This document shows, in pieces, positions 1-64,000 of a DNA stretch of 64,000 bases. A program made the translations under genes and the position numbers. Positions within the stretch are counted from its first letter, which is position 1, and each line of letters starts with the position of its first letter. Under the pieces are notes generated by a model, which had not been told where the DNA came from, did no database searches, and was given only the letters and a program-made list of their open reading frames with translations. The stretch lies in the IMG/VR virus record IMGVR_UViG_3300027771_001853, positions 186,001 through 250,000 of that record. One strand, written 5' to 3'.

Positions 1-1
1 C

Positions 2-1540
2 CTGTGCGTATGGGTTTGTTGATGGAACAGACACACATTGGTTTGCCAAGGTATTCGGTGGAGTACCGGTTTCATGATAAAAGCTGCCCCAGGTTACATT
101 AATGGGGATATTCCCATTTATTTGTTCATCCATTAAATATTCACACGCTCCAATAATGGAGATAGAAGCATGTGGTTTTAGGGTTAAACTATCACAGGAG
201 GAACCATTAGTGATAGTTGCTAATGGTGGTGTTATGCATTCGTACCACACTGTAGTTGTAGTTGTTGTTAGTGGTCCGGTAGTGGTTGTTGTGGTTGGGG
301 TACTAGTAGTGGTTGTGGTTGTTTGACCAGGTAACGTGGTGGACGTGGTTGTTTGCCCTGGACAACAAGGTATACCATTAGCTGATATAAGTGCTATAGA
401 TAACGCATTACAACCTAGCATATTTATTAGTCCGTTTGATGTTAGGTCCGATTGGGTCTCCACCATATTAGCGACAGGTATACCAACAATAGGGTTACAT
501 AATGGTTTCCAACATTCATTTTGTACTATCCCACCTGACACTAATAAGTTTGGTATTTGGAAGGCATAATTATCATCACAATTAAGTGAATTAAGTAATA
601 GTAATAAATTACCTGTGGCCCCATATTGTACTGGTACACCAGTACCCACACAACAACTTTCTATCCCACATGTCACACAAGGGTCACCAGTAGTTGTAGT
701 GGTACAACAATTATAACATGTGGTTGTAGTTGTGGTTATAGGAGCTACTGTTGTGGTAGTAGTTGTTAGGGGTTGTATTCCAGTTGTAGTGATAGTGATA
801 ATAGGGCACTGTTGACAATCGACAACACTACCAAGTAGTCCTCTTGTTGGTGGTGTTCCAAAAGTGTTTCCACACTGTCCTCCAACATACCCAGTATGCC
901 AATCACCACTACCCGGATTATTACTTACATCTATATCATAACTGGTTGGTCTGGGACTGTCACCCTCATAGTACATACATGTACCATCAGATAATTGAAT
1001 AACATCACCCTGACTTATAGGCCCTATAGCAGCAGTTAACTGGTTATGGAATGCCTGATTATTTGTATCAGTATTTGGTAAAAAACATGAACCTAAAGGC
1101 GGGGCCCCTGGTGTAGGAACTACTGGTACTGGATTAAAAGCGAGTGAATTATCACAATAACGCCAAGAATGATTGAGTCCGAAAACGGATGGTTGGGTTT
1201 CACACGCATCACAATCACCATATGGTTCAATAAACCAACCAGAATTTTGTAAAGAATGACCACCAAGATATTCAACATGTATAGCTTCTGGTGTTGCGAA
1301 GTCCCCTATATACTCAAAACAAGTCCAAAATTGTGGATATGGAGTTGAGTATAGTCTAATAAAGTCCCCAGGTACTATTTGATGCCCTGCACTTTGTTGG
1401 TAATAATAATTCTGAAAATGTTCATTGTTAGCTATTGTATTTCCTGGAGGCGAACCGGATTTACCAATATTACAATCGAAAGGGACTGGTACACTAAAAG
1501 GTTCGCTAGTAAAACAAGCTCTATATTTTTTATATCCCAT
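2..1540 (-). CDS. Partial (runs off left edge) Cys-rich, poly-Thr modular putative virion fibre/decoration protein; absent from ORF track
   Basis: ATG at 1540 (MGYKKYRACFTSEPF...); frame read as open to the window edge; contains TTTTTT linkers, GIESCC and C-x-x-Y-x-G modules like the 4512-aa protein; TATTTAT motif 16 nt upstream. Confidence 0.85.
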   Translation of the reverse strand, partial: MGYKKYRACFTSEPFSVPVPFDCNIGKSGSPPGNTIANNEHFQNYYYQQSAGHQIVPGDFIRLYSTPYPQFWTCFEYIGDFATPEAIHVEYLGGHSLQNSGWFIEPYGDCDACETQPSVFGLNHSWRYCDNSLAFNPVPVVPTPGAPPLGSCFLPNTDTNNQAFHNQLTAAIGPISQGDVIQLSDGTCMYYEGDSPRPTSYDIDVSNNPGSGDWHTGYVGGQCGNTFGTPPTRGLLGSVVDCQQCPIITITTTGIQPLTTTTTTVAPITTTTTTCYNCCTTTTTGDPCVTCGIESCCVGTGVPVQYGATGNLLLLLNSLNCDDNYAFQIPNLLVSGGIVQNECWKPLCNPIVGIPVANMVETQSDLTSNGLINMLGCNALSIALISANGIPCCPGQTTTSTTLPGQTTTTTTSTPTTTTTTGPLTTTTTTVWYECITPPLATITNGSSCDSLTLKPHASISIIGACEYLMDEQINGNIPINVTWGSFYHETGTPPNTLANQCVSVPSTNPYAQ

Positions 1541-1575
1541 AGTTTATTATTTAACAATAAATACCCACATCATGA

Positions 1576-4500
1576 TTAAATAGGCGTACATGTAGTTGTC
1601 GTTGTTACTGGACAACATGGTATCCTTAGTGTCGGGTCTTGGTTCTGATAAGGTAACCAAGCTTGGAGACCAGCACACGGTGTTGGTGCTGGTGGTGATA
1701 GTAGTACGGCCCCTGTCACTGTTGGTCCGGTTGGGCTATTTATTATTCTTGCACAAACCGGTACACCACTGATAATAAATAAGTGTGAGGAACCTAAACT
1801 TAAACCATTTATATCAGTAAGTAGTGTTCCAATTGCTACGTATTGTTGGAATACTCCGTTCGTATCAGAACAACACTCTTCCAAACCTCTACCAGTTACA
1901 TTTACAGTTGTTGTTGTTGTGGTTGGGCAACACCCGACTGATTGTCCTTTGTCTTCACATGTGTCACACTGGTCTGTCAACCCGGCTGGCCAAATAGGGA
2001 ATAAGAATGTACCACTAATTGTCCCTACAATAGGTGCACAACCAACACATTTATGGAAACAACAAGCCATACCGTCAAATTGACCACCACTAACCACCAA
2101 TCTAAAGGTATCGTCATTGTTCAATCCAGCAACTCCAGATACAGCACCAGGGTCACCTACTAATTCATAAACATCCCCAGTACAACAATGCTTTACATAT
2201 TGTACTTCTTGGGTTGTAGTGGTTGTGGTGGTTGGTAGTGGGGCACAACACCCTAATGGGAGTGCTTGGTCTAAGGTATAACAATCACTATACACTATTC
2301 CTGGTGTAGTAAAAGTTGATACCGACAAACCAATAGGGTTATTTATAACTTTAAAACATCCCCTTATAATGAGTCCAGTAGTATCTACCAATTGGGTACT
2401 AAACGCTTGACCAACGATTAGACCATTAAGATACACTTCAAATGCTCCTAACGCTACATATTGGTCAAATGCCCCAGTTACTGGGTCCATACAACAAGAC
2501 TCAACACCTATTGTACCACCTATTGTAGTTGTGGTAGTACAGGGAGCTTCCTCATCAAGTACACATATATTACAAGGGTCCTGATAAACAAGAGATGAGT
2601 AGATATTAACTGGTGTTATGGAAACAGCTACACCTGGACCACTCACGTTTGAGACGAACTCCCAACACCCTTCTTGAAGTGAGAATGGTGCTGTAATAAT
2701 ATTACCATATACTACGTCACCTAATATTAAATTACTGTTTAACCAAGTTAATATCACACCTGTAGCTATATACTCATCATAAGGTGGACAACATTGTCTA
2801 ACACCTAAGGTTGGGGATGGTGTTGTAGTAGTTGTGGATACCGGTATTGTAGTTGTCGTTGTTACTGGACAACACAAAGTGTAATTGGTATTTGTATTTA
2901 ATTCTGCACATGATGATGATACAAAAGAAGGTGCAAACATATTAGTTTGTATTATACCAACCGGGTTATTTATTATTTTCCAACAACCAGTATAATCGGA
3001 TGGCATTATAGTACTATAAAACGCGTCACCCAAATTCATCCCCGCTAGAATCGTATAGAGTGTCCCTGCGGCTACAAATTGTAAGGTAGGGTCGCAACAA
3101 TTTTCTAAACCTAATGGGCCAGAAGATGTGGTAGTTGTAGTTACTGGTCCTGTTGTGGTTGTTGTGGTTGGTGGTACCGTGGTTGTTGTTGTTGTTGGAC
3201 AACTACAAGGTTGGTACATTTCTCTACAAATCATACAAGCGTAAGGATAATCCGTTGTCCAAACATCATCTATGTTATTTAAAGTTAACATAGGTGCTCC
3301 CACTACTGGTTCGTAGGTATGGATAGCTTCGTCAACAATAGTAAGACACATATTAGGACATGGTGTGTGTATAGTATCTATTGGTACTATACTTGGGTTA
3401 CCTGTGGTACCACTAACTAAACTAGGTATGTCGTATACGGTATTATAATACACTTGATTTTTATTACAACATAGGTTTTCCCCCCAATATGGGTTAGTTG
3501 GGTCATAACAACATGTTAATAGTCCGTATGTCGTACAACAACCAGTATGACTTGTACCTGAATAATTGTAACATGGGTCTTGTTTATCAACGTTACGAGG
3601 ATTTACCGATATAGGTCCTATTTGGTTGTCTATATATTCCCATACTGTCTGTCCTAAATCCCATGCTGGGTTACTTGCCGGTATAGACGTGTTAACAATA
3701 GTTGAAGCTGTGGCTATTTGGTATGGGTTGTTACCACCAACACAGTTAATATTATCACACCATTGTACTACCCACGATGCTATTTCAAGTGGTGGTATAT
3801 TCACATATTGGAATGGAACTATCTGGTAGTGTCCAATACCAGGTGCGTTATTTTGATTTACGTAGATATAATCAGGTGCACTACCTCCTTGTATTTCATC
3901 TAAACAGTACGTACCATCGGCTGATGTTAAACATACATCATCCTCTACACTTGTAGATGTACCAGTGTAAAATATTTCTAAGTGAGAAACACCAGATAAA
4001 CAGAAACAATCTGCACACCTTTTCGTTGTAGTGGTTGTAGTTGAGGGACAAGGGACAGACCAACTAAAATTAGTCTCCGTACAACCTGAACATATACAAG
4101 GTGGGTCCCCTGCCGCGACACTATTAGTACACCAAAACTGATATGTAAATCCAGCCGGAACTACTGGTGCTGACGGTTCACTTGGAACAACAACATAACA
4201 CCCAGGAACCCCGTTAATTGTACCCAAAAGTCCTTGACCTACTAATATGTCGGTTTGGTCATTTGGATACGATAATATCGTATTACAATCAGCTGTTAAT
4301 GAGAACACATACTCTTCACAACAAGCAGATAACGCGAAAGGTAGACATACGGTAGTAGTGGTTGTAGTACAAGGAATCTCACACGCGGCACAACTATAAA
4401 GTGGTATAGGTGGGTAATTTATACTAATTATTGGGCCCTGTTCTCTACCTATTGTTTCCCAACATTCATTTGTAAGAGTATCGTAGAAAGCATTATAAGA

Positions 4501-7500
4501 AGTTAAACCTGAAGCTGGATTAGTTAAATCACCACACCACCTAGCAAACACAATATTATTTGTTTTACAACAAGCTGATAAACCTTGACATGTTGTGGTT
4601 GTTGTGGTTGGTGGGACTGTTGAGGTTGTTGTAGTAGCTGACCATGCTGTTGTTGTGGTTGTTGTTGGTGGGACTGTGGTTGTCGTACATACAATATGGT
4701 GGGTATCTAAACATCCACCAATAGAAAAACAATCTTGGTAGAATATACTTGGCACTACACTTATATTGTAAAGGTCCGGTCCTGGTATTTCTATTCTCTC
4801 ATAACACATATTAGTCCCCACATCATAAAACACTTGACCGATAGGCATAAAACTTAAATCTGTTTTAGTACAACCAGAACAAGTTTCATTAGTGGTTGTA
4901 AACTTTCTAACAGGTCTAATATATTTTGGGCTACCTTGTATAATATTATTATTTATGTCTGGGTAAGGTATGAGAGATTTACTATGTAATTCTGAACTAA
5001 ATAACTCAGGGAATATGGAGTCTCTACCCGAACATGGTGTACCTGTAGGGTAGTTAGGTCCATTAGACATACCTAAACTTAAATGTATATTATTAAACCC
5101 ATTAAACATTGGGAAGTATTCCGCCCTACTGGCATCACATTCACTAGAAGTCCAGTAATACCCACCTTCAGCAAAATTATATGTAGAGTAAAAAGTTTCG
5201 TTTGGTGGTCCTGCGGCTAGAGGGTTTTCTAAACCAATAGTTTGACCCCCAGTAGAACCAACAAGTCCATTATACATTTCATTCATTTCTTTAATGGTAG
5301 GTAAGTACCAATCTGTGTATCCACTAAATGAGAATGTAGAACATATGTGAGCTGCACTATGAAGAGTTATATTAGAAGCGTCTAAATTACTTCCAGGGTT
5401 TGGCCAAACACTATTACCTATGTATTCTTTTGTACAATCCAAATAACCACCACCAGCATCAGCCTTTTTATCTTTACAATCATATGTAAAAGGTACTGTA
5501 TTACCACTACAAGGGTTTGTTCTAGCCCAATTAACATCAGTAGTACATGAAGGACAACACGGGTAACCGTAAATGTCTGGTGTACAAGCATTATTTATTT
5601 TTGATGTGTTGTCACTACCCGCGAATATTTCTCTTGAAGTTCCACTAACATAAAGGTTCATACATCCCCACATTGTAAATGTATGTGCTGAATCAGTCGC
5701 GTTTGCGGCTATTATATTTTGGGGTAAATCATAGTTAGATAAATTTACATCATATGGTGAAGCTTCCAAATAATTCCCTTGACCATCATGATAGAAGACA
5801 ACACCACCCGCTGGTCCCGTATCACCTATACTATATGTTTGTCCAGTTAAACAACAACAAGGTTTAATACCATAACAAATATGAGGACGAGTAGTAGTTG
5901 TTGTGGTAGGTCTATTAGTTGTTGTGGTGGTTGTTTTTGGTGGGTCCCATATTGTTGTAGTAGTTGTAACACAATCATCTACTATCTTATGAGTTATCTC
6001 ACAACACTCACAATCATCATAAGGTCCATTTAGTGGTACATTGACGTTATAATTTGTTGGTCCTGGGTACGCTATTCTTTCATAACATTGTCCAGATAAT
6101 GGGTCAAACCATGTATTACCTATTGGTACAGTAGATAAATCAGTAGTTGTATATCCAGAACAAGTTGCGTAATTATATGACCTAACAGGTCTTAACCACA
6201 TAAATAGGAAATTCTTCTGCAGTACCTGCATTGTTGTACCCCACGTAGTTGGGAGTCCAATAGCAATTGTATCGTATACTGGGTTGGCTGGATGTTCACT
6301 AGAAGTAATCCATATTGGTGGTTGGTCTGTTGAACCTGAAAAAGGTTTTAAGTCGTCTAAGTCGGCTAAATTATACAATGGAGATAATAGAGCTTGTCCT
6401 GGACCTATATTAAACCATAATTTTAACCATTCGTTATAACTTGGAGCAAACCAATCATCATACCCGTTATAAATTAAAGTGTCGAGATACGTTGCCCATG
6501 GGGTTGGGTCTGGACACCCAGCAGCAATAATCTCATTTGTATTTATTTTTCCCATACCAATTGAAGTACCTAGAGTTGGGCTCGGAAGTACAGGTGTGCC
6601 CCAACAACCCCATCTCATACCAAAACCACCAATTTCTGTTGATTTAGGTGCTACTTCATATATGATGTTATTAATCGTATCAACATGAAATACAAATCCT
6701 CCGGCTTGACCTACATCACCAACATTAGGAACAACACCAATTATAACGTCATCTTCACAACAACAAGGTTTTAACCCCCATATTTCACTTGGTCTTGTTG
6801 TAGTAGTGGTAACAGGTTCACAAATAATTTCATTAATTTGCTCACAAGCATCACAATCTATATAAGGACCTCCAGGATTTGGTACTGGAGCGGTAAAATC
6901 AAAATATGTTAGTCCTGGGTCAGCAATATGAGTAAAGCATTCACCTGACGTAGCGTCATACCAAGTTCCACCTATAGGGATTGCTGATAAATCTGTATAT
7001 GTAAAACCAGAACAACCAGTATCGTTTATACGTTCTGGCATACAATTCGCACCATTAGGGTAATCATCATTACAACAACAAGAATTAAGACCCATATTTG
7101 TAGTAGTATCATCCCAAGTTATACCTTTGTTAGTTAAACTTCCACCCCACCCTGAATTTGGATTTGTGTCACAATCTGAACAAGTGGTTCCGTTAGTTGA
7201 ATTCGTTACAGTACATACTAAATTAGAATAGAAGTCAGGAGTACCTTGACCCATATATCTTAGACAAGTACACGTCATACCTGGTATTCTTGAAGGCCCC
7301 AACCCTGACGGACCATTAGTGTAGGTTATATTGTCATTCCAGTAACACCATCTAACGGTTTCACCCACAGATGGACTTCCAAGATATTGATAGAAATCTA
7401 GATTGTTCGCTAAATAATCGACAGATGGGACAGTACTAGTATTTGTAACACCATCATAACAAGCGTCACCAATGTAGTTTGGTGTACCGAAATATTCGAT

Positions 7501-10500
7501 GCCCCATGTTTTGTTGACTGTCCCCAGAATGGAGGCTATATTAGGTATGTAGTCAGAAATTTCATTCCAACAAACCTCAAATAGGTGAGATACTGGAGCA
7601 GTGGATTTGGTGATGGTGGTGGTAGTGGTAAGGGTAGGAGATTGTGATAGTGACGATTCAAGGTTTTGGAACCTAGAAAATAACGGTACCACACCAACAT
7701 CAGTAGATATATTTAGTTTTTGTCCAAGGCATCTAGCTTCACCTGATTCGTATTTAACTTGGTCTACAATATCTAGAATTTCTATAGATTGGTGTCCATA
7801 GGCGTTATCCTGATACAAATTGATAAAGTCACCAATCTTAAGTGCGTTTACCGATGTTCCATCATTTCTAACAAAATTAGATAGGGGACCACCTCCTGAT
7901 GCTAATTGTTGTGTTGTGGTTGTGGTTGTTTGTCCAAATAAGGTAGTGGTTGTTGTTGTTGGTATAGCGTATGTTGTAGTAGTTGTTGTTGGTATAGCGT
8001 ATGTTGTAGTAGTTGTTGTTGGTATAGCGTATGTTGTAGTAGTTGTTAGTTGCCCAAATACTGTTGTTGTAGTTGTAATTGGGGGTATAGTGTATGTTGT
8101 AGTAGTTGTAGTTGGAGGTATAGCGTATGTTGTTGTAGTTGTAGTTGGCGGTATAGCGTATGTTGTTGTTGGTGTTGTAGTTGGGGGTGTAAATGCCTTT
8201 TTGTCTATATAAGTGCATGAAGTAGTATCACTTTTTGTAACATATTGGTCACCATCTTTTGTCCATACTTTAACTAAATAAGCTAGACCATTAACATTTA
8301 TATCTTCCCAACCTACCTTATTAACCCCCCCATTAGTAGGTTCGTAATATAGAACTGTTGGTGCGGTGGTAATTAGTTTAGTTTTTTCAGGTGAGGTTAT
8401 TTGACCGAAAATATCTCTAGTATCACCAATAAATTGTGGTACCTGTTGTAACATACTTAAACTTTGTAAATCTTCACACACACAACACTCATTATTAGTA
8501 CCTCCGGTTGATAGTCCGTTAACACCAAAATGCCACCAATTACCAACTGGGTAGTATGGGACCGCTGATGAAGATACTGTTCCCATATATTTTAAACATA
8601 GTACATCATTATTAAAACCATTTAAAGTGGAGTGTAGGGTAACTACTTGACCTACACCTGGACTACCAACCCAACTATAAAAGTAATTACCTCTAGTTAC
8701 CATATCATCTAACCCAACTGCTGTCATAAAGTCTATAAGTCCTGATGTTGTTCCCGGGGCGTCAATAGCTGATATGCCCACACCAGGTGGGAATGGTGAT
8801 GAAGTGGGTGATGGTAAAAAAGAAAATAGTTCACATTCCTCAAACACGTGAAAAGTACGTATCTCCGCTAATCCACCATCACAACTATAACAATCATTAT
8901 GTGTTGATAATACGGTAGCGGTACCAACAGGACAAATATCGTAATTAACGCTTAAAGGGCCCCATATTCTATTACCTACATAAGCAATCCAGTAGTCACA
9001 AAATATAGCCATCAATATACCGAAATTACTACAATTACCTAGGGCGAATATTGGGTCGTTAGGGTATGACCAAGTATAAACACCCAAATATTTAATGCAA
9101 TTTGTAAATGTTCCTAGTGCTATACCTGAATCTGGGCAGGCGACTGTCCACTCCATTTCTACAGTTATCACTTCTCCAGGGTTTGGGCTACCTAGATGAT
9201 TATAAAAATTTTGATTATTTAATGAATATTCTTGTACTGCGGCTAAGTCTTGACCAAGGTATGCACTATCAACGTACCCTGTCTGAGAATCAAGCCATAC
9301 TGGAGCAAATTTAGGGTACCCATTCAGTTGTGGTATAGAAGGGTCACCTGGACAATCCTCAAACATATGTAATGTAACATCCACATTTGCGTTTGCGTTT
9401 AATGGTATAGTTGGTAAGGGAGTGCTGTTTGGTAAAGGGTTTAGGTTAACATAGTCTCCCAAGGTCACAGTCGTCTTAGGTTTACTATAGTGGGTACCTT
9501 CCGGCATTATCGGTTGGTATGTCCTTGTATCAGCTGACGGACAACAACATCTTTCTACCCCATAAATTTGTCTAAAAGTGGTACTAGTTGTTGTTGTTGT
9601 TCTAAATATCTTGGTTGTAGTTGTGGTTGTTGGTGCACAATATGGGTCTTCACCATCTCCATTAGCCATACATTCAACACAGTTATCAATACCAAAAAGA
9701 CCTAGTGGGTTTAAGGTTATCCCATTGGGTGGAAGAGGGTTAGGTGTCACTATAACCTTATAACACGCCTTATGGTCTATGTCATTAAATGTCTCACCAA
9801 TAGCCAAACCACTAACTGAACCAGGGTTATCCACAATCCATTGTTCTGCTGTTGAACCAGTGATACAACACTCTTCTACTGTAATACCTGAAGTACATGC
9901 TGTATGAAAACATACTGTCGCTGATAATGTAGCTATACCAATATTATTAGCTTGTGTAGTCCCTAACCAATTAGATAGTAAGTATTCGTGACTATGTACT
10001 GATATAAAACCAAAATGTGTTAACCCACTTACACACCTACCATCAGGTGTTTTACCTGGACCGTAACCAGAATTCCAAAAACAAGCATCCGCACAATAAG
10101 GGTTTGTTTGTTTTATAGCATCAAAATTATATAGACCACCACCATTATTTGCGGCACCAATATCTACAAAGTCCACCGCGGGAACTACTCTACCTTCAAC
10201 AGCTCCATACGCATTTAATTGAGTAATCCTTTCCTGTTGGGTATCATTTACTGGTAATGTGTAAACAAAACTATTAAATGAACCATTATTACCTGGAGTA
10301 CCAGTAGGTTGGTCCCAAACACCATTATAGTATGTACCCATAAAAGAATCAAAATCTCTTAAGTAATTTTCTGTTGGTGTTATTTTCTGTAACCCAGATG
10401 TTACATTAATACTGTTGAGTTGGTTGGTATTCCAATCAGTACAGGGTACTGGTGGTGTTATAACACCAACGCCACTTGGAGCATTACATACCGGTAACCA

Positions 10501-13500
10501 TGGACTATCGTTATACCAAGGTTCAGTTTCATTGACAAAAGAAATAACCACAGCATTAGGGTCATTTAGAGCCGCGGCTATTGGCATATCAAGTCCAGAC
10601 CCACATACACCTTGTGGAACACTTATCCCAACTGGGGTTGGTATAAATGCATTTGTACCTTCCCATGGGTATCGTGAATACCTTAACCAAGATTCAGATT
10701 GTTGTTGTGGTGGTGGTACTGTAGCCTGATATAAACACCCAGTATAACCAGGTAATGTTTGAATAAATTGTTGCCACCAAGGTAGAACCACATTATTAGC
10801 TAATTGAGCTACACTAACAGCAAAACTACCACTCCCATCATAAAACACATAAAAATTAGTACCAGAAAATATACATGGACATTCACTAGGTGGTGTAGGT
10901 GGGCATTCACATTCACACGATACTAGAAGTGTGGTTGTGGTTGTTGTTGGTGGTGCGGGTGTAGTAGTTGTAGTTGTTGGTGGCCCAAGTGTTGTCGTAG
11001 ACGTGGTAGTAGATGGGGCACACGGGTCTGTAGTTGTTGTTGTCGATACAGGTACTGTAGTTGTTGTGGTTGTGGGACAAGGATTGTCCGGTGTCTCACA
11101 AAAACTACCAGCACATTCTAAACCAGCTAACGCTGTTACTCCAGATATACTACCTAATATAGTATTAGTTATAGGTCCTGAAGGTAATGTATATTTTGTT
11201 AAAACTAGGTTATCTGTCGCTCCAGAACAACACGTATTTTCTCCCCAACTAATTTCAATATCGTTACCATGACTGGAGCCTGGGGCGTAATCGGATAGGT
11301 CAATTGGACTACCAGCTGGTATTGGGTTTTTGAAAAAGAAACAGTATGTGTGTTCCATTAGTGGAGTTGGTGTAAGTGCTGGAGCACCAGCAATACAAGG
11401 TGCCGCCCCACCACGACACCTACCACCACCTGCACCAGCACTAATTGGTGGTGTCGCATCACAAATAGCAACAGGGAATCCAGGTCCTGTTGGGTACCTA
11501 ACTAATTCATATTTCCAACTTCCTATAATTGTACCAGAACCGTCAGGATGTCTAACCGTGAAGTTCCAATTATTAGTACTAGCGGTAAAATTATCCCCGT
11601 TAAAAACTTGACCTGATTGGGCTGAGTCATACATCAATACTTTCATATACTCTGCACCCATTACTTGGTCTTTGAATGTCCCCACCCCTGGTAGGTTACC
11701 GTTTGTACCTACATCAAATACCCCTTGTGTTACAATTTCTCCTGGTGTAGTCATACCCCCATCTTTCCATATCTCAGCATATTCTGGTTGACATGGTGTA
11801 CCCATTCCACCAAATTGTAAAGTTATTTCAAATTGAGATGGTTCACCTACCATTACACCTAAACCTATATTAGCTGGATTTTCAAGATATAAAATATTTG
11901 CACAATTCCCAGCAGGAGAATTAGGCCATTGGCCACATTGGGCTACACCTGCCTGATACCAATCTCTATTACCGGTACAATTTTGATGCTGAAGAGTACC
12001 TTCACCACAAGGTGAAGGTGTTGTAGGCATACATGATGGAACACCAGGAAAATTACCATCCATTACAATATTATAGTCCCATTGTCCTATGTTAGTGTTA
12101 GTAAATGGGTCGTATACCGTTAAAGTTAGTGGGTTGGTTGTGTCCCCAGTTAACATATCCATACTTACAAAATTCCCATCTTTGTCAAGTACGTTTAAAC
12201 TTAACTTAAGTGATTCAGCCCCTATTATTGGTCCAAACAATGGAGCAGCTCCTTGAATATTTCCGGGAGCACATGACCAAGGGGTGGGAATAGTAAAGGC
12301 ACATTGACCAGATATAATCAGACTTTCGTCAATCCACGTATGTTGGAACTGTTGTGGTGTACCCCCCGAACAACTAGGTAGTTGTCTTACAATGTAAAGG
12401 TCTTCACAATCATATAGTAAACCAGCGGAAATACTACTATTAAGTAATGGGTTTATAGTCCCAGGTATTGGATTGGCGTTTAATGTTGTACCATCAAAAA
12501 TACACACATAACCAGCTGATGAATTACAATTTCCTGGACCAAAAGAACATTCATCCAAATAAGTATAAAAATTGTTAGTTCCTGGTACGTTAGATAACCC
12601 ACTCATATGAGCATATGGGTTAGGTGGACTTGTAAATACGGTAAAATCACCCAAATAAGTTACACTACCATTAACCCATGGTTGTATCTGATATACCGGA
12701 TGAACAGTATTATTATAAGGAATAAAAATTAATTTATCATTTAAGCTATCATAACCTAAACAACCTTCACCTAACTCCTCAGTTCTTATACCACTTGTGT
12801 TATTACACACATCATAACCAGTATAAGTTTGAGCTAAAGACCCACTACCTGTGTTAGGGTTTACTTGGTATATGTGTAAGTCGTATCTAGATGTACCATT
12901 ACAAGTATCATCTATTTTATGTTCTAAAAATGCCCCATATAAAAAGTTATTTGTTGTTCTTTTAGCGAACCCTTGGAAGAACATATGTGGTATAGCTCCC
13001 CACATTGTTGGGTCTTTTAAAGCAATAGGTAACGTGGTTTGGGTGTGGGGTGAAGTTTTATGTATCGAATAAAAACCATTATTTCCTGTGGTTCCCGTAT
13101 TGATTATCTCCCAAGCTCCTGTAATTAAGCAACACTCATCACAACACGGTATCGTTGTCGTTGTTGTTGACGCGTAAGGGTCTGGTGTTGTCGTACTAGT
13201 AACGCAATCACCAGTAAGTGGTATAGTACCAAAATCACATGGGTCTGGTGTTGTAGTTGTTGTGGTTGGTGGTACCGTGGTTGTTGTTGTTGTTGGACAA
13301 TCACCAGTTAACGGGATTGTACCAAAATCACATGGGTCAAGTGTTGTTGTAGTTGTTGTTTGACCAGGTAACGTGGTTGTAGTTGTTGTTTGACCAGGTA
13401 ACGTGGTTGTAGTTGTTGTTTGGCCAGGTAATGTAGTTGTAGTTGTAAAACCTAAAATTGTTGTGGTGGTAGTAACACACTCACACTGACCATCAGTCAC

Positions 13501-15114
13501 CAAAAAGTCGTTCGCTAAAGGTGGGATGCCGTCATAGATAGTTGTTAATGTACTCCCAGTACCAACTAATAGATAATTGTTTGCTCCAATATCCCTAATA
13601 AGGCTCCACCAGTTATTAGATATCGGTAGTGACCCCCAAGGGTTTTGTTTTATTAATATACCGTGTGTTAATATACTATTAGAAGGGTTACTAATGTGGT
13701 TATATATGTACGGTGAAGTCACATCATTACAATAAGAACCTTCTAACATATCACCAGGATACGTTACACCAGATAATACACCTTGGAAATACTCTACAGG
13801 GTAAATACACACACATTCTGTAGTGGTGGTTGTGGTTGTTGGTTCTGGTGGGATATAAGTCGTTGTTGTTGTGGTAGAAGGGCATTCAGCTGTAATATAC
13901 TCAGTATACGAACAACCGTCTGGTGCTAACACTTCCACACAATACGTTTTACAACATTCTAAAGTCAAATCAAAACAAGTGGTACTTGCTGTACACCAAC
14001 CAAAATGTGGAGCTGTACATCCTGACACGTACATTATTTGGCAATTGGTACAATCTGAATCACATAAAGATATTGTAGAGTTTGTAAAATCTGGAGAAAC
14101 ATCTATACTATACTCTTCTGTACAAAGTGTTGTGGTAGTTGTAACAACAGGTTCTATAATCTCAAACCCAAACATTTTATGATTGTAATTAGGTACGTAT
14201 GTTGTTTGTGTTGACGCTGTTTGGGGTACCACCTCCCAGTTATAGGTTTGTGGGTCTATTTTAGCTAACCCATTGTAGGATAGAAAGTAAAATTTATCAT
14301 CATACTCATCGTAGGTTAAGTCACCAACCCACGCTCTTCCACCAAATGGTATATTACGACCCGCTTGGTTATTAATAACATATGAAACATGTGCTGAACA
14401 ATAACTTAATACTGTGTTAACCCCATTGTTTGTGTTTATGTGTTGGAATGTTAGACCACTTGTCATCCCACTGATATAGCCTACCGCGTATAACTCACTC
14501 TGTCTATACGCTAAACCAAGACCACTATTTAAAAAACAGGTAGTCCCAGAATAAAATGGTTGTTGTGGTGTTGCATTTGGATGACTAACACTCCAAGTGT
14601 GTAAATATAAATCACCAACAGCTGGGTAAACCCATGAACCCATACCACCCATTGTCATATCAACCCCTTGCATGTTTGTACACCTTAATAAGGTAAAACA
14701 ATCGTTTGCTTCATCATAAGCAAATCCACCAACTAAAGGTTGCCACCCATGGTTATCGTAAGGTAATGTTAATGTAAGCCCCGAATATATTGTTTTGGTC
14801 CTACCTCCCCAGTCTTGGTCTGTTTTGAAGATTTGTCCTGGTAATTGCCAAGAACTTATGGAACCATTTTCACCAGCGAACCCATAAAGTTTTTTATTCT
14901 TTTGGGTCATTCCATAGTATGGGTCCATATTAAAAAATGGACCAGAGTACGAAGATTCTGGAGATTCTGTGATACCCGCTTCGTTCCTAGGTATTAATGG
15001 TGGTGGTGAACCTACGGGGGCTAAATTCCACTCATATAAATCATACTTCCATATGTTAGGTCCAGAAATTGAACCTTGTTGTATAGTATAAGCGGAGAAA
15101 TTTGGTGAAGGCAT
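1576..15114 (-). CDS. Giant 4512-aa modular Cys-rich/poly-Thr protein, putative virion fibre or adhesin with two DUF1566-like lectin domains and a vWA-like segment
   Basis: Single long ORF; dozens of T5-T7 linkers; GGxVF...DW[FY]xP...RPVR motifs; YDGSGS motif; located among structural genes. Confidence 0.8.
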   Translation of the reverse strand: MPSPNFSAYTIQQGSISGPNIWKYDLYEWNLAPVGSPPPLIPRNEAGITESPESSYSGPFFNMDPYYGMTQKNKKLYGFAGENGSISSWQLPGQIFKTDQDWGGRTKTIYSGLTLTLPYDNHGWQPLVGGFAYDEANDCFTLLRCTNMQGVDMTMGGMGSWVYPAVGDLYLHTWSVSHPNATPQQPFYSGTTCFLNSGLGLAYRQSELYAVGYISGMTSGLTFQHINTNNGVNTVLSYCSAHVSYVINNQAGRNIPFGGRAWVGDLTYDEYDDKFYFLSYNGLAKIDPQTYNWEVVPQTASTQTTYVPNYNHKMFGFEIIEPVVTTTTTLCTEEYSIDVSPDFTNSTISLCDSDCTNCQIMYVSGCTAPHFGWCTASTTCFDLTLECCKTYCVEVLAPDGCSYTEYITAECPSTTTTTTYIPPEPTTTTTTTECVCIYPVEYFQGVLSGVTYPGDMLEGSYCNDVTSPYIYNHISNPSNSILTHGILIKQNPWGSLPISNNWWSLIRDIGANNYLLVGTGSTLTTIYDGIPPLANDFLVTDGQCECVTTTTTILGFTTTTTLPGQTTTTTTLPGQTTTTTTLPGQTTTTTTLDPCDFGTIPLTGDCPTTTTTTVPPTTTTTTPDPCDFGTIPLTGDCVTSTTTPDPYASTTTTTIPCCDECCLITGAWEIINTGTTGNNGFYSIHKTSPHTQTTLPIALKDPTMWGAIPHMFFQGFAKRTTNNFLYGAFLEHKIDDTCNGTSRYDLHIYQVNPNTGSGSLAQTYTGYDVCNNTSGIRTEELGEGCLGYDSLNDKLIFIPYNNTVHPVYQIQPWVNGSVTYLGDFTVFTSPPNPYAHMSGLSNVPGTNNFYTYLDECSFGPGNCNSSAGYVCIFDGTTLNANPIPGTINPLLNSSISAGLLYDCEDLYIVRQLPSCSGGTPQQFQHTWIDESLIISGQCAFTIPTPWSCAPGNIQGAAPLFGPIIGAESLKLSLNVLDKDGNFVSMDMLTGDTTNPLTLTVYDPFTNTNIGQWDYNIVMDGNFPGVPSCMPTTPSPCGEGTLQHQNCTGNRDWYQAGVAQCGQWPNSPAGNCANILYLENPANIGLGVMVGEPSQFEITLQFGGMGTPCQPEYAEIWKDGGMTTPGEIVTQGVFDVGTNGNLPGVGTFKDQVMGAEYMKVLMYDSAQSGQVFNGDNFTASTNNWNFTVRHPDGSGTIIGSWKYELVRYPTGPGFPVAICDATPPISAGAGGGRCRGGAAPCIAGAPALTPTPLMEHTYCFFFKNPIPAGSPIDLSDYAPGSSHGNDIEISWGENTCCSGATDNLVLTKYTLPSGPITNTILGSISGVTALAGLECAGSFCETPDNPCPTTTTTTVPVSTTTTTDPCAPSTTTSTTTLGPPTTTTTTPAPPTTTTTTLLVSCECECPPTPPSECPCIFSGTNFYVFYDGSGSFAVSVAQLANNVVLPWWQQFIQTLPGYTGCLYQATVPPPQQQSESWLRYSRYPWEGTNAFIPTPVGISVPQGVCGSGLDMPIAAALNDPNAVVISFVNETEPWYNDSPWLPVCNAPSGVGVITPPVPCTDWNTNQLNSINVTSGLQKITPTENYLRDFDSFMGTYYNGVWDQPTGTPGNNGSFNSFVYTLPVNDTQQERITQLNAYGAVEGRVVPAVDFVDIGAANNGGGLYNFDAIKQTNPYCADACFWNSGYGPGKTPDGRCVSGLTHFGFISVHSHEYLLSNWLGTTQANNIGIATLSATVCFHTACTSGITVEECCITGSTAEQWIVDNPGSVSGLAIGETFNDIDHKACYKVIVTPNPLPPNGITLNPLGLFGIDNCVECMANGDGEDPYCAPTTTTTTKIFRTTTTTSTTFRQIYGVERCCCPSADTRTYQPIMPEGTHYSKPKTTVTLGDYVNLNPLPNSTPLPTIPLNANANVDVTLHMFEDCPGDPSIPQLNGYPKFAPVWLDSQTGYVDSAYLGQDLAAVQEYSLNNQNFYNHLGSPNPGEVITVEMEWTVACPDSGIALGTFTNCIKYLGVYTWSYPNDPIFALGNCSNFGILMAIFCDYWIAYVGNRIWGPLSVNYDICPVGTATVLSTHNDCYSCDGGLAEIRTFHVFEECELFSFLPSPTSSPFPPGVGISAIDAPGTTSGLIDFMTAVGLDDMVTRGNYFYSWVGSPGVGQVVTLHSTLNGFNNDVLCLKYMGTVSSSAVPYYPVGNWWHFGVNGLSTGGTNNECCVCEDLQSLSMLQQVPQFIGDTRDIFGQITSPEKTKLITTAPTVLYYEPTNGGVNKVGWEDINVNGLAYLVKVWTKDGDQYVTKSDTTSCTYIDKKAFTPPTTTPTTTYAIPPTTTTTTYAIPPTTTTTTYTIPPITTTTTVFGQLTTTTTYAIPTTTTTTYAIPTTTTTTYAIPTTTTTTLFGQTTTTTTQQLASGGGPLSNFVRNDGTSVNALKIGDFINLYQDNAYGHQSIEILDIVDQVKYESGEARCLGQKLNISTDVGVVPLFSRFQNLESSLSQSPTLTTTTTITKSTAPVSHLFEVCWNEISDYIPNIASILGTVNKTWGIEYFGTPNYIGDACYDGVTNTSTVPSVDYLANNLDFYQYLGSPSVGETVRWCYWNDNITYTNGPSGLGPSRIPGMTCTCLRYMGQGTPDFYSNLVCTVTNSTNGTTCSDCDTNPNSGWGGSLTNKGITWDDTTTNMGLNSCCCNDDYPNGANCMPERINDTGCSGFTYTDLSAIPIGGTWYDATSGECFTHIADPGLTYFDFTAPVPNPGGPYIDCDACEQINEIICEPVTTTTTRPSEIWGLKPCCCEDDVIIGVVPNVGDVGQAGGFVFHVDTINNIIYEVAPKSTEIGGFGMRWGCWGTPVLPSPTLGTSIGMGKINTNEIIAAGCPDPTPWATYLDTLIYNGYDDWFAPSYNEWLKLWFNIGPGQALLSPLYNLADLDDLKPFSGSTDQPPIWITSSEHPANPVYDTIAIGLPTTWGTTMQVLQKNFLFMWLRPVRSYNYATCSGYTTTDLSTVPIGNTWFDPLSGQCYERIAYPGPTNYNVNVPLNGPYDDCECCEITHKIVDDCVTTTTTIWDPPKTTTTTTNRPTTTTTTRPHICYGIKPCCCLTGQTYSIGDTGPAGGVVFYHDGQGNYLEASPYDVNLSNYDLPQNIIAANATDSAHTFTMWGCMNLYVSGTSREIFAGSDNTSKINNACTPDIYGYPCCPSCTTDVNWARTNPCSGNTVPFTYDCKDKKADAGGGYLDCTKEYIGNSVWPNPGSNLDASNITLHSAAHICSTFSFSGYTDWYLPTIKEMNEMYNGLVGSTGGQTIGLENPLAAGPPNETFYSTYNFAEGGYYWTSSECDASRAEYFPMFNGFNNIHLSLGMSNGPNYPTGTPCSGRDSIFPELFSSELHSKSLIPYPDINNNIIQGSPKYIRPVRKFTTTNETCSGCTKTDLSFMPIGQVFYDVGTNMCYERIEIPGPDLYNISVVPSIFYQDCFSIGGCLDTHHIVCTTTTVPPTTTTTTAWSATTTTSTVPPTTTTTTCQGLSACCKTNNIVFARWCGDLTNPASGLTSYNAFYDTLTNECWETIGREQGPIISINYPPIPLYSCAACEIPCTTTTTTVCLPFALSACCEEYVFSLTADCNTILSYPNDQTDILVGQGLLGTINGVPGCYVVVPSEPSAPVVPAGFTYQFWCTNSVAAGDPPCICSGCTETNFSWSVPCPSTTTTTTKRCADCFCLSGVSHLEIFYTGTSTSVEDDVCLTSADGTYCLDEIQGGSAPDYIYVNQNNAPGIGHYQIVPFQYVNIPPLEIASWVVQWCDNINCVGGNNPYQIATASTIVNTSIPASNPAWDLGQTVWEYIDNQIGPISVNPRNVDKQDPCYNYSGTSHTGCCTTYGLLTCCYDPTNPYWGENLCCNKNQVYYNTVYDIPSLVSGTTGNPSIVPIDTIHTPCPNMCLTIVDEAIHTYEPVVGAPMLTLNNIDDVWTTDYPYACMICREMYQPCSCPTTTTTTVPPTTTTTTGPVTTTTTSSGPLGLENCCDPTLQFVAAGTLYTILAGMNLGDAFYSTIMPSDYTGCWKIINNPVGIIQTNMFAPSFVSSSCAELNTNTNYTLCCPVTTTTTIPVSTTTTTPSPTLGVRQCCPPYDEYIATGVILTWLNSNLILGDVVYGNIITAPFSLQEGCWEFVSNVSGPGVAVSITPVNIYSSLVYQDPCNICVLDEEAPCTTTTTIGGTIGVESCCMDPVTGAFDQYVALGAFEVYLNGLIVGQAFSTQLVDTTGLIIRGCFKVINNPIGLSVSTFTTPGIVYSDCYTLDQALPLGCCAPLPTTTTTTTQEVQYVKHCCTGDVYELVGDPGAVSGVAGLNNDDTFRLVVSGGQFDGMACCFHKCVGCAPIVGTISGTFLFPIWPAGLTDQCDTCEDKGQSVGCCPTTTTTTVNVTGRGLEECCSDTNGVFQQYVAIGTLLTDINGLSLGSSHLFIISGVPVCARIINSPTGPTVTGAVLLSPPAPTPCAGLQAWLPYQNQDPTLRIPCCPVTTTTTCTPI
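7952..8170 (-). repeat. Intragenic 30-bp tandem repeat encoding YAIPTTTTTT
   Basis: Three perfect copies of gttgttgttggtatagcgtatgttgtagta at 7952-8041, then degenerate copies. Confidence 0.9.
13205..13446 (-). repeat. Intragenic repeats: 3 x LPGQTTTTTT (30 bp) and 2 x PCDFGTIPLTGDC
   Basis: 13351-13380 identical to 13381-13410; third copy near-identical; duplicated peptide visible in the translation. Confidence 0.9.
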
Positions 15115-15131
15115 ATAATTAAAATATTAAA

Positions 15132-15974
15132 TTATGAACATGCTCCTGAGTAGGTCACACCGTTAGTTATTCCACTATACACAGATATATAAGTTCCTAC
15201 CAGAGTGGCACCGGTAAGTAGTCTAACTGGGGTAAATGTAGTACCAGAAGTACTGGAAGCATAGACTTCCCAACCATAAACACCCGTAGTTAAAAGAGAG
15301 TATTTCAAATGACTATCCCAATAATTTTCTTTTGTTAACCCGGAGGACGAGTAACTAGAAAAAGGGTAACTATACTCAAGAGTGAATCCTGTTGAGATTA
15401 CGTGGTCCCTGAAAGTCCCAGCTGTAGTTGTAACACCACTTAGACAAACGGACTGTAAACAGTACGCTGTATTAGATTCACAAGCTGTGTTATAAGCTAT
15501 CGAATCAGTAAATTTAAAGAAAGGACCTGTATTATCTGTAGTAGCTGAAACCACTTGTACCGTACCAAACATATCCGTTTTATAATATTTTCCATTTGTT
15601 AACCCAGGAGCGTTTACAGCTCTACCAATTAGATTTGTATTTCCTGATGTACTTTGTGGGGATATAACTCCTTGTACCATAACATTGTATGGGTTATAGG
15701 TGCACCCGGTCCCACCAAAAATTGTAGTGGCGGTTAAACAACAAGTACCACTGAAACAATCACAGTTTTCACACTCTGGATGTGGTACGGAAATAGTCTT
15801 TATGCAGTAGTCTTCACCACAAGGAATACACATTGGAAAACATACATTTCCAAATACGTCACCAGGACCTGTCTGTCCCGAATAAACGCAATTAGTACAA
15901 CCAGATTGGCACAAATATACATCATAAGGTGCACTACTTCCGGTTATATAAAAATTGATACAATTTTGAGCCAT
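15132..15974 (-). CDS. Cys-rich putative virion structural protein, very rich in [S/T]GxT
   Basis: 280 aa; N-terminal YDVYLCxxxCxNC module resembles one in the giant ORF; TATTTATA upstream. Confidence 0.7.
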   Translation of the reverse strand: MAQNCINFYITGSSAPYDVYLCQSGCTNCVYSGQTGPGDVFGNVCFPMCIPCGEDYCIKTISVPHPECENCDCFSGTCCLTATTIFGGTGCTYNPYNVMVQGVISPQSTSGNTNLIGRAVNAPGLTNGKYYKTDMFGTVQVVSATTDNTGPFFKFTDSIAYNTACESNTAYCLQSVCLSGVTTTAGTFRDHVISTGFTLEYSYPFSSYSSSGLTKENYWDSHLKYSLLTTGVYGWEVYASSTSGTTFTPVRLLTGATLVGTYISVYSGITNGVTYSGACS

Positions 15975-16035
15975 ATTATTATAATTATTCTATAAATATA
16001 TTACCATCTATTATTACTTGTAATTTCATGATTAA

Positions 16036-17235
16036 TTATTGATTACAAGTTGCACAATTGATAAACTGGTTAGATAATGTATTACCATCAATAATCCTCA
16101 AGGTAGATACATCTGGTACACACGGTTCCACTGTTGTTCTATAACACCCACTATATGTTAGCGAGCCATTAGGGTCATATGTACCATTAGTTAACCCAGA
16201 GAAACTATAATACCCACCATCTACTAATAGTGGTGACGCACATGGTCGTATCAAAGATAGAAACCAAGCGTTCGCATTACAATCAGATATACCATAACAA
16301 ACGGGTGGGTTACAAGTTGTTGTAGTTGTTGTTGGTACTGGTATTGTGGTAGTTGTGGTTGTTGGTGCCGTGTATGTTGTTGTCGTTGTTGTTGGTTCTG
16401 GTATTGTGGTAGTGCTTGTGGTAGTTTCACATGGTTCGTCATCAATTATCGGTGGGCAACATAAACATTCTGGTTCTGAAACAAAAACAGTGTATGATGT
16501 TTTTATAAATCCACCACAGTCTTGGTTTGTTTTTTGTATACTAGTACTAAAAGTGTAGATTCCTGTTCCGTAATTGTAGTCATTTTCTATTTTACTCTTA
16601 ATCCAATCAGGTATGTTAGTATTGGGTGACCAAGTAAACCCACTAGACTCCCAACAAGTACCAGCACTAAAGTGACCAGTATATATGTCAGTAACCTCAC
16701 TAAGACTACATTCACAATTATCAGCATTTAATAATTGTGTATCCGGAGATAATTCCCAATAATAAGGGTAACCACAACCAGACCAACAGATTTCTACCTT
16801 ATCTGCGTTTCTTTTTAAAGAATTGGTCCAACCGTTATCCATCCCCGTTAACCCTATATCACAGATGGATGTGATAAATCCACCCATTTCTGTACACCCA
16901 GAGGTATAACAATCAACCCCACAATCTATACAATCCAAATCTTTTGCTGATGGTGTTGCGTGACACCAACATGTACCACTTATACTCAATATTGTATTGT
17001 TAGGGTAAAATGTACCACATTCCATAGTCAATTGCAATGAAGAGGACGGGTTACCTAAGTCTATCCAGACGGGTAAAACCTCACAATCATCGTAACCAAT
17101 GATATTTTTAGAGTATAAAACTTCCGTGTTAATATCCCTTTCATCAGCTACTAAGAAAAAATCATAGTAGGATGTGTAGTCTAATTTAGCGTCTAATCTA
17201 TTAAAATAATAATTCTTTAAATTCTGTGGTCCCAT
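16036..17235 (-). CDS. Cys-rich putative virion structural protein with poly-Thr linkers
   Basis: 399 aa; T-tracts; many Cys; TATTTAT upstream. Confidence 0.7.
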   Translation of the reverse strand: MGPQNLKNYYFNRLDAKLDYTSYYDFFLVADERDINTEVLYSKNIIGYDDCEVLPVWIDLGNPSSSLQLTMECGTFYPNNTILSISGTCWCHATPSAKDLDCIDCGVDCYTSGCTEMGGFITSICDIGLTGMDNGWTNSLKRNADKVEICWSGCGYPYYWELSPDTQLLNADNCECSLSEVTDIYTGHFSAGTCWESSGFTWSPNTNIPDWIKSKIENDYNYGTGIYTFSTSIQKTNQDCGGFIKTSYTVFVSEPECLCCPPIIDDEPCETTTSTTTIPEPTTTTTTYTAPTTTTTTIPVPTTTTTTCNPPVCYGISDCNANAWFLSLIRPCASPLLVDGGYYSFSGLTNGTYDPNGSLTYSGCYRTTVEPCVPDVSTLRIIDGNTLSNQFINCATCNQ

Positions 17236-17240
17236 TATTC

Positions 17241-17272
17241 ATAAATACTTATAGGTGTAGTTAATATTTATA
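17241..17272. promoter_or_regulatory. Back-to-back divergent putative late promoters (TATTTAT on each coding strand)
   Basis: ataaata at 17241-17247 serves the minus gene; tatttata at 17265-17272 serves the plus gene. Confidence 0.65.
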
Positions 17273-17285
17273 AGAAAAAGCAAAC

Positions 17286-17945
17286 ATGAAGAAATTAAAA
17301 CATAAAGGTGATTGTGAGACCACACATAATGGGAAAACCCACGATGAATGGGAGTTAGATGAGATAAATAAAGAAGAGGAAGAACTGGAAGAATTAGTAG
17401 ATTATGATGGTTCATTGATTGGTAGTAAGATACCTAATAACGTCAATGTCGCTAATATGACCAGTTCGAGTACTCTGGACCAAACAGTTGATAGGTCACG
17501 TCAAAGAGGTATGAGTTACGATTACTACTATAAACGATATTGGGGTGAAGCCTATTTAGGTAAACAGTTAGGTGCTGATAATGACGATGATGGCCTAATA
17601 AGTACCGATGGTTTAGGTTGGGATGATACCGTGGAAAAGTACGAAGATTTGGGTAAGACAACTAGAAAAGCTCAAGATAAGGCTGTGGAAATGGGTCAAA
17701 TACCGGATGAAGAGGACGTACAGATGATTAATGAAAAATCTAGACAGAGGATGAAGGATATGATTGAAATGATTTTATCTAAAAGAAATGGGGAAAACGA
17801 TTTAAGTGACCCTGTAGAACTCCATGACGTAAATCCTTTGGTTAAAAGAAAATTTAAAAGTCTTAAAAAAGCTATAGAAGCTGATGACCAAGACTTTATG
17901 GAAGTGATAAACAACTTAATGAAAGACGATAATGCCGGACATTAA
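17286..17945 (+). CDS. Hypothetical acidic phage protein
   Basis: 219-aa ORF; first gene of the plus-strand cassette; A-rich leader. Confidence 0.7.
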   Translation: MKKLKHKGDCETTHNGKTHDEWELDEINKEEEELEELVDYDGSLIGSKIPNNVNVANMTSSSTLDQTVDRSRQRGMSYDYYYKRYWGEAYLGKQLGADNDDDGLISTDGLGWDDTVEKYEDLGKTTRKAQDKAVEMGQIPDEEDVQMINEKSRQRMKDMIEMILSKRNGENDLSDPVELHDVNPLVKRKFKSLKKAIEADDQDFMEVINNLMKDDNAGH

Positions 17946-18381
17946 TTTAGAAAATAAGACATTTACTTGTCCTGATAAATTAGTTAATAGAATTAAATCT
18001 TCTTTAAATGATTTTAACGGACCAAAAACAACGGAAGGTTACGTTCGTGCACAAAACATAGTTGATAGTCCCGTAATAAGTTTAGCTCTACTAAAAAAAA
18101 TAAATAATTTCTTTAGGAGTAATGACGAAAGTCATCCAGGTTACGAGTTAACTGGTGGTGATTTTGGTAAAAGTACTTTTTCTGAAATGGAGAGACAAAC
18201 TAGGGAGGGGGAATCTAGGGGTCGTAAAACAAAAATGAGGGGTGGTCTTGAGAATACACATAAAAAACCCCATGAAAGAGACGATAATGCAAATGTGACA
18301 GCGGTACACGTCCCAACGGTTGACAAGGCTAATAGACTTAGGGAAAGTATCGATGAAATAAAAAGATTAATAAATATTTAA
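17932..18381 (+). CDS. Hypothetical phage protein
   Basis: 149-aa ORF overlapping the previous gene; C-terminal LRESIDEIKRLI. Confidence 0.7.
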   Translation: MPDINLENKTFTCPDKLVNRIKSSLNDFNGPKTTEGYVRAQNIVDSPVISLALLKKINNFFRSNDESHPGYELTGGDFGKSTFSEMERQTREGESRGRKTKMRGGLENTHKKPHERDDNANVTAVHVPTVDKANRLRESIDEIKRLINI

Positions 18382-18397
18382 ATAAAAACAATTAAAA

Positions 18398-18721
18398 ATG
18401 GCTGATAACAAGTACAATTCAAAACCTGGACAAACATTAACTGACATCGCGGAGATGGAGTATAAAAAAATGATAACTAAAAATATCTACCAACCAAATG
18501 ACCCAGAAAATAATTATTCGGTTAACCATTCGAACGCTACAACTGGTGATGACGAAAAGGGTAAGGGTAACGCAAGTTACTTAGGGGTTTATAGTGATGA
18601 AACTGGTAGTCTAACAGATAAGAACGAAAGAAAATCTTTAGTAGCTAGTAACCTATATAATAAGAAAAAAGAATATTATAATGTTACTGATGAAGCTGGT
18701 GGAAAGTCTGTAGGTATATAA
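18398..18721 (+). CDS. Hypothetical phage protein with internal duplication
   Basis: 107-aa ORF; A-rich leader; two N-x-Y containing pseudo-repeats. Confidence 0.7.
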   Translation: MADNKYNSKPGQTLTDIAEMEYKKMITKNIYQPNDPENNYSVNHSNATTGDDEKGKGNASYLGVYSDETGSLTDKNERKSLVASNLYNKKKEYYNVTDEAGGKSVGI

Positions 18722-18735
18722 ACTAGTTAATTAAA

Positions 18736-19116
18736 ATGAAACTTTACAATACAGTTCGTGAACTTATATTAGAAGTAGCCAATCGTGATGAGGTGATGAA
18801 AGCTATTAGAAATAGAAATTTAGTTTCTATATACTACGCTGGTGACACCACCAATAATCCTGGTTGGAGGACTATAGAGCCCGTATGTTTTGGTCTCTCT
18901 AGAACTAAGAATGGTCCAGGAAACCCGGTCGTAAGGGCATGGCAAAAAGACGGAGCAACTGATAGACCTAATACAATGCCTGGATGGAGATTGTTTAGGA
19001 CTGATAGAATTAGGAACTTTGATAACCTTTACGATTCATTCGATGAGGTTAGACCTAACTATAACCCCAATGGGGATAAAACTATGAAAACTGTTTATAT
19101 AAACGCGAAATTTTAA
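18736..19116 (+). CDS. Stand-alone WYL-domain protein
   Basis: AI..R..V.I.Y...R.IEP....VRAW...WRLFRTDRI pattern typical of WYL domains. Confidence 0.8.
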   Translation: MKLYNTVRELILEVANRDEVMKAIRNRNLVSIYYAGDTTNNPGWRTIEPVCFGLSRTKNGPGNPVVRAWQKDGATDRPNTMPGWRLFRTDRIRNFDNLYDSFDEVRPNYNPNGDKTMKTVYINAKF

Positions 19117-19826
19117 TGGCTGACTTAACTAAATTACAAAACTCCTTACTTAAAGCAAAAAAAGTTATGGGACAGGTGGAGACTGGAGGAACAAAACCAA
19201 CTTCACAAAACCGTACAATGAACCAAACAATGACAGAACAGGTACCACCTGAACAAATGTTATCACAACTACCACCTAACGCTCCTAACTCACCTAACGC
19301 TCATATACCAAAAGAACGACCAATGAATATGAACCCTAAGTCAGGACATAGTAGGGAAAAGATTATGGAATCTAAATTACCAGACGCAATTAAAAATGCA
19401 ATGATTAATAACCCTATACCTACCATGGATTTCAATAACGCTACCAATAAGTTAAGCCCTGAATTCATAGAAGAAGTTTCTAAAAAAATGAAGAGTCAAG
19501 ATTATTCTGTGGATGGTATGAGGAATACCGCTAACTCAGCAGTAAACATCCCACAAAGTTCAACAATAGATATCCCACCACCATCTGCATCATCTAAACC
19601 TACTAATGTTGCACCTCAAAATAGAACAACAATACCTACATCTGATTTTGCTAACGTAATAAAAGAAACGATTAAAGAATCTTTAGACGAAATAGTAGAA
19701 AAGAAAGTAAGGAATATATTAGAAGAAACTAATATAAATGAAAATTTAAGTCTTAGGGTGGGTAATAAAATATTTTTTGGTAAGATTAATAAGGTTAAAT
19801 CCGTAAAAAAAAATAGTTCTAGGTAG
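19116..19826 (+). CDS. Hypothetical phage protein
   Basis: 236-aa ORF coupled to the WYL gene (TAATG overlap). Confidence 0.7.
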   Translation: MADLTKLQNSLLKAKKVMGQVETGGTKPTSQNRTMNQTMTEQVPPEQMLSQLPPNAPNSPNAHIPKERPMNMNPKSGHSREKIMESKLPDAIKNAMINNPIPTMDFNNATNKLSPEFIEEVSKKMKSQDYSVDGMRNTANSAVNIPQSSTIDIPPPSASSKPTNVAPQNRTTIPTSDFANVIKETIKESLDEIVEKKVRNILEETNINENLSLRVGNKIFFGKINKVKSVKKNSSR

Positions 19827-19843
19827 GTAAGTTACCGACTATT

Positions 19844-20632
19844 TTAACCGAACATAGTTATCCAATTAAATGGCACATTGGGTTGTTCTCTACAAACACC
19901 CTTTTCTTCATAGTATTTATTAACTTTTTCTGTATACTCCTTGGAATTACTAAAATTTTCGCTACCTGTAAATAGAGTTCTCTCATCTTTACTCAGTTCA
20001 TGTGCAAATCCAAAGCTTGGTACAGTTGACGGACTACAAGACCAGTTACTATCCTCACAAGCCATCCCAATAAAATTAAGTCCCATACACGCGTAACATT
20101 CACAATTTAAAAAATCTGATGCTTCTTTTAACATTGTTAATTTGTCCGCTCCATTACAGGCTGTAAAATAAACCTTGGTACTGGAATCCACAACTTGTTT
20201 AAGACCTTTTAAGAATCCGGCATGGAAACTATACGTCATTGGTACCTCTTGGTCTGCTCCTTTTTTTCTTGTACGGTTTGGTGTTATTAATAAAGTACCA
20301 GGGGTACCATGAGAACCAATCAACACCTCCTCTAAAATAATACCCTCATCATTTAAATAATTAAAAAACTCATTAGCTTCTTTTAAAGTCTTATAGGTTC
20401 CTGTTACAAGACCCATCGCCTCTAAAGCTTTAACAGCAAACTCTTCCCACCCTTTTTTTGGAAATATTAACCTGGCTTTGGTCGGTGTTGCTCCAGCAAT
20501 TAACTTTATTAACTGACTTAAGGGGTTGTACTCAACCAACCCATACCCAACATTTTTAACTAAACTAAATATTTTGTCTTTTAGTGTAGGTTCTGTTTGT
20601 TCTCGTAATATTCTTTTTATTAAGTCTTTCAT
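19844..20632 (-). CDS. Putative clan CD (caspase-fold, DUF4347/C80-like) cysteine peptidase
   Basis: VLIGSHG...VYFTACN His/Cys dyad pattern; likely start MKDLIKRILREQ at 20632. Confidence 0.55.
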   Translation of the reverse strand: MKDLIKRILREQTEPTLKDKIFSLVKNVGYGLVEYNPLSQLIKLIAGATPTKARLIFPKKGWEEFAVKALEAMGLVTGTYKTLKEANEFFNYLNDEGIILEEVLIGSHGTPGTLLITPNRTRKKGADQEVPMTYSFHAGFLKGLKQVVDSSTKVYFTACNGADKLTMLKEASDFLNCECYACMGLNFIGMACEDSNWSCSPSTVPSFGFAHELSKDERTLFTGSENFSNSKEYTEKVNKYYEEKGVCREQPNVPFNWITMFG

Positions 20633-20633
20633 T

Positions 20634-22148
20634 TTAAGAAGGTGGGTTACCAAAATAATTAGCCTGACTAACAACTTGGAAATTTATTGCCTCCCGGTAA
20701 CTGTTAACCTCTAGATTGGAAGTGGCTTTTAAGTCTATAAAATACTCATTAGGTATCATATCCCCAGTGTCGATAATAAAGTAGTTTTGGTTGTATGCAC
20801 GACTAACTTTACTCCATGGGTGTGTTTCTACTTGTTGTGTACCTTGTTTAACAAATACCCTATACTCTAAATCAGACACATCCACATTAACATTAACCGT
20901 ATATGGTTTTCTTGCTGATACTATAATTTTTCTAACATCACCACCTACTATTTTTTCAGCCTTTTTTAAACCACTAAAAGAATAACCATAAGTTTTAGGT
21001 TCACCCACATTGGTCCCTATATTAAAATACTCACTATTGGATTTTAATGTGAACTTGTTGGTTACTTTATCTTTACACACACCATTTATTTCTACGTTTG
21101 ACCATTGGTCTCTAAATAAACAAGGTGTGGTGTAGGTATCACAATCTATACTAAAACAAGTACAGTAAACACCTTTAGTAACTTTGGATATATTGGTGGA
21201 TGTTAGTGCTGAAACAATATTATTACTATTGTCGTATATGGTAACACTAGGCAAAGAGTCTAAATCTACTGGGTGACCACCGGCATTCACATACAAGTAT
21301 AAACAATTAGTCTTTCCTTCATAAAAATTCGCTCTAGAGTCTTCTATAGTATCATCATAATTACTTTCTAGATAAGGTTCATAAAATGTTTGTGTGTATT
21401 TTGTGTAAAACCCTACCGAATAACTTTCTGTTAACCCTGTCATATTTTCATACCTAGCAAAAAACGAAATACCGTACCCACAATCATCAGGAGTACCACC
21501 ACTTAATATGTTATTAATTTCTGCTGACATATCAAACACAATATTCTCATTACCGTTATCGAAATGTTGTGTATCTATAATAGAAACAGCTGGTGCTCCA
21601 CCGTTATTATAAATTCCTGGATATAACCACGACTGTAAGGTGGTAGCTTTAAAATAGTTACTTGGTCTTTCTGAATAACTTTTGTCCGTTTTCATCGCTT
21701 GGAAATCCCATGAAGATTTGTAGTCGTACCCTACACCCTCGTCCCAACATGCTGTAGTCGCTGAAACATGAACATTATCCACTATTTTAAATAATAAAAG
21801 GTCAAAAGAAGTTGCTCTCATACGTGCAGAGGCATTTTCAGTATTTAAAAGTTCTGTATCAAAAAACGAAGTATTCACCATTCTTAGAGTATGTGTGGTA
21901 GCCGAATTGCCACATCCACCCGCTACAACTATAGTACCATCAGCGTATTTACGTTTTAAATCCTGTAAATCCAAATCAAATATAAATCTTGAAAACTTAG
22001 ATGATGTACTTGTGGTACCCCCAGAAGAGTTTATTGAAGTATACCCACCACCATAATATAATTCAGTGACTGGATTTTTAGCAGTGTTTACCTCACTACC
22101 TTTTACTATTGTATTATTTTTACTAAAATATGATTTATGTAGAGCCAT
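20634..22148 (-). CDS. Putative virion structural protein (DNRLRE-like N-terminal region)
   Basis: KNNTI...NT...EL...SRFIFDLDL...WDEGVGYDY pattern; TATTTATA upstream; next to baseplate gene. Confidence 0.5.
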   Translation of the reverse strand: MALHKSYFSKNNTIVKGSEVNTAKNPVTELYYGGGYTSINSSGGTTSTSSKFSRFIFDLDLQDLKRKYADGTIVVAGGCGNSATTHTLRMVNTSFFDTELLNTENASARMRATSFDLLLFKIVDNVHVSATTACWDEGVGYDYKSSWDFQAMKTDKSYSERPSNYFKATTLQSWLYPGIYNNGGAPAVSIIDTQHFDNGNENIVFDMSAEINNILSGGTPDDCGYGISFFARYENMTGLTESYSVGFYTKYTQTFYEPYLESNYDDTIEDSRANFYEGKTNCLYLYVNAGGHPVDLDSLPSVTIYDNSNNIVSALTSTNISKVTKGVYCTCFSIDCDTYTTPCLFRDQWSNVEINGVCKDKVTNKFTLKSNSEYFNIGTNVGEPKTYGYSFSGLKKAEKIVGGDVRKIIVSARKPYTVNVNVDVSDLEYRVFVKQGTQQVETHPWSKVSRAYNQNYFIIDTGDMIPNEYFIDLKATSNLEVNSYREAINFQVVSQANYFGNPPS

Positions 22149-22172
22149 TAAAATATCTTTAACTATAAATAG

Positions 22173-23846
22173 TTAGTTGATTCTAATATTCTGATTTAAT
22201 ATTTCTGTCCTCGCAGTATTTAAAGCCTCATCAATGTCACTTAGTGTTACATTACCTTCTTTAGGTTTATCAAATGGGGTCCCTTGGGGGAAATGATGAC
22301 AGTGACCTCTCATCCAGTCTCGCATCATTTCTAGAAGTAATACTAGTTGTTCTCCCCTTACTAAAGGTTCCATGTACTTGTCCTGGGTCTGTATTAGTGT
22401 TTTTTGGTCTATACCTGTTTTGTATGGTGATTGGTCGTAATTTGTTTTTGATTCTTTTGTCGGATTGTTATCACCTTTACTAGCAATTTTAGATGGGTAC
22501 GCGAATAATAATATTTTATCACTTAATAATGTCGCAACACCTTGTTCTTTATCGGGGTCGTCTTTTGCTTCTTCTAATTCAGTCTTTTTGATTTTTTCTA
22601 CAGGTGATGGACTTAATTGTGAAAATACCAAGCCAAAACTATCATCTACACCTACCACCCCTTTAATTTGTGACTCTATTTGGACGGCTATTTTATTCCC
22701 AGTGGCTACAGCCTCTTGGAACCCTATTGTTGGTCTATAGTAAAAAGGCCATAAGTTACGTATGTCAGTACTCCCTGCTGGTGATTCAGTACCTGTACTT
22801 ATTGGGCTATAGTTAAGGAAATTTTTTGACCACCCACCACTAACTGATGGTACTGAATCCAAAAATCCGTTTCCGGCTGGACCACTACCATTCGCTTCAT
22901 TTATAAATTTATCTATTAAATACGTTACCCCACTCATTGGTTGTGGTCCGAACGATAATTCTACTAATGGTTTTGTGTCCCAAGAACTTAAAATGTTTGT
23001 AGTTTTACCAATATCTTTACTTGATAAGGCTCTTGGTATCTCTATCTCACCATTAGCTGTTACTTCCCATAATTTAACATTCCCGTAAAAACCACCTACT
23101 TGACTAAGGTCGTCTATATCATACTCTATTAAATAATTAACTTCACCTACCTCCACTTCCGGTTCCTCATGTACCGTTTTCTCCATTTCTTTAGCTGTAA
23201 TAAAACTAGACAGTTGGAGCATGGTAACGTCATCGTTTTTTGTTGGGAACCATGGTGATTGTGTATTTGGTTTGAACTTACCTGCCCTAATAACCACCTC
23301 CCTAGAACCCAATATAATATCTGAATTATCTTTTCCGTCTATGGAAACGGTATTGGGGTTAGCAAAAGTACCATTTGATTTTTCGTTATTAGTTATAGCT
23401 TCACTTCCTTTATCTCTAGTTCCTTTAGAATACCCCTTTCTACCAGAACCATAATGTTCACCTAAAGCATCTGTACCACCTAAATGGTGTGGTTGTGAAA
23501 TAGTTGAACCTACGTATACCCTATTCTGTTCTTTGTTGGAGTCTTGGTAAAACATAATAGGTACGTTGTCACTGACACTCGGTGAAACGTTTATATGTAT
23601 GGGTAGTAGTGGTTGTGTAAGAAAAGGGTCATCTTTAGACCAATACATAGCTTCCACGCTAGAGTAACCCTTATCACTATAAGAAGTTTCGTAAGTAGAG
23701 TCAACGTAATTCTGTGGTGTTTCACTTTTATATTCAAAATCAGCTACTAGTCTAATTCTCCCCGCTCTTATAGGGTCATTATTGTCTATACACACACCGA
23801 AGTATATGTTATTCTGTGGGTTAATTTTTTGCACTCCTTTAGCCAT
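22173..23846 (-). CDS. Baseplate hub/spike protein (gp5/VgrG-like OB fold)
   Basis: N-terminal GVCIDNNDPIRAGRIR; C-terminal PLVRGE...HCH apex motif. Confidence 0.7.
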   Translation of the reverse strand: MAKGVQKINPQNNIYFGVCIDNNDPIRAGRIRLVADFEYKSETPQNYVDSTYETSYSDKGYSSVEAMYWSKDDPFLTQPLLPIHINVSPSVSDNVPIMFYQDSNKEQNRVYVGSTISQPHHLGGTDALGEHYGSGRKGYSKGTRDKGSEAITNNEKSNGTFANPNTVSIDGKDNSDIILGSREVVIRAGKFKPNTQSPWFPTKNDDVTMLQLSSFITAKEMEKTVHEEPEVEVGEVNYLIEYDIDDLSQVGGFYGNVKLWEVTANGEIEIPRALSSKDIGKTTNILSSWDTKPLVELSFGPQPMSGVTYLIDKFINEANGSGPAGNGFLDSVPSVSGGWSKNFLNYSPISTGTESPAGSTDIRNLWPFYYRPTIGFQEAVATGNKIAVQIESQIKGVVGVDDSFGLVFSQLSPSPVEKIKKTELEEAKDDPDKEQGVATLLSDKILLFAYPSKIASKGDNNPTKESKTNYDQSPYKTGIDQKTLIQTQDKYMEPLVRGEQLVLLLEMMRDWMRGHCHHFPQGTPFDKPKEGNVTLSDIDEALNTARTEILNQNIRIN

Positions 23847-24054
23847 TATCTTCTGTTAGTCTTGCTCTACCTTTTAACTCGTTATAGACTTTAAAATAAG
23901 CTTCCTCCACAAAATCCAAATGTTTACTTAGTTTAACTAGTAACTCTTTGGTTTCATCAAATTCATTTTTTAAAGTATCTGCAGCTTCTAATAAATCTTT
24001 ATTAGTCTTATCTTTATGTTCCTCTATTATATTTTGTAATTTGTTTTTTTCCAT
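23839..24054 (-). CDS. Small coiled-coil hypothetical protein
   Basis: 71-aa ORF in operon. Confidence 0.65.
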   Translation of the reverse strand: MEKNKLQNIIEEHKDKTNKDLLEAADTLKNEFDETKELLVKLSKHLDFVEEAYFKVYNELKGRARLTEDNG

Positions 24055-24055
24055 A

Positions 24056-25975
24056 TTAAGCTGTTAATCCTGTACCTTGTCCTTTATCGGTAGTACCAAT
24101 ACCTCCTGGTGTTTTAACTGTCATGGGGTAAATCCCAACTTTTGTGACAGCATTAGTATCAAACTCCTTTGTTCTCCCATCTTCATAAGCCATTAATGCT
24201 GTAACATACTCATTAGGTGACCCATCTGGGTTATCCGACACATCTATTCCAGATTCTTCTAAATTTTCTAAAGTATTAAGAACCGCTCTAGTTTTAGAAT
24301 AGCCTGGACGTGCAGAAGTTGCAAATCTTAAAGTACTAGGCACGTTCAATCCACCCCCAGGGGGTAAAGGAATTTTTAGTAACCTCATAATACTATCCAA
24401 TATACTTTTACAGTTCATTAAATTATCTATCATTTCCAATACTGTGGTTAATAAAGTAATTAATGATTGTATTATCTGCATTTGTTTCATCATTTGTTCC
24501 CCCATTATTTGACTGGTTAAGTAATCTATTAATTGTAATATGAATTTTTTTACTTCATCGTATAAAATCTTTATTAATAAATCTTTTAATCTTTTTATGA
24601 TTCTTTTAACCAACCTAATAAATTCTTTTAGGAACTCTTCTTTGTTTATGGAGCTCATCGTGTTCCCTATAGCCACCCAAGCTGTCACTATGGGTAATAT
24701 TATCTTTGGTGTTAGGATTAAACTGACTAATATTTTAGGTAATTGTTTTATAATATCTAAATTAATATTCAAATCCAAATTAGGTATGTTAATACCAAAA
24801 CCATTTATATTGTTATTTAGTGCTTGTTCAATCTTAATATTTTCTACTGTTGGGTCAGATTCACCCAGTAAGGACTCTAGTGCCGAATTAATCCCGTCCA
24901 CATCGACAGGTTTTTCTATATTATCACAATCTTCAAACCTAATCATCCCTTTCATTCTTAGATTCGCTAAATCATATATGTGTCTAAGGTCTTGTGGTCC
25001 AAACTCAAACAAGTTAGTGTCCACATCATCGTCAGATAAATGGCCGGTACCTGAAACATTAACTTCATTACCTAAACCCACATCATCATCACCACATAAA
25101 CCTAAAATTCTTTTAATTATTTCCCAAAACTTACCATCTAATTCCAACTCTAAAGGTGTTTTACCTAACTGTATAGATACCACACCTTCTAATATTTCAA
25201 AAAGCATAGCCATAAAATTAGTCTTTCCAAACATATCTATAGAATCAAAATAATCTCTTATAAATTCGGTTAACTTATAGTTATTTTCTCCCGGTGCTCC
25301 TTTCCATGGGGTAGCATTCGCTGGCACTGTAGGTCCTGTGGAAAATGACCCATCTCTACCATATGGTCTTATAGTTAAACTTGTGGTACCGTCATAAACA
25401 ATATCAAACAGTTTATTGGTGGAGGCCCCGTAAATGGTAAATGTACCAGAAGGGTTGGATATAACATCATACAATTGTTTATTCATTGCAAAAGGGACAC
25501 TACCCACAGACATAGATTCTTTTTCATAAAGAAACTTACCTGGTGTGTCTGATGGTGAAACCTTAAGTAACTCCATAATATCAACCCCTCTAATGTCTAG
25601 AACGATATCATTAGCGTTTGGATTCCCTAATACTGGTCCATCCGCGGCTGGGATTTCAAAATCTAGATTACAATTCAAAAAGTTTAGAAGTTCTTCAAAT
25701 ATAATTTCTTTAATCTCAGGATTCATTTTACCAATACCCGTAGTTATCTTTTTTCTTACCCTTTTAACAGCATCTTTCCCACCACCTACTTGAATAAGGT
25801 CCATCAAATAAGGTATAAGGTTATTAGATTTATCTTTTATATTATCGTAGGAGTCCATTATACTCCTTATTTGTTGTTGTTTTTTTTCCTTACCTTCTTT
25901 TATTTTTTTAAACGTGGATAGGTTTTGGAATCTGGTAACAATACTTGATTTGGCTTCTTGATTATCTGTAGGCAT
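24056..25975 (-). CDS. Hypothetical protein, probably structural (baseplate region)
   Basis: 639-aa ORF; helical C-terminal half; operon with the gp5-like gene. Confidence 0.6.
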   Translation of the reverse strand: MPTDNQEAKSSIVTRFQNLSTFKKIKEGKEKKQQQIRSIMDSYDNIKDKSNNLIPYLMDLIQVGGGKDAVKRVRKKITTGIGKMNPEIKEIIFEELLNFLNCNLDFEIPAADGPVLGNPNANDIVLDIRGVDIMELLKVSPSDTPGKFLYEKESMSVGSVPFAMNKQLYDVISNPSGTFTIYGASTNKLFDIVYDGTTSLTIRPYGRDGSFSTGPTVPANATPWKGAPGENNYKLTEFIRDYFDSIDMFGKTNFMAMLFEILEGVVSIQLGKTPLELELDGKFWEIIKRILGLCGDDDVGLGNEVNVSGTGHLSDDDVDTNLFEFGPQDLRHIYDLANLRMKGMIRFEDCDNIEKPVDVDGINSALESLLGESDPTVENIKIEQALNNNINGFGINIPNLDLNINLDIIKQLPKILVSLILTPKIILPIVTAWVAIGNTMSSINKEEFLKEFIRLVKRIIKRLKDLLIKILYDEVKKFILQLIDYLTSQIMGEQMMKQMQIIQSLITLLTTVLEMIDNLMNCKSILDSIMRLLKIPLPPGGGLNVPSTLRFATSARPGYSKTRAVLNTLENLEESGIDVSDNPDGSPNEYVTALMAYEDGRTKEFDTNAVTKVGIYPMTVKTPGGIGTTDKGQGTGLTA

Positions 25976-26343
25976 TACATTGTGTATTTAGTGTCTTCTT
26001 TATCTTCCGACTCTTTATTTAACAATGCGTTTAAAGCGTCTTTGTCGTCTAGTGAAAAACTAAATGGTGTCTCACCACCCTCTGAATCTTTTAGTGTTAG
26101 ATTTGATTGGATTTTTGATAGTTGAATCTTTTTCTCTATTGTGGAGTCCACTATTTTTTGTTGTTCTTTTATAACAGGACCTAACAATTGTAAGTCTTCT
26201 GGACCATGCATAAAAGTTAGCATTTTGTTCTGAATTCTAATAGCTGTGTTCCTTTGTTCTACACACTCATTATAAATCTCCTGTAATAAAGCTAAAACAC
26301 TATTCGTGTCTAATGTAATTTGTTTTTTCTTAGGTCTTGGCAT
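25975..26343 (-). CDS. Hypothetical phage protein
   Basis: 122-aa ORF; TATTTAT upstream at 26364-26370. Confidence 0.7.
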   Translation of the reverse strand: MPRPKKKQITLDTNSVLALLQEIYNECVEQRNTAIRIQNKMLTFMHGPEDLQLLGPVIKEQQKIVDSTIEKKIQLSKIQSNLTLKDSEGGETPFSFSLDDKDALNALLNKESEDKEDTKYTM

Positions 26344-26379
26344 TTTGTCATATTTTTATAACAATAAATATTTGCAACC

Positions 26380-27078
26380 CTACTTCCTAAGTGTCTCTAC
26401 TAAAGATTTATATATTACTTTATATTTTTTTAAAGCATTTCTTATTTCTTTGGTAGTTAATCCGGTCATTTCTCTTAGAGATAGGAGTATTAAGTTTTTA
26501 TTAAATTTATTACCTTTTCCGTGTACAAAAATAGCTTCGTAGTTTACAAACACGTCCACTAAAGCTAATCCTATTTTTTCTTCATTCTCGTTAAGGTCAT
26601 TTTCTTCCATGAACTCCTCAATCTGTATTATTAACTTTTTAGTAAGTTCATTAGGTTCTAACCCATCTTTATGCATATAATAAACCATGTCATCCCTTTC
26701 CTGTATACTACTGGAGATGTCCTCATAGGATATGTTTCTAATCATTTCTTTCCTATCTTTTATTATCTGACCCATTAGGTAATTCTTACATATGGTCCCA
26801 AAATAAGAATAAGCTTTTTTATTTTTTTCTGGTTTAAACTTTTCAGCTTTTGTAATTAAGAAAGAAAGTGTGTCAGCGTGAATATCTCTAAATTCTAAAC
26901 CTTTTCTATATAATTTATACCTTCTAATAATAGAGTCAATCATTTTATTTAGTGGAGCATATAGATAATCTTTATATATCCTATCTTTTTCAGTCCAAGT
27001 ACTGGCTGTTAGAAACATTCTAACAGCGTACTCTTGTTCTTGACCGAAATATACTTTTTGGGTTGACTTACGGGGCAT
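26380..27078 (-). CDS. Phage sigma factor, T4 gp55-like (late transcription)
   Basis: KFKPEKNKKAYSYFGTICKNYL matches the gp55-type sigma region 2 pattern. Confidence 0.7.
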   Translation of the reverse strand: MPRKSTQKVYFGQEQEYAVRMFLTASTWTEKDRIYKDYLYAPLNKMIDSIIRRYKLYRKGLEFRDIHADTLSFLITKAEKFKPEKNKKAYSYFGTICKNYLMGQIIKDRKEMIRNISYEDISSSIQERDDMVYYMHKDGLEPNELTKKLIIQIEEFMEENDLNENEEKIGLALVDVFVNYEAIFVHGKGNKFNKNLILLSLREMTGLTTKEIRNALKKYKVIYKSLVETLRK

Positions 27079-27088
27079 TATATAGGTT

Positions 27089-27961
27089 TTACTCAGCTGT
27101 TTCTTCTGTCTTTGGTTGTATTTCTTTTACAGAACCACCAACAGAATCTACGCTAACATTTTTTATTTCACCATTATCAGTGTATTTGACTTTTCTATCA
27201 GCTTTAAAGAAGTACTCTTTTTTAGCTGTGTCCATCCAAAACTTTGCTTCCTCTGGCATTAATTTATCACTACTGTGGTTTTTATATTCCCAGAATAACG
27301 ATTCCACTCTCATGTTTGTATGTTTATAACCTACTTTAGGTATTGACATAATTTGTAAGTCATTATAGGTAGCTCTTAATAAAAATTCGTAAACAAATGT
27401 AAGTTTCATAGAACTTTTAAATCCACCTATAGCTTCGAAGTCTTCTTTTTTCATCGCCATACCACTAGTTTGGAAATTTTGGTAATTTAATAGAGCTGTG
27501 TTATCTAGAAAACCTAATTTATCTGAGAATTTCATAGCCCATAGTGCTTCATTGGTGAAACTTATAAACTGACCAGCTTCATCCACATCCACAACTAAAG
27601 GTAAGAAGATTGATGCTTTCTTATAAGCGTTTTTATATTTTTCTATATTTTTAAACCATATTGTAGAGTACTCATCGTCGAATTCTAAAATAGAGAACCA
27701 TGTAGTTTTTAATTGGCTTACACCATAATTTATTTGTGAACAAAAGTCTAGGTCACCTTCATTTATCATGTATTCCACATTTAGTTCACCAAAATCATAT
27801 GCTTCCATAAATGATTTTACTTCTTCACAATCACAGTGAATTATAGCTACCTTTTCAGGTTTAATTGTATTTTCTTGAATACTTTTAATTGACTTGCTAA
27901 ACCAGTCATTAAAGTTTCCTTCTATTGTATGTACGGGTATTAAAACAGTTATATCTTTCAT
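27089..27961 (-). CDS. Glycosyltransferase family 2-like (GT-A)
   Basis: ITVLIPVH start; N-x-G; ILEFDD; IGGF. Confidence 0.75.
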   Translation of the reverse strand: MKDITVLIPVHTIEGNFNDWFSKSIKSIQENTIKPEKVAIIHCDCEEVKSFMEAYDFGELNVEYMINEGDLDFCSQINYGVSQLKTTWFSILEFDDEYSTIWFKNIEKYKNAYKKASIFLPLVVDVDEAGQFISFTNEALWAMKFSDKLGFLDNTALLNYQNFQTSGMAMKKEDFEAIGGFKSSMKLTFVYEFLLRATYNDLQIMSIPKVGYKHTNMRVESLFWEYKNHSSDKLMPEEAKFWMDTAKKEYFFKADRKVKYTDNGEIKNVSVDSVGGSVKEIQPKTEETAE

Positions 27962-27964
27962 TTT

Positions 27965-29029
27965 TTATGCGTTTTGTGGTTGAGTAAATTTATCTAAATT
28001 TTGAACTAGACCTTCTTTTCTAAGGTTAGCGTAATCTTCTATGAAGTTTTTTATATCTTCAGTTTCGTTTTCTTCTGAGTATTGTGCGTGTGTTTCTTCC
28101 ATCGCGTCGTATAGTTCTTGTGGTATAGAGTCTTCTAACCAATTTTTAAAATAAGACGAAGTGATATCTACCATTTGATTTAATTCGTATGTCCAGAATC
28201 CATTTTTTTCTTCCATCCATCCTGGTTTCATGTTAGGTATTTTACCTATAACTGGTGTCCCACATTTCATAGATTCTAACGGGAATGTACCTAATCCTGA
28301 AATATCATCTACCCAAACCGACAAACATGATTCACCTAATGCTTCAGCAAAATCTTCTCTTGATAAACCTCTCATATCTCTAAAAGTTACCCATCTATAT
28401 TGTGGATATTTAACGTAGAAAGTTTTAACTATCTTAGCTGTATCTCTAGGGTCTCTTGTATGGATAGCTATAATAGGTTTTTTTGGTTTATCGTCAGGTT
28501 TAAAATAATCCGGGATAGACAATCTAAATGTAGATACGTCTAATCCAGGGAATACACTTTTTATGTGGTTCATAGATTCGTCACTAGTGGTTAAACATTT
28601 GTTAACGTTAAATATTGGCCAACTTTGTCCTGGTTGTAGTGTTTCGAATATGTAATCATAAGATTGGCATAGTACCGCTCTTGCACAAGGCATTTCTTTT
28701 GTTTGTTCTAGTACATGACCAAAAACTTCTGGTACGATAACTAAATCTTGTGCTCCTACTTGTAGATTACCTTCTTCAATACAAGCGTGTGGTAATTGTG
28801 AATATTCTTCACTTAACCACTCGGATACTCCTTGGTAGTCTTTTTTCTCGTGTAAGATACAAGCATCGTACCCTAAATCAGTTAATACTTTTACCATTCT
28901 GTAATTGGTAATCACTGAAGCTCTTTGGACTCCTTTGGTGTCTTGTGTTAAAATAAATATTTTAAACGTTTGAGCTTCTAGTGAAGCGATTGCTTGTTGC
29001 ATCTTTTGTAATTGTTCTGTTTGCTCCAT
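27965..29029 (-). CDS. Glycosyltransferase, GT-B (GT4-like)
   Basis: VIVPE; GLGTFPLESMKCGTPVIG donor-binding motif. Confidence 0.75.
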   Translation of the reverse strand: MEQTEQLQKMQQAIASLEAQTFKIFILTQDTKGVQRASVITNYRMVKVLTDLGYDACILHEKKDYQGVSEWLSEEYSQLPHACIEEGNLQVGAQDLVIVPEVFGHVLEQTKEMPCARAVLCQSYDYIFETLQPGQSWPIFNVNKCLTTSDESMNHIKSVFPGLDVSTFRLSIPDYFKPDDKPKKPIIAIHTRDPRDTAKIVKTFYVKYPQYRWVTFRDMRGLSREDFAEALGESCLSVWVDDISGLGTFPLESMKCGTPVIGKIPNMKPGWMEEKNGFWTYELNQMVDITSSYFKNWLEDSIPQELYDAMEETHAQYSEENETEDIKNFIEDYANLRKEGLVQNLDKFTQPQNA

Positions 29030-29032
29030 TTT

Positions 29033-29362
29033 TTAATTTTTTTCTTTTATTATTTTATAATGTGATAATGTGTTGAATGCAAGTTTAAAGGGAATTGTTA
29101 GATTTTTCAAGCTATAAGACCCCATATCTTCATCTAATTCTTCAATAGACGTTAAAAGAGTATCAATCATCATCCTTAGTATCTCATAACGAGGGGCATT
29201 AATCTCGTAACCACTTATAGGGACACCATCTTCGTCTTTAGTCTTGTTCTGTTCTACTATCCTTATTAGATTTTCAAGTTCCTCAAAATCTATATAAAAA
29301 TGTGCCCCAGCAATACCTAAACTAAATGTATCTTCTAAATTATACTTGTTTAAATCTGTCAT
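29033..29362 (-). CDS. Hypothetical phage protein
   Basis: 109-aa ORF in operon. Confidence 0.65.
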   Translation of the reverse strand: MTDLNKYNLEDTFSLGIAGAHFYIDFEELENLIRIVEQNKTKDEDGVPISGYEINAPRYEILRMMIDTLLTSIEELDEDMGSYSLKNLTIPFKLAFNTLSHYKIIKEKN

Positions 29363-29909
29363 CTTCTAACTTTAATATATCTTTAAAGTAATCCAAAGTA
29401 ATATCGGATTCACTATCTTTATTGTAAGGTTTATCTATTTTTATAGATAACTTACCCTCAGGTTTTTTATTCAAGATTAATTTATTATCTGTAATAAATA
29501 TATCTGTTCTATCCCACAAATCGTCTATTGTTTGTATCGTATAAAACTCAATTCTTTCTACCAAAGCACCGTATTTAGCTAGGAAAAATAATGTAGCTGG
29601 TTTAGATTTTTCAATTTCATCTGAAACTAGATAAATGTCATAATCTTCTCTTTTTTCCTTATAGAACTCATTTAAACTATTAAATACATGTTTTTCTGCT
29701 TCTGTACCTGCACCAAATATTTCCATTGGGCATTCAACATATATAAATTCAAATAATTCTTCCTCAGTAGCAAAGTCAAACACGTCTAATAGGTTATCCG
29801 TTGAGGTTATATCTTTTTTACATTCTTTTTGTGTGTATTTTTCATACGTTTCGGCCATCTTTTTTAATACGTCCCTCAATACACCATTTATACTTATTGA
29901 TATTCTCAT
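29340..29909 (-). CDS. NT5C-like HAD-fold protein with degenerate active site
   Basis: MRISISINGVLRD (canonical DxDGVL lost); C-terminal DIFITD...PYN. Confidence 0.6.
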   Translation of the reverse strand: MRISISINGVLRDVLKKMAETYEKYTQKECKKDITSTDNLLDVFDFATEEELFEFIYVECPMEIFGAGTEAEKHVFNSLNEFYKEKREDYDIYLVSDEIEKSKPATLFFLAKYGALVERIEFYTIQTIDDLWDRTDIFITDNKLILNKKPEGKLSIKIDKPYNKDSESDITLDYFKDILKLEDDRFKQV

Positions 29910-29918
29910 ACTTCTAAA

Positions 29919-30668
29919 TTAAGATTTTTTATTATTTTGTAAAGAATCAAAAACTCTTTCTATTTTAGCTATTAGTGGATTCCTAACAACGTCTGACTTG
30001 TCGAATTGGATACACCCTATTTCCTCTAATTCAGCAAAGTGTTCCATTAAGAAGGTTAACCCGTTACCACCTTTAGAGTCTTGTTGTCTTTCATCACCTA
30101 AAAATATCATTTTAGAGTCCTTACCTAACCTAGTCATTATAGTTCTCATATTTTCTTGTGATATATTCTGTGCTTCATCTACAATTATTATTGACCTGTC
30201 TAGGTTGATACCCCTCATGTAAGCTATAGGCATCTCCTCAATAGTCTTTAATTCTCTTAATCTAGAGGTTATCGCCTGTCCAACTATCTTTTCAAAGTTA
30301 TGCACAAAAGAGAACATAAATGGTTCCATCTTCTCCCTTAAACCACCTTTTAAAAACCCAATCTCTTCATTTTTTAAAGTAGTTACTGATTTTACAATTA
30401 CAATCTTTTTGTATTTAGCGTATCTTTTTATTAATTTCAATGCTTCAGCACACGCTAAAAATGTCTTACCACTTCCCGCTGGACCAGAACATATGGTTAC
30501 TTCATTCACCTTTATAGAGTTAACTAAAGCTTTTTGGTTTTCAGTTTTACACTTAACATTTACTGTCATAGTGTCTGTCATTCTAGTCTCCTGAGTGTTG
30601 TTTTGATAAATCCAAGCTTCTACTTCTTGTTGTTCTTCACTACTTAATTTTTTACTCCTTTTTCCCAT
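29919..30668 (-). CDS. phoH: PhoH-family ATPase
   Basis: GPAGSGKT, IGFLKG, YMRG, IVDEAQN, TRLG, GD..Q.D, VVRN. Confidence 0.95.
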   Translation of the reverse strand: MGKRSKKLSSEEQQEVEAWIYQNNTQETRMTDTMTVNVKCKTENQKALVNSIKVNEVTICSGPAGSGKTFLACAEALKLIKRYAKYKKIVIVKSVTTLKNEEIGFLKGGLREKMEPFMFSFVHNFEKIVGQAITSRLRELKTIEEMPIAYMRGINLDRSIIIVDEAQNISQENMRTIMTRLGKDSKMIFLGDERQQDSKGGNGLTFLMEHFAELEEIGCIQFDKSDVVRNPLIAKIERVFDSLQNNKKS

Positions 30669-30692
30669 TAAAATTTATTTATAATTTAATTA

Positions 30693-31682
30693 TTATTTTT
30701 CGTAATACTCTAACCAATATTCAATCATTTCATCTAACATTGTTTCAAATGTGTATTTGTGTTCCCAACCTAACATTTCTTTCGCTCTAGAACAATCACC
30801 TTTTAAGTGTTCTAGTTCTTCTGGTCTTAAAAACCTTTTATCTGTTTTAATATATTTTTCCCAATCTAGTTCTAGTGAGTTAAAAACATACTCAACCAAG
30901 TCTTGGACTGTGTGAGATACCCCTGTGGAACATACAAAGTCATCTGGTGTATCTTGTTGTAACATCAACCACATCGCTTCAACATAGTCTTTCGCGTGTC
31001 CCCAATCTCTACTAGCTTTCATATTACCCAATTTTAACTCATTGGTCAAACCTAATTTAATCTCTACAGCTATTTTAACCACTTTATTTGTTACAAAATT
31101 AGTTCCTCTTCTTGGTGATTCGTGATTGAACAGAATACCATTAGACACAAACATACCGTAAGAGTTTCTATAATTTTTACATATGTTATGTGCGTATACT
31201 TTAGCACAACCATATGGTGAAACTGGGTTTAACGGTGTTGTTTCTCTTTGGTACCCATCACTATCAATACTGTTACCAAACATTTCTGATGATGATGCTT
31301 GATATACCCTAGCCTTAGGACAAACTAATTTAATGGATTCTAGTAAATTTAATGTACCAGCACCTATACTTTCTAAAGTGTATTTTGGTTGGTCAAAACT
31401 TATCCTCACATGTGATTGAGCTGCTAGATTATACACCTCATCTGGTTTTGATTTACCCAATACTTTACATATTGAAGCCATGTCAGTCATGTCAGCATAT
31501 TCTAAATTTAATTTTTTATATATACTATCTGGTATCCTTGCAGTCTGATTCTCAGCTACAGAATTTCTTTTTAACATACCCCAAACTTCGTACCCTTTTT
31601 CTAATAACAACTCTGCTAGATATGAACCATCTTGTCCGTTAATCCCTGTTATTAAAGCTTTTTTCTTATTTGTATCCATCAT
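30693..31682 (-). CDS. gmd: GDP-mannose 4,6-dehydratase (copy A)
   Basis: ITGINGQDGSYL, AAQSHV, QASSSE, SPYGCAK, FNHESPRRG, RDWGHA. Confidence 0.95.
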   Translation of the reverse strand: MMDTNKKKALITGINGQDGSYLAELLLEKGYEVWGMLKRNSVAENQTARIPDSIYKKLNLEYADMTDMASICKVLGKSKPDEVYNLAAQSHVRISFDQPKYTLESIGAGTLNLLESIKLVCPKARVYQASSSEMFGNSIDSDGYQRETTPLNPVSPYGCAKVYAHNICKNYRNSYGMFVSNGILFNHESPRRGTNFVTNKVVKIAVEIKLGLTNELKLGNMKASRDWGHAKDYVEAMWLMLQQDTPDDFVCSTGVSHTVQDLVEYVFNSLELDWEKYIKTDKRFLRPEELEHLKGDCSRAKEMLGWEHKYTFETMLDEMIEYWLEYYEK

Positions 31683-32451
31683 ACTCAAATCTTTTTAAAT
31701 ATTTATCATATATATCCGGTCTTTTATTTATTATATAATCGTCAATCTGTTGACATGTATCGGGTAAAACATTCCCGTCTTTTCCTTGGTGTTCTTTTCT
31801 ATGCCCTGGCCCGGATTGGTACCTAAGTTTATCAGGGTCACCCCCTGTTGCTACACCTAGATGGATACCTACGTACCTATCTAACGATTTCTTTTTGTGG
31901 TCTTTAATATCCTCTACGAAATTATCTATATCTTCTTTATTAAACTTACCACCAAATTGTTTATACCATTCTACTATTTTCAATAATTCTTCTTTTGGGT
32001 TCATTATAAAATCTTCATAATAAACTAATATTTTTGGTCCAAGGTATAAATCATATAACTCTAACATTGCTAAGTAATCCGTATTTTCTTGGTCAGATAA
32101 AGGTAGTCCTTGTAAATCGTTTAATACCAAATTAATCGGTATTGGTTGGTCATCAATTCTACGATGTCTTACAATACATTCTTTATGGTTCCTAACAATT
32201 AAGAAATACCCTTCATTTTCACCAGGGAATGTACCCCAAAAATCAGTACCGTTACCATGTGTTTTATGTATAACAGCCTTTGGGTTGGATTGGGTTATGT
32301 TCGCTCCTCTTTCTTCAGAGTCGTCTGACCCTATAATCACTAAATCTGTTAATCTTTCTATACAATAACATAACCAGTTACTCCCAGAACGTGGATACGA
32401 TGCTATCGTAACTTTTCTATTATTTACTGAATCCTCATAAAATGTCCCCAT
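31666..32451 (-). CDS. Sulfotransferase (Sulfotransfer_1-like)
   Basis: ASYPRSGSNW 5'-PSB loop, KTH, IVRN, YEDF. Confidence 0.75.
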   Translation of the reverse strand: MGTFYEDSVNNRKVTIASYPRSGSNWLCYCIERLTDLVIIGSDDSEERGANITQSNPKAVIHKTHGNGTDFWGTFPGENEGYFLIVRNHKECIVRHRRIDDQPIPINLVLNDLQGLPLSDQENTDYLAMLELYDLYLGPKILVYYEDFIMNPKEELLKIVEWYKQFGGKFNKEDIDNFVEDIKDHKKKSLDRYVGIHLGVATGGDPDKLRYQSGPGHRKEHQGKDGNVLPDTCQQIDDYIINKRPDIYDKYLKRFEYDGYK

Positions 32452-33601
32452 AGTCGTTTATTATTTTACATATTTTATTTATTTCCTCCGTTTTTAAATC
32501 TTGGTGATTTGGTATATAGAACCCAAATTCGTGTAATAAGTCACAGTTTGGTAGTTTTGGCATCTCATAATGTTTTAACCAAAAAGGTTGCCTACCCATA
32601 GAACCAGCTATAAGTGGTCTAACTTCTATCCCTTCTTTGGTCATTACTTCCATAATCTTAGACCTATTCCTATTAACTATAGGATATGCAAAGCTGGATA
32701 TAAAATCAGATTTATCAACCCTTAAGTTAAGCATATTATTATTAATTTTTTTCTTATACAAATCAAAGTTACTTTTTCTAACCACACTAAAGTTATCTAA
32801 TTTATCTAATTGTCTTAACCCTAAAAAAGCCTGTAAGTCTGTAGCTCTAAGGTTAAACCCAGGGTAATAAAAAGTATAAGCTTTATTTTCAGGTGATACG
32901 TCCCATTCATCACTTAATTCTTTAGCGTCTTCTGTGGATAAATCTCTATCCCACCCATGACTTCTTAAAGCTAAAAGAATGTTATATATCTCTTTGTCAT
33001 CTGTGTTTATTAATCCACCCTCAATGGTAGATAAATGGTGTCCGTAATATAAAGAAAAACAAGACATAAGTCCTGCGGTACCTAAATAATCACCTTTAAA
33101 TTTAGACCCCATACTTTCACATGTGTCCTCCAAAAGTGTTACATCATACTTATCACACAGTTCTACTATTTTAGTCATATCAGGTACTAGACCTAACACT
33201 GTAACTAATAATAAACATGTCGGGGTTTCTTTTATGAATAACTCCTCTAAATGCCCTAAATCCACAGATAGGTCTTCCATATTAGAATCACATAGTATTG
33301 GTTGTAAACCTAACTGCATGACAGAAGAAACGTCTGTTACCCAAGATAGTGAAGGTACTATGATTTTATCGTTTTTTAACCTACCACTAGTTTTTAAAGC
33401 GTACAACATTAATAATATAGCTGAGGAACCAGAATTAACAAATACACTGTATTTGGTTCCTAACTTTTTTGCCCATTTTTTTTCAAACTTTACAGTTAAA
33501 GGCCCTTTAGTTAACCTAGGTACCTCATCACCACCTGTTAACCACTCAGCTAAAACAGCCATGTCTTTTTTACTTATAGTATCACCAACTAATTTAGTCA
33601 T
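32435..33601 (-). CDS. colD: DegT-family PLP enzyme, ColD-type GDP-4-keto-6-deoxymannose 3-dehydratase
   Basis: VNSGSSA, EDTCESMG, SLYYGHHLSTIEGG (His in place of Schiff-base Lys), RSHGW, GFNLR; likely start MTKLVGD. Confidence 0.7.
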   Translation of the reverse strand: MTKLVGDTISKKDMAVLAEWLTGGDEVPRLTKGPLTVKFEKKWAKKLGTKYSVFVNSGSSAILLMLYALKTSGRLKNDKIIVPSLSWVTDVSSVMQLGLQPILCDSNMEDLSVDLGHLEELFIKETPTCLLLVTVLGLVPDMTKIVELCDKYDVTLLEDTCESMGSKFKGDYLGTAGLMSCFSLYYGHHLSTIEGGLINTDDKEIYNILLALRSHGWDRDLSTEDAKELSDEWDVSPENKAYTFYYPGFNLRATDLQAFLGLRQLDKLDNFSVVRKSNFDLYKKKINNNMLNLRVDKSDFISSFAYPIVNRNRSKIMEVMTKEGIEVRPLIAGSMGRQPFWLKHYEMPKLPNCDLLHEFGFYIPNHQDLKTEEINKICKIINDYGDIL

Positions 33602-33603
33602 CT

Positions 33604-34728
33604 TTAATTGTTTTTTGTGGTTATAATACAAGGTGAGGTTTTTATCTTATCTAAAAACTTCATGTATATTATTTCAAATCTTTCATCTCTACAAATTAAA
33701 CTAAAAGGAACTAATGGTTCTCCGTGACCATAACTTACCATATCCCATAATTCATATTCTAATTCTACAGTTTTGGTTGTGGTTTTTTCACTACCATTTT
33801 TTAATTCTTTTACGAAGTTTTTAACCCATTTTTTCACATCTCCGTTTGGTTTCCAACCCAACTTATTTTTAATTTTACTTATGTCCGCTAAAGTTGCTTT
33901 TGGTTCTAACCTATCACCTATATATTCTACATGACTATTAGTGTGATGTTCAAATAAAACTGCTAACTCATTTATGGTGACGTTATCAGAGTTCCCAACA
34001 TTATAAACCCCACCATTAAGTTTGTCTGTATGTGTTGCCGATAATAGGTTAGCGTTTACAACATCACCTACATATGTAAAATCCCTTCTCTGTTCCCCAT
34101 CATTTGTTATTGTAATATTTTTACCTTCTTCTACTTGACCTGCCCATATACCCAAAACTGTACAGTATGCCCCTTCTCTTGTCATTCTATCACCATACAC
34201 ATTAAAGTACCTTAAACATACCGTATCTAACCCGTACACATCACTAAACAATTTACAATAGTCTTCACAAATCATCTTTTGTGCTGCATATGGTGACATT
34301 GGGTTTCTAGGTAATTCTTCTGATGTTGGCATTACTTCCGCGTCTCCGTATATTGATGACGAAGACGATAGTACAAATCTTTTTACTTTTGAGTCTGCAC
34401 AAGCTTTCAATAACTTTAGAGTAGCAGTAACATTGTTTTCGTTAAACATTACTGGGTCTTCAATCGAGGGTTGTACTCTTGCCATGGCGGCAAAATGGAA
34501 TACCGCGTCAACATCTTCTAGATATTCACTTATAGTTTCTACTTCGGCTGTAACTAAATCTTGTTCCCAAAAATACGCAGCTGAATTAATATTTTCTCTT
34601 TTACCTGTGGATAGATTATCTATTACGGTAACTTGTACCCCCATATCCACTAACCTATCTACCATATTTGAACCGATAAATCCAGCTCCTCCGGTAACTA
34701 CTGCTTTTTTAATTTTATTTTCTTGCAT
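33604..34728 (-). CDS. NAD-dependent NDP-sugar epimerase/dehydratase
   Basis: TGGAGFIGS, SSSSIYG, YAAQK, LRYFNVYG, RDFTYV. Confidence 0.9.
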   Translation of the reverse strand: MQENKIKKAVVTGGAGFIGSNMVDRLVDMGVQVTVIDNLSTGKRENINSAAYFWEQDLVTAEVETISEYLEDVDAVFHFAAMARVQPSIEDPVMFNENNVTATLKLLKACADSKVKRFVLSSSSSIYGDAEVMPTSEELPRNPMSPYAAQKMICEDYCKLFSDVYGLDTVCLRYFNVYGDRMTREGAYCTVLGIWAGQVEEGKNITITNDGEQRRDFTYVGDVVNANLLSATHTDKLNGGVYNVGNSDNVTINELAVLFEHHTNSHVEYIGDRLEPKATLADISKIKNKLGWKPNGDVKKWVKNFVKELKNGSEKTTTKTVELEYELWDMVSYGHGEPLVPFSLICRDERFEIIYMKFLDKIKTSPCIITTKNN

Positions 34729-35617
34729 AATTATAATTTTTTATAAACCATTCTACGGTTTTTTCTACACCTTCTCTTAATGGTGTGTATTTAAAATCTG
34801 GATTCAACTCGGTAAACTTGGTATTATCACTAGGTTTTCTGAATTGTCCATCTGTCTTATCTGTTTCCCATAAAATATCACCTTTAAAATCCATAACGTC
34901 AACTATTGTCTCAACAAGTTCTTTTATTGAGTATTCGGTAGATGTTGAGGTTATTAGTGGTTCTGGGGAATCGTAGTTATTTAAAGCCCACATAGATATG
35001 TCACCAGCATCTTGTGAGTATAGTAACTCTCTTTGGGGTTTTCCTGTCCCCCAAACTTTCAATGGTGTGTTATTTTTTTTCGCTAGGTAACATTTGTGTA
35101 CTAAAGATGGGACTACGTGACCCTCATCAATCTTAAAATTATCCCTAGGCCCATATATGTTACACGGTACTATAGAAACATAATTCACACCATACTGTTC
35201 TCTATATGTTCTAATCTGTACTTCAGCTAATCTTTTAGAATATGAATACCCTAAACTTGTTGGGTGTGGTTCTCCTGAATGTATCTGGTCGGAAGTTAAT
35301 GGATAGTTTGCGTTCACTGGGAAAATACATGTAGATAATAAACATACTAATTTTTTAACCCCAACTAACCTAGAAACCTCTAGTACATTAGTATTAATCA
35401 TAGTATTCTTATAAAGGAATTCACCTTTTAATTTAGAGTTGATTCCGACACCACCTATTTTTCCAGCACAATGAATCACAGCCTCCGGTGAGTGTTTCTT
35501 AAAAAACGCTAAAGTTTCATCAAAATTAGTTAAATCGCACTCTTTAGAAGCAAATGTGACATCCGCATCTATAGTAGAACCAACCATACCATTACCACCA
35601 GTTACTAATAGTTTCAT
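34715..35617 (-). CDS. fcl: GDP-L-fucose synthase / ColC-like epimerase-reductase
   Basis: TGGNGMVG, GGVG.N, STCIFP, YSYSK, NIYGP.DNF, HVVPSL, WGTGKP.RE. Confidence 0.9.
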   Translation of the reverse strand: MKLLVTGGNGMVGSTIDADVTFASKECDLTNFDETLAFFKKHSPEAVIHCAGKIGGVGINSKLKGEFLYKNTMINTNVLEVSRLVGVKKLVCLLSTCIFPVNANYPLTSDQIHSGEPHPTSLGYSYSKRLAEVQIRTYREQYGVNYVSIVPCNIYGPRDNFKIDEGHVVPSLVHKCYLAKKNNTPLKVWGTGKPQRELLYSQDAGDISMWALNNYDSPEPLITSTSTEYSIKELVETIVDVMDFKGDILWETDKTDGQFRKPSDNTKFTELNPDFKYTPLREGVEKTVEWFIKNYNYARK

Positions 35618-35619
35618 AA

Positions 35620-36597
35620 TTAATTGTTTTTAGAATAATACACCAACCAATAATCAACCATCTCTTCCATTAACATTTTAAATGTGTATTTAGGTTCCCA
35701 ACCCAACTCAGTTCTAATTTTAGTTGAGTCACCCTTTAAGTACGGTAGTTCCTCTGGTCTCATAAATTTAGGATTCTGTTCGATGTAGTCTTCATAATCT
35801 AAATCTAAATATTTAAACACTAGTTCACACATTTCTCTAACAGAGTGTGTCTCCATAGTTGATACTACCCAGTCTCCTGGTTCATCGTGTTGCATCATTA
35901 AATGCATCGCTCTTACATAATCCCAAGAATGTCCCCAGTCTCTAAAAGAGTCCATATTACCCAATTCTAAATTATCTTGTAAACCTAATTTTATTCTTGC
36001 GGCCGCTTTTACGACTTTATTAGTTACAAAATTACTACCCCTCCTAGGTGATTCATGATTAAATAGAATACCGTTAGTTGCGTGTAATTTATAAGCTCTC
36101 CTATAATTCCTAATCATATTATACCCAAAAACTTTTGAGCACCCATATGGGGAAACTGGGTTCATGACCGTTGTCTCTCTTTGGGATTTGTCTTCATCCA
36201 CAGTTAGTCCAAACATTTCTGAACTACTTGCTTGGTAGAATTTTGAATCTGGACAACTTCTTCTATATGCCTCCAACATATTAAGTACACCCATTGCATT
36301 TGTTTGTACTGTAAATTGTGGTATGTCAAAGCTAATTCTTACATGACTTTGAGCAGCTAAATTATATATCTCATCTGGTTGTATTTCATCCAGTAATCTT
36401 TCTATACCACCTTGGTCCAATAAGTCCCCATAGTACGTATGTATTTTATCTTCTAGGTGTACAATCCTTGTATCTTGGTTCTCGGCTGTAGAATTTCTTC
36501 TAACTATCCCATGTACTTCGTAACCTAATTCTAGTAGATACTCCGCTAAGTAACTACCGTCCTGTCCTGCTATTCCTGTTATAAATGCTTTTTTCAT
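35620..36597 (-). CDS. gmd: GDP-mannose 4,6-dehydratase (copy B)
   Basis: ITGIAGQDGSYL, AAQSHV, QASSSE, FNHESPRRG; likely start MKKAFIT at 36597. Confidence 0.95.
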   Translation of the reverse strand: MKKAFITGIAGQDGSYLAEYLLELGYEVHGIVRRNSTAENQDTRIVHLEDKIHTYYGDLLDQGGIERLLDEIQPDEIYNLAAQSHVRISFDIPQFTVQTNAMGVLNMLEAYRRSCPDSKFYQASSSEMFGLTVDEDKSQRETTVMNPVSPYGCSKVFGYNMIRNYRRAYKLHATNGILFNHESPRRGSNFVTNKVVKAAARIKLGLQDNLELGNMDSFRDWGHSWDYVRAMHLMMQHDEPGDWVVSTMETHSVREMCELVFKYLDLDYEDYIEQNPKFMRPEELPYLKGDSTKIRTELGWEPKYTFKMLMEEMVDYWLVYYSKNN

Positions 36598-37181
36598 TTG
36601 AATATCTCCATTTTTGTTAAATCTGGCCAGTCTTCGACTACCCATTGTTTTGGTTTAATTTTAATAGCCTCAGGTAACTTTTTCAAACCTAAGGCTGCTG
36701 TTTCTGGTGTCATGTAGTAATGGTACCCAATAGTGTCTATATTTTGTTTCGTCCATGGTACATCAGGAACCCTACCATCATAAGACATTTTTTTTAGTTT
36801 TAATGCCGCGTCTTTACTATCAGTTAATATCACACCACCCCTACCTAAACTTAAGTGTTTTTTAAATTGGAAGCTGACACACATAAACGTACCGGGAATA
36901 TAACTATCTTTTTCCCATAGTACCGCAGCGTCTATTATATTATGGTTTAAATAATAATAATTTACCCAATCGTCATTTCTCCATTTTAAATTTATCCCTA
37001 ATTTATTGGATAGGAATGGGATTGATAGATACGTTCTATGTGGTACATTAATGGTTTTTACTTTATCACGTCTTAGACAAAGTTCCACCCCATGAGTACA
37101 ACAGTCTACCGCTACCGCATACGGTGAACCAAAAAATTCCGCAATCTTATCTTCAAATGTTTTTATAACCTCAAAACTCAT
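36594..37181 (-). CDS. Short DegT/DnrJ-family PLP-dependent aminotransferase-like protein
   Basis: FE..IA.F.G..YAVAVD.CT, IDAA, SFQFKKHL..G.GG, GYHYYM; only ~195 aa. Confidence 0.7.
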   Translation of the reverse strand: MSFEVIKTFEDKIAEFFGSPYAVAVDCCTHGVELCLRRDKVKTINVPHRTYLSIPFLSNKLGINLKWRNDDWVNYYYLNHNIIDAAVLWEKDSYIPGTFMCVSFQFKKHLSLGRGGVILTDSKDAALKLKKMSYDGRVPDVPWTKQNIDTIGYHYYMTPETAALGLKKLPEAIKIKPKQWVVEDWPDLTKMEIFK

Positions 37182-37183
37182 AT

Positions 37184-37753
37184 CTATCTTTTTTTCATTA
37201 TGTGCCTCTTTTGACACTGAACATTTAAACTTATTGATGTTCCGTGTTCTTTATCCATATGTGGTAGGTAAGCTTGGGAGTGGTCATCAAAGTCAGAATG
37301 TTCGGTTTTTCTCCAATCATATCTAGCTATCCCATCAAAATCCAGTTTATCTAACACCCCTTTAAGACTTTTAAAATCGTACACCGTTTTATGGTATATT
37401 GTTTCTTCGTCCATTGTCATCTTACCGTATAAAGGACCTAGTATGTCTTTTAATTCTAAATTACCATTAGAATATAGTGCTGACATGTTAGTAAAGTCTG
37501 GTACAGCCAAACGTAAGTGACCTCCTTGTATTAAAACTCTTTTCCATTCAGTTAATAGTGCATTTATTTCATCCCTGTCAAAATACTCTATAACGTGAGA
37601 AGAATATATTAAGGAAACACTTTCATCCTCATAAGGTAAACTGAAAATATCTCTTGATTTTAAATGTGGGTAATCACCACCATCTATGTGGTCCCAACTT
37701 GGGCCAAAATTTCTCCAACCACAACCTAAATTTAATTTTATATCTGATTTCAT
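37184..37753 (-). CDS. Class I SAM-dependent methyltransferase
   Basis: KLNLGCG, LPYED.SV..IYSSHVIE, W.RVL..GG.LRLAVPD. Confidence 0.85.
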   Translation of the reverse strand: MKSDIKLNLGCGWRNFGPSWDHIDGGDYPHLKSRDIFSLPYEDESVSLIYSSHVIEYFDRDEINALLTEWKRVLIQGGHLRLAVPDFTNMSALYSNGNLELKDILGPLYGKMTMDEETIYHKTVYDFKSLKGVLDKLDFDGIARYDWRKTEHSDFDDHSQAYLPHMDKEHGTSISLNVQCQKRHIMKKR

Positions 37754-37759
37754 ATTTTA

Positions 37760-38176
37760 TTATTTTATAAATGTTTTATCTAATTCTTGCCCTTCATATG
37801 GGCCTGTTTTATACTCATAAACTACCGTATCATCCTCTAGAATTTCATAGGTGTGTCCCCCTTCTAATGTAATGGAACAATCACCAGCTTCTAAGATGGG
37901 TGTACATAATATTTCATGGTCTATATCGTAAAATATACATTTTACTTTACCTTTAATTACCACCCAAGATTCTTGAGCGATAACTTTGTCTGTTGGTGTA
38001 TCTTTAAAGAAGTGGTAGTGTGCTTTAAAAGTTTGTCCACCTTGTAACTTCATAGTTGCTAACTGAAGAAAGTGATTTTCTGGTATCACATTATTTCTAG
38101 GTGTGGTAATATCACTTAGCCTATTTATTATATGTAATAATTTTGTTGGTTCTTGTTTAGAGTAGTATGTTTCCAT
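37760..38176 (-). CDS. WbuC-like cupin metalloprotein
   Basis: HYH...QESWVV..G...GGHTY..E.K.GPY. Confidence 0.7.
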   Translation of the reverse strand: METYYSKQEPTKLLHIINRLSDITTPRNNVIPENHFLQLATMKLQGGQTFKAHYHFFKDTPTDKVIAQESWVVIKGKVKCIFYDIDHEILCTPILEAGDCSITLEGGHTYEILEDDTVVYEYKTGPYEGQELDKTFIK

Positions 38177-38192
38177 TTTTATATTTTCAATT

Positions 38193-39056
38193 TTATCTTT
38201 GTGATAGTATAATAGCTAATTCAGCGAATGTACTTCTGTTATCGTATATCCCTATTGTTGTTTCCGCTAATAAGAACATGTCTTCCACAGCTTCTTGTGC
38301 GTGGTCTTTAGTTATGTAGAAATTGTTATGGTTTAACCATGAAACAGTTTCATCTTCTTTAATTATATAATTTTCTTTTTTCCTAAATAAAACGTTGTTA
38401 GGGTAAGAATTAACAATTGTTTTTTCCATTTCTGGGTCTTCAGTGGATATGAAAAACTTCTGGTTAGGGTTTTTTTCTAAATACGGTAACATATTTTTCA
38501 TATAAGCATCAACACTTGAGTCTAGAAAATCAGTACCTCTTGCGTGTATACCAATAACATCTTTAGATAGTCCTAAATCATTTTTAATCTTATCTATATT
38601 ATCTTGTATCGATTTTATGGGTTTTAGTGACCTAATAAAATCATGACTCTTTTCTAAATTTACACCTTCTAAAAAACTTATATTAAAGACTAGAATATTT
38701 TCTTGTTGGTCATCGTGAGTGTATGAATGTTTTCCATCAGCACCATACAAATCAGTAAGATTACGTAATGTATCGTTTTTAAACTCCCAATCTTCCCTAT
38801 CAGCATCATATTTGTTGATGCACATTTTATAATTTTTTAATTCTTTTAACTCTTCTAAACTTATTGTTTGTAATTCATTCTCAAAAAGTTCATCTAGTTT
38901 AGCTAGACAACCATTAGGGATTAGATTGTCCCAGTATATTTTTAATTCCCTATCAGTTTCTTGTGAAATAACATAACAAGATGCTACACATCTTAATCTG
39001 TTCCCTAAACCGCTAGTAACGTATGGTATTATTGTTTTCATATTATCTTGGGTCAT
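38193..39056 (-). CDS. NodZ/O-FucT-like fucosyltransferase (GT-B)
   Basis: SGLGNRL, IGIHARGTDF, FFISTED, A..DM..L, STF. Confidence 0.7.
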   Translation of the reverse strand: MTQDNMKTIIPYVTSGLGNRLRCVASCYVISQETDRELKIYWDNLIPNGCLAKLDELFENELQTISLEELKELKNYKMCINKYDADREDWEFKNDTLRNLTDLYGADGKHSYTHDDQQENILVFNISFLEGVNLEKSHDFIRSLKPIKSIQDNIDKIKNDLGLSKDVIGIHARGTDFLDSSVDAYMKNMLPYLEKNPNQKFFISTEDPEMEKTIVNSYPNNVLFRKKENYIIKEDETVSWLNHNNFYITKDHAQEAVEDMFLLAETTIGIYDNRSTFAELAIILSQR

Positions 39057-39687
39057 ATCCCCATTTTTTAATAAAGTATCTTGTATTATGACCTATTATA
39101 GCATCAGACCTATCACCGTCAGCGTAAATTTCTATTCCGTGGTCAGCTCTAGTAAGTTCCACATCCATTGTAACACTATAGTTATTCTCTTTAATCCTAT
39201 TACCTAAATCTTGGTCTTCATGACCATAATGACCATCAAACTCAGGGTCAAATAACCCTATTTTATCTATTACTGATTTTCTTATACCTAAATTAGCAGT
39301 ACTAAACCAAGAATTAGCACGGGCACCATCAGGGAATTGTACTATTCCCCTACATGCGTCAAAATCTTTTAATGTGTCTAAATGTGACTGTACAAAATCT
39401 CTATAATGTGGTATACAATCATCATCCAATAATATTATGTATGGTGACACACACATCGCTACGGATTCATTAAATCTACCAACCCTATGGTAACCAATAT
39501 CTTCGTTCCAAATATATTTTGTTATAACTTGGAAGTCTGATGGGTTTATTCTGTCCTTACCCCCATCATCATTTATTATCAAATTAAAGTCCATGTTGGT
39601 TTGTTGTGATAAATTGTTAACTATCTGTGTTAACCTATCTGGTCTATTATATGTGGTGATAATTATGTCTATGCTTTTTTCTTTCAT
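39043..39687 (-). CDS. Glycosyltransferase family 2
   Basis: IIITTYNR, NDDG, LLDDD, IGLFD..F.G.YG.ED. Confidence 0.85.
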   Translation of the reverse strand: MKEKSIDIIITTYNRPDRLTQIVNNLSQQTNMDFNLIINDDGGKDRINPSDFQVITKYIWNEDIGYHRVGRFNESVAMCVSPYIILLDDDCIPHYRDFVQSHLDTLKDFDACRGIVQFPDGARANSWFSTANLGIRKSVIDKIGLFDPEFDGHYGHEDQDLGNRIKENNYSVTMDVELTRADHGIEIYADGDRSDAIIGHNTRYFIKKWGYDPR

Positions 39688-39691
39688 ATTT

Positions 39692-39722
39692 AAAATGTAT
39701 TAAAATATTTTAATAAAGTCAC
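39692..39722 (-). promoter_or_regulatory. Putative Bacteroidota-type -33/-7 promoter (weak)
   Basis: GTG-N20-TACATTTT upstream of the 39687 start. Confidence 0.35.
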
Positions 39723-41059
39723 TAAAACCCTATTTTTTCTCCTTCCTTAAATGGGTAGTTGTTATGACTTAGGTAGTCGTGTAAAACAGATTTATAATAT
39801 CTGTTTTTTAATTCTGGTTTTAACCATAAAAATTCTTGTACCACATCCACATCTAAAAATGGGTATCTTGTTTCTATTCCATAGGCTCCAGCCACATATT
39901 CTTCTTTTGCCAAATATGACTCCATACTACTATTAAAAAAACTAGGCCATGGAAAAATACTTGTCAGGTCTTGTGGGTAAAGACCACCAAAGTTACTGTG
40001 ATTGTATTTTTTAACCCCATTAAAACCATAATCTGAAAATAATTCATCTGCTCCCATCCCTGACAACAGAATTTTTTTACCATCACCAATAGCGTAATTA
40101 CATAATAACGATAATGAGTTTGCTCCATTATCATCTATTAATGATAGGTAATATTCGTTATAGTCACTGGAGTTTGAGTATGTAACATACTTAAATTCTT
40201 CTGTGTTTTTTTGGATGTAGTTGTGAGCGTCATTCAATTCTTTAGGGTGTCTGAATAATTCTTGAAATTCTGTATTTTCTTTTAGTTTTAATTTTCTTTG
40301 TTCTATAATGCCCCTATCTTCAGTACCCATTACCGTATAAGATTTAAATGGTACATCTTGTTTTATTAATTCACAAGCGATAGCACCACTATCGTAACCA
40401 CTACTAAGACCAATAAAAATCCTTTCTCTAAGATTGTATGTTCTTTTCTCTATAGATTTTTTAAATGCTTTTCTCCAGTCTTTAAAATCATCTTTATGTT
40501 GATTTAAATCAAATTCTTTAACCTTAAAAGTTTTTATCTCCATCATTAAATCTAAATCAAAAACTTTTGCTGTGTTTGGTTCCATCTTTTGCACATTCTG
40601 GTGACCTAGTCCAGCCAAACCACTACTGTACGACGCACAACCCAAATTACCTAAACCACTAGAATAAAAAATTGGTTTGGTTTTAAATGTGTCTGTGGAG
40701 AATAGGACTTTTCTTTGTTTTAGGTCAACTAATACTATAGCGAACTCACCATCTAATTTTTTAACAAAATCGAACGAGTGTTCTCTATATAATGAAATTA
40801 GGCATTCACCATCAGATTTATAATCACCAAAATCTTTATAGTTGTATATCTCCCCATTATATAGACAAATAACATCATCATCTACGAATGGTTGGGTGGT
40901 AAACTCTCCGGTTATACTTAATAGATTATGTAAAAACATAAGACCCGATAACTTTACAGCATTAGTCTTATCTGGTCCTCTAAATTGTGGGTAAAAATTA
41001 GCTCTACCCAACTGTTCTGGACTTAATTCTTTTTTTGCACTAAATATAAAACTACACAT
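39722..41059 (-). CDS. Asparagine synthetase-like glutamine amidotransferase (glycan amidation type)
   Basis: N-terminal Cys, RGPD, NGEIYN, SSGYDS, SGMGADELF, ETRYPFLD. Confidence 0.85.
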   Translation of the reverse strand: MCSFIFSAKKELSPEQLGRANFYPQFRGPDKTNAVKLSGLMFLHNLLSITGEFTTQPFVDDDVICLYNGEIYNYKDFGDYKSDGECLISLYREHSFDFVKKLDGEFAIVLVDLKQRKVLFSTDTFKTKPIFYSSGLGNLGCASYSSGLAGLGHQNVQKMEPNTAKVFDLDLMMEIKTFKVKEFDLNQHKDDFKDWRKAFKKSIEKRTYNLRERIFIGLSSGYDSGAIACELIKQDVPFKSYTVMGTEDRGIIEQRKLKLKENTEFQELFRHPKELNDAHNYIQKNTEEFKYVTYSNSSDYNEYYLSLIDDNGANSLSLLCNYAIGDGKKILLSGMGADELFSDYGFNGVKKYNHSNFGGLYPQDLTSIFPWPSFFNSSMESYLAKEEYVAGAYGIETRYPFLDVDVVQEFLWLKPELKNRYYKSVLHDYLSHNNYPFKEGEKIGF

Positions 41060-41062
41060 ATC

Positions 41063-41734
41063 TTAAAATTTATAATTTAATAATTCTATCTCCTTCTTAT
41101 AGACATTATATGTTATTTCTCTTGTACGTGGTGTATGTACATCCCTATAATCCACTTTCTTACTTTGGTTTAATGTTGGTAATTCAACATTAGGTAATCC
41201 TACTTTATCTGAAAACTTTTTAAAGTCTTCATTTAGATTTTCATACCTTAATACGTGGTCTACCATTATTTTACCGTCTTCATCTATCAAATAATCGTAT
41301 TGGTTATCGTACCCCCTATTCTGTGTAGCCCAAAATTCTGGACCAGTTTTACCCATATAACCCCTAGTGTAAAATATCTCCATCCACGCCTCAAAACTTC
41401 CAGCACTTTTTACGTGATTATACAGTGGGTGTTGAGGTTTTCCGTCCACTTCAGTACCGTCAGCTAATTCCCATTTTTCAGTACTGTTATTAACATCAAA
41501 CCAGAAACTTTTTTCTGCTATACAATAGTAGTAATTGGATACCATTCTATCCCATGGATTTCTGACCACACAAAAAGAACTACCATCACCCCAAAGTTCA
41601 GGGTTTTCATTTCTCATTTGTTGTGATGTTTGGTGTCCACCCGCTTGTTCCATTTTAAAAGTTTCTTGGATGCTTGTACCAGCATTCTTAGGAATGTGTA
41701 CAAATATTAAATTATTTTCTCTAGATATTGGCAT
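41063..41734 (-). CDS. Sulfotransferase family 2
   Basis: FVHIPKNAGTSI, VRNPWDRMVS.Y, RYENL..DF. Confidence 0.9.
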   Translation of the reverse strand: MPISRENNLIFVHIPKNAGTSIQETFKMEQAGGHQTSQQMRNENPELWGDGSSFCVVRNPWDRMVSNYYYCIAEKSFWFDVNNSTEKWELADGTEVDGKPQHPLYNHVKSAGSFEAWMEIFYTRGYMGKTGPEFWATQNRGYDNQYDYLIDEDGKIMVDHVLRYENLNEDFKKFSDKVGLPNVELPTLNQSKKVDYRDVHTPRTREITYNVYKKEIELLNYKF

Positions 41735-41735
41735 A

Positions 41736-42425
41736 TTAAAATCCTTTATAGTATAGTTGTGGAATTATAGGGTTCTGCCTTAAACCATTGTTAGCAAATC
41801 CTGGTAGTACTTTTACGTCGATATTTAAAGAATTTAAAACAAAGGGTAAACTTATCTGGTCTCTAGAAGAGAACCTACATATAATTTCCCACCATTTTAA
41901 ATTCATGACCTGTATTTGTGGTGTGTTTTTTCTTATACTAGCTGACAACTCAAATAACCCAAAATCTTTAGGAAACCCTTCCTCATTATAGAAGTCCAAC
42001 TGCCTATGAATATTATCTAAACTATCATAGTCACCACCAGGTCCCTCAGTAAGTTCTATTAATGTTTTTGCCTCATCGTAAAGACAGTCTCTTTCTGGGT
42101 GTTTAAATAGTGCTATATCATTATCTTTTAAATAAGTCTCACAAAATTCTTTAGGGTCTGATATAATATCATGTGTGGGGTCCATCCATATATGATAATC
42201 ATAATCTGGTAAAAAAACATGAGGCATTATCTTATATATTTTTGCGTTTCTTCTACCAGTAAATTGTTTATCTATAGTAAAATCAGGTGAAATTATTTGA
42301 TTCCACACTTCACATGGGTGCTCTTTATCTACATAGGCATAATAATCTACACCATGCCATTTTGTTTGTGGTGTTCGTAATTGTTGTACGTTACCAAATA
42401 CGGACGTTATAACTGCTATCTTCAT
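41736..42425 (-). CDS. DUF616 (TOD1/MUCI70) glycosyltransferase-like protein
   Basis: K..PH.FLPDYD..IWMD, HP.R.CLY.EA, WW, RDQISLP. Confidence 0.8.
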   Translation of the reverse strand: MKIAVITSVFGNVQQLRTPQTKWHGVDYYAYVDKEHPCEVWNQIISPDFTIDKQFTGRRNAKIYKIMPHVFLPDYDYHIWMDPTHDIISDPKEFCETYLKDNDIALFKHPERDCLYDEAKTLIELTEGPGGDYDSLDNIHRQLDFYNEEGFPKDFGLFELSASIRKNTPQIQVMNLKWWEIICRFSSRDQISLPFVLNSLNIDVKVLPGFANNGLRQNPIIPQLYYKGF

Positions 42426-43119
42426 TAGGGTGTTTTTTTAATACGTAATTTAATTCATTTATTTTTATTTCCTGTGTAACAATACTGTTTGATACTTGGT
42501 TCCCCCAACCTCTATTTACAACAGTATATTCATTGACTATACCTGGTTCACCAAATACGTCATGTAATTGTTTATAATACTCCACGTCCATTAACCATAT
42601 TAGATTTTCATCAAAATAAGGTTTTTCTTTAAGATTTCTAATAGATATAACACTAGGTGAACTCATAGTATTTTCACCGTATTGAATATTCTTATGGAAC
42701 CTTGGATGGAATGGGCTATGTAGGTTATGGACATCGTCACTTGAATGCTTACAAGCTGACGCTAACCATTTTACCGTTTCGTCTTCAAAACCCTTAACGG
42801 TTTTTTCTATACTAGTTTCATCAATAATAAAATCGTCTTGGAATAGGATTTTTATTATATCTCCAGAAGCGTTCTTCATAGCTACATTACTATTAGCAGA
42901 AGAATTACCTCTATTTTCTAAGTTTTTAACATACTTTATGTCTAATCTTCCGGCCCAATTAACACACAAATCTTTTATGTCGTCATTTTGACTATGGTCA
43001 GATATGACAACCTCTATATCCTTATGTGTTTGCTTTTCAAATAGATTAAAGTTGTATTCTAAAAACTCAACACCTCGTCCATTAGCTTCATATGATGGTA
43101 TACAAATTGATACTTTCAT
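42391..43119 (-). CDS. Glycosyltransferase family 2
   Basis: VSICIPSY, VISD, LFQDD. Confidence 0.85.
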   Translation of the reverse strand: MKVSICIPSYEANGRGVEFLEYNFNLFEKQTHKDIEVVISDHSQNDDIKDLCVNWAGRLDIKYVKNLENRGNSSANSNVAMKNASGDIIKILFQDDFIIDETSIEKTVKGFEDETVKWLASACKHSSDDVHNLHSPFHPRFHKNIQYGENTMSSPSVISIRNLKEKPYFDENLIWLMDVEYYKQLHDVFGEPGIVNEYTVVNRGWGNQVSNSIVTQEIKINELNYVLKKHPNEDSSYNVRIW

Positions 43120-43973
43120 TATAATATTTCTTCCACTTCACCCCTAACTCTTTCCCAAAAATCAGAGTACTTAAAATGTCTTTCATAGTTATCTTCTATT
43201 GCTTCCTTCATAGAATCGTAAGTTTCTGGAGTTAGTTTATTAATTATTTCATATAATTCTGGCCAACTACTAAAAGGTATTATCCCATCAATATTAAAGT
43301 ACTCACCAATATTAGGTGCTCCACAATATAAAGGTATTGTCTTTGACGCGATACAATCCACCAACTTTTCTGTGAACCAATTATCTGTATCACAATTTTC
43401 TACTATAATAGAGAACTGGTACCCATCAAAAATAGGGTCTTTTTTAGGTAGGTAACTCGTAGGTGGGAATAAACGATACTTTAACCCATTAGGTGTTAAT
43501 GTGTCTGGTAGTGATTGTTGGTTCGCTAAATTATTTAACTGTGGTAAAACCTCATATCTAAGTTTATGTCCTGGGAATATCTCCATTCTTTTAGCTCCGG
43601 GTAAAAAAGATAAAGCAAACTCCTTTTTAAATTCATACCCAGAATCCACCCAACACGTACCGAATGGAAATGGTTTAGTGTGTGGTATTTGTTCTAGTAA
43701 AATCGGGTCCCAAGTTAGTATAATATCAAATAGGTCTTGATTTTGTAATAACAAATCATTGGTTGCACTAGTAGGACTCAACCTCCTATATGCTTCTGGT
43801 TCTGTTTGTATATGTATCCTTATATCAGCATCTTTAAAATCCTGATTATTCAAATCCATATGGTCCCAATATATACAAACTTTTTTATTGTATTTAGGGA
43901 AATTTTGGGATGGTTCGTCGCTGCCTCCAATCCCAAATACTCTTGCTTGATGTAAATTTATATTTTCTTCCAT
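43119..43973 (-). CDS. GT10 alpha-1,3/4-fucosyltransferase-like
   Basis: YQFSIIVEN...WFTEKL.DC...TIPLY.G motif. Confidence 0.8.
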   Translation of the reverse strand: MEENINLHQARVFGIGGSDEPSQNFPKYNKKVCIYWDHMDLNNQDFKDADIRIHIQTEPEAYRRLSPTSATNDLLLQNQDLFDIILTWDPILLEQIPHTKPFPFGTCWVDSGYEFKKEFALSFLPGAKRMEIFPGHKLRYEVLPQLNNLANQQSLPDTLTPNGLKYRLFPPTSYLPKKDPIFDGYQFSIIVENCDTDNWFTEKLVDCIASKTIPLYCGAPNIGEYFNIDGIIPFSSWPELYEIINKLTPETYDSMKEAIEDNYERHFKYSDFWERVRGEVEEIL

Positions 43974-44740
43974 GTTTCCGGTACTAAATCTTTAGGGTCT
44001 GGTCCTTGTGGGCCAAACCAGTTATTTGGTGAAACAATAATTTTATCTTTATTGGTATTCAACCACGCTGCCCACCAACTAAAACTACTATTTGCTGTAA
44101 TTTGATGGTTACATATGGACATTAAATGTAAGTCTTCATAATTTTCATTATCACTAACAAAATTAACTTTTTTAATCCCATTTATCTTAGCTAAACTAAA
44201 TAAGTTATTCACACACCACAGAATATCATCAGAAAATACAAATATTTCAATATCTGTTTTTTTTGTTTCATTAACGATATATTCTATCGCTTCTTTATAG
44301 TAGTCCTGATTTGGGGTTGGGTGTATGTTTGGATAATTTAGGTAGTCACCTCTTCTTACATGTAAAGATATTGTATATTCTGAACGAATTATATTAATTT
44401 GGTCTTGTATACCCCTCTTAACATCCTCTGTCACAGTTATAATTTCTTGTACTTTATCTTTAGCGTGTTTAAAGTATTTTTCACTCTGGAAATACCCATT
44501 TATATTCATATCCTTAGTGTATGGTATAGGTGTGTAATGGAAAGGACCTTCACCCTCCTCAACCACAAAACTAATATCTTTTTTTAACCATTCTTTAGGT
44601 ATGTTAAAAAATGGAGCAAACCTATAATCTTCTGGTAATACAACCACATCATTATTTGCCTCAGCAATCCCAATAGCTGTAGCAAGATTAAATAATGAGT
44701 TACCTAACTTAAAATTCTTTATTCCTGTACTTGTTACCAT
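43958..44740 (-). CDS. GT11 alpha-1,2-fucosyl/colitosyltransferase
   Basis: LGN..F, GYFQSEKYF, HVRRGDY, FSDD, ANSSFSWWAAWL. Confidence 0.9.
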   Translation of the reverse strand: MVTSTGIKNFKLGNSLFNLATAIGIAEANNDVVVLPEDYRFAPFFNIPKEWLKKDISFVVEEGEGPFHYTPIPYTKDMNINGYFQSEKYFKHAKDKVQEIITVTEDVKRGIQDQINIIRSEYTISLHVRRGDYLNYPNIHPTPNQDYYKEAIEYIVNETKKTDIEIFVFSDDILWCVNNLFSLAKINGIKKVNFVSDNENYEDLHLMSICNHQITANSSFSWWAAWLNTNKDKIIVSPNNWFGPQGPDPKDLVPETWKKI

Positions 44741-44741
44741 A

Positions 44742-45560
44742 TTACACTTCCCATTGTTTTATGAATTCCTCCATTTGTTCTTTAGTCATAGTTTCAGTCA
44801 TAACTGATAACTGTGCATTACTTTGGTAGAACTCGTGTGTAGCTTTTGGTGACTGTCCTGGACCGTCATGTGGAAGATGAAATAGTATAGCGTCTTCATC
44901 CATCACTCTACTAATATCATAACCCAAAGCTCTTGTTCTTATGGTTATTTCGTTATCTTCGTAACCCCAACCTTTAAACATTGGGTTGTATCCACCAAAT
45001 TTGTTATATCTATCGTGATTAAAGAACACACACCCACCAACACTATCGTAATGACCAACAAAAACCTTACCATTACTATAATTAACTTGTTTAGATTCTG
45101 GTTTATATTTTGTTAAATCATCGTAGTCTAGAGTTTCCATAAACTCTTCTTTGGTATGTTCGTATAGGTTTAAAAATAAACCGTTGTACGGATAACAAAT
45201 CGCTAGATTATCTTCTTTTATTAACCTATCAGCGGTCATCTTCATATATTTAGGATGAATGATTATATCCGTATCTAATGAGACTATTACAGGTCTGTCA
45301 GTCTCCTTAGAAGCTATATTATAACATTTAGGTCTAACATATATCCCATCGTTTTCATGGAATATATATTTATCATTTTCTGTTAAGGTAATTGACTCTG
45401 TTATTTTTTGTTCAGCGTCGTCCTCTATAAAAATAAACTGTGTGTTATCAGCATATTTCCTATAAAATTCTTGTATAATCTCTAAATTTTGTTGTCTGGC
45501 AACAGTATCTATTCTTACGTGTACCAAAAAACAAACATCGGATAAATCTACTTTTTTCAT
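44742..45560 (-). CDS. GT-A glycosyltransferase with GT7 C-terminal (galactosyltransferase-like) motif
   Basis: LDTD, GGYN..F.GWGYED, FHL.H. Confidence 0.8.
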   Translation of the reverse strand: MKKVDLSDVCFLVHVRIDTVARQQNLEIIQEFYRKYADNTQFIFIEDDAEQKITESITLTENDKYIFHENDGIYVRPKCYNIASKETDRPVIVSLDTDIIIHPKYMKMTADRLIKEDNLAICYPYNGLFLNLYEHTKEEFMETLDYDDLTKYKPESKQVNYSNGKVFVGHYDSVGGCVFFNHDRYNKFGGYNPMFKGWGYEDNEITIRTRALGYDISRVMDEDAILFHLPHDGPGQSPKATHEFYQSNAQLSVMTETMTKEQMEEFIKQWEV

Positions 45561-46399
45561 TTTGCGTGTTCTTTTTTAATTTTTTTTAATGTCCTAACCA
45601 CCGTATCAATATCTACCTGTGGTGCCCCTGTTGGGTAATGACCGTGTTTCTTTTTATAGTGTTCTGCACCTACATTATAATTTAAGTGCCATTCTGGTGT
45701 GTGTGAGATTGTACTCTCTGTTATACAGTTCTCTATATCTTCTAGATATAACCAACTTTCCCAGATATCCGGAAACCACCAGAATTCTGGACAAAAACCA
45801 TTTTTATAGCATTGGTAGCTATGTTCCACATGCTCCCAAGCATTTTTAAATATTGGGTCAAACACCCCAACTTTATCGATAACATCTTTGTGGTAATAAC
45901 AAAAAGCTCCTACCGAATTAGGGTATAAAGCTATTTTTGTATCATCGTAATATAGGACTGTCTTTGGGTTTGGTTCGTTTAAATTATCTGTTTCTGCTCT
46001 TTCTTCTAGTGTAGAAAAACCCTTACTATCTTTTCTATTAGCAGGACCTTGTAGAGCGTAACTTAAATGTTTAATACCACTAGCTTCTGAAGCTTCTATA
46101 TATTTTTCAAACACAGAATCATCTTTTATCAATACGTCATCTTCCATTATAAAAATGTGTTCACACCCTTTTGATATTAAGTAATTTATAGCGTCACTTT
46201 TACTCTTGCCAACACACTCATTTACTTCGTGTTGTATTATATGGGCTTTTTTTGGGTACGATTCTGGGTTATATGGGGTACCATCATTAACTATGACAAA
46301 ATTTTCTATCCAGTCAGGTACTGTAATAGCACTCTGTAATATTCTATGTTCAGCTTTATATGTTACAAGTCCTAAACCTATTTTACTTTTGTTGTTCAT
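45557..46399 (-). CDS. Glycosyltransferase family 2
   Basis: IVNDG, IMEDD, VGVFD; likely start MNNKSK at 46399. Confidence 0.8.
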   Translation of the reverse strand: MNNKSKIGLGLVTYKAEHRILQSAITVPDWIENFVIVNDGTPYNPESYPKKAHIIQHEVNECVGKSKSDAINYLISKGCEHIFIMEDDVLIKDDSVFEKYIEASEASGIKHLSYALQGPANRKDSKGFSTLEERAETDNLNEPNPKTVLYYDDTKIALYPNSVGAFCYYHKDVIDKVGVFDPIFKNAWEHVEHSYQCYKNGFCPEFWWFPDIWESWLYLEDIENCITESTISHTPEWHLNYNVGAEHYKKKHGHYPTGAPQVDIDTVVRTLKKIKKEHAK

Positions 46400-47729
46400 T
46401 CTGCGTTTTTTTAATAAATCGTTTATAATCATAAGTCCCTAGTAACTGATTTACGTGACCTAAATCTGGATTGTCTCTTAACTCCTCATATTCATCTAAT
46501 AATCTACCACAAGATTCTTCAGAGTGTACATTAACATAACCATTTTTAATCAAACTTAACCCTATTAGGAACCCAGAAGCTGGATTTGTAACATCCGTAC
46601 CTATGTCCTGTATAGTTTTTAAAGCTCGTTTACTTAAAGCCATAATGTACCCTTGTGAACCAACAGTATTTGTTTTATAACCACCACCAAAATTATAAAA
46701 ACTACCTAATGAGTTTTTATTTATAACTAATTTTCCGTCTTTAGCTATTAAGTCGATACCGTTCGCGATTATACTATTATCTTTTACGTGAGTTCTTGAC
46801 GTGATGACCCCACAATTTGTTGTTTTAGTGTAAATTTTAACAAACTCGGTTATTACATCATTTAATGGTGCTGTTTCATTAAAAAACACATATAAATCAC
46901 ATTCCTCATCTTCAGGTCTATCCAACCAGACTACATTATTGTAAGTGCAATTGTCTACTACGCATTTTTTTAACTCTTCTTCCTCAAAGGCACTATTAAC
47001 AACAACACCAACTTTTACTTTATTATTTTTTATAGGTTTTATAGTGTTAAACTTTAAACCCCCTTCTTGTATTATCGGGAGTTTGGTAAAGTGTTTCCCA
47101 ACAAATTTAAATCTATTTCTGTGCCATTCATCATTTACCATACCCACTGACTTATGGGTAACCTTAACCTCAAAGTTTACACCCACTTTTACACCCGCTA
47201 ACCAATTAGACACACAAAAATCTATCTCATAAAAATGAAACCCCTTAAAATAGTCATCAAATTTCTTTTTTATTAAATCTCTATCAACTAAAAAGAATAA
47301 ACCATCTACCAATAAAGCGTCTAATACTTCATTTTTAAAAATTCCTGAATATTTTGACTGCCATGTCCGTCCTTCATGTGTATGCCAAACACTACCCATC
47401 ATTTTAGCCCAGTTGGTCCACCACATACCATTTTCTGGTAATTCCGTTGTTCCAGCTATACCTAATATCCCATAATCTGGATTATTATGTTTTAACTTTA
47501 ATAATTTCTTTGCCCACCCTTTAGTTTCTATTATTAAATCATCGTGACAAAAAACAATATTATTATTTTTTGCCTCTTTTAACCCTTTATTATATAATTC
47601 TGTTAAAGAATATTTCCCAGGGTTTTCATAAATGATAATTTCTATGTCCTTTAAACCTGATGTGGACTTTAGATGTTTGACGTATTCCTCGTCTCTTTGT
47701 TTTGTACTTACTACTACTGATAATCCCAT
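46383..47729 (-). CDS. Glycosyltransferase-like (Glyco_tranf_2_5) with degenerate second domain
   Basis: YNKG, VFCHDD, GIAG, VDGLF, FHFYE.DFC. Confidence 0.75.
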   Translation of the reverse strand: MGLSVVVSTKQRDEEYVKHLKSTSGLKDIEIIIYENPGKYSLTELYNKGLKEAKNNNIVFCHDDLIIETKGWAKKLLKLKHNNPDYGILGIAGTTELPENGMWWTNWAKMMGSVWHTHEGRTWQSKYSGIFKNEVLDALLVDGLFFLVDRDLIKKKFDDYFKGFHFYEIDFCVSNWLAGVKVGVNFEVKVTHKSVGMVNDEWHRNRFKFVGKHFTKLPIIQEGGLKFNTIKPIKNNKVKVGVVVNSAFEEEELKKCVVDNCTYNNVVWLDRPEDEECDLYVFFNETAPLNDVITEFVKIYTKTTNCGVITSRTHVKDNSIIANGIDLIAKDGKLVINKNSLGSFYNFGGGYKTNTVGSQGYIMALSKRALKTIQDIGTDVTNPASGFLIGLSLIKNGYVNVHSEESCGRLLDEYEELRDNPDLGHVNQLLGTYDYKRFIKKTQNEQQK

Positions 47730-47733
47730 AATT

Positions 47734-48348
47734 TTATTTTATTCCTGTACTACCAAAACCACCTTCGTCTCTGTTAGTACTTTCTAGTTTAGATACTTTT
47801 ATATATTTTGCCCAATTGGTGTTAAGAATGTTATTTAAAACTGCTTGAGCTACCCTATCTCCATCATTAATAGTAAAAGGGTCTTCACCTAAATTTATTA
47901 GGATAATTTTTATTTCACCTCTATAACTTCTATCAACAGTACCAGGTGTATTAAGAACTGTTATACCGTGTTTTAAAGCTAAACCACTTCTGGGTCTTAC
48001 TTGTAATTCATAATTCTCTGGTAATTCAAAGTAAAGGCCGGTAGGAATTAATTTCCTTTTACCTGGATGAATAACCATAGTATCGTTTGGTATTGATGCT
48101 CTTAAATCAAAACCACTATCGTCTTTATGTGCGTATTCTGGGTCTGGATTATTAGATGTGTTGACATACTTTACCTCCATCCTTGGAATGTCTTCATCAG
48201 TTATAAAAGAAGTGTTTTCTAGTTCTTCTAGGTCTATTCCTAGAATTTTTGGTAATTCCAATGGGGTTTCGTCTATTGAGTTACTGTTTGCGTACCTTTC
48301 TATTTGTGATAAAGTACTTTTCATTTTTTTATTAGTGTTATTATTCAT
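47734..48348 (-). CDS. dut: Trimeric dUTPase
   Basis: SGFDL, RPRSGLA, GTVD..YRGEI, GDRVAQ, R..GGFGSTG. Confidence 0.95.
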   Translation of the reverse strand: MNNNTNKKMKSTLSQIERYANSNSIDETPLELPKILGIDLEELENTSFITDEDIPRMEVKYVNTSNNPDPEYAHKDDSGFDLRASIPNDTMVIHPGKRKLIPTGLYFELPENYELQVRPRSGLALKHGITVLNTPGTVDRSYRGEIKIILINLGEDPFTINDGDRVAQAVLNNILNTNWAKYIKVSKLESTNRDEGGFGSTGIK

Positions 48349-48354
48349 AGTACC

Positions 48355-49086
48355 TTATTTCAATAAATTTATTTTTAACATTAACCTCATGACCTCTAAA
48401 AGATTTTTTTCACACCTTTCTTTAATTTCTTTTTTTCTAAATAAATCCCCTTTTCCCCAATATAGTTTGTGTGCATCACTTCGTTCCCACTGAGAATCGT
48501 GATGGTCATCTGTTTTTATTCCCATAGCTGAACTTATAACACCTAAAGAGTACAACCCCCTACCGGAAGCAAAACCCCAAACATCTTTTGTGTCTATAGC
48601 TCTAATCTCCCAAGGTTTAGTTTCGTGATTAGGGAATATTTTTGGTGGTTTTAGACCATTGATAAGCATTCTTTTTGCTATACATGGAATAGTGAATGAT
48701 TTTATCTCATGTCCACATAATTTAAAACCTAAATTATCAACTTTTTCAACTATTCCTCTGAATTTAGTAATAATTTCTTTTTCGTCTAACGGATTTTCAC
48801 CTAAATCACACCAGGTCTCAACTTTTGGTGTGTTGTCAGTTTGTAGGAATGCTGCACTTACACATATAATTTTAGCAAATTCAGGTATTCCTGCAGCTCT
48901 TTTTACGAAAACTTCTTCTGACGATAATTTGTCATCCTCCGTAAACCATTTTCTAATGTAATGTATCACATTATTTTCCCAACTATCGTGTAATAGTGGG
49001 TATTTGTTTTCAAGTTCACTTAAACTAGAAGTTATTCCAGCTGTTTCAATGTGAAAAAATAGTAGTTTGTTTAAATTCTCTGACAT
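48355..49086 (-). CDS. PolB-type 3'-5' exonuclease homologue, apparently inactive
   Basis: FFHIET, PEFAKIICVS, CGHEIKSFTIP, KPWE...DT, CEKNL; Exo I/II/III Asp positions substituted. Confidence 0.7.
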   Translation of the reverse strand: MSENLNKLLFFHIETAGITSSLSELENKYPLLHDSWENNVIHYIRKWFTEDDKLSSEEVFVKRAAGIPEFAKIICVSAAFLQTDNTPKVETWCDLGENPLDEKEIITKFRGIVEKVDNLGFKLCGHEIKSFTIPCIAKRMLINGLKPPKIFPNHETKPWEIRAIDTKDVWGFASGRGLYSLGVISSAMGIKTDDHHDSQWERSDAHKLYWGKGDLFRKKEIKERCEKNLLEVMRLMLKINLLK

Positions 49087-49112
49087 AGTGTTTTAGGTTT
49101 ATTGGTTCTTTA

Positions 49113-49144
49113 TAAAACTAACAAATCTTAACAGTAAAATCAAA
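49113..49144 (-). promoter_or_regulatory. Putative Bacteroidota-type -33/-7 promoter
   Basis: TTTG-N20-TAGTTTTA. Confidence 0.5.
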
Positions 49145-49149
49145 CAATA

Positions 49150-49392
49150 TTACCCTAATTTTTGATTGTAGTAGTTAGGTGTTAGTTGTGGGTGAAGAAT
49201 ATCTTCATATGGTGCTTTGATGACAGATATAACTTCTGAGTCTCTAGTGTCTTCTGAAAGATAATGAGATAACCTTTTATTAGCCTCAAAAACCGATTCT
49301 GATTCCACGATATATTTAAATTTTTTAACTTTGGGTTTTCCTTCACTGTCGATTACCCCTGTCTCGAATGCTACGATTGCTTGATAGTACAT
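49150..49392 (-). CDS. DUF4494-like small protein
   Basis: Y...V.FE....G..K..K.KYIV...SV.EA pattern resembles Bacteroidota DUF4494. Confidence 0.55.
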   Translation of the reverse strand: MYYQAIVAFETGVIDSEGKPKVKKFKYIVESESVFEANKRLSHYLSEDTRDSEVISVIKAPYEDILHPQLTPNYYNQKLG

Positions 49393-49410
49393 ATTTTTAG
49401 TTTTTAGTTT

Positions 49411-50643
49411 TTATTGTTTATTTTTTTTATCTACGAGCATTTTATAATACTCCGCTCTATTTTTAGTAACCACATCTATATGGTACTTTTGTACCGATTC
49501 GTATAGTCTTTCCCCCAAATCCTCCCTTAAAGAAGGGTTAAGTAGTAAAGTTTTTATGTGTTTATCCCACATTTTGTGGTTTTTATGTGTGTCAACTAAT
49601 AAAGCGTTACCTTCATTATTAAATCCTCCACCGTGGTTAGCGGCACTTATTAAATCTATCTGGTATGGACCATAATTCTGAGCAATTAATGCTTTCTTAT
49701 GGAACCCAGCTTCAATAACTTTTAATTGGGATTTAACCCTATTAAATGTATGCTCTTTAATCGGAGCAAGACTTATATCGAATTTATTATAGTTAGAAGC
49801 GTATGTGGTAATAGGTTTAGTCCACACCCTTCTATAAGGCATATCAACCTCATTAGCGTATTCTTCCTCAACAAATTTTAATAAGTGTTTATGGTATTCT
49901 GGTGAAACAGTACTGAACTTGTTAGTGAAAATTTCTTCATATTTGTACCATATAGATTCATGTGGTTCAATTGGTCTTTGTTTTTGTTCACCAGTTGCCT
50001 GGTCTATAAAAGTTATACTCCCTCTAGTGTCAAAACCACACAATACAAATTGTAATTTATCCATATGTGGTTGTAATTTTCCCACAACACCGGATAGTAT
50101 TCTTAAATCTTCCATATGCGATGAACCACCTAACCAACCCACCCTTAACCTATCAGAATCTGGTGTGTCAATTTTGAATTGGTTTTCTTTGGGGTCAACA
50201 GCATTAGGGAAAACCTCCACTGATGGGTTTAGTTTCCTTATTTCGTCAGCGAAGATTGGTGTTGTTGTATTAACATGTTCAGCTAATTTTAAATTTTCTA
50301 CAATTAATTTATCTAAATTATTTTGTTTTACCATCATATGAGCTGGATGGTCTATTGTAGGTAACCAATAATCGTCCAAATCCATAATACTGACTATCCC
50401 TAACTTTTTTAACCTAGGAGCGACTTTTTTAGATAAGTCGTAATTAGGTGATAATGTTCTGTGATAATGAATGATATCGTATTTTTTTAAGTATTCATCA
50501 TTTTCTAATTGTGGTTCGTAGTCAATGTCAACCCAAAAATCTTCTGGATATAAATTTTGTAAGGCTAGATGTGGGTCAACACTTCTAAATTTGGAGACTC
50601 CCGTTCTATCACTTGGTATTACTAGTACTTTAATTTGGCTCAT
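49411..50643 (-). CDS. Glycosyltransferase, GT-B (GT4-like)
   Basis: R...P, MDLDDYW, TTT, PNAVD, VGWLGG.SH..DL, FN..KS.LK.IEAG; likely start MSQIKV at 50643. Confidence 0.8.
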   Translation of the reverse strand: MSQIKVLVIPSDRTGVSKFRSVDPHLALQNLYPEDFWVDIDYEPQLENDEYLKKYDIIHYHRTLSPNYDLSKKVAPRLKKLGIVSIMDLDDYWLPTIDHPAHMMVKQNNLDKLIVENLKLAEHVNTTTPIFADEIRKLNPSVEVFPNAVDPKENQFKIDTPDSDRLRVGWLGGSSHMEDLRILSGVVGKLQPHMDKLQFVLCGFDTRGSITFIDQATGEQKQRPIEPHESIWYKYEEIFTNKFSTVSPEYHKHLLKFVEEEYANEVDMPYRRVWTKPITTYASNYNKFDISLAPIKEHTFNRVKSQLKVIEAGFHKKALIAQNYGPYQIDLISAANHGGGFNNEGNALLVDTHKNHKMWDKHIKTLLLNPSLREDLGERLYESVQKYHIDVVTKNRAEYYKMLVDKKNKQ

Positions 50644-50660
50644 ATTTCTTTTATTTGAAC

Positions 50661-50691
50661 AAAAAGTAATGAAAATAATTGGTATGTCAAA
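50661..50691 (-). promoter_or_regulatory. Putative Bacteroidota-type -33/-7 promoter at the start of the glycan island
   Basis: TTTG-N19-TACTTTTT upstream of 50643. Confidence 0.5.
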
Positions 50692-50702
50692 CTTGTGGGC
50701 AT

Positions 50703-50731
50703 AAAAAAAAGCCCCAGAAGGGGCTTTTTTT
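50703..50731. terminator. Rho-independent terminator (bidirectional form) after the major capsid gene
   Basis: A8-GCCCC-AGAA-GGGGC-T7. Confidence 0.85.
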
Positions 50732-50752
50732 ATTAATATATAAAACTTAAGA

Positions 50753-52591
50753 CTATCTAAGTTCTCTAATGTCAAACGTTCTAACACCGTCAATTGTAAT
50801 AGCTCCATAGAATCTATTGTTAACCACCTTTTTAGCGTATCTAGTCATGATACCCTTGATTGGTGCAAAGTTAAATGGATTATACATTGTTGGTGTAAGT
50901 TGTAATGGTACATAAGGAGCGTAAATATATCCTGTGTCTAATAAAGATGTTCCTTTATGTCCAATTAACACTTTGTTAGCTGGGAAGTAAGGGTCTCTAT
51001 ATACAGTATATCTACCTGATAATGTTCCAATCTTCTCAATACCCATATTGTACTGGTCTTGGTCTGGAGCTGCGTTTGAAGCGTGGAAGTATTCTAAGTC
51101 ATCAAATATTGCAGAACATTCAGATGAACAAACAATCCAGTTAGCACCACCTCTCAACGTAGATTTGTGAATCTGTGCTGAAATTTGGTTAATAGCAGTA
51201 ATCAGAGTTTGATTCCAGTCTTTTTGAGTATAAGGAGCTTGTCCCGCTTGGAAACGTTTCCATCCGTTGTAATCCCATCTTAATGTCCAAGATGCTGCCG
51301 CTCTTAAATCTTTAAGAATCTCACGGTCTATCTCAGCCGCAACTTCTTCAGATAATAGAGCTGTTAATTCAGCTTCTGCATCAATGTTATGGAACGCACT
51401 AACGTCTTGTGCAAGTTCTGGAGACCAAGTAGCTCTTAATTTTCTTTCTGTTACCGAAACAGTTACAGAGTCTAAATCAAATGAAACTTCACCTAATTCA
51501 TCTTCAAATTCAAGGTCTTGGTAAATTCTGTACTCAGCAGTAAAGTTAGTAGTTGCTAGTGTTGCGTTAACATTAGCTCCAACGTAACCATCTACAGACT
51601 CACATGTAATACATGCTGGACATGATAAGTCTAATTCAACGTAAAGGTAACCTTCACCATCACAAACGTTGTCATAAGTAGAATCTTTTCCTGGCCAGTA
51701 AGAAGTACCTTGTCCTGGAATATTATCTACAATACCTTTTCCGTATTTCTGAGTTACTAATCTAAAAGGTACATACCCTTGAGCTGCAACTACCTGAGTA
51801 GTACTACCAGTTGGACAACAAGTTACAGGATTTGTCGCTTTGAATTTCAAAGAAGACAAGAACTCTTCAGTATCCATCTCGTTACCATTAGGTCCAACTA
51901 ATTTACCTTGTCCTAAGTTATTAAATCCACCTACTCTAACAAGTAAGCTTCTAAGTCCACCATTAAGACAGTCGTAACTATTATATGTCCCACTAGTAGT
52001 TGAACCAGTAAGAGTTTCGTAGATAGTGGATGGAGTCATTGTTCCACCAGTAGTGTTCCACGTTACAAATTGAGCTGTACGTGACACACCTGAATATCTA
52101 CCTTTCGAAATATCGAATAAACCTCTACCATCTTCATAGTATTGGTCATATAAGTTTACAGTGTCGTAAGTTTGTTGATTTGCGTTAGTTGCACCTGGCA
52201 TTCCTTTTGGTTCGAAATGATTCCAAGTGTTATCTGCAGCACCTCCCCAACGTCTGTCGGAGATTTTTGGTACGAAGTAGAACAATTTACCAATTGGTAA
52301 GTTCAAAGCTTGTACCGATACAATGTCGTTAGCTAGTAATTTAGAAAATACTCTTCTAATTATTGGGAAAACAACTGTTTCAAATGAACCTGAGGCATCA
52401 GCTTGTGTTGCCTCGTTGATTAAATGCGTCGCTTGGTTTTCATATAACTGAGCGATGTTTTCTCTTGTATGACCTTTAAGTCCATCCAAGAAACCAAGTT
52501 TGTTCCATTTTTCAATAGTGTCTTCTCTAATAACTTTAAGATGTTTCAATCCGATATTACCTACTAATCCTGATTCTAATAAAGCACCCAT
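50753..52591 (-). CDS. Major capsid protein (T4 gp23-like)
   Basis: FPIIRRVF, VSVQ....P.G.LFY, RKLRA.WS.E.AQD, EIDREI, YAPYVPL, GIMTRY. Confidence 0.95.
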   Translation of the reverse strand: MGALLESGLVGNIGLKHLKVIREDTIEKWNKLGFLDGLKGHTRENIAQLYENQATHLINEATQADASGSFETVVFPIIRRVFSKLLANDIVSVQALNLPIGKLFYFVPKISDRRWGGAADNTWNHFEPKGMPGATNANQQTYDTVNLYDQYYEDGRGLFDISKGRYSGVSRTAQFVTWNTTGGTMTPSTIYETLTGSTTSGTYNSYDCLNGGLRSLLVRVGGFNNLGQGKLVGPNGNEMDTEEFLSSLKFKATNPVTCCPTGSTTQVVAAQGYVPFRLVTQKYGKGIVDNIPGQGTSYWPGKDSTYDNVCDGEGYLYVELDLSCPACITCESVDGYVGANVNATLATTNFTAEYRIYQDLEFEDELGEVSFDLDSVTVSVTERKLRATWSPELAQDVSAFHNIDAEAELTALLSEEVAAEIDREILKDLRAAASWTLRWDYNGWKRFQAGQAPYTQKDWNQTLITAINQISAQIHKSTLRGGANWIVCSSECSAIFDDLEYFHASNAAPDQDQYNMGIEKIGTLSGRYTVYRDPYFPANKVLIGHKGTSLLDTGYIYAPYVPLQLTPTMYNPFNFAPIKGIMTRYAKKVVNNRFYGAITIDGVRTFDIRELR

Positions 52592-52619
52592 AATTTTTAA
52601 TTTTTTTTATTTTTGGTTA

Positions 52620-54101
52620 TTATTTTATTTTACTCATGATATCTAAACTTCTTGCGATTTGTGGGTCAACATACGTTCTTGATTCTCTCAATTTCGATGC
52701 TCCCGTCGCAGGAGATTTATTTATCTTTTTTTGTACACTTTCACTAAGTTGTACAGTCTTTTTGCTATTTTTACTCTCGTAAGATTCTGTTACAACACTT
52801 TTAGTACTAGAAGAAAGTTGTTTCTTCACGTTCTTATATAGTGCTTTAGATTCTTTAAGAGATTCAACTGAGTCAAACCTTCTAAGAATGTTAATTTTCT
52901 CAGACTTGTTAGTTGTGTGTTCTGTAAACAATTTCGTAGCGTAAGCTAAGTTAGAATTGAATACAGCGACTTCATTTAACTTGTCTCTAAACATTTTAAG
53001 AGCTTTTTTATATTCTCCATTTTTGTTTTTAAGAATACCAACTTCCCCTTTTAGATTATCGATAGTTTCAGTAAGAATTTTAGTGTCGTCCATTCTTTTT
53101 CTTTCGTTTATAAAACGAGTTCTTATAGAACGTTTAGACTCATTCATATTGATTCCGGCTTTTTCTCTTGCAGCTTTATTGAACTTGTTAGTTCTATTAC
53201 CTGCATGAACTTTTTGACTTAGGTTGTTTCCACGATACATTTCTTGAAAATCTGCTTCCCCTTCTTCTTTGGCTGTTTCTCTAGTCTTTCCCCCTCGGCC
53301 ATAACGACCTTTCTTTTTACGGTCTCCCGTTGGGATATCACCTTTCTTACCACCATAGTTTTCTTCCATATCAGTTTCCATGTCCACTTCATCCATGTCC
53401 ATGTCCATATCAACTTCATACGTTGGTTCTTGCGTTTCTTCCATATCGTCATGACGTTCAGAATCATAATGTGCATCCTTTTCTAACTTCTCAATTTGTG
53501 AGTAGTCATCTTCAGCTGCATCACCAAAATAATTTCCATCATCTTCTTCCAAGTCTTCCGCTTCAACATCAACGTCGTCCTCGTCTTCATCTTCTTCGTT
53601 CATATCGACATCATCTTTTTTAGATTCGTCTAACTCTATTCGGTACTCCTCTCCAGTACCCTCATCTTCTATGCTGATTACATCATCGTCCTGTTTTACG
53701 ATTACGCCATCTTCAGCACCCATAGCTTTAAAGACTTTTAGTACATCTTCATCCGATGCTTGTGTTAAGTCTAGTGGTTCAAACTCGTCATCGCCTTCAG
53801 GTGATGGGATATCGTCAACATCAATTTCGTCCGCCATAGCTAAAACGTCCTCCATTTCTGTGTCTCCTCCCTCATCGTCCATGTCCATGACATCTTCGTC
53901 ATCATCGACCATAGCTTCGAGTTCTTGTTCTTTTATTACTTTTTTTGTTTTTAAACCATTGTTGGATAATGATTCTTTTACCAGTTCTTCAATTTCTTCC
54001 TTCATGGTAGAAGCAAGTATTTCTTTTGCATTGGATTTAACAGTTTCTTCAATCTGTTGGGCTTCAATCAGAGCCGATTCAAGTAAGGATTTATTACTCA
54101 T
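52620..54101 (-). CDS. Prohead core scaffold protein (gp22-like)
   Basis: Acidic coiled-coil protein between protease and MCP; LNEVAVFNSNLAYATKLF. Confidence 0.8.
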   Translation of the reverse strand: MSNKSLLESALIEAQQIEETVKSNAKEILASTMKEEIEELVKESLSNNGLKTKKVIKEQELEAMVDDDEDVMDMDDEGGDTEMEDVLAMADEIDVDDIPSPEGDDEFEPLDLTQASDEDVLKVFKAMGAEDGVIVKQDDDVISIEDEGTGEEYRIELDESKKDDVDMNEEDEDEDDVDVEAEDLEEDDGNYFGDAAEDDYSQIEKLEKDAHYDSERHDDMEETQEPTYEVDMDMDMDEVDMETDMEENYGGKKGDIPTGDRKKKGRYGRGGKTRETAKEEGEADFQEMYRGNNLSQKVHAGNRTNKFNKAAREKAGINMNESKRSIRTRFINERKRMDDTKILTETIDNLKGEVGILKNKNGEYKKALKMFRDKLNEVAVFNSNLAYATKLFTEHTTNKSEKINILRRFDSVESLKESKALYKNVKKQLSSSTKSVVTESYESKNSKKTVQLSESVQKKINKSPATGASKLRESRTYVDPQIARSLDIMSKIK

Positions 54102-54203
54102 AAATTATCTTATATATTTTTATTATAGTTTTATTCATACATAAATAGTGAGGGGTACGTAAAAAGTTTGTGTTTTACACCTCAAAACCCGTAAAATTTA
54201 ACT

Positions 54204-54929
54204 TTATCTATCTAAAAAGTTGTTTAACTTCTTCATCATAGTTAAAGCATGTGTATTTGGACCATTAAAATCTGCTGGTATTGGTGGTGGTGTTGCCTCT
54301 TCTAAAGTCTCTTCATATTTGTCTTTGTCTTTTATGTCTTTGAATAGGTAAGCTCCTGGAGTTGATGGTGACGACACTAAATCAAAACATATCAATTCAA
54401 AATCATCTTGTACTATATTTTTTCCTCCTTCACTCTTTAGTGACCCTACACCCCTAGAAGAAATACCTAGAGTAACACCATGTCTTAATAGATTAGCTGC
54501 TATATCACCAACACATGAGATAATACCCTTAGTGTGGTAAGCTGGTGAGGTTAGTATTTGTAGTTTCCCCATTAATGTGTCCCCGTCCCAAAAAGTCTCC
54601 ACAACTCTATGGGAACTTCTTTCTAAGTCCACTAATGACGATTCTGGGTGATTTAATTCGGATAAGGCTCTACCTTGTCCTATTAGTTGTTGGTATTTGT
54701 CTACCTCTCTCTTTAATATGTCTGCTGGGTATATCCTACCATTTCTGTTTTGAACCCCACACTTCTGTAGGACAGCATAAATAAAAACACCTTCAGAATC
54801 TTTAAATCCTTTGGTTTCTGTTATTATTTTTTTATTTAAATCGTAGTGTGGTGATATGTGTCCCGCATCAATTTCTAGTAGGACTCCTTTACCGATTTCG
54901 TTAGCTTCAAGTAATTTATATGTACGCAT
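54204..54929 (-). CDS. Prohead protease (gp21-like)
   Basis: NRNGRIYP, ELNHP, SH, GISSRGVGS, FDLVSSPSTPGA. Confidence 0.95.
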   Translation of the reverse strand: MRTYKLLEANEIGKGVLLEIDAGHISPHYDLNKKIITETKGFKDSEGVFIYAVLQKCGVQNRNGRIYPADILKREVDKYQQLIGQGRALSELNHPESSLVDLERSSHRVVETFWDGDTLMGKLQILTSPAYHTKGIISCVGDIAANLLRHGVTLGISSRGVGSLKSEGGKNIVQDDFELICFDLVSSPSTPGAYLFKDIKDKDKYEETLEEATPPPIPADFNGPNTHALTMMKKLNNFLDR

Positions 54930-54972
54930 AGATTAATATCTTTACATATAAATACAATAGAGATAATTAAAA

Positions 54973-55404
54973 TTATTTTTTATTTGAGTAGAAGTTAAAG
55001 TATTTGTTATTTTTAAAATTCTGGTTTTGAATATGACCTATTGTTTTGTGTACAGAATCTTTTATTGTTTGTGAACGGATGTTCTCTTTAACTTTAAGAA
55101 ATAGGGTTATTTCACAAGAAATATAACTTCTTTTTAATAGTTCGATACCACTTGTTCGTAAATCCAAATCTACAATATTTTTTTCTGTTTTAAATAAGTT
55201 ATCGTCCAATACCTCATTTAAACTAATTTTAATATCTCTTTTTAATAACCCAACAACCCTAACCCAATTAGGTGCTTCGTTAATTGGTTGGGCCCAAGAT
55301 GAAAGATTCATATATAGCGATTTAAAATTCTTGGAGTCTACTGTCCCGTAGTTAGTTTTAAAACTAGGGTGTAGGTTAAATTTGATTTGTTTTCCTGACT
55401 TCAT
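54973..55404 (-). CDS. Hypothetical phage protein
   Basis: 143-aa ORF with its own promoter-like element. Confidence 0.7.
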   Translation of the reverse strand: MKSGKQIKFNLHPSFKTNYGTVDSKNFKSLYMNLSSWAQPINEAPNWVRVVGLLKRDIKISLNEVLDDNLFKTEKNIVDLDLRTSGIELLKRSYISCEITLFLKVKENIRSQTIKDSVHKTIGHIQNQNFKNNKYFNFYSNKK

Positions 55405-55422
55405 GATATATTCTATTTTAGT

Positions 55423-55454
55423 AAAATATACTAACGAATTACTTATAAGTCAAA
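55423..55454 (-). promoter_or_regulatory. Putative Bacteroidota-type -33/-7 promoter
   Basis: TTTG-N20-TATATTTT. Confidence 0.5.
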
Positions 55455-55459
55455 ATAAT

Positions 55460-56191
55460 CTAAGATAGGTCCTCTTCTAATTGTTGTAACCTTAATAAGT
55501 CTTTTTTTCTATACCCACAATCAACCACCTCATTTTCTACAACTAAAAGTTTATCTTTTAACTCTGTATTTTCAGTTTCTTTGATTAGGTTCGTTAGTAA
55601 CTTATTTAGATTGTCTTTACTTGTATCCACTTTTTCTTTGAGTTCTCCCACTTCTATGGATAGGTATTCTTTTAGTTTACCTTTGTCGGATTCACTTAAA
55701 GAAGAATATTTTTCATTATATAACCTAGTTAAACTAGAAACTAATAATGAATGTCTTACTGTTGTTGTTTCATTAATTTGTTCTGGTTGATTTAACCACG
55801 TTACTAATTCTTTTTTTATTTCATTATGTTTTCTTGGGTTATATGAAAAGTTTTCAAAAATAAGTTTATCTAGTTTTTGATAAATTTTTTCACTATCACC
55901 CTTATAATAAGGACTTTTTTCTATTAGTTTATTAATATTTGTGGATTCCGCTATTAGAACTTTAGATTTTGATTTTAGTTCAGTTAGGACGTTTTCTAAG
56001 AAAATCCTTGCCTCATTTTTATCAGTGAACCTTTGTTTATCTATTTCACCATACAGTGTAAAAAATTCTCTTAGTGTTTTGGTCTTTTTTAAAGACCCCA
56101 TTAATACATTAAAATTTCTTTTAAATGTGCTTTTGTTAGAATATGATTCTGTTAGAATGTCGTTGATTCCCTTTTTTATTTTACCAAACAT
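55460..56191 (-). CDS. Hypothetical helical head-module protein
   Basis: 243-aa ORF between portal and protease; TATTTATA upstream. Confidence 0.7.
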   Translation of the reverse strand: MFGKIKKGINDILTESYSNKSTFKRNFNVLMGSLKKTKTLREFFTLYGEIDKQRFTDKNEARIFLENVLTELKSKSKVLIAESTNINKLIEKSPYYKGDSEKIYQKLDKLIFENFSYNPRKHNEIKKELVTWLNQPEQINETTTVRHSLLVSSLTRLYNEKYSSLSESDKGKLKEYLSIEVGELKEKVDTSKDNLNKLLTNLIKETENTELKDKLLVVENEVVDCGYRKKDLLRLQQLEEDLS

Positions 56192-56215
56192 AGATTTATA
56201 TTTTACTATAAATAT

Positions 56216-58066
56216 CTAATCTTTTAGTAAATCTTCTAGGTTCTTACTAACATCCTCTAATTCCTTAACACCCTTATTAAGTTTTATTACTCCGTTGTTT
56301 GTTCTATCCTCAAGAATTAGTGGTAAGTCCGAATCTCTGGCAAACATTTCTATCTCTAAGTCTGCACCCATATCAGCTCCTCCAGCTCCACCTTCTTCAG
56401 CTGGTGGTTCTTCTGGGGCATCACCTCCTAGGTCACCCCCTGAAGGTGGTGGTACGTCACCAAATCCTCCAGTGTCTTCACCTTCTTCTGTACCTGATTC
56501 TGCACCTCCTGCGTCTTCTTTTGGTGTTCCGTATAAAGCATCAATTTTATCAAAAATACCAGTACTTGTTATAACTTCACCAGTTTTACCCAATTCTTCA
56601 CCAACAGCTTTCTCTATTCTTTGTTGTTGTAAATCTAACTTAACTTCTTCATCACTCATACCCAACACATTCTTTTTAGCCCATGTTGATGACGTTGCTT
56701 GAATCCCATTTCCTGGGTCGGTAACACAGTCTCTATATAACGTAACTTTTTCTTTCCAAAGTTCAATTTTTAGTAAGTCCGATTGTGTGGATGGGTTAGT
56801 TAACCCTAATGTAAAATTATCTAACTCGTCTTCAAAACCTAATATATACAAATGTATTATTGCTATTTTATTTAGTTCTTGTATAATAGCTTTTTGGACG
56901 TGGTTTATCGTTCTTGCAAATCTAATGTCTTGTAATGATAAATTTTTACCCTCACCTACTACGTCTTCAAAACCTAAAAAAGCTTTAGGTACACGTAATG
57001 CAGCTAATAATTTTTTCTGTATGTACTCAATATCCGCAATCTCACTTAAATTCTGTGCACCGGGTAAAGTTTCTATTGGCATAGGTGCTGCCGGGTCACG
57101 AACTGGGATAAAGTAATCTTGGTCCACAGCTAATTGATTGTACCTTAAATCCACATTACCATTTTGTGGGTCAACAACTTGGTCTCTTTTAAATTTATTA
57201 GCGATTCTTTGTACATAAGCCTCAACATCTTTATCATCCATATTCCCAACATAGACCTTAAATACCCTTCTTTCTGGTGCTCTAGAAGTCCTATAAATCA
57301 ACATGGCATCTTCAGCTAACAATAATTGTTTCCATATTCTTCTAGACTTATCTAGTACCGAGGTGCCATATGGTAATCTTCTATCGTCACCCAATAACCT
57401 AAAATGAGCTACTTCCCAATTTTTAAAAACCATATCCTTATCTTTCCAACCAAACTCTATCTTCCTATCTTCAGTGTCACCGTCAAATGCTCCAGCACCA
57501 TAAGCGTCTGGTTTATTTTCAATTCTTTCAATTTCTATGTTTGGTAGTTGGTTTACACCTAAAACCCCCTTTTTAGGGTCCACTTTAAGATACACAAAAT
57601 TATCACCGTATTTACAAGTATTTCTAATCCACATAGGTAAATTAGTTTCCACATCTATCACATTATTGAATAGGTCTGCTAAGATACTTTTTATTCTTTT
57701 TGATTCGGAGTATATGTTCAACATAAACCCTTGTTCTGACATTGTTGTTGCTTCGTCAGCCATAATATCTAAAGCTGCTGAAATTTCCGGAGTAAACTCC
57801 ATGGATTCATAGTCATAATAAGAAGCTAACCTTGTAGGTTCATAGTAGACCGCTTGTTGGTATAGTTGGTTTTCTACCTTACTCCATTGATTATTTATAT
57901 AAGATGATTGTTGTTGTTGTAGTTTTTCTTTTTCGTACTCAGCTTTGTCGGTTGTTCTTAAAAGCACTTCCTTATCAAAATCGTATGATGGTTTTGGGGC
58001 TCTTGGGCCATTTGGTCCAAACAGGGAAGCTAGTCTCTGATATAATGTTAAGTTTTTTTCTGCCAT
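56216..58066 (-). CDS. Portal protein (T4 gp20-like)
   Basis: EDAMLIYR.SRAPERRVF, DYFIP.R, IETLPGAQNL, AL.VP. Confidence 0.95.
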   Translation of the reverse strand: MAEKNLTLYQRLASLFGPNGPRAPKPSYDFDKEVLLRTTDKAEYEKEKLQQQQSSYINNQWSKVENQLYQQAVYYEPTRLASYYDYESMEFTPEISAALDIMADEATTMSEQGFMLNIYSESKRIKSILADLFNNVIDVETNLPMWIRNTCKYGDNFVYLKVDPKKGVLGVNQLPNIEIERIENKPDAYGAGAFDGDTEDRKIEFGWKDKDMVFKNWEVAHFRLLGDDRRLPYGTSVLDKSRRIWKQLLLAEDAMLIYRTSRAPERRVFKVYVGNMDDKDVEAYVQRIANKFKRDQVVDPQNGNVDLRYNQLAVDQDYFIPVRDPAAPMPIETLPGAQNLSEIADIEYIQKKLLAALRVPKAFLGFEDVVGEGKNLSLQDIRFARTINHVQKAIIQELNKIAIIHLYILGFEDELDNFTLGLTNPSTQSDLLKIELWKEKVTLYRDCVTDPGNGIQATSSTWAKKNVLGMSDEEVKLDLQQQRIEKAVGEELGKTGEVITSTGIFDKIDALYGTPKEDAGGAESGTEEGEDTGGFGDVPPPSGGDLGGDAPEEPPAEEGGAGGADMGADLEIEMFARDSDLPLILEDRTNNGVIKLNKGVKELEDVSKNLEDLLKD

Positions 58067-58071
58067 AATTT

Positions 58072-58102
58072 TAAATTTACGATAATAATATCGGTTGTCA
58101 AT
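58072..58102 (-). promoter_or_regulatory. Putative Bacteroidota-type -33/-7 promoter upstream of portal
   Basis: TTG-N19-TAAATTTA. Confidence 0.45.
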
Positions 58103-58105
58103 TAT

Positions 58106-58351
58106 CTAGACCACATAATCACAAATAACATAGTCTTCTAATACATATGTTACTTCACACTCGACCTCAACGAAGGGTACTTGTGGTATAGATGATTGTA
58201 CGTTTCTTTTGTTTAAATCGGGTGGGAAATATATCCATTCATAAACAGCCTGGTCTAGTGCTTGTCTTAAATTCTTTTTAATGCAACGACCAAAACTATT
58301 TCTAGTTAAACCTCTACCACATTTATTACCACCTACTTTTCTTACACCCAT
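58106..58351 (-). CDS. Small hypothetical protein
   Basis: 81-aa ORF filling the terminase-portal gap. Confidence 0.6.
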   Translation of the reverse strand: MGVRKVGGNKCGRGLTRNSFGRCIKKNLRQALDQAVYEWIYFPPDLNKRNVQSSIPQVPFVEVECEVTYVLEDYVICDYVV

Positions 58352-58358
58352 ATTATTA

Positions 58359-60092
58359 TTATTTTAGTCCTCCGAATAACCATAAATATTCTTTAGGGTT
58401 GTTTGGGTCCATATTGACAGGTCTCCCTGAAACTGTATGTGGACTCCATACCGGTTTATTACCTCTGGTTGGTTCTTCTCTTGCTACATCGGTGGTAACC
58501 CAACTATCTAACATTGCTTTAGCCTGGTTTGTGTTCCTTTCTAGTTCAGCGAAAGAATTTTGGGCTACGTATAATGCCATAGCAATTGCCATAATTAAGT
58601 CATCGTGGTGTCCTTTCATATGGTCTGGACGACCATTTAAATAAACAAATGTTTTAAACTCATTAATTAACCTATGTGACCTAACAATAAAACCTGTCCT
58701 TAATTGTTCTTCTAGAGCTTGTATTATTTGTGCTCTTTTACTGTTAAAGTTAATCCCGGGACATTTATCCTCTTGGTTTGGGTTGAACTTCCAAATGTCG
58801 TTAGATTTTACATTATCATAATATAAATTTTTGTATCCTAGTTCTATTAATTTTCTAGACGTTGACACTCCCATACCACCGGTAATGTCTACCACAATAA
58901 AACACTTATATTTTATAGCCCATTTATTTGCTAATTCAGCCGCTATATCTGGTGGGATTTTCCCTAAGTATTCTAATACTTGTTCCCTATCATCAAAATC
59001 TATAATAGTAAAAGATGTAAAATCGTCACTATCCCCTCTGGAAACATCAATCCCCATAATGTAACGATGACCTTCTTTTGGTGGTTTCCAAACCCATAGA
59101 GTATTACCTACCCATATCTCTAGTGGGTCACACACGTCTTTCATTAAGTCAGCTATAGTGTCTGAAGGTATAACATTATCACCCGAACCTAAAAATGCAC
59201 ATTCTAGTTCTTGTGATATTTTTCTTCTGTCAAACTTTAATTTTTTACACATTTTTTCAAACCAATCAGTAAATGGTTTGTAACCTAACTGTAATAATTC
59301 ATCAGCCCTATCTAACGAGTTTTCTAATATTTCTTCATCTTTATACTCATCTCTATTTAATAGGAAATGTGTAATATCTTTAGTTTTTACCCACCTTAAT
59401 CCTTTATTAAATCTAGGGTCACGAAACCACGTTAAACTACTAATTTTAAATTGGTTTAGTCCTCTAATGGATTGGTCATATATCTCATAATAAATCCTGT
59501 CGAATCCGTTCGGTGTGGATATCACCACAACCTTACCCCCTGTAGCTAAAGATGCCATACACGCTGCCCATAAATCATCACCGGACTCTATGTAAGCCGC
59601 CTCATCAAATATTAACATAGTGGGCGTGTAACCCCTCAACGCATCCACAGATGTTGCTACAGCTTTTACTTCTGAATCATTATTTAATTTATAATGTTTT
59701 TGAGTGTCTTTGTCTTTAGAAAACCCAACATTTATCCAATCGGGCCACTGACGTAAAAATCCTTTTATTTTACTAGCCATCTCTACTGCCGTATCTAATT
59801 TATTAGCTAATATAAGTATTTTTTCTGGTTTTTCTTTTGATGCGAATTGTAGTGTTTTAGATATCCAAGCTGATGTAGCGGTAGACACTCCTGCCTGACG
59901 ATACTTTAAAACTATATTATCATTATAGTTTTCATAGTCATGAATCATCTCTACTTGTTCGGGAAATAATTTAAATGGGACGTACTTACTCTGAGTATTA
60001 TCATAAGTTTCCAAATATGTTCTTAGAGCATAATCGGTGTCTTTATAACACTTAGCGTATTCTTTTATATATTCTTGTCTATTCATAGCCAT
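58359..60092 (-). CDS. Terminase large subunit (T4 gp17-like)
   Basis: LKYRQAGVST, LIFDEAA, ISTPNG, QELEC.F, GIDVSRG, HDDLIMA. Confidence 0.95.
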   Translation of the reverse strand: MAMNRQEYIKEYAKCYKDTDYALRTYLETYDNTQSKYVPFKLFPEQVEMIHDYENYNDNIVLKYRQAGVSTATSAWISKTLQFASKEKPEKILILANKLDTAVEMASKIKGFLRQWPDWINVGFSKDKDTQKHYKLNNDSEVKAVATSVDALRGYTPTMLIFDEAAYIESGDDLWAACMASLATGGKVVVISTPNGFDRIYYEIYDQSIRGLNQFKISSLTWFRDPRFNKGLRWVKTKDITHFLLNRDEYKDEEILENSLDRADELLQLGYKPFTDWFEKMCKKLKFDRRKISQELECAFLGSGDNVIPSDTIADLMKDVCDPLEIWVGNTLWVWKPPKEGHRYIMGIDVSRGDSDDFTSFTIIDFDDREQVLEYLGKIPPDIAAELANKWAIKYKCFIVVDITGGMGVSTSRKLIELGYKNLYYDNVKSNDIWKFNPNQEDKCPGINFNSKRAQIIQALEEQLRTGFIVRSHRLINEFKTFVYLNGRPDHMKGHHDDLIMAIAMALYVAQNSFAELERNTNQAKAMLDSWVTTDVAREEPTRGNKPVWSPHTVSGRPVNMDPNNPKEYLWLFGGLK

Positions 60093-60132
60093 ATATAATA
60101 AATATCGACAAAATTATTCTAAGAGTACAATT

Positions 60133-62439
60133 CTATTGGCTCTGTAAGAAATTTAATTCATCTGGTGATAATGAGCCCATACCTTGATTAAATATTTTAT
60201 CAAGAATGACATTCATGTCTAGGTCAGATGGTATATCCCCACTTGGTTTAGTTTGTTTTGGTTTTGCTTGTGGTCTTGGTGTTGGTGGTGTTGGTTCTTC
60301 TTGACTTACACTTTCATCATAGTCATCTTCTTGTAAATCTTTAATTATAGATTTTACAATCTTTTGAAGTTCCATTTTACCTTCATCACTCCCCGATAAA
60401 ATTTGTTTTGCTAAATCAAAAAACTCTTCTGGTTCCATCCTTGTGAATTCACTAAAAAGATAATTTTGTATCTCTGTCTTATCTTCATCCATAAGTTCTT
60501 CTGGGTAAGCTGCTCTAAATTTTGACCAAATTACTGGACCTAATCTTAAGTCCCATATTTCTGCTGGTAGGGTATCAGTTGCCTTCATAACCATTTCGGC
60601 CTTTTTAGGGTCACTAGGAAGTCCTTGTGAAGCTAATAATTCCATCACACCTTTTATTAATTCATGTACTAATACTGGGAATGTTATCCCTACTGCTCTT
60701 ATTGTCGGTGGGTCTGTTTCTATATCTATCTCTTCTTTTCCAGCTGCAGATTCTTCACCTTGTCCCATCATTTGTGCTGTCTCGTCCGACATAATCCAAT
60801 ATACCAAATCATTAACTGACATCATAACACCATATAGGTCTAATAACTCTGGGTTTATAGCGTTTATCTTTTCTGGTATCATGTGGTATAGGTAGTGACC
60901 TTTCTTAGCTGAACCTTGTATTAAAGAATTTATAAATCTTCTCTTTTCTTTTTCAGCGTCAAACATCTCAAATGTACCAAATAATTCTTCTTCACTACTC
61001 ATCTCTTCTTCTGATGGTTCCTCCTCTTCTCCTTTTTGCATTCCTGACATATCCACTTCACCCATACCAACAATCTTAGCGTCAAATTGTACAGCGTCAT
61101 CAGGTAGTGACATATATTCTTTTACCAATTCTACAGCTAAAGTCTCCAATTGTTCTTTATTTTGTGATTCTATCTGTAATATTTTCATAGTGGAACTTCG
61201 TAACATCATCTGTAGTTGCATAAACTCGTTTTGAGTTACTTGACCCAAACCAGTATATTTTTTAACATTATCCACAACCTCTTTAAATCTTTCAGAAGCT
61301 ACTAACTCTTCAAAATTATCTGGAATACCATCAGCGTCTACATCTGGAAAAGCTGGATTATCCCCTAAAGGGAAATCTTGTGAACCTATTTTTTGTTCAA
61401 TATCCGATGCCATCCTTTCTGGGTTATCACCATAATCAATTGGTGGTGCTTCCAATAACTGGGATTTAGTGTATTCTGGTAAAGCTTTAGGTTTTGGTTT
61501 AACCCCTGGATGTGGTTTATATGGTGTACCCCTTCTTTTAGGTGGGGATTTTGTCCCAGGTTTAGTTGGTGCTATAGTTGGTGATTCTGTCTCACTGGGA
61601 GCTTCCTGACCACCCGAGAATATAGATTCAAAATCTAACCAATCAGGTAAACCAGTTTCTTTTTCTGTTTGTACGTCCTCTACACCAACAACTTCTGTCT
61701 CATTAATTGTTCTTATTAATTCAGATTTTGTCATAGCAGGTCTAGAATTTTTTTGTACAATTTCTTTTATCCAAGTCTCTACTAACTTAGGGTTAGTATT
61801 TTTTATATTTTCATCTTGTTCTACTTTTTCAGGTAGAGTCCCAAAATCTTCCGTATCATCAGAAAATTCTTTAGCGTATTTTTTCCATTTTTTACCTTCT
61901 TTACCTTTTTCATTCGCTTTAGCGTAAAAATATCTTGCTTGTGCTTTTGATGCGAATTTTTCTATTAGGTGTTGTTTTGTCACCCCTTCAAACATACCCA
62001 TACCGTCATCGTCATCTTTTGGGTTCCCAAACCCATCGTCAGTGTCTGGACCTACCTGGTGTGGGTCTTGTGTTACCTCACCTTTTCCTGGGTGTATAGT
62101 GTCTTCATCGTACCCCTCATCTAAGTCGTTCTCATCTATAACATCTTTTTCACCGTTAACGTCTTTCTTTAATTTTTTACCGTCTACTGAAGCATCTGGA
62201 AAATCTTCATTTACCTCTAACTCTTGTTCTTTTTTTGATATGTCACCGTATGCTTTTGATAGGTCTGCGTAATCTTTCGCTATATCAGCTGAGGTCTTAT
62301 CCTCTTCTTTAACCACCATACTATGTAACATATTCATGCCACTTTCATTAAGTTTACTTAAAAAAGGTATAGACATACCCTTACTAAGTAATTTTTTAAT
62401 TTTTATTCTATTTTGTTTTGTGTTCGAGATTTTTGGCAT
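60133..62439 (-). CDS. Large hypothetical protein (possible internal head protein)
   Basis: 768 aa; acidic N-terminal half with FASKAQARYFY motif; FPVLVHELIKG. Confidence 0.7.
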   Translation of the reverse strand: MPKISNTKQNRIKIKKLLSKGMSIPFLSKLNESGMNMLHSMVVKEEDKTSADIAKDYADLSKAYGDISKKEQELEVNEDFPDASVDGKKLKKDVNGEKDVIDENDLDEGYDEDTIHPGKGEVTQDPHQVGPDTDDGFGNPKDDDDGMGMFEGVTKQHLIEKFASKAQARYFYAKANEKGKEGKKWKKYAKEFSDDTEDFGTLPEKVEQDENIKNTNPKLVETWIKEIVQKNSRPAMTKSELIRTINETEVVGVEDVQTEKETGLPDWLDFESIFSGGQEAPSETESPTIAPTKPGTKSPPKRRGTPYKPHPGVKPKPKALPEYTKSQLLEAPPIDYGDNPERMASDIEQKIGSQDFPLGDNPAFPDVDADGIPDNFEELVASERFKEVVDNVKKYTGLGQVTQNEFMQLQMMLRSSTMKILQIESQNKEQLETLAVELVKEYMSLPDDAVQFDAKIVGMGEVDMSGMQKGEEEEPSEEEMSSEEELFGTFEMFDAEKEKRRFINSLIQGSAKKGHYLYHMIPEKINAINPELLDLYGVMMSVNDLVYWIMSDETAQMMGQGEESAAGKEEIDIETDPPTIRAVGITFPVLVHELIKGVMELLASQGLPSDPKKAEMVMKATDTLPAEIWDLRLGPVIWSKFRAAYPEELMDEDKTEIQNYLFSEFTRMEPEEFFDLAKQILSGSDEGKMELQKIVKSIIKDLQEDDYDESVSQEEPTPPTPRPQAKPKQTKPSGDIPSDLDMNVILDKIFNQGMGSLSPDELNFLQSQ

Positions 62440-62812
62440 AATTTAAAATTAAATCTTTTGTATATAGTTTATCTTCAACCGACTTCAAGTCTTCCCCGAA
62501 GGAAAATACAGCTCTTGAGTCTGTAATATTTTCATCATCGTATATCTCCCAACATAGAGAGATAACGTTATCTACAGCGTCACACATACCAAAATAATCC
62601 GAGTTTTGGATTAATTCAAATTGTATATCACTATCATACAGTGTACCTACTTTTGTAATAACTTCTAATTGTGGGGGTGTCGGACTACCTTGTGCTGGTG
62701 TTTTGTCCCAATCTTCTCCCCAAATATCAGCTACATCATCTGAGAAGATAAATTCGTACACATTTTGCCCTTTGTAGTTGGGTCCTAGTTCATTTACATA
62801 GACAAGGAACAT
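62408..62812 (-). CDS. Hypothetical phage protein
   Basis: 134-aa ORF in operon. Confidence 0.7.
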   Translation of the reverse strand: MFLVYVNELGPNYKGQNVYEFIFSDDVADIWGEDWDKTPAQGSPTPPQLEVITKVGTLYDSDIQFELIQNSDYFGMCDAVDNVISLCWEIYDDENITDSRAVFSFGEDLKSVEDKLYTKDLILNYAKNLEHKTK

Positions 62813-62826
62813 GATTGATTAATTTA

Positions 62827-63999
62827 TTAAGATTTTAAACCTTTTCTACTAATCTCTGTAACCTTACCATTACTGTTAAACACTAAAGAACCTTTAGTAT
62901 TTTTACCAACTACTTCAATGTTGTCATTTTCAGTTAAGAATTTTCTACTAGCTGATTCTTGTTCAATAGTTTCGGTATGTTCCAAGATAGAAGTTATCTT
63001 TCTTGCTTTGGTTAACTTAGAGTCTAAAAAGTTGTTTCTTTTTTGTTTATTATTTGCTTTTTCTTCTTTACTAACTTTAAAGTAATTGTTAATCACACTA
63101 CTTACTTTATCGTAACCTTCAGCAAGTTCTTCCCCGTCTGTTGGTTGGAATATGTTAGCTAATTCATCATCACTGAAATCCATTTTAGTTCCTGATTTTT
63201 TAAAACTTCTTAGTGTTTTTTCTAAAGCTTTTTCTCCGGCCCAACCACCTATTGCTGCTCCTGCTGCACCCATCATAGCTGGGATGTTTTCGTCTAAATC
63301 CAAATCACCACCATCGTCTCCCATATCAAAATCCATTTCCATTTCTTCGTCGTCTCCCATATCAAATTCTTCTTCACCACTAGACTCCATATCACCCATG
63401 TCATCTAAATCATCATATTCAGAATCAGTCTCTTCAAATTTTTCTACAATCTCTTCTCTATCTTCAGAATCTAGATTATCTAAATTAACAGCGGAAATAA
63501 CCGAATTTAACACATATTTTATCGTTTCAGAATCTAATGCACCTTGACCATCAGCTTTACGTAATTTTTGACCCAATTTACCAGTTAGTTTTTGGATACT
63601 TTTAACAGCGTCTTCTTCTTCAGCACCATCACCACCTTCAACATCAATGTCCATATCCATTTCCATTTCTTCATCATCACCTTCATCACCACCTTCAACA
63701 TCCATATCCATATCCATCTCTTCACCTTCAATACCCATATCGTCACTACCCATATCCATATCGAAATCCATATCTTCTTCTACTTCAGGTTCTGGTGTTG
63801 GTAAGTCTATTTTTAGTACTTTTTTTTGTTCCTCTATAACCCCGTAATTGTTAGCCTCATTAATCGACTTCATTTTGAAGTTTAGTCTTTTTAATGCTGT
63901 AGAATAAGAAGTAAAAGTTTCGTTTCTATTTGCTGACCCTAATTGCCCATCAATATGTGAAAGGTTATTTTCGTCTTTACCAGATTTTATGAAATACTG
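62827..63999 (-). CDS. Partial acidic hypothetical protein (starts beyond right edge)
   Basis: Frame is open upstream of 63873 to the window end (QYFIKSGK...YSTALKRLNFKMKSINE). Confidence 0.75.
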   Translation of the reverse strand, partial: QYFIKSGKDENNLSHIDGQLGSANRNETFTSYSTALKRLNFKMKSINEANNYGVIEEQKKVLKIDLPTPEPEVEEDMDFDMDMGSDDMGIEGEEMDMDMDVEGGDEGDDEEMEMDMDIDVEGGDGAEEEDAVKSIQKLTGKLGQKLRKADGQGALDSETIKYVLNSVISAVNLDNLDSEDREEIVEKFEETDSEYDDLDDMGDMESSGEEEFDMGDDEEMEMDFDMGDDGGDLDLDENIPAMMGAAGAAIGGWAGEKALEKTLRSFKKSGTKMDFSDDELANIFQPTDGEELAEGYDKVSSVINNYFKVSKEEKANNKQKRNNFLDSKLTKARKITSILEHTETIEQESASRKFLTENDNIEVVGKNTKGSLVFNSNGKVTEISRKGLKS

Positions 64000-64000
64000 T

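What the first reader, a model, noticed from the sequence alone, without database searches (positions are those of the whole stretch)
4770..9565. Nested display cassettes: cargo domains inserted at a fixed site of a repeated Cys scaffold
Seen: three times an opening half [YW]G-x-x-x-CCC (about 9560, 6780, 5874) is followed later by a closing half CSGxTxTDLSxxPIGxxx[YF]D...C[YF]xxIxxPG...DC (about 7020, 6165, 4885). The two halves are separated by different inserts: one ~840-aa block and two divergent lectin-like domains. Uninterrupted relatives of the scaffold occur further C-terminal. Inference: a scaffold loop that accepts swappable binding domains. Caveat: a second GLNSCCC just before the first closing half could be its true partner.
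Basis: partly seen in the sequence, partly recalled or inferred. Interest (0 to 1): 0.6.

Follow-up and report, generated by a model that had tools for sequence, protein, structure and literature searches.

The report
Lectin domains nested in phage scaffold
A 4,512-residue protein of an uncultured marine T4-like jumbo phage is built from small cysteine-rich domains on poly-threonine spacers; in two of these domains a lectin-like domain sits in one loop, and the claimed third nest and the idea of swappable cargo do not hold up.

Summary
They all lie in one minus-strand ORF (window 1576-15114, 4512 aa) of a 297.6-kb marine T4-like phage.

The "scaffold" is a real, previously undescribed ~85-aa Cys-rich domain:
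- AF2 mean pLDDT 93.7.
- No Pfam or PHROG match.
- Best PDB match Z 3.0.
- Nine credible proteins (ten hits at E<=1e-3) among 1.84 billion representatives.

Two cassettes are most likely nested. They are module B (aa 2774-3049) and module C (aa 3076-3476). In each:
- The opening 21 residues and the closing ~65 residues align to the two ends of uninterrupted scaffolds.
- The piece between them is a self-contained Lcl_C/DUF1566-like (C-type-lectin-like) domain. It also occurs alone in a bacterial protein.

The third pair, with the 840-aa "insert", is wrong. Together they form a "mini" scaffold with only a 19-25-aa loop at the same site.

"Swappable" is not supported. The two cargos are paralogues, and every relative found (four other variants) keeps the same cargo. 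One insertion followed by cassette duplication, with cargo loss in the mini copy, fits best.

The likely role is a glycan-binding fibre or adhesin that displays lectins as side branches. That role is inferred, not shown.

The parts
1576..15114 (-). Giant ORF P0001, 4512 aa. About 20 globular modules are separated by 45 runs of 4-7 Thr. It has 215 Cys.
   Evidence: Orthologues P0003 (4488 aa, 76% identity) and P0004 (4457 aa, 72% identity) have the same architecture.
9541..9564 (-). First "opening" YGVERCCC (aa 1851-1858). It is an orphan scaffold-like N-terminal motif and not the partner of the closing at 7014.
   Evidence: The profile match is weak (positions 5-36 only). A poly-T linker follows after ~50 aa in the orthologues.
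6814..7104 (-). Mini scaffold (aa 2671-2767). GLNSCCC plus a 19-aa loop (25 aa in P0004) plus closing half CSGFTYTDLS... It is the natural cargo-less form of the CCC subfamily.
   Evidence: Full-length profile match to positions 2-86. The alignment to B shows one clean long gap at the insert. The loop is 37-44% identical among orthologues, against 85-92% for the closing half.
6733..6795 (-). Module B opening half (aa 2774-2794, RPSEIWGLKPCCCEDDVIIGV). It corresponds to strand beta1 of the scaffold.
   Evidence: Profile positions 4-16. AF2 strand E6-10; pLDDT block means 75 for residues 1-10 and 61 for residues 11-20.
6166..6732 (-). Module B cargo (aa 2795-2983), an Lcl_C/DUF1566-like lectin-like domain.
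   Evidence: 44% identical over 123 aa to the stand-alone domain of bacterial PEP-CTERM protein P0005, starting at VPNVGDVGQAGG. VIA-align rows: 4EPS Z 4.2 and 8Q4E (Lcl C-terminal domain) Z 3.7, on a poor model. The C-terminal half is the most variable part among orthologues (54-72% identity, with indels).
5968..6162 (-). Module B closing half (aa 2985-3049), covering beta3 to alpha2 of the scaffold.
   Evidence: Profile positions 16-81, E 1e-6 to 1e-7, with B absent from the training set. AF2 10-residue block means 83-92 over residues 211-270.
5827..5889 (-). Module C opening half (aa 3076-3096, RPHICYGIKPCCCLTGQTYSI).
4882..5826 (-). Module C cargo (aa 3097-3411), an Lcl_C-like domain. It carries its own ~74-aa, 9-Cys sub-insert (aa 3181-3254, window 5353-5574).
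   Evidence: Pfam PF07603 E 6.8e-7, 30.0 bits against a 34.9-bit cut-off. Collinear with the B cargo at 30% identity. The sub-insert is seen in the alignment.
4687..4881 (-). Module C closing half (aa 3412-3476).
   Evidence: Profile positions 19-76 (hmmsearch domain c-Evalue 3.7e-7) and positions 18-77 (genome search E 2.9e-6).
1609..4596 (-). Seven uninterrupted scaffold copies: aa 3507-3582, 3590-3690, 3998-4083, 4100-4192, 4200-4290, 4302-4397 and 4406-4502. An unrelated 276-aa module (aa 3698-3973) lies among them.
   Evidence: AF2 model of aa 3997-4084: pLDDT 93.7, pTM 0.85.
9631..9897 (-). One more uninterrupted scaffold copy, upstream of the cassettes (aa 1740-1828).
2..1540 (-). N-terminal 513 aa of the next gene (P0006, 1977 aa in full). 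It is built from the same poly-T linkers and scaffold domains.

Best explanation
The finding lies in one gene for a giant beads-on-a-string protein of a marine T4-like jumbo phage.

The recurrent bead is a new ~85-aa disulfide-rich domain. Its order of elements is beta1 ending in G[LIV]xxCC, beta2, alpha1, beta3, beta4 starting C[WYF]xxI, beta5, beta6, then alpha2 with CxxC...C.

In one subfamily (CCC...CSG) the connection after beta1 holds extra sequence:
- 19-25 variable residues in the mini copy.
- A complete Lcl_C/DUF1566-type C-type-lectin-like domain in modules B and C.

The chain therefore enters and leaves each composite module through the scaffold, and the lectin domain hangs off it as a side branch.

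History (inferred): one insertion into an ancestral CCC-type scaffold, then tandem duplication and divergence of the whole cassette. C later gained a Cys-rich sub-insert, and the mini copy probably lost its cargo.

Function (inferred): a glycan-binding fibre or adhesin, with the scaffolds and Thr runs as spacers and the lectin domains as binding heads.

Shown here: the sequence homologies, the split alignment, the stand-alone occurrence of the cargo, and conservation among relatives. Inferred: 3D contact of the halves (weakly supported), glycan binding, virion association, and the order of events.
For: 1. The halves are homologous to the two ends of a continuous domain.
- An HMM built from uninterrupted copies hits B's closing half at profile positions 16-81 (E 1e-6 to 1e-7), C's at 18/19-76/77, and B's opening at positions 4-16.
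- MAFFT splits all 30 uninterrupted rows onto B residues 1-14 and 203-276.
- B aligned to the mini scaffold gives GLxxCCCxDD, one long gap, then CSGxTxTDLS....

2. The cargo is self-contained.
- P0005, a 227-aa bacterial PEP-CTERM protein, matches B from residue 22 at 44% identity and has neither half.
- Pfam Lcl_C matches C below threshold.
- PDB 8Q4E and 4EPS are the top structural rows, covering model residues 14/15-207.
- Lcl-CTD is C-type-lectin-like and binds glycosaminoglycans (PMC11162425).

3. Structure.
- The uninterrupted scaffold folds at pLDDT 93.7.
- In the B model the opening forms strand E6-10 (block mean pLDDT 75) and the closing half has block means of 83-92, with the same order of elements.
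- The same weak PDB templates align in both models. 2PWY 5-61, 3LGA 5-61, 2Z4H 137-214, 7DM4, 2FEZ and 1O54 superpose on scaffold residues ~1-55/80. In the B model they superpose on residues 1-4..243-269, so one rigid superposition spans the opening and the closing half.
- Split-chain test with ESMFold2: opening 30-mer against closing 71-mer gave ipSAE 0.53, best of 3 controls 0.01. The tool's verdict was "weak support". That mark was reached by 58 of 80 solved complexes and 2 of 110 mismatched pairs. At 0.60 or under it was reached by only 7 of the 80 solved and by both mismatches. Runs agree in >=35% of contacts and partner pLDDT is >=47.

4. Module boundaries. B and C are each bounded by poly-T linkers and have none inside.

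5. History.
- The B and C cargos are collinear paralogues.
- A tree of the closing halves gives ((B, mini), C) with support 91/88.
- Five lineage variants keep the order mini-B-C.
Against: - No coordinates or contact map were available. Contact between the opening and closing halves is inferred from indirect read-outs, and the complex test is only "weak support".
- The B model is poor overall (mean pLDDT 61, pTM 0.45; insert residues 132-200 below 50).
- Joining C's opening to its closing half did not raise the HMM score above random 17-mers (18.5 bits against 17.7 +/- 3.1). For B the gain was about 2.9 SD.
- The MSA given to AF2 already contained the split alignment.
- Counts of extra Cys in the opening and in the start of the closing half co-vary only imperfectly: 42 of 57 rows are balanced.
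- B and C have odd numbers of Cys (11 and 21).
- Lcl_C membership is below Pfam's cut-off.
- No evidence places the protein in the virion. There are no PHROG or Pfam hits for it or its neighbours.
- The tree has no starred branch and rests on 68 columns.
Confidence: 0.72

Rival explanations
1. Plain tandem arrangement. The [YW]GxxxCCC stretch is just an N-terminal extension or linker of the lectin domain. The "closing half" is an independent small C-terminal domain, so nothing is nested.
For: The opening is short, and its contribution to the HMM score is modest for B and nil for C. The 3D evidence for contact is indirect or weak.
Against: - The same G[LIV]xxCC motif starts every uninterrupted scaffold.
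- In the confident model it is strand beta1 of that domain.
- The closing halves match the profile only from position 16-19, so they lack beta1.
- The stand-alone homologue P0005 has no such extension.
- The mini copy has the motif directly before the closing half.
- Controls in the split-chain test scored 0.00-0.01.
Confidence: 0.13
2. One reading: three nested cassettes, one with an ~840-aa cargo, on a scaffold whose loop takes up different, exchangeable binding domains.
For: The same site occurs in three length states. The mini loop and the distal half of B's cargo vary among orthologues.
Against: - Eleven poly-T linkers and several separate modules lie between aa 1856 and aa 2701.
- The orthologues have a linker ~50 aa after the first opening.
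- The closing at aa 2701 is completed by the adjacent GLNSCCC.
- The cargos of B and C are paralogues and are the same in all relatives.
- No other cargo was seen in any scaffold protein found.
- No cargo-less or swapped joints were seen in the contigs of four metagenomes.
Confidence: 0.04
3. The lectin-like cargos are targets of a diversity-generating retroelement, as many DUF1566/C-type-lectin-fold proteins of phages are.
For: DUF1566/CLec domains are common DGR targets (papers listed). The distal half of B's cargo is the most variable segment.
Against: No reverse transcriptase (PF00078) is found in the 93%-complete genome, while the control genomes ring. The cassette DNA has no template-like repeat anywhere in the genome. 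The variation among orthologues includes indels.
Confidence: 0.02

Closest known systems
Lcl C-terminal domain / DUF1566 (Pfam PF07603; Legionella pneumophila Lcl, PDB 8Q4E)
   Same: - The cargo domains share the family's motifs as I know them: GDxGPAGGxVF at the start, GYxDW[FY]xP[ST]xxE in the middle, RPVRx[FY] at the end.
- C gives a sub-threshold Pfam match.
- 8Q4E is the second-best structural row for the B model.
- Lcl-CTD has a C-type-lectin-like fold and binds sulphated glycosaminoglycans (PMC11162425).
   Different: - Here the domain is inserted inside another domain rather than sitting at the end of a collagen-like stalk.
- It scores below Pfam's cut-off.
- It contains Cys pairs, whereas Lcl-CTD has no disulfides.
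- C has an extra 74-aa Cys-rich sub-insert.
- Trimerisation, a feature of Lcl, is not indicated.
DGR variable proteins with C-type-lectin fold (Bordetella phage Mtd; DUF1566-type targets in Bacteroides phages)
   Same: A phage-borne lectin-fold binding domain, with its variability concentrated in the distal part.
   Different: There is no reverse transcriptase and no template repeat in this genome. The variation includes indels.
Bacteroides fimbrial protein BACOVA_04982 (PDB 4EPS)
   Same: It is the best structural row for the cargo of B: Z 4.2, 113 residues aligned, 19% identity. It is a lectin-like head on a surface fibre.
   Different: The match is weak and rests on a low-confidence model. 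It is a pilus subunit, not a phage protein, and has no scaffold nesting.
Beads-on-a-string glycan-binding decoration and fibre proteins of phages (T4 Hoc and other Ig-like or BACON-domain proteins; from my own knowledge)
   Same: Strings of small independently folding domains on a virion-associated protein, thought to bind glycans weakly.
   Different: The bead here is a new Cys-rich fold, not Ig-like. The linkers are Thr runs. The protein is about ten times longer. Virion association is not shown.
Nested (discontinuous) domains in general
   Same: A parent domain is interrupted in a loop by a complete guest domain whose ends lie close together.
   Different: Nothing differs in principle. The novelty lies only in the parent domain and in seeing the empty, short-loop and occupied states side by side in one protein.

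Membership tests
Pfam PF07603 Lcl_C (DUF1566), for the cargo domains | Profile match at or above the gathering score (34.9 bits) | tested here: not met
   C scores 30.0 bits, E 6.8e-7. B gives no match. They are therefore called "Lcl_C-like" and not filed as members.
Pfam PF07603 Lcl_C (DUF1566), for the cargo domains | C-type-lectin-like fold superposable on Lcl-CTD (8Q4E) | tested here: inconclusive
   Z 3.7, rmsd 4.3 A, 85 residues aligned, model residues 14-207. The model's insert is poor, with pLDDT below 50 over residues 132-200.
Pfam PF07603 Lcl_C (DUF1566), for the cargo domains | Carbohydrate binding | not testable with these tools
   Needs a glycan array or a binding assay.
New Cys-rich scaffold domain (defined here by alignments A2, A3 and A6) | Profile match of the closing halves of B and C, with neither in the training set | tested here: met
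   B matches profile positions 16-81 at E 1e-6 to 1e-7. C matches positions 18/19-76/77 at E 3e-6 to 4e-7.
New Cys-rich scaffold domain (defined here by alignments A2, A3 and A6) | N-terminal strand G[LIV]xxCC present and aligned to profile positions 1-16 | tested here: met
   B aa 2778-2795 matches profile positions 4-16. MAFFT places all uninterrupted openings on B residues 1-14. The statistical weight is small because the motif is short.
Nested (inserted) domain architecture | The guest is a complete domain that exists on its own elsewhere | tested here: met
   P0005 matches from B residue 22 and carries no scaffold halves.
Nested (inserted) domain architecture | The two halves of the parent domain are in contact and form one fold | tested here: inconclusive
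   AF2 strand order and pLDDT. The same PDB templates span both halves. Split-chain ipSAE 0.53 against 0.01 in controls, judged "weak support". No coordinates could be inspected.
DGR target protein | Reverse transcriptase and template repeat in the same genome | tested here: not met
   No PF00078 match and no repeat of the cassette DNA.
Phage tail fibre or head decoration protein | Recognisable virion-anchoring domain, or a match to a structural protein family | tested here: not met
   No PHROG or Pfam family for P0001, P0006 or their neighbours. The N-terminus gives only beta-propeller leads. Virion association remains an inference from the architecture and from the late-gene neighbourhood.

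The most novel reading that the evidence does not exclude
The ~85-aa Cys-rich domain would be a new fold, with no solved relative at Z>3. Its beta1-alpha1 connection would be a naturally permissive grafting site. One protein shows it empty, with a hypervariable 19-25-aa loop, with a 190-aa lectin, and with a 315-aa lectin that itself carries a nested Cys-rich subdomain. If deeper sampling of this phage clade shows unrelated cargos at the same junction, it would be a natural display platform. Phages could use it to shuffle binding heads without disturbing the fibre, and it would be a ready-made scaffold for protein engineering.
Probability: 0.25. Interest if true: 0.65.

Novelty: new variant of a known kind. 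Interest (0 to 1): 0.45.

Why it matters
- **New domain family.** It documents a Cys-rich domain that is confidently modelled yet has no Pfam, PHROG or PDB relative. The domain is confined to a clade of widespread marine jumbo phages.
- **Unusual architecture.** It shows a clear natural case of domain grafting in a phage surface-type protein, with lectin heads carried as side branches on a Thr-spaced fibre.
- **Testable questions.** What glycans do these phages bind? How does a protein with 215 cysteines mature when it is made in a bacterial cytoplasm?
- **Practical warning.** Assemblies of these phages break inside this gene, so such proteins are under-represented in protein databases.

Tried and rejected
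- **GenBank phages.** tblastn with the cassette region found no match.
- **IMG/VR.** Scans with module B, the closing alignment and the downstream gene found no relatives. Alignment A2 was too divergent to make patterns from.
- **Related contigs.** The IMG/VR contigs found through the upstream gene end at the giant gene and hold no scaffold.
- **Word search.** Module B alone found only P0005.
- **Metagenome scan.** It returned only the window's own genome and near orthologues.
- **Fold searches.** Foldseek against the PDB found nothing at E<=0.001 for the scaffold. VIA-align against 48,161 chains gave a best Z of 3.0. The ESM Atlas by shape gave only unnamed viral clusters, best TM 0.63. By features it gave nothing above 0.84.
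- **PDB by sequence.** Nothing for either cargo.
- **DGR hypothesis.** Rejected.
- **Sulfhydryl oxidase (PF04777).** No match, but the controls did not ring either, so this is uninformative.
- **Cys-parity covariation** between the opening and closing halves was only partly consistent, so I did not rely on it.
- **Joined-halves HMM scoring** was suggestive for B and null for C.
- **Laid contigs.** Four marine runs showed no joints, meaning no cargo-less or swapped forms. Contigs cannot show absence.
- **Literature.** A search for Thr-linker, Cys-rich phage fibres found nothing relevant.
- **Joined construct not folded.** The natural mini scaffold and the split-chain test were used instead.

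Full report
**Context**

The window is bases 186001-250000 of a 297,623-bp virus record that is 93% complete. It encodes a T4-type major capsid protein, a portal protein and a large terminase. The nearest capsid relatives in GenBank are only 36-42% identical. They include Flavobacterium and Microcystis phages and uncultured megaphages. Near-identical DNA is held by marine water, sediment and sponge metagenomes from 13 studies, and one orthologue sits on a Tara Oceans scaffold. The source is therefore an uncultured marine T4-like jumbo phage.

**The gene**

The whole finding lies inside one minus-strand ORF, window 1576-15114, 4512 aa (P0001).
- 45 runs of 4-7 threonines cut the protein into about 20 modules, and it has 215 cysteines.
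- It is one of six adjacent genes for proteins of this style.
- Pfam finds only a sub-threshold Lcl_C match, and PHROGs finds nothing.
- Two orthologues, 72-76% identical and with the same architecture, exist in public metagenomes (P0003 and P0004). Further copies turned up in JGI and Tara contigs.

**Checking the observation**

CCC occurs four times (aa 1856, 2679, 2784, 3086), each time as G-[LIV]-x-x-CCC. CSGxTxTDLS closings start at aa 2701, 2985 and 3412.

The closings are clearly homologous. BLASTP gives E 1e-18 to 5e-8, with 21 invariant positions among the three copies and 17 among nine copies including orthologues.

**The scaffold is a real domain**

Nine uninterrupted copies in P0001 align with invariant Cys positions (A2). 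With paralogues and orthologues the alignment reaches 32-57 rows (A3 and A6). The shared pattern is G[LIV]xxCC ... G ... LxxG[DQ]xF ... C[WYF]xxI.NP.G ... P ... CxxC ... C(C)P.

AF2 models aa 3997-4084 at mean pLDDT 93.7 and pTM 0.85. The elements are beta1 5-9, beta2 16-19, alpha1 21-28, beta3 35-41, beta4 45-53, beta5 58-60, beta6 67-70 and alpha2 73-79.

No known fold matches it:
- Foldseek finds nothing in the PDB at E<=0.001.
- An exhaustive VIA-align pass over 48,161 chains gives a best Z of 3.0.
- The ESM Atlas offers only unnamed viral clusters, best TM 0.63.

A full HMMER profile search of 1.84 billion representatives gave ten proteins at E<=1e-3:
- Six belong to the same phage clade.
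- Three are more distant small proteins with two scaffolds each (P0012, P0013, P0016).
- One is spurious.

P0001 and its orthologues were themselves missing from that list, so very long proteins may be under-represented there.

**Are B and C nested?**

Sequence evidence:
- A profile built from uninterrupted copies hits the closing half of B at positions 16-81 and that of C at positions 18/19-76/77. E-values are 1e-6 to 4e-7. The opening of B matches positions 4-16. The two pieces are complementary parts of one profile.
- MAFFT, without guidance, splits every uninterrupted scaffold onto module-B residues 1-14 and 203-276.
- A pairwise alignment of B with the mini scaffold is GLxxCCCxDD, one long gap, then CSGxTxTDLS....
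- The stretch between the halves is a complete domain. Bacterial PEP-CTERM protein P0005 matches B from residue 22 (VPNVGDVGQAGG) at 44% identity, and it has neither half.
- C gives Pfam Lcl_C at 30 bits.
- The best structural rows for the B model cover residues 14/15-207. They are a Bacteroides fimbrial protein (4EPS, Z 4.2) and the Legionella Lcl C-terminal domain (8Q4E, Z 3.7). Lcl-CTD is C-type-lectin-like and binds glycosaminoglycans (PMC11162425).
- Both B and C are bounded by poly-T linkers and contain none.

Structural evidence is indirect:
- The B model is poor overall (mean pLDDT 61).
- The opening forms a strand (E6-10, block mean pLDDT 75).
- The closing half has block means of 83-92, with the scaffold's order of elements.
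- The same weak PDB templates that superpose on scaffold residues ~1-55/80 superpose on B residues 1-4 to 243-269. These include 2PWY 5-61, 3LGA 5-61 and 2Z4H 137-214. One rigid-body fit thus spans the opening and closing halves.

The opening 30-mer was folded against the closing 71-mer.
- ipSAE was 0.53; the best of 3 controls was 0.01.
- The tool's verdict was "weak support".
- The mark was reached by 58 of 80 solved complexes and by 2 of 110 mismatched pairs.
- At 0.60 or under it was reached by only 7 of the 80 solved complexes and by both mismatches.
- Runs agree in >=35% of contacts, and partner pLDDT is >=47.

Local HMM scoring of joined halves helped for B (+9 bits, about 2.9 SD above random 17-mers) but not for C. 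I put the nested reading at about 0.7-0.8.

**The third cassette**

The opening at aa 1856 is not the partner of the closing at aa 2701.
- Eleven poly-T runs and several separate modules lie between them.
- In both orthologues a poly-T linker follows that opening after ~50 aa.
- The closing at aa 2701, together with the adjacent GLNSCCC, gives a full-length scaffold match at profile positions 2-86.

This "mini" scaffold has a 19-aa loop (25 aa in P0004) at exactly the site where B and C carry their cargo. That loop is the least conserved part among orthologues, at 37-44% identity against 85-92% for the closing half.

**Swappable?**

- The cargos of B and C are collinear paralogues, with two HSPs at 30% identity.
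- C has an extra ~74-aa, 9-Cys sub-insert inside its lectin-like domain.
- All five lineage variants keep the order mini-B-C with the same cargos.
- No other cargo type was seen.
- Contigs from four metagenomes show no alternative joints.
- A tree of the closing halves gives ((B, mini), C) with moderate support of 91/88, on 68 columns.
- The mini loop keeps residues resembling both cargo junctions: CCC-NDDY..G against CCC-EDDVIIG, and MPERI against RPVRS.

This fits one ancestral insertion, duplication of the whole cassette, and cargo loss in the mini copy. It is an inference. Variation among orthologues is concentrated in the distal half of B's cargo (54-72% identity, with indels), as expected for a binding face. 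It is not DGR-driven: the genome has no reverse transcriptase and no template repeat.

**Mechanism proposed**

The protein is probably a long fibre or adhesin in which Thr runs and scaffolds act as spacers. Because the chain enters and leaves B and C through the scaffold, the lectin-like heads are displayed as side branches, off the axis of the fibre. Glycan binding and virion association are inferred from the families involved and from the architecture. They were not shown here.

**Verdict**

- Two of the three nests are well supported at sequence level and weakly supported at structure level.
- The third nest is a mis-pairing.
- "Swappable" is not supported.
- The scaffold is a new domain family, while the architecture (domain insertion, lectin-bearing phage fibre) is of a known kind.

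Noticed in passing
window 1-1540, 1576-15114 and 16036-17235; genome 173497-203235 (L007 covers 173001-187600): Six adjacent minus-strand genes all encode poly-Thr-linked, Cys-rich modular proteins of 1051, 640, 636, 1977, 4512 and 399 aa. None has a Pfam or PHROG family.
   Followed up: partly
window ~8990-9250, ~8470-8665 and ~7165-7435 (P0001 aa ~1955-2040, ~2150-2215, ~2560-2650); window ~900-1540 (P0006 N-terminus): A second repeated domain type, F[YF]x[HYW][LV]GSPxxGExV ... C[IL][KR]Y[LM]G ... CxxC. It may be a distant variant of the same scaffold with a longer first half.
   Followed up: no
window 5353-5574 (P0001 aa 3181-3254): The lectin-like cargo of module C carries its own ~74-aa insert with 9 Cys. 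The insert is absent from module B and from the bacterial homologue P0005, so this is a nest within a nest.
   Followed up: partly
L007:8607-14540 (-) = P0006, aa ~470-640, ~730-960 and ~1070-1290: Three ~230-aa modules starting W[YW]EC[IV]TPP and ending C[FY]CQPC...PCC. There is also a sub-threshold PQQ_2 (beta-propeller) match at aa 1577-1673.
   Followed up: no
window 14143-15114 (P0001 aa 1-324): The N-terminal module gets only language-model leads to beta-propeller families (DUF4394, DUF6923, Kelch; score 0.91). It could be the anchoring or another binding domain.
   Followed up: partly
L005, L006 (IMG/VR contigs): Related phage contigs end at or just before the giant gene, so assemblies seem to break in its repeats. 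P0001 and its orthologues were also absent from the hits of the big profile search. Such giant proteins are probably under-sampled.
   Followed up: no
window 50753-52591: The major capsid protein is 612 aa. The Gp23 profile matches in two stretches, the best at aa 344-597, and tblastn relatives align in two pieces. This hints at an extra domain in the capsid protein.
   Followed up: no
window 6406-6542: Logan contigs of two independent marine runs (X5, X8) break in this part of module B's cargo. A third run (X11) crosses it with 13 differences. This may be strain-level variation.
   Followed up: no
L009 (Tara scaffold, 3026 bp): The more distant two-scaffold proteins (P0012, P0013, P0016; 303-374 aa, no poly-T) start directly with YRWGI[KQ]NCC. 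P0012 lies next to a radical-SAM gene.
   Followed up: no

What the first reader, a model, noticed from the sequence alone, without database searches (positions are those of the whole stretch)
15132..15974. Recurrent [S/T]-G-x-T motif in exposed structural proteins: a possible glycosylation sequon
Seen: the 280-aa protein has 10 copies (SGCT, SGQT, TGCT, SGNT, SGVT, TGFT, SGLT, SGTT, TGAT, SGIT) among 16 S/T-G dipeptides. About 25 copies were counted by eye in the 4512-aa protein. More occur in the 399-aa and 504-aa proteins, in gp5 (SGVT) and in the MCP insertion (TGGT, TGST x2), with SATT/SAYT variants. The motif looks rare in the enzymes and terminase. It appears in unrelated sequence contexts, so it is not a simple repeat unit, and it differs from the Bacteroidota D-[S/T]-x sequon. 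Inference: a recognition tag for phage GTs or another modifying enzyme.
Basis: partly seen in the sequence, partly recalled or inferred. Interest (0 to 1): 0.8.

Follow-up and report, generated by a model that had tools for sequence, protein, structure and literature searches.

The report
Selected [ST]-G-x-T surface-loop motif
A four-residue motif, Ser/Thr-Gly-any-Thr, is far too frequent, too order-specific and too well conserved in the outer virion proteins of this aquatic jumbo T4-like phage family to be chance. It sits in loops and is missing from the one related clade that lacks the phage's sugar-gene island, so it is a credible but unproven candidate tag for phage-encoded protein glycosylation.

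Summary

- **Enrichment.** The 280-aa ORF has 10 [ST]G.T against about 1 expected (0 of 20,000 shuffles). The 4512-aa ORF has 27 against about 11. Five other putative virion ORFs pooled have 12 against 3.6. The 47 non-structural ORFs have 3 against 4.5.
- **Specificity.** Position 0 accepts only S/T (not N/D), position 1 G or, less often, A, and position 3 only T (not S/V/I). Reversed and permuted orders sit at about 1x. Codons vary, so the signal is at protein level.
- **Selection.** Across orthologues, S/T, G and T vary in 3-10% of columns, x in 41%, and flanks in 23-46%.
- **Not fold-dictated.** 69 DUF1566 homologues from outside this lineage show no enrichment.
- **Relatives.** Across about 70 relatives the 504-aa family carries 323 motifs against 43 expected, mostly in predicted loops.
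- **Sugar island.** The three lineages of the one clade without a sugar/GT island carry none.

The best reading is a recognition tag for a phage-encoded modification, most plausibly O-glycosylation (about 0.45). The main rival is a lineage-specific loop or turn motif (about 0.3). No glycan has been shown, and the island association rests on one evolutionary event.

The parts
15132..15974 (-). 280-aa Cys-, Thr-, Ser- and Gly-rich ORF with ten [ST]G.T motifs. Motif coordinates: 15894-15905, 15870-15881, 15699-15710, 15636-15647, 15429-15440, 15381-15392, 15333-15344, 15237-15248, 15204-15215, 15165-15176.
   Evidence: 10 against 1.0 expected, 0/20,000 shuffles. It is a real gene: 77 synonymous against 32-42 nonsynonymous codon differences to orthologues. 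It is otherwise an ORFan, with relatives only at 85-89% identity. The AF2 single-sequence model is unusable, pLDDT 34.
1576..15114 (-). 4512-aa giant ORF made of Cys-bounded modules joined by about 45 poly-Thr linkers. It carries 27 [ST]G.T motifs.
   Evidence: 27 against 11-12 by shuffling. With poly-Thr masked, SG.T scores 20 against 2.6. Across orthologues of 68-71% identity, motif positions vary in 5/60 columns against 327/788 for other S/T/G (p = 6e-8). Lcl_C/DUF1566 domains were confirmed.
16036..17235 (-). 399-aa ORF with poly-Thr linkers and 3 [ST]G.T motifs.
   Evidence: 3 against 0.9. Two of the three are invariant in orthologues. Poly-Thr similarity to the giant ORF.
20634..22148 (-). 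504-aa putative virion protein with Ig-like beta-sandwich domains. It has 3 [ST]G.T (aa 42, 216, 237) and 3 SA.T (aa 82, 129, 313). Across relatives this is the most motif-rich family.
   Evidence: Family of 69 island-bearing sequences: 323 against 42.7. Four island-less sequences: 0 against 1.3. AF2 pLDDT 75.8, pTM 0.78. Foldseek hits are tandem Ig-like domains. Motif residues are 83% coil.
22173..23846 (-).
   Evidence: Family over relatives: 55 against 21.2. No family or PDB match.
24056..25975 (-). 639-aa ORF with TGPT and TGLT.
   Evidence: 2 against 0.4 in the window. The family over relatives scores only 22 against 17.9, so the case here is weak.
50753..52591 (-). T4 Gp23-type major capsid protein. 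Its three motifs all lie in the variable insertion (aa 181, 195, 261).
   Evidence: Pfam Gp23, E = 7e-72. Across 73 relatives the insertion (ref aa 111-360) scores 147 against 42, with local shuffles giving 45.7 +/- 6.7. The conserved core scores 3 against 11.9.
30693..47729 (-). Sugar-nucleotide and glycosyltransferase island. It encodes two GDP-mannose 4,6-dehydratases, epimerases, DegT aminotransferases, a methyltransferase, sulfotransferases, GT2s, a GT11 fucosyltransferase, a NodZ/FUT8-like protein and an Asn-synthase-like amidotransferase.
   Evidence: Pfam hits. In relatives the dUTPase-PhoH interval is hypervariable, holding 0 to more than 12 genes of differing content.
49411..50808 (-). 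465-aa glycosyltransferase next to the MCP gene. Homologues occur in island-bearing and island-less relatives wherever the fetched locus reached that position.
   Evidence: PHROG 7162 glycosyltransferase, E = 9e-39. Homologues of 43-58% identity in relatives, including the island-less clade.

Best explanation
[ST]-[G>A]-x-T is a short surface-loop motif under selection in the outer virion proteins of this family of aquatic T4-like jumbo phages. Those proteins are the giant fibre-like protein, its 280-aa and 399-aa neighbours, the 504-aa Ig-like protein and the MCP insertion domain.

It most likely acts as a recognition tag (sequon) for a phage-encoded post-translational modification made in the host cytoplasm. 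The most plausible modification is O-glycosylation of the Ser/Thr at position 0 or the Thr at position +3, using enzymes and sugars from the hypervariable sugar/GT island.

**Shown:**
- the enrichment
- the order and residue specificity
- purifying selection on the three defined positions with x free
- loop location in one modelled family
- independence from fold
- absence from the island-less clade

**Inferred:**
- that the motif is modified at all
- that the modification is a glycan
- which residue is the acceptor
- which enzyme reads the motif
For: 1. **Enrichment beyond composition.** The 280-aa ORF scores 10 against 1.0, the 4512-aa ORF 27 against 11, and five other virion ORFs 12 against 3.6. 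Non-structural ORFs score 3 against 4.5.
2. **Residue specificity.** Position 0 takes S (33 against 4.4) and T (16 against 5.3), but not the better turn formers N (4 against 4.0) or D (5 against 3.3). Position 1 takes G (49 against 9.7) and A (17 against 5.2). Position 3 takes T (49 against 9.7), but not S (8 against 8.1), V or I.
3. **Order specificity.** The reverse and six other permutations sit near 1x in most comparisons across four protein families, up to about 2.5x for a few. The only strongly enriched one, TG.[ST], overlaps TG.T itself.
4. **Protein-level signal.** Both Ser codon families and all Gly codons are used.
5. **Selection.** The variability profile is S/T 0.10, G 0.03, x 0.41, T 0.10, with flanks at 0.23-0.46. 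In the giant protein, motif positions vary in 5/60 columns against 327/788 for other S/T/G (p = 6e-8). Substitutions are conservative (S<->T, G->A, T->S). One loss is paired with one gain in the P0008/P0009 variants.
6. **Not fold-dictated.**
   - 69 DUF1566 homologues from elsewhere score 24 against 27.6.
   - At the turn before DWxLP they read [NG]-G-[YKF]-[DSN], with 0 of 107 copies matching [ST]G.T, where the phage has SGYT.
   - T4 structural proteins score about 18 against 13.5.
7. **Patchy but retained sites in the 504-aa family.** There are 26 distinct alignment columns, 10 of them in at least 5 sequences, against 8-14 and 0-2 for permuted-order control motifs (up to 4 for [ST]G.[VI]). 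This resembles sequon turnover in viral glycoproteins.
8. **Location.** 83% of motif residues map to coil, against 51% coil overall, in the AF2 model (pLDDT 75.8). In the MCP, 147 of 150 fall in the variable insertion.
9. **Island association.**
   - The island-less clade (three lineages 69-72% identical to each other) has 0 motifs in its 504-aa homologues.
   - At equivalent positions it reads N-T-L-E, S-D-L-E or D-G-D-K.
   - All ORFs in its loci score 10 against 16.4.
   - The 69 island-bearing homologues score 323 against 42.7.
10. **Island content.** Pfam detected nucleotide-sugar enzymes and many soluble-type GTs, but no flippase, polymerase or oligosaccharyltransferase. Several island ORFs have no family assignment. 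That pattern fits direct cytoplasmic glycosylation of a substrate.
11. **Poly-Thr linkers.** The same proteins carry mucin-like poly-Thr linkers.
Against: - There is no direct evidence of any modification.
- The island/motif association is one evolutionary event: the island-less clade is the outgroup on a long branch.
- No island gene family is common to all motif-bearing lineages. A conserved sequon would need a conserved reader.
- The only universally conserved GT (49411-50808) also occurs in the motif-less clade.
- Clades with 7-9-gene islands have only one motif in the 504-aa homologue (L109, L111, L115, L174, L175, L181).
- Some conserved instances lie in proteins unlikely to be targets. 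Examples are the PhoH Walker-A SGKT, a TGLT in the sigma-like 232-aa ORF, and the 189-aa ORF family (34 against 4.0).
- Solvent exposure was not measured. Only secondary structure was available, and only for one family.
- The fibre-module ORFs of the island-less clade are not homologous to the window's, so they are not a like-for-like control.
- Only 20-30 kb of the island-less contigs was seen, so other GT genes may exist there.
- The island could instead serve host-surface or DNA modification.
Confidence: 0.45

Rival explanations
1. A purely structural loop motif. The Ser/Thr side chain caps a tight turn, Gly or Ala allows the backbone kink, and Thr starts or caps the following beta-strand. 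This phage lineage reuses it in loops it has added to beta-rich virion proteins. No modification is involved.
For: - Sites sit in loops, typically just before a strand.
- Hydrophobic or Cys residues are over-represented at -1, -2 and x.
- In the 504-aa family x is conserved per site (L/M, V, C), and it stays hydrophobic in the motif-less outgroup (NTLE, SDLE).
- Gly is the most conserved position (0.03), as expected for a turn.
- In the C-terminal half of the 280-aa ORF, spacing is 11-16 aa, like successive hairpins.
- Conserved instances occur in non-virion proteins.
Against: - N and D, the usual residues before Gly in tight turns, are not enriched at position 0. V, I and S are not enriched at position 3.
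- Homologous folds outside the lineage (DUF1566) and the outgroup 504-aa homologues build the same turns without the motif.
- T4 fibre and Ig-like Hoc proteins show no comparable enrichment.
- The motif recurs in unrelated predicted folds: a beta-propeller-like N-terminus, DUF1566, small Cys domains, Ig-like domains and the MCP insertion.
- The internal head protein, protease and terminase families lack it.
Confidence: 0.3
2. A functional surface motif that is not modified. Examples would be a hydroxyl-rich contact for host polysaccharide binding or adhesion, or for contacts between virion proteins during assembly.
For: The motif is confined to outer virion proteins and exposed variable loops. 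The giant protein carries lectin-like DUF1566 domains and adhesin-like architecture.
Against: A four-residue motif scattered over many unrelated domains, with x free, is not how binding sites usually look. Sites are gained and lost patchily among close relatives. This reading does not explain the absence from the island-less clade.
Confidence: 0.1
3. A tag for a different post-translational modification of Ser/Thr, such as phosphorylation, acylation or cross-linking, rather than glycosylation.
For: The statistical and evolutionary evidence is the same as for the sequon reading. Cys is common near the motif.
Against: No kinase, acyltransferase or dehydratase was detected in the 64-kb window, whereas about 17 kb encodes sugar enzymes. 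The island association points to sugars.
Confidence: 0.1
4. An artefact of composition, low complexity, repeats or reader selection.
For: The proteins are S/T/G-rich. The giant protein has poly-Thr tracts and a repeated small domain that contributes 3-5 sites. Pooled family counts are inflated by shared ancestry.
Against: Global and local shuffles, poly-Thr masking, permuted-order controls, an exhaustive scan of a-b-x-c patterns and orthologue conservation all reject it.
Confidence: 0.03

Closest known systems
Mycobacteriophage virion glycosylation by phage-encoded glycosyltransferases (Freeman et al. 2023, Cell Host Microbe; known to me and cited in PMC12619734; the paper itself could not be read here)
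   Same: A tailed phage carries its own GT genes, and the proposed targets are exposed virion proteins including the capsid protein.
   Different: In that system glycans are reported at the C-termini of capsid and tail-tube subunits, with no [ST]-G-x-T sequon. The hosts are Actinobacteria and the phages are siphoviruses. Here nothing has been shown biochemically, and the motif is scattered through loops of fibre-like, Ig-like and MCP-insertion domains.
Chlorovirus and giant-virus capsid glycosylation with virus-encoded cytoplasmic machinery and non-canonical sequons (reviewed in PMC9614988 and PMC7019647; sequon details from my own knowledge)
   Same: Virus-encoded sugar-nucleotide synthesis plus many soluble GTs. 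The target is the major capsid protein and fibres. The sequon is not that of the host.
   Different: Those glycans are N-linked to Asn in eukaryotic algal or amoebal viruses. Here the candidate acceptor is Ser/Thr in a bacteriophage.
N-x-[ST] N-glycosylation sequon
   Same: The logic is the same: a short tag with a free x and a downstream hydroxyl residue (Thr preferred), patchily gained and lost on exposed loops of viral surface proteins.
   Different: The acceptor and residues differ. N.[ST] itself is not enriched here (62 against 75).
Bacteroidota general O-glycosylation motif D-[ST]-[AILVMT]
   Same: An O-linked three-residue sequon used in the phylum to which the probable hosts belong. 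The closest cultured MCP relative infects Flavobacterium.
   Different: It is not enriched in these proteins (25 against 23.7). That system acts in the periplasm on exported proteins, whereas phage virions assemble in the cytoplasm.
Proteoglycan xylosylation site Ser-Gly-x-Gly
   Same: A Ser-Gly core, and sulfotransferase genes in the island.
   Different: Position +3 is Thr, not Gly ([ST]G.G scores 14 against 9.8). That is a eukaryotic Golgi pathway. The resemblance is probably superficial.
ST-turn and Gly-containing beta-turn or beta-bulge motifs
   Same: S/T followed by Gly in loops preceding beta-strands.
   Different: Generic turn motifs also favour N/D at position 0 and do not need Thr at +3. 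Neither preference is seen here.

Membership tests
Protein glycosylation sequon (generic) | Short position-specific motif over-represented in target proteins relative to composition and to non-target proteins | tested here: met
   10 against 1.0, 27 against 11 and 12 against 3.6 in virion ORFs. Non-structural ORFs score 3 against 4.5. Permuted orders sit at about 1x.
Protein glycosylation sequon (generic) | Sites lie on solvent-exposed surface of the folded target | tested here: inconclusive
   83% of motif residues are coil in the AF2 model of the 504-aa ORF (pLDDT 75.8). MCP sites lie in the variable insertion. Outgroup equivalents are polar or charged. No coordinates or accessibility values were available, and the 280-aa model failed.
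Protein glycosylation sequon (generic) | Co-occurrence of motif with the cognate transferase across lineages | tested here: inconclusive
   The island-less clade has 0 motifs and island-bearing lineages have 1-9. However, this is one phylogenetic event, there is no universal island gene, and the universal GT is also in the motif-less clade.
Protein glycosylation sequon (generic) | Covalent glycan on the motif's Ser/Thr | not testable with these tools
   This needs glycoproteomics of virions or co-expressed proteins.
Bacteroidota O-glycosylation D-[ST]-[AILVMT] | Enrichment of the D-[ST]-[AILVMT] tripeptide in the target proteins | tested here: not met
   25 against 23.7 in structural ORFs and 37 against 36.9 in non-structural ORFs.
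N-linked sequon N-x-[ST] | Enrichment of N-x-[ST] | tested here: not met
   62 against 75.3.
Glycosaminoglycan attachment site S-G-x-G | Gly at +3 | tested here: not met
   [ST]G.G scores 14 against 9.8, whereas [ST]G.T scores 49 against 9.7.
Tandem or domain repeat unit | Motif copies embedded in mutually alignable repeat units | tested here: not met
   There is no internal similarity in the 280-aa ORF. Only 3-5 of 27 sites in the giant ORF belong to a repeated small domain.
Fold-determined structural motif | Homologues of the same fold in other lineages carry the motif at equivalent positions | tested here: not met
   DUF1566 homologues: 0 of 107 copies at the equivalent turn, and 24 against 27.6 overall. 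The outgroup 504-aa homologues have none.
Generic beta-turn (type I + G1 bulge or ST/Asx-turn) | N/D as well as S/T favoured before Gly, with no specific requirement at +3 | tested here: not met
   N scores 4 against 4.0 and D scores 5 against 3.3 at position 0. Only T is enriched at +3.

The most novel reading that the evidence does not exclude
A large, widespread family of aquatic T4-like jumbo phages (more than 500 IMG/VR contigs) decorates its capsid, Ig-like tail or baseplate protein and giant fibre with O-glycans at a previously undescribed sequon, [ST]-[GA]-x-T. The glycan structure would be set by a hypervariable, O-antigen-like sugar island. That would make virion glycan diversity, with the sequon number tuned per protein, a major axis of phage evolution in the ocean and in lakes.
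Probability: 0.3. Interest if true: 0.9.

Novelty: new variant of a known kind. Interest (0 to 1): 0.72.

Why it matters
Virion glycosylation by phage-encoded enzymes is so far documented mainly in mycobacteriophages, and without a defined sequon. If this motif is a sequon, three things follow.

- It would give the first sequence rule for predicting glycosylated phage proteins.
- It would explain why a 17-kb hypervariable sugar island sits in the structural region of an abundant aquatic phage family.
- It would make the question directly testable: co-express one small protein with the island GTs and look for mass shifts on ten predictable peptides.

If the motif is instead structural, it is still an unusually specific loop signature, and a useful marker of exposed loops in otherwise unannotatable virion proteins.

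Tried and rejected
- **DNA-level signal: rejected.** Codons at the motif vary freely.
- **Composition, poly-Thr and local composition artefacts: rejected**.
- **Internal repeats in the 280-aa ORF:** none found.
- **General property of phage fibres: rejected** using T4 gp34-gp37, gp12, Hoc and others.
- **Distant homologues of the 280-aa ORF:** none in the phage database, the 5.8-billion-protein collection or the 1.8-billion representative set beyond 83-89% relatives.
- **Distant homologues of the giant protein N-terminus:** only orthologues of 60-64% identity.
- **AF2 of the 280-aa ORF alone:** pLDDT 34, unusable.
- **ESM Atlas:** only weak leads, to beta-sandwich or CBM-like families for the 280-aa ORF and beta-propeller families for the giant N-terminus.
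- **PDB sequence searches** of the giant, 557-aa and 639-aa ORFs: nothing meaningful.
- **NCBIfam on GTs and virion ORFs:** nothing.
- **Conservation test within the 280-aa cluster alone:** underpowered, 3/30 against 60/250, p = 0.1.
none found.
- **Correlation of motif number with island size within island-bearing lineages:** no evident relationship in the per-locus table (no statistic computed).
- **Literature:** nothing found for an SGxT sequon. The Freeman 2023 paper was not held.
Full report
**What the window is.** The 64-kb window comes from a distant T4-like phage.
- It encodes a Gp23-type major capsid protein (50753-52591, Pfam E = 7e-72), a portal, a large terminase and a prohead protease, and PhoH.
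- The closest cultured MCP relative is Flavobacterium phage immuto, at 36% identity.
- The window is 100% identical to IMG/VR contig IMGVR_UViG_3300027771_001853, which is 297,623 bp. Close relatives occur in Tara Oceans and other aquatic assemblies of 260-300 kb.
- More than 500 IMG/VR contigs encode MCPs at 62-74% identity, so this is a large family of aquatic jumbo phages.
- Between dUTPase (47734-48348) and PhoH (29919-30668) lies a 17-kb island. It encodes two GDP-mannose 4,6-dehydratases, epimerases, DegT aminotransferases, a methyltransferase, sulfotransferases and at least six glycosyltransferases.
- One further GT (49411-50808, PHROG 7162) sits beside the MCP gene.

**The observation.**
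- The 280-aa ORF has 16 [ST]G dipeptides, ten of which are [ST]G.T.
- Whole-protein shuffles give 1.02 +/- 0.99, and none of 20,000 reaches ten.
- The 4512-aa ORF has 27 against 12.1 +/- 3.4 (0/3,000).
- Shuffling within 20- or 40-residue blocks, which keeps local composition, changes nothing: 1.1 and 11.
- Five other putative virion ORFs (399, 504, 557, 639 aa and the MCP) pooled score 12 against 3.5-3.7 (at most 1/2,000). The 47 remaining ORFs pooled score 3 against 4.5, and one of those is the PhoH Walker-A SGKT.
- In an exhaustive scan of all a-b-x-c patterns, SG.T ranks first in the 280-aa ORF (7 against 0.44). In the giant ORF it ranks second, after the poly-Thr pattern TT.T (20 against 3.9).
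- BLAST finds no internal repeat in the 280-aa ORF. In the giant ORF only three to five sites belong to a repeated small Cys-bounded domain beginning C-SG-x-T-x-TDLS.
- Both serine codon families and all glycine codons are used, so the signal is at protein level, not DNA level.

**How specific the motif is.** With poly-Thr tracts masked and the seven virion ORFs pooled, enrichment breaks down as follows.

| Position | Enriched | Not enriched |
|---|---|---|
| 0 | S 33 against 4.4; T 16 against 5.3 | N 4 against 4.0; D 5 against 3.3 |
| 1 | G 49 against 9.7; A 17 against 5.2 | all others |
| 3 | T 49 against 9.7 | S 8 against 8.1; V; I; G |

- The sub-patterns are not individually enriched. [^ST]G.T and [ST]G.[^ST] are at or below expectation, so the three positions act together.
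- The reversed motif and six other permutations of the same residues sit near 1x in most comparisons across four families (up to about 2.5x for a few; the 280-aa cluster, giant protein, 504-aa family and MCP family). The only strongly enriched one, TG.[ST], overlaps TG.T itself.
- The Bacteroidota sequon D[ST][AILVMT] (25 against 23.7) and N.[ST] (62 against 75) are not enriched.

**Selection.** The 280-aa gene is real: it shows 77 synonymous-only against 32-42 nonsynonymous codon differences to three orthologues.
- Orthologous loci were fetched from three other lineages. The first 3,330 residues of the giant protein are 68-71% identical among them.
- Motif-defined positions vary in 5 of 60 columns, against 327 of 788 for all other S/T/G residues (p = 6e-8).
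- The positional profile pooled over five protein families is sharp: S/T 0.10, G 0.03, x 0.41, T 0.10, with flanks at 0.23-0.46.
- Changes at defined positions are conservative: S<->T at position 0, G->A, and T->S.
- Within the 280-aa cluster the test alone is underpowered. Two variants (P0008, P0009) have lost one site (SGLT->SAVT) and gained another (TGVY->SGVT).

**Is it dictated by fold?** Three controls say no.
1. T4 baseplate, fibre, capsid and Hoc proteins show no comparable effect: about 18 against 13.5 overall, gp34 0 against 2.0, and gp37 6 against 2.1.
2. The giant protein contains Lcl_C/DUF1566 domains.
   - The 69 homologues recovered from other organisms have 24 motifs against 27.6 expected.
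   - At the conserved turn before DWxLP they read [NG]-G-[YKF]-[DSN], with none of 107 copies matching [ST]G.T. One phage copy reads SGYT and its paralogue reads the family-typical NGYD.
3. The outgroup of the 504-aa family builds the same protein without a single motif (see below).

**The wider family.** Loci around the MCP (80 loci) and around the 354-aa ORF (24 loci by sequence and 70 more by profile) gave the following obs/exp ratios.

| Family | Obs/exp |
|---|---|
| 504-aa | 8.1x |
| MCP | 3.5x |
| 557-aa | 2.6x |
| 639-aa | 2.2x |
| 493-aa head protein | 2 against 11.5 |
| Prohead protease | 0 against 4.0 |
| Terminase | 1 against 4.0 |
| Portal | 10 against 7.1 |

- Pooled counts are inflated by shared ancestry. 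Single conserved sites also produce apparent enrichment in the 189-aa, 232-aa and 290-aa families, so per-protein counts matter more.
- The 504-aa homologues carry 1-9 sites each, against 0.4-0.9 expected. These sit at 26 distinct alignment columns, ten of them occupied in at least five sequences. Permuted-order control motifs occupy 8-14 columns, with 0-2 columns at that depth, and up to 4 for [ST]G.[VI].
- In the MCP, 147 of 150 occurrences fall in the poorly conserved insertion (ref aa 111-360). There the score is 147 against 42, with local shuffles giving 45.7 +/- 6.7. The conserved Gp23 core scores 3 against 11.9. The number of distinct columns in the MCP is no higher than for control motifs, so that case rests on a few retained sites.

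**Structure.** AF2 on the 280-aa ORF alone failed (pLDDT 34).
- With a 39-sequence alignment, the 504-aa ORF gave a usable model (pLDDT 75.8, pTM 0.78).
- Its Foldseek matches are tandem Ig-like or macroglobulin-like beta-sandwiches.
- Mapping every [ST][GA].T occurrence in the family onto the model puts 83% of motif residues in coil, where coil is 51% of the protein. They typically lie in the loop just before a strand.
- Several motif-bearing loops are deleted in the outgroup. Where the loop is kept, the outgroup reads N-T-L-E, S-D-L-E or D-G-D-K. The hydrophobic x is retained and the flanking positions become polar or charged, which argues that those positions are exposed.
- Only secondary structure was available, so accessibility was not measured.

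**The GT-less relatives test.**
- In relatives the interval between dUTPase and PhoH is hypervariable. It holds from 0 to more than 12 genes with largely different content, resembling an O-antigen locus.
- One clade (L101/L102, L103, L125/L126) has dUTPase directly next to PhoH. Its four distinct 504-aa homologues, 69-72% identical to one another, have no motif (expected 1.3).
- All ORFs of its loci pooled score 10 against 16.4. Its positional counterparts of the fibre genes are at chance even though they too carry poly-Thr linkers.
- All 69 island-bearing homologues have at least one motif: 323 against 42.7.

The caveats are serious.
- The island-less clade is the outgroup on a long branch, so this is a single evolutionary event.
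- Only 20-30 kb of those contigs was seen.
- Within island-bearing lineages motif number shows no evident relation to island size, and one clade with 7-9 island genes has only one site.
- No island gene family is universal.
- The one universal GT (49411-50808) is also present in the motif-less clade.

**Interpretation.** The motif is real, ordered, residue-specific and under purifying selection with a free x. It is located in loops of outer virion proteins, is not imposed by fold, and is absent where the sugar island is absent.

These are the properties expected of a sequon, and they recall how N-x-[ST] sites behave on viral surface proteins. Pfam detected nucleotide-sugar enzymes and many soluble-type GTs in the island, but no flippase, polymerase or oligosaccharyltransferase, although several island ORFs have no family assignment. 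That pattern suits direct cytoplasmic glycosylation, as in chloroviruses, mimiviruses and mycobacteriophages.

I therefore put a modification tag, most plausibly for O-glycosylation, first at about 0.45. The main rival, at about 0.3, is a lineage-specific structural loop motif. Its support is the loop-to-strand position, the highly conserved Gly, the hydrophobic residues at -1, -2 and x, and conserved instances in non-virion proteins. Against it are the lack of N/D at position 0, the strict Thr at +3, and the absence of the motif from homologous folds elsewhere. Unmodified binding motifs and other modifications share the remainder. A chance or composition artefact is excluded.

Which residue would be the acceptor, and which enzyme reads the motif, cannot be decided here.

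**Novelty and significance.** No paper describing an SGxT-type sequon was found. Phage-encoded virion glycosylation is known from mycobacteriophages (cited in PMC12619734). If confirmed, this would therefore be a new variant of a known kind: a defined O-sequon in an abundant aquatic T4-like jumbo phage family, coupled to a hypervariable glycan locus. The 280-aa protein, with ten predictable sites, is an ideal test substrate.

Noticed in passing
window 1576-15114 (-): The 4512-aa ORF is built from about 25 Cys-bounded modules joined by about 45 poly-Thr (T4-T7, often P/T-flanked) linkers. The N-terminal 324 aa have beta-propeller-like features (Atlas lead). Two to three modules are Lcl_C/DUF1566 domains, each followed by a 75-aa Cys domain. 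Five ~95-aa repeats lie at the C-terminus. CC dipeptides are enriched (31 against 10). The architecture resembles a mucin-like adhesin.
   Followed up: partly
window 29919-48348, and L100-L195 upstream of the PhoH homologue: The interval between dUTPase and PhoH is a hypervariable sugar/GT island across the phage family. It holds 0 to more than 12 genes with mosaic content and no universal gene, resembling O-antigen or capsule loci.
   Followed up: yes
window 20634-29029 versus L018-L097: In most relatives the block from the 354-aa to the 504-aa gene lies immediately downstream of the MCP on the opposite strand (convergent). In the window lineage it is co-oriented with the MCP and separated from it by the island. 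A large inversion or rearrangement distinguishes this lineage.
   Followed up: partly
window 52620-54101 (-) and its homologues in L018-L097: The 493-aa head-module protein family next to the MCP has almost no [ST]G.T (2 against 11.5 over 66 sequences). The protease scores 0 against 4.0 and the terminase 1 against 4.0. This could be avoidance in non-target proteins or simply shared ancestry.
   Followed up: no
window 15723-15920 (aa 19-84 of the 280-aa ORF) and aa 348-417 of the giant ORF: The Cys-rich N-terminal third of the 280-aa ORF (18 Cys in total) is weakly similar to an 84-aa Cys-rich module of the giant protein (32% over 75 aa, E = 3e-5). The two neighbours therefore share a domain type.
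   Followed up: partly
window 16036-17235 (-), L001, L012, L016: The orthologue of the 399-aa ORF varies from 399 to 619 aa between close relatives, through extra sequence around its poly-Thr linker region.
   Followed up: no
P0008/P0009 (280-aa cluster), aa 211-214 and 229-232: Two variants lost one motif (SGLT->SAVT) and gained another 18 residues downstream (TGVY->SGVT), keeping the total at ten.
   Followed up: partly
window 51581-51592 (MCP aa 334-337 region) and mcp alignment column 455: A TG[ASTM]T site present in 60 of 73 MCP relatives is absent from the window's own MCP (VGAN) and from the island-less L103 (EPST).
   Followed up: no
window 36594-37217 (-): This 207-aa ORF matches only the middle of DegT aminotransferases and overlaps the start of the next gene. 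Homologues of 195-211 aa are kept in several relatives' islands, so it is a conserved short protein rather than a fresh fragment.
   Followed up: no
L122 11046-13019 (+), L101 1134-1802 (-): Proteins with many poly-Thr linkers (11 runs in 658 aa) also occur in the island-less clade. Poly-Thr linkers therefore do not depend on the sugar island. The conserved 465-aa GT homologue there itself contains a poly-Thr run.
   Followed up: no

What the first reader, a model, noticed from the sequence alone, without database searches (positions are those of the whole stretch)
31666..44740. Three fucosyltransferase families plus two sulfotransferases: sulfated fucose-type glycan
Seen: adjacent GT11 and GT10 genes next to a GT7-like galactosyltransferase, a NodZ/O-FucT-like enzyme and two sulfotransferase families. 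No PAPS-synthesis gene is in the window. Inference: the product could resemble Lewis/H-type or sulfated fucan glycans. For a Bacteroidota host this might bait glycan-uptake (SusCD) receptors, or shield the virion from proteases and grazers.
Basis: inference. Interest (0 to 1): 0.6.

Follow-up and report, generated by a model that had tools for sequence, protein, structure and literature searches.

The report
Phage island for sulfated fucose glycans
A roughly 300-kb marine phage, probably of Bacteroidota, carries about 21 well-conserved genes that make fucose-type sugars, join them into a glycan and sulfate it, most likely to coat its own particle; gene clusters of this general kind are known in phages, but not with sulfation.

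Summary
- GT11, the GT7C-type transferase and the Sulfotransfer_2 enzyme pass Pfam cut-offs.
- The GT10-like, NodZ/FUT8-like and SULT-like genes fall just below cut-off, but profile, motif and (for the last two) fold evidence supports them.

No PAPS-synthesis gene exists in the whole 297.6-kb genome, which is 93% complete.

The island runs 30693-47729, plus a conserved GT-B gene at 49411-50808. It holds ten probable glycosyltransferases, a methyltransferase and an amidotransferase.

- All 21 proteins (the 20 of the island and the GT-B) lack membrane segments, and the genome has no flippase, polymerase or initiating transferase.
- The 19 island genes covered by a relative at 83-95% protein identity have dN/dS of 0.02-0.13.
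- Related phages carry different glycan genes in the same dUTPase-PhoH slot.
- A distant 484-kb phage repeats the Gmd-Fcl-GT11-GT10-sulfotransferase combination.

Best reading: glycan assembly in the cytoplasm, using host GDP-mannose and PAPS, that most likely decorates virion proteins. Giant fibre-like proteins with poly-threonine linkers are candidate acceptors. The acceptor is inferred; remodelling of the host envelope remains a serious rival. The receptor-bait idea is untested.

The parts
49411..50808 (-). Divergent GT-B (GT4-like) glycosyltransferase just downstream of the major capsid gene. The real start is probably about 55 codons further in, because homologs are 404-411 aa.
   Evidence: PHROG 7162 'glycosyltransferase', E 9.4e-39. 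More than 7,900 homologs, the listed ones about 60-65% identical, named glycosyltransferase by JGI and NCBI. Weak Pfam hits in the right order: Glyco_transf_4 in the N-terminal half, Glycos_transf_1 in the C-terminal half.
46383..47729 (-). First gene of the island: Glyco_tranf_2_5 GT-A domain (aa 15-210) followed by an unassigned C-terminal domain of about 240 aa. It is kept in the islands of more distant relatives.
   Evidence: PF13712 104.9 bits. Homologs at 45-50% identity in L014, L015, L017 and L025.
45557..46432 (-). Phage-type glycosyltransferase with a GT-A fold. It has no Pfam hit.
   Evidence: Atlas structural matches to viral GT2 and GT7-type clusters, TM 0.84-0.89. It travels with GT11, GT10-like and GT7C in L003-L010.
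44742..45560 (-). GT-A glycosyltransferase with the Glyco_transf_7C (galactosyl/GalNAc-transferase type) C-terminal motif.
   Evidence: PF02709 45.4 bits against 23; PF10111 31 bits.
43958..44740 (-). GT11 alpha1,2-fucosyl (or colitosyl) transferase.
   Evidence: PF01531 102.2 bits. HVRRGDY at aa 127-133. 103 phage records carry homologs, mostly cyanophages.
43119..43973 (-). GT10-like alpha1,3/4-fucosyltransferase.
   Evidence: phmmer to H. pylori FucT 2nzw at 9.9e-6 and 5zoi at 1.2e-5, over the conserved FEN...TEK motif. Pfam is below cut-off.
42391..43119 (-). GT2 glycosyltransferase.
   Evidence: PF00535 45.7 bits. Homologs at 35-47% identity in relatives' islands.
41736..42425 (-). Glycosyltransferase-like protein of the TOD1/MUCI70 family.
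   Evidence: PF04765 66.4 bits against 21.4.
41063..41734 (-). PAPS-dependent sulfotransferase of the Sulfotransfer_2 (carbohydrate sulfotransferase) type.
   Evidence: PF03567 53.3 bits, aligned end to end. 5'-PSB motif HIPKNAGTS and 3'-PB motif RNPWDRMVS.
39722..41059 (-). Glutamine-dependent amidotransferase of the asparagine synthase B type. Its likely role is amidation of a carboxyl group on a sugar (inferred).
   Evidence: GATase_7 53.9 bits and Asn_synthase 47.3 bits. TIGR01536 127.9 bits, below that model's cut-off.
39043..39687 (-). GT2 glycosyltransferase with a weak Glyco_transf_7C tail.
   Evidence: PF00535 42 bits; PF02709 18.1 bits.
38193..39056 (-). GT23-like (NodZ/FUT8 superfamily) fucosyltransferase.
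   Evidence: Profile A1 against PDB: NodZ 7.5e-13, FUT8 1.6e-8. Model pLDDT 93.4 with Foldseek NodZ at 5.8e-11. HARGTD is conserved in the family, with the Arg invariant.
37760..38176 (-). WbuC-like cupin, a family named from O-antigen clusters. Its role is unknown.
   Evidence: TIGR04366 33.7 bits, below the cut-off of 42. dN/dS 0.044.
37184..37753 (-). SAM-dependent methyltransferase-like protein, probably for sugar O-methylation (inferred).
   Evidence: PF08241 35.6 bits. dN/dS 0.128.
36594..37217 (-). Half-size DegT-like PLP protein that keeps the Schiff-base lysine. Its function is uncertain.
   Evidence: PF01041 60 bits. Weak match to perosamine synthetase 3bn1 at 7.7e-4, with the lysine aligned. 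dN/dS 0.078, so not a pseudogene.
35620..36645 (-). GDP-mannose 4,6-dehydratase, copy 2, paired with Fcl.
   Evidence: PF16363 394.5 bits. TIGR01472 383.6 bits.
34715..35617 (-). GDP-L-fucose synthase (GDP-4-keto-6-deoxymannose 3,5-epimerase/4-reductase).
   Evidence: phmmer to human GDP-L-fucose synthase 4e5y at 1e-87 and E. coli 1bsv at 4.7e-44. NF047922 220.7 bits.
33604..34728 (-). SDR of the UDP-hexose / UDP-HexNAc 4-epimerase type.
   Evidence: 6dnt at 6e-65, WbgU at 1e-53, WbpP at 4.6e-50. galE model 181.8 bits.
32435..33631 (-). ColD-type GDP-4-keto-6-deoxymannose 3-dehydratase. This is the step that commits the pathway to a 3,6-dideoxyhexose.
   Evidence: E. coli O55 ColD 2gms at 3.6e-60 (207 bits), against perosamine synthase at 1.9e-31. 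The catalytic His is kept in YYGHHLSTIEGG, aa 195-206.
31666..32451 (-). PAPS-dependent sulfotransferase of the cytosolic SULT (Sulfotransfer_1) fold.
   Evidence: Profile A2 against SULT1B1 at 7.9e-15. 45 of 50 relatives hit PF00685. Model pLDDT 88.5 with Foldseek SULT1B1 at 4.3e-8. PSB loop YPRSGSNW, His65 and Arg87 are conserved.
30693..31688 (-). GDP-mannose 4,6-dehydratase, copy 1. It is 57% identical to copy 2 and lies next to the SULT-like and ColD-type genes.
   Evidence: PF16363 396.2 bits. TIGR01472 402.7 bits. Paralogy shown.
47734..48348 (-). dUTPase: the conserved upstream flank of the island slot.
   Evidence: PF00692 94.2 bits. The same flank is present in L014, L015 and L025.
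29919..30668 (-). PhoH-like ATPase: the conserved downstream flank of the island slot.
   Evidence: PF02562 195.3 bits. The same flank is present in L015.
1576..15114 (-). Giant 4,512-aa Thr/Pro/Cys-rich protein with seven poly-threonine, mucin-like linkers. It is a candidate O-glycan acceptor, by inference only.
   Evidence: Thr 14.1%, with linkers such as TTTTTTLPGQ x4 and PPTTTTTTYAI repeats. Weak Lcl_C domain hit.

Best explanation
The finding is the core of a hypervariable glycan-synthesis island in a roughly 300-kb marine phage with T4-type head genes. The island spans window 30693-47729, with a further conserved glycosyltransferase at 49411-50808.

Proposed pathway:
- The host supplies GDP-mannose, UDP-hexoses, PAPS, SAM and glutamine.
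- Gmd2 and Fcl make GDP-L-fucose.
- Gmd1 and the ColD-type dehydratase start a colitose-type 3,6-dideoxyhexose.
- The 4-epimerase supplies UDP-Gal or UDP-GalNAc.
- Ten soluble glycosyltransferases assemble a branched hetero-oligosaccharide in the cytoplasm. They include GT11, a GT10-like and a GT23-like enzyme for deoxyhexose caps, plus GT-A enzymes of the GT2 and GT7C types.
- Two PAPS-dependent sulfotransferases, a methyltransferase and an AsnB-type amidotransferase then tailor it.

What is shown and what is inferred:
- Shown: the family, motif and fold assignments; purifying selection; synteny; and the absence of export and PAPS genes.
- Inferred: the exact sugars and linkages, and the acceptor.

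The acceptor I think most likely is one or more phage structural proteins, giving a sulfated, fucosylated glycan coat on the particle. The best candidates are the poly-threonine linkers of the giant fibre-like proteins encoded 15-45 kb away.

Confidence differs by part: about 0.85 for the pathway and its being functional, about 0.45 for the virion as acceptor.
For: Enzyme identities:
- Searches give the family assignments.
- The weak cases were resolved by profile and fold evidence: NodZ-like; SULT-like.
- One search shows the unannotated 291-aa protein has a GT-A fold.
- Searches support the GT-B gene next to the capsid gene.

Functional and maintained:
- The 19 island genes covered by a relative (83-95% protein identity) have no stops and dN/dS of 0.02-0.13, with dS of 0.4-1.6.
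- Stretches identical to the island lie in contigs of marine runs from four different studies that were laid on it; 20 runs from 15 studies hold at least part of it.

Sulfation belongs with fucosylation:
- The 484-kb phage LR756508 has three Sulfotransfer_2-like genes, a GT10-like gene, a SULT-like gene, GT11, Fcl and Gmd within 10 kb, at 22-47% identity.
- The close relative carries an extra probable sulfotransferase inside the island.

Cytoplasmic assembly with no export route of its own:
- None of the 21 proteins has a credible membrane segment; the single flagged stretch lies inside the soluble ColD-type PLP enzyme.
- No ORF in the genome has more than four hydrophobic segments, so there is no candidate Wzx, Wzy, WaaL, initiating phosphoglycosyl transferase or Gtr-type protein.

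Dependence on the host:
- No PAPS-synthesis genes and no sugar-1-phosphate nucleotidyltransferase.

Diversifying slot:
- L014, L015, L017 and L025 keep the dUTPase and/or PhoH flanks and the first GT, but carry other glycan genes, including GT17, an RmlD-like reductase, DUF5672 and a second GT11.

Pointers to the virion:
- The island lies in a 44-kb co-oriented block that begins with terminase, portal, prohead protease and capsid genes.
- The genome encodes Thr-rich mucin-like linkers in a 4,512-aa protein and its neighbours.

Precedents:
- Giant viruses glycosylate their capsids and fibrils with their own enzymes and encode their own fucose-synthesis enzymes. Some of their clusters include sulfate-metabolism genes (PMC9614988; PMC5408694 and PMC4691112, seen only as listed titles and abstracts).
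- Mycobacteriophage capsid and tail glycosylation is cited in PMC12619734.
Against: - No direct evidence identifies the acceptor.
- Bacterial GT11, GT10 and GT2 enzymes are also soluble or peripheral and work on lipid-linked acceptors. The lack of membrane segments therefore does not exclude action on host undecaprenyl-linked glycans.
- The cyanophage literature reads similar clusters as cell-wall modification (PMC9602691).
- Runs of 7 or more Thr codons occur only in this genome. They are absent from LR756508, a 518-kb phage and a cyanophage that carry related modules, so the acceptor idea does not generalise.
- The GT-B gene sits next to the capsid gene only in close relatives.
- No RNA run was found, so expression timing is unknown. 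No enrichment of T4-type late promoters was found.
- No separate ColC-type enzyme is evident, so the dideoxyhexose branch is incomplete on paper.
- The SULT-like enzyme resembles small-molecule sulfotransferases, so its substrate need not be a sugar.
Confidence: 0.5

Rival explanations
1. The island remodels the host cell envelope during infection. Its soluble enzymes extend or cap host undecaprenyl-linked O-antigen, capsule or O-glycosylation precursors. Host flippases and ligases then export the product. This would change the cell surface, for example to block superinfection or to stop progeny sticking to debris.
For: - This is the usual reading of comparable clusters in T4-like cyanophages. 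[quoted passage not shown]
- ACG-2014f has a Gmd-SDR-ColD-like-GT11 island.
- GT11 homologs occur in 103 phage records.
- The closest characterised ColD comes from an O-antigen pathway.
- The absence of export genes in the phage is equally expected if host machinery is used.
Against: - It requires host Wzx, Wzy and ligase to accept a heavily rebuilt, sulfated unit made by about ten foreign transferases.
- No lysogeny context and no Gtr-type genes were found.
- A large, diversifying island is a heavy investment for a transient change in a cell that will lyse.
- The island is embedded among head-morphogenesis genes.
Confidence: 0.3
2. The enzymes make a free or small-molecule product, such as a sulfated oligosaccharide or a sulfated metabolite. 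Alternatively, the genes are metabolic passengers with no structural role.
For: - The SULT-like protein's nearest solved relatives sulfate small molecules and natural products: SULT1 enzymes, StaL and Teg.
- No acceptor is identified.
Against: - Strong purifying selection acts on all 19 island genes that could be compared.
- Ten transferases packed tightly with the sugar-nucleotide genes argue for a built glycan.
- The sulfotransferases recur next to fucosyltransferases in a distant phage.
Confidence: 0.1
3. The transferases hypermodify phage DNA with sugars, as T-even phages and some metagenomic phages do on hydroxymethylated bases.
For: - Phage glycosyltransferases that decorate DNA with diverse glycans are known (bioRxiv 10.1101/2023.12.21.572611).
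- The island lies next to a dUTPase/dCTP-deaminase-like gene.
Against: - The genome has no thymidylate-synthase-family hydroxymethylase.
- No TET/JBP-type oxygenase was found, although the control for that search was silent, so it is weak evidence.
- The cited DNA-glycan preprint contains no occurrence of the search stems 'fucos', 'GDP' or 'sulfotransferase' in its main text.
- Fucosyltransferase families, sulfotransferases and GDP-sugar pathways have no known DNA role.
Confidence: 0.03

Closest known systems
Glycan ('LPS / cell-wall modification') gene clusters of T4-like cyanophages, e.g. S-SCSM1 and ACG-2014f
   Same: - A large myovirus-type genome with T4-type head genes.
- Gmd plus GDP-fucose synthase with GT11, NodZ-type and O-FucT-type transferases and several GT2-type genes in one block (PMC9602691).
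- ACG-2014f also has a ColD-like gene with the His-His active site next to GT11.
   Different: - Sulfotransferases were not found in those clusters. The Sulfotransfer_2 query hit only 3 of 50,697 phage records and the SULT-like query only 1; none of these hits was a cyanophage.
- Here there are also two Gmd paralogs, an amidotransferase and a GT10-like enzyme.
- The host is probably Bacteroidota, not cyanobacteria.
- The product and target are unproven in both cases.
Autonomous glycosylation clusters of giant viruses (chlorovirus PBCV-1; Megavirinae fibril clusters)
   Same: - Virus-encoded sugar-nucleotide enzymes. [quoted passage not shown]
- Glycosyltransferases and methyltransferases that decorate virion proteins.
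- Clade-specific, variable clusters.
- Some clusters (Moumouvirus australiensis, Cotonvirus, Tupanvirus) include sulfate-metabolism genes, which suggests sulfated sugars (PMC9614988).
   Different: - Those are eukaryotic viruses of another realm, and the enzymes are not close relatives.
- There the glycans on capsid or fibrils have been chemically determined; here nothing has been measured.
- At least one of those clusters carries a PAPS-forming enzyme (a SAT/APS kinase in Tupanvirus). This phage has only the transferases and relies on host PAPS.
Mycobacteriophage virion glycosylation
   Same: A phage-encoded glycosyltransferase system that puts glycans on capsid and tail-tube subunits and shields the particle, as summarised in PMC12619734.
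   Different: - Judging from one genome announcement that reports two (PMC11256854, listed) and from my own knowledge, few transferases are involved.
- As far as I know (own knowledge), it includes no sugar-nucleotide pathway, fucosyltransferase families or sulfotransferases.
- The hosts are Actinobacteria.
- The primary paper was not available in the library.
Bacterial O-antigen pathways with colitose and fucose (E. coli O55 ColD; H. pylori Lewis-antigen FucTs)
   Same: - The same enzyme families: Gmd, ColD (207 bits, catalytic His kept), Fcl, GT11 and GT10.
- The same logic of deoxyhexose caps on a Gal/HexNAc backbone.
   Different: - No initiating transferase, flippase, polymerase or ligase, and no ManB/ManC.
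- Sulfation, methylation and amidation are added.
- The cluster is carried by a lytic-type jumbo phage next to its head genes.
Moraphages: aquatic jumbo phages of 200-307 kb with predicted Bacteroidota hosts
   Same: - Genome size, aquatic origin and a DnaK of Bacteroidota type.
- The paper reports four core orthogroups that are glycosyltransferases (PMC12619734).
   Different: - Membership could not be tested, because their sequences are not held here.
- The paper's main text has no occurrence of the search stems 'fucos', 'GDP' or 'sulfotransferase'.

Membership tests
GT11 (alpha1,2-fucosyltransferase family) | Match to the family model above its curated cut-off | tested here: met
   PF01531 102.2 bits against 23.9 for 43958-44740.
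GT11 (alpha1,2-fucosyltransferase family) | Conserved HxRRxD donor-binding motif | tested here: met
   HVRRGDY at aa 127-133.
GT11 (alpha1,2-fucosyltransferase family) | Transfers L-fucose from GDP-fucose, rather than colitose or another GDP-sugar | not testable with these tools
   Both GDP-fucose genes and a ColD-type gene are present. The donor needs an enzyme assay.
GT10 (alpha1,3/4-fucosyltransferase family) | Match to the family model above its curated cut-off | tested here: not met
   PF00852 19.1 bits against 23.9.
GT10 (alpha1,3/4-fucosyltransferase family) | Conserved alpha1,3-FucT motif (F-x-x-x-F/V-E-N ... Y/F-x-T-E-K) and significant similarity to a solved member | tested here: met
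   phmmer gives 9.9e-6 to H. pylori FucT 2nzw. FSIIVEN and FTEKLVD lie at aa 187-206. I therefore file it as GT10-like, not as a proven member.
GT23 / NodZ-FUT8 fucosyltransferase superfamily | Sequence-profile similarity to NodZ and FUT8 | tested here: met
   The single sequence is below the Pfam cut-off. The family profile gives NodZ 7.5e-13 and FUT8 1.6e-8.
GT23 / NodZ-FUT8 fucosyltransferase superfamily | GT-B-type fold matching NodZ/FUT8, and the conserved Arg of the HxR motif | tested here: met
   Model pLDDT 93.4; Foldseek gives NodZ 5.8e-11 and FUT8 5.3e-10. Arg173 in HARGTD is invariant in 43 relatives.
GT7-type galactosyl/GalNAc transferases | Glyco_transf_7C motif above cut-off | tested here: met
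   PF02709 45.4 bits against 23. The N-terminal GT7 domain was not detected, so this is a GT-A enzyme with the 7C motif, not a proven GT7 member.
PAPS-dependent sulfotransferases, Sulfotransfer_2 | Model match above cut-off, with the 5'-phosphosulfate and 3'-phosphate binding motifs | tested here: met
   PF03567 53.3 bits against 22. HIPKNAGTS and RNPWDRMVS are present.
PAPS-dependent sulfotransferases, Sulfotransfer_1 (SULT fold) | Model match above cut-off | tested here: not met
   PF00685 21.1 bits against 22 for the single sequence.
PAPS-dependent sulfotransferases, Sulfotransfer_1 (SULT fold) | Family-level profile, fold, PSB loop, catalytic His and 3'-PB Arg | tested here: met
   Profile against SULT1B1 at 7.9e-15. 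45 of 50 relatives hit PF00685. Foldseek gives 4.3e-8. P20/S22/G23 and H65 are nearly invariant and R87 is invariant.
ColD (GDP-4-keto-6-deoxymannose 3-dehydratase) | Closer to ColD than to the aminotransferases, with His replacing the Schiff-base Lys | tested here: met
   207 bits to 2gms, against 112.6 bits to perosamine synthase. The first His of GHH aligns with the residue mutated in the ColD variant 3b8x.
Complete GDP-colitose pathway | A dedicated ColC-type epimerase/reductase in addition to ColD | tested here: inconclusive
   There is only one Fcl-family gene, and it looks like a true GDP-fucose synthase (1e-87 to the human enzyme). The second SDR is of the 4-epimerase type.
Wzx/Wzy- or ABC-type surface polysaccharide locus | Initiating phosphoglycosyl transferase, flippase or transporter, polymerase or ligase | tested here: not met
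   No island protein has a credible membrane segment. No ORF in the genome has more than 4 hydrophobic segments.
Gtr-type seroconversion module of temperate phages | GtrA flippase, GtrB bactoprenol transferase and a multi-pass serotype-specific transferase | tested here: not met
   No multi-pass membrane proteins of that kind were found.
Phage DNA sugar hypermodification | A base hydroxymethylase (ThyS family) or a TET/JBP oxygenase to create the acceptor | tested here: not met
   No PF00303 match. No PF12851 match, but the control for that search was silent, so it is weak evidence.
Virus-encoded virion glycosylation (giant-virus or mycobacteriophage type) | Glycan chemically shown on a virion protein | not testable with these tools
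   This needs purified particles. There is only indirect support: soluble enzymes, no export genes, location among head genes, and Thr-rich candidate acceptors.

The most novel reading that the evidence does not exclude
The phage builds a mucin- or fucoidan-like coat: sulfated, fucose- or colitose-capped O-glycans hung on the poly-threonine linkers of its giant fibre proteins. It uses this home-made imitation of algal or animal sulfated glycans as an adsorption device. Marine Bacteroidota that hunt such polysaccharides with SusC/D-type binders would capture the virion themselves, or the coat would hold the phage on algal and particle surfaces where those hosts feed.
Probability: 0.08. Interest if true: 0.85.

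Novelty: new variant of a known kind. Interest (0 to 1): 0.6.

Why it matters
Sulfated glycans have not, to my knowledge, been shown on any phage product. Here the sulfotransferases are not stray genes. They sit inside a selected, diversifying glycan island, and they recur beside fucosyltransferases in a distantly related huge phage.

If the glycan is on the particle, tailed phages would join giant viruses and mycobacteriophages in making their own coats, with a chemistry (fucose, dideoxyhexose, sulfate) typical of mucins and algal polysaccharides. That would bear on several questions:
- how marine phages meet polysaccharide-foraging Bacteroidota;
- how sticky phage particles are, and how fast they decay;
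- whether lectins or antibodies can be used to sort uncultured phages.

The work also corrects an annotation habit. The DegT-family gene here and in cyanophage ACG-2014f is a ColD-type dehydratase, not an aminotransferase, so 3,6-dideoxyhexoses may be common in phage glycan islands.

Tried and rejected
- **Megablast of the island against 50,697 phage records:** no match. Only protein-level relatives exist.
- **T4-type late promoter TATAAATA:** 9 sites against 12.9 expected. Sigma-70-like promoters and terminators are at or below shuffle level. No timing signal could be read.
- **PAPS genes, ManC, ThyS-family hydroxymethylase, TET/JBP:** all absent from the genome. The TET control rang nowhere, so that one is weak.
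- **DNA hypermodification:** rejected for the reasons given under the rival explanations.
- **Pseudogene reading of the half-size DegT and the short methyltransferase:** rejected, with dN/dS of 0.078 and 0.128 and intact frames in the relative.
- **Extra 247-aa ORF in the relative (L031 13553-14296):** no Pfam hit. It has only motif-level and weak BLASTP similarity (2e-4) to the Sulfotransfer_2 gene, so I call it a probable sulfotransferase.
- **Word-index search for the SULT-like protein:** it found 4 relatives and the family scan was below cut-off. I therefore used the one exhaustive protein search, which found 574.
- **Do poly-Thr linkers travel with such islands?** Negative at the level of 7 or more consecutive Thr codons in four other phage genomes, against 7 sites here.
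- **Is capsid-gene adjacency of the GT-B gene conserved?** Only in close relatives.
- **RNA evidence:** no RNA run holds the stretch.
- **Contigs laid from four marine runs (5,001 letters, within the operators' limit):** they show presence and identical stretches, but no clear structural variant.
- **Operators' conditions:** no alternative genetic code was used. No toxin, effector or animal-virus sequence was involved.

Full report
**Setting.** The window is bases 186001-250000 of a 297,623-bp IMG/VR virus record that CheckV rates 93% complete. It carries T4-type head genes:
- major capsid protein, 50753-52591 (Gp23, 243 bits);
- portal, 56216-58066;
- prohead protease, 54204-54929;
- large terminase, 58359-60092;
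- a late-sigma-like gene, 26380-27078.

The nearest capsid proteins in the phage collection are only 36-42% identical. They belong to Flavobacterium phage immuto, two uncultured huge phages, a Microcystis phage and Rhodothermus RM378. The genome encodes a DnaK whose 80 best cellular relatives are all Bacteroidota, at 65-69% identity. That candidate set comes from a pattern search, so it is suggestive rather than a phylogeny. Of the 20 runs, from 15 studies, that hold at least part of the island DNA, 9 hold half or more of its sampled words; all are marine, seawater, sediment or sponge metagenomes. Contigs with stretches identical to the island are present in runs from four studies, one of which may be the source sample. 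The size, habitat and chaperone fit the 'moraphage' lineage of aquatic jumbo phages (PMC12619734). I could not test membership.

**Checking the observation.** All genes from 64000 down to 19844 lie on the minus strand and are tightly packed.
- GT11 (43958-44740), the GT7C-type transferase (44742-45560) and the Sulfotransfer_2 protein (41063-41734) pass Pfam cut-offs.
- Three calls were marginal in Pfam, so I tested them further.
  - The GT10-like protein (43119-43973) matches H. pylori alpha1,3-fucosyltransferase at 9.9e-6, exactly over the family's FEN...TEK motif.
  - For the NodZ-like protein (38193-39056), a profile of 43 relatives hits NodZ at 7.5e-13 and FUT8 at 1.6e-8. A confident model (pLDDT 93.4) finds NodZ, FUT8, POFUT2 and plant FUT1 as its best folds.
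  - For the SULT-like protein (31666-32451), the word search found four relatives and the exhaustive search 574. Their profile hits human SULT1B1 at 7.9e-15, 45 of 50 relatives carry PF00685, and the model matches SULT folds. The phosphosulfate loop, the catalytic His and the 3'-phosphate Arg are conserved.
- The statement about PAPS holds for the whole genome.

The block is a full pathway, not just transferases.
- There are two GDP-mannose 4,6-dehydratases, 57% identical to each other (30693-31688 and 35620-36645).
- There is a GDP-L-fucose synthase (34715-35617; 1e-87 to the human enzyme).
- There is a 4-epimerase-type SDR (33604-34728).
- The 'DegT' gene at 32435-33631 is not an aminotransferase. 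It scores 207 bits to E. coli O55 ColD against 113 bits to perosamine synthase. It also has His where aminotransferases have the Schiff-base Lys. That is the signature of the PMP-dependent 3-dehydratase that leads to colitose-type 3,6-dideoxyhexoses.
- Tailoring genes are present: a WbuC-like cupin, a methyltransferase-like protein, a half-size DegT that keeps its lysine, and an AsnB-type amidotransferase.
- The 291-aa protein without a Pfam hit has a GT-A fold.
- The gene beside the capsid gene (49411-50808) is a divergent GT-B transferase with thousands of conserved environmental homologs.

That gives ten probable glycosyltransferases. The island proper is 30693-47729.

**Is it functional?** A 62.8-kb contig from another sample carries the same genes in the same order, at 83-95% protein identity over the 19 island genes it covers. 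For those genes, dN/dS is 0.02-0.13 at dS of 0.4-1.6, with no stops. That relative has one more ORF, with sulfotransferase-type motifs, inserted between the NodZ-like and cupin genes.

**A diversifying slot.** More distant contigs keep the frame but fill it differently.
- L014, L015 and L025 keep the dUTPase upstream flank.
- L015 also keeps PhoH and the next two genes downstream.
- The Glyco_tranf_2_5 gene stays first in all of them.
- The rest of the slot holds other genes, for example GT17, an RmlD-like reductase, DUF5672, DUF3431 and a second GT11.

GC content in the island matches its surroundings. This is how surface-glycan loci behave.

**Recurrence of the sulfate-fucose link.** Sulfotransferases are rare in the phage collection: the Sulfotransfer_2 query hit three records and the SULT-like query one. 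The 484-kb uncultured phage LR756508 is among the closest by capsid protein. Within 10 kb it has three Sulfotransfer_2-like genes, a GT10-like gene, a SULT-like gene, GT11, Fcl and Gmd, at 22-47% identity. Association of the same functions at that distance argues that sulfation acts on the fucosylated product.

**Where does the glycan go?**
- None of the 21 proteins has a credible membrane segment.
- The genome has no ORF resembling a flippase, polymerase, ligase, initiating phosphoglycosyl transferase or Gtr protein.
- It has no nucleotidyltransferase to make GDP-mannose.

Assembly is therefore cytoplasmic and fed by the host. Two destinations fit.

*Phage structural proteins.* This is what happens in chloroviruses, mimiviruses and mycobacteriophages (PMC9614988; PMC5408694 and PMC4691112 as listed; PMC12619734).
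- The island sits in a 44-kb co-oriented block headed by the head genes.
- The genome has an unusual set of candidate acceptors. The 4,512-aa ORF at 1576-15114 is 14% Thr, 8% Pro and 5% Cys. It holds seven mucin-like linkers such as TTTTTTLPGQ x4, and neighbouring large ORFs have similar linkers.

*Host lipid-linked glycans.* This is what is usually assumed for cyanophage clusters (PMC9602691).
- Bacterial members of these families do act on such acceptors, so it cannot be dismissed.
- It would require host export machinery to accept a very foreign, sulfated unit.

I put the virion at about 0.45 and the host envelope at about 0.3. DNA modification is unlikely, because no base hydroxymethylase was found.

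**Limits.**
- The poly-Thr idea did not generalise. Runs of seven or more Thr codons are absent from four other phage genomes with related modules.
- The GT-B gene is next to the capsid gene only in close relatives.
- No RNA data exist, and no promoter signal could be read.
- No separate ColC-type enzyme is evident, so completion of the dideoxyhexose is inferred.
- Linkages, donor choice of each 'fucosyl' transferase and the sulfation sites cannot be read from sequence.

**Comparison and novelty.**
- Gmd-Fcl with GT11, NodZ-type and O-FucT-type genes is already described in a T4-like cyanophage (PMC9602691).
- I found a ColD-like gene with the His-His site next to GT11 in cyanophage ACG-2014f, where it is annotated 'hypothetical protein' or 'aminotransferase'.
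- GT11 homologs occur in 103 phage records.

The kind is therefore known. The new elements are these:
- the pairing with two sulfotransferase families, seen in three phage genomes;
- the amidotransferase, methyltransferase and dual-Gmd layout;
- a probable Bacteroidota host;
- the mucin-like candidate acceptors.

None of the 20 jumbo- and huge-phage papers listed by my search contains the word sulfotransferase. Giant-virus clusters with sulfate-metabolism genes are the nearest parallel. I rate this a new variant of a known kind, with interest 0.6.

**Housekeeping.** The reads tool was given 5,001 letters. Only genetic code 11 was used. The exhaustive protein search was used once, for the SULT-like protein, because the word search and the family scan had left it open.

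Noticed in passing
window 1576-15114 (-), with neighbours at window 2-1540, 16036-17235 and genome 173497-179627: A 4,512-aa ORF with 14% Thr, 8% Pro and 5% Cys. It has seven poly-threonine mucin-like linkers and a weak Lcl_C domain. Adjacent large ORFs carry similar linkers. All seven runs of 7 or more Thr codons in the genome lie in this block.
   Followed up: partly
window 49411-50808 (-): The gene beside the capsid gene is a divergent GT-B glycosyltransferase. It has more than 7,900 environmental homologs, the listed ones about 60-65% identical, so it is far more conserved than the island enzymes. The listed ORF start is probably about 55 codons too far upstream.
   Followed up: partly
L031 13553-14296 (+), the relative at 83-95% protein identity: An extra 247-aa ORF lies between the NodZ-like and cupin genes. 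It has YPKTAGT and RNPWD motifs, so it is a probable third sulfotransferase that the window's phage lacks. One sediment-run contig diverges exactly at this junction (window 38194).
   Followed up: partly
L117 (LR756508.1, 312-322 kb): A 484-kb uncultured phage carries three tandem Sulfotransfer_2-like genes, a GT10-like gene, a SULT-like gene, GT11, Fcl and Gmd within 10 kb.
   Followed up: partly
L118 8968-10161 (Synechococcus phage ACG-2014f, KJ019098.1): A gene annotated 'hypothetical protein' (or 'aminotransferase' in RefSeq) has the ColD-type His-His active site. It sits between an SDR and GT11, downstream of Gmd, which suggests 3,6-dideoxyhexose synthesis in cyanophages.
   Followed up: partly
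L011 (518,809-bp viral contig with terminal repeats): A 20-kb stretch holds three Fcl-family genes, two GT10-like genes, GT11 and a ColD-like gene (52% identical). This is another large phage glycan island.
   Followed up: no
genome 252213-253988 (-), just beyond the window's end: A full-length DnaK (859 bits). The 80 best cellular relatives found are all Bacteroidota, at 65-69% identity.
   Followed up: partly
window 26380-27078 (-): A late-sigma-like protein: PHROG 234 at 4.7e-4 and a weak Sigma70_r2 hit. The T4 late-promoter motif is nevertheless not enriched in the window.
   Followed up: partly
window 17286-19826 (+): A block of five plus-strand ORFs interrupts the long minus-strand run. 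One of them (18736-19116) has a WYL domain.
   Followed up: no
window 50753-52591 (-): The capsid protein is 612 aa. The best Gp23-model match covers aa 344-597, so much of the N-terminal half has no clear model match.
   Followed up: no
genome 22835-23023 and 87953-88867: A further GT2-type ORF (407 aa) and another SDR-family ORF lie far from the island.
   Followed up: no
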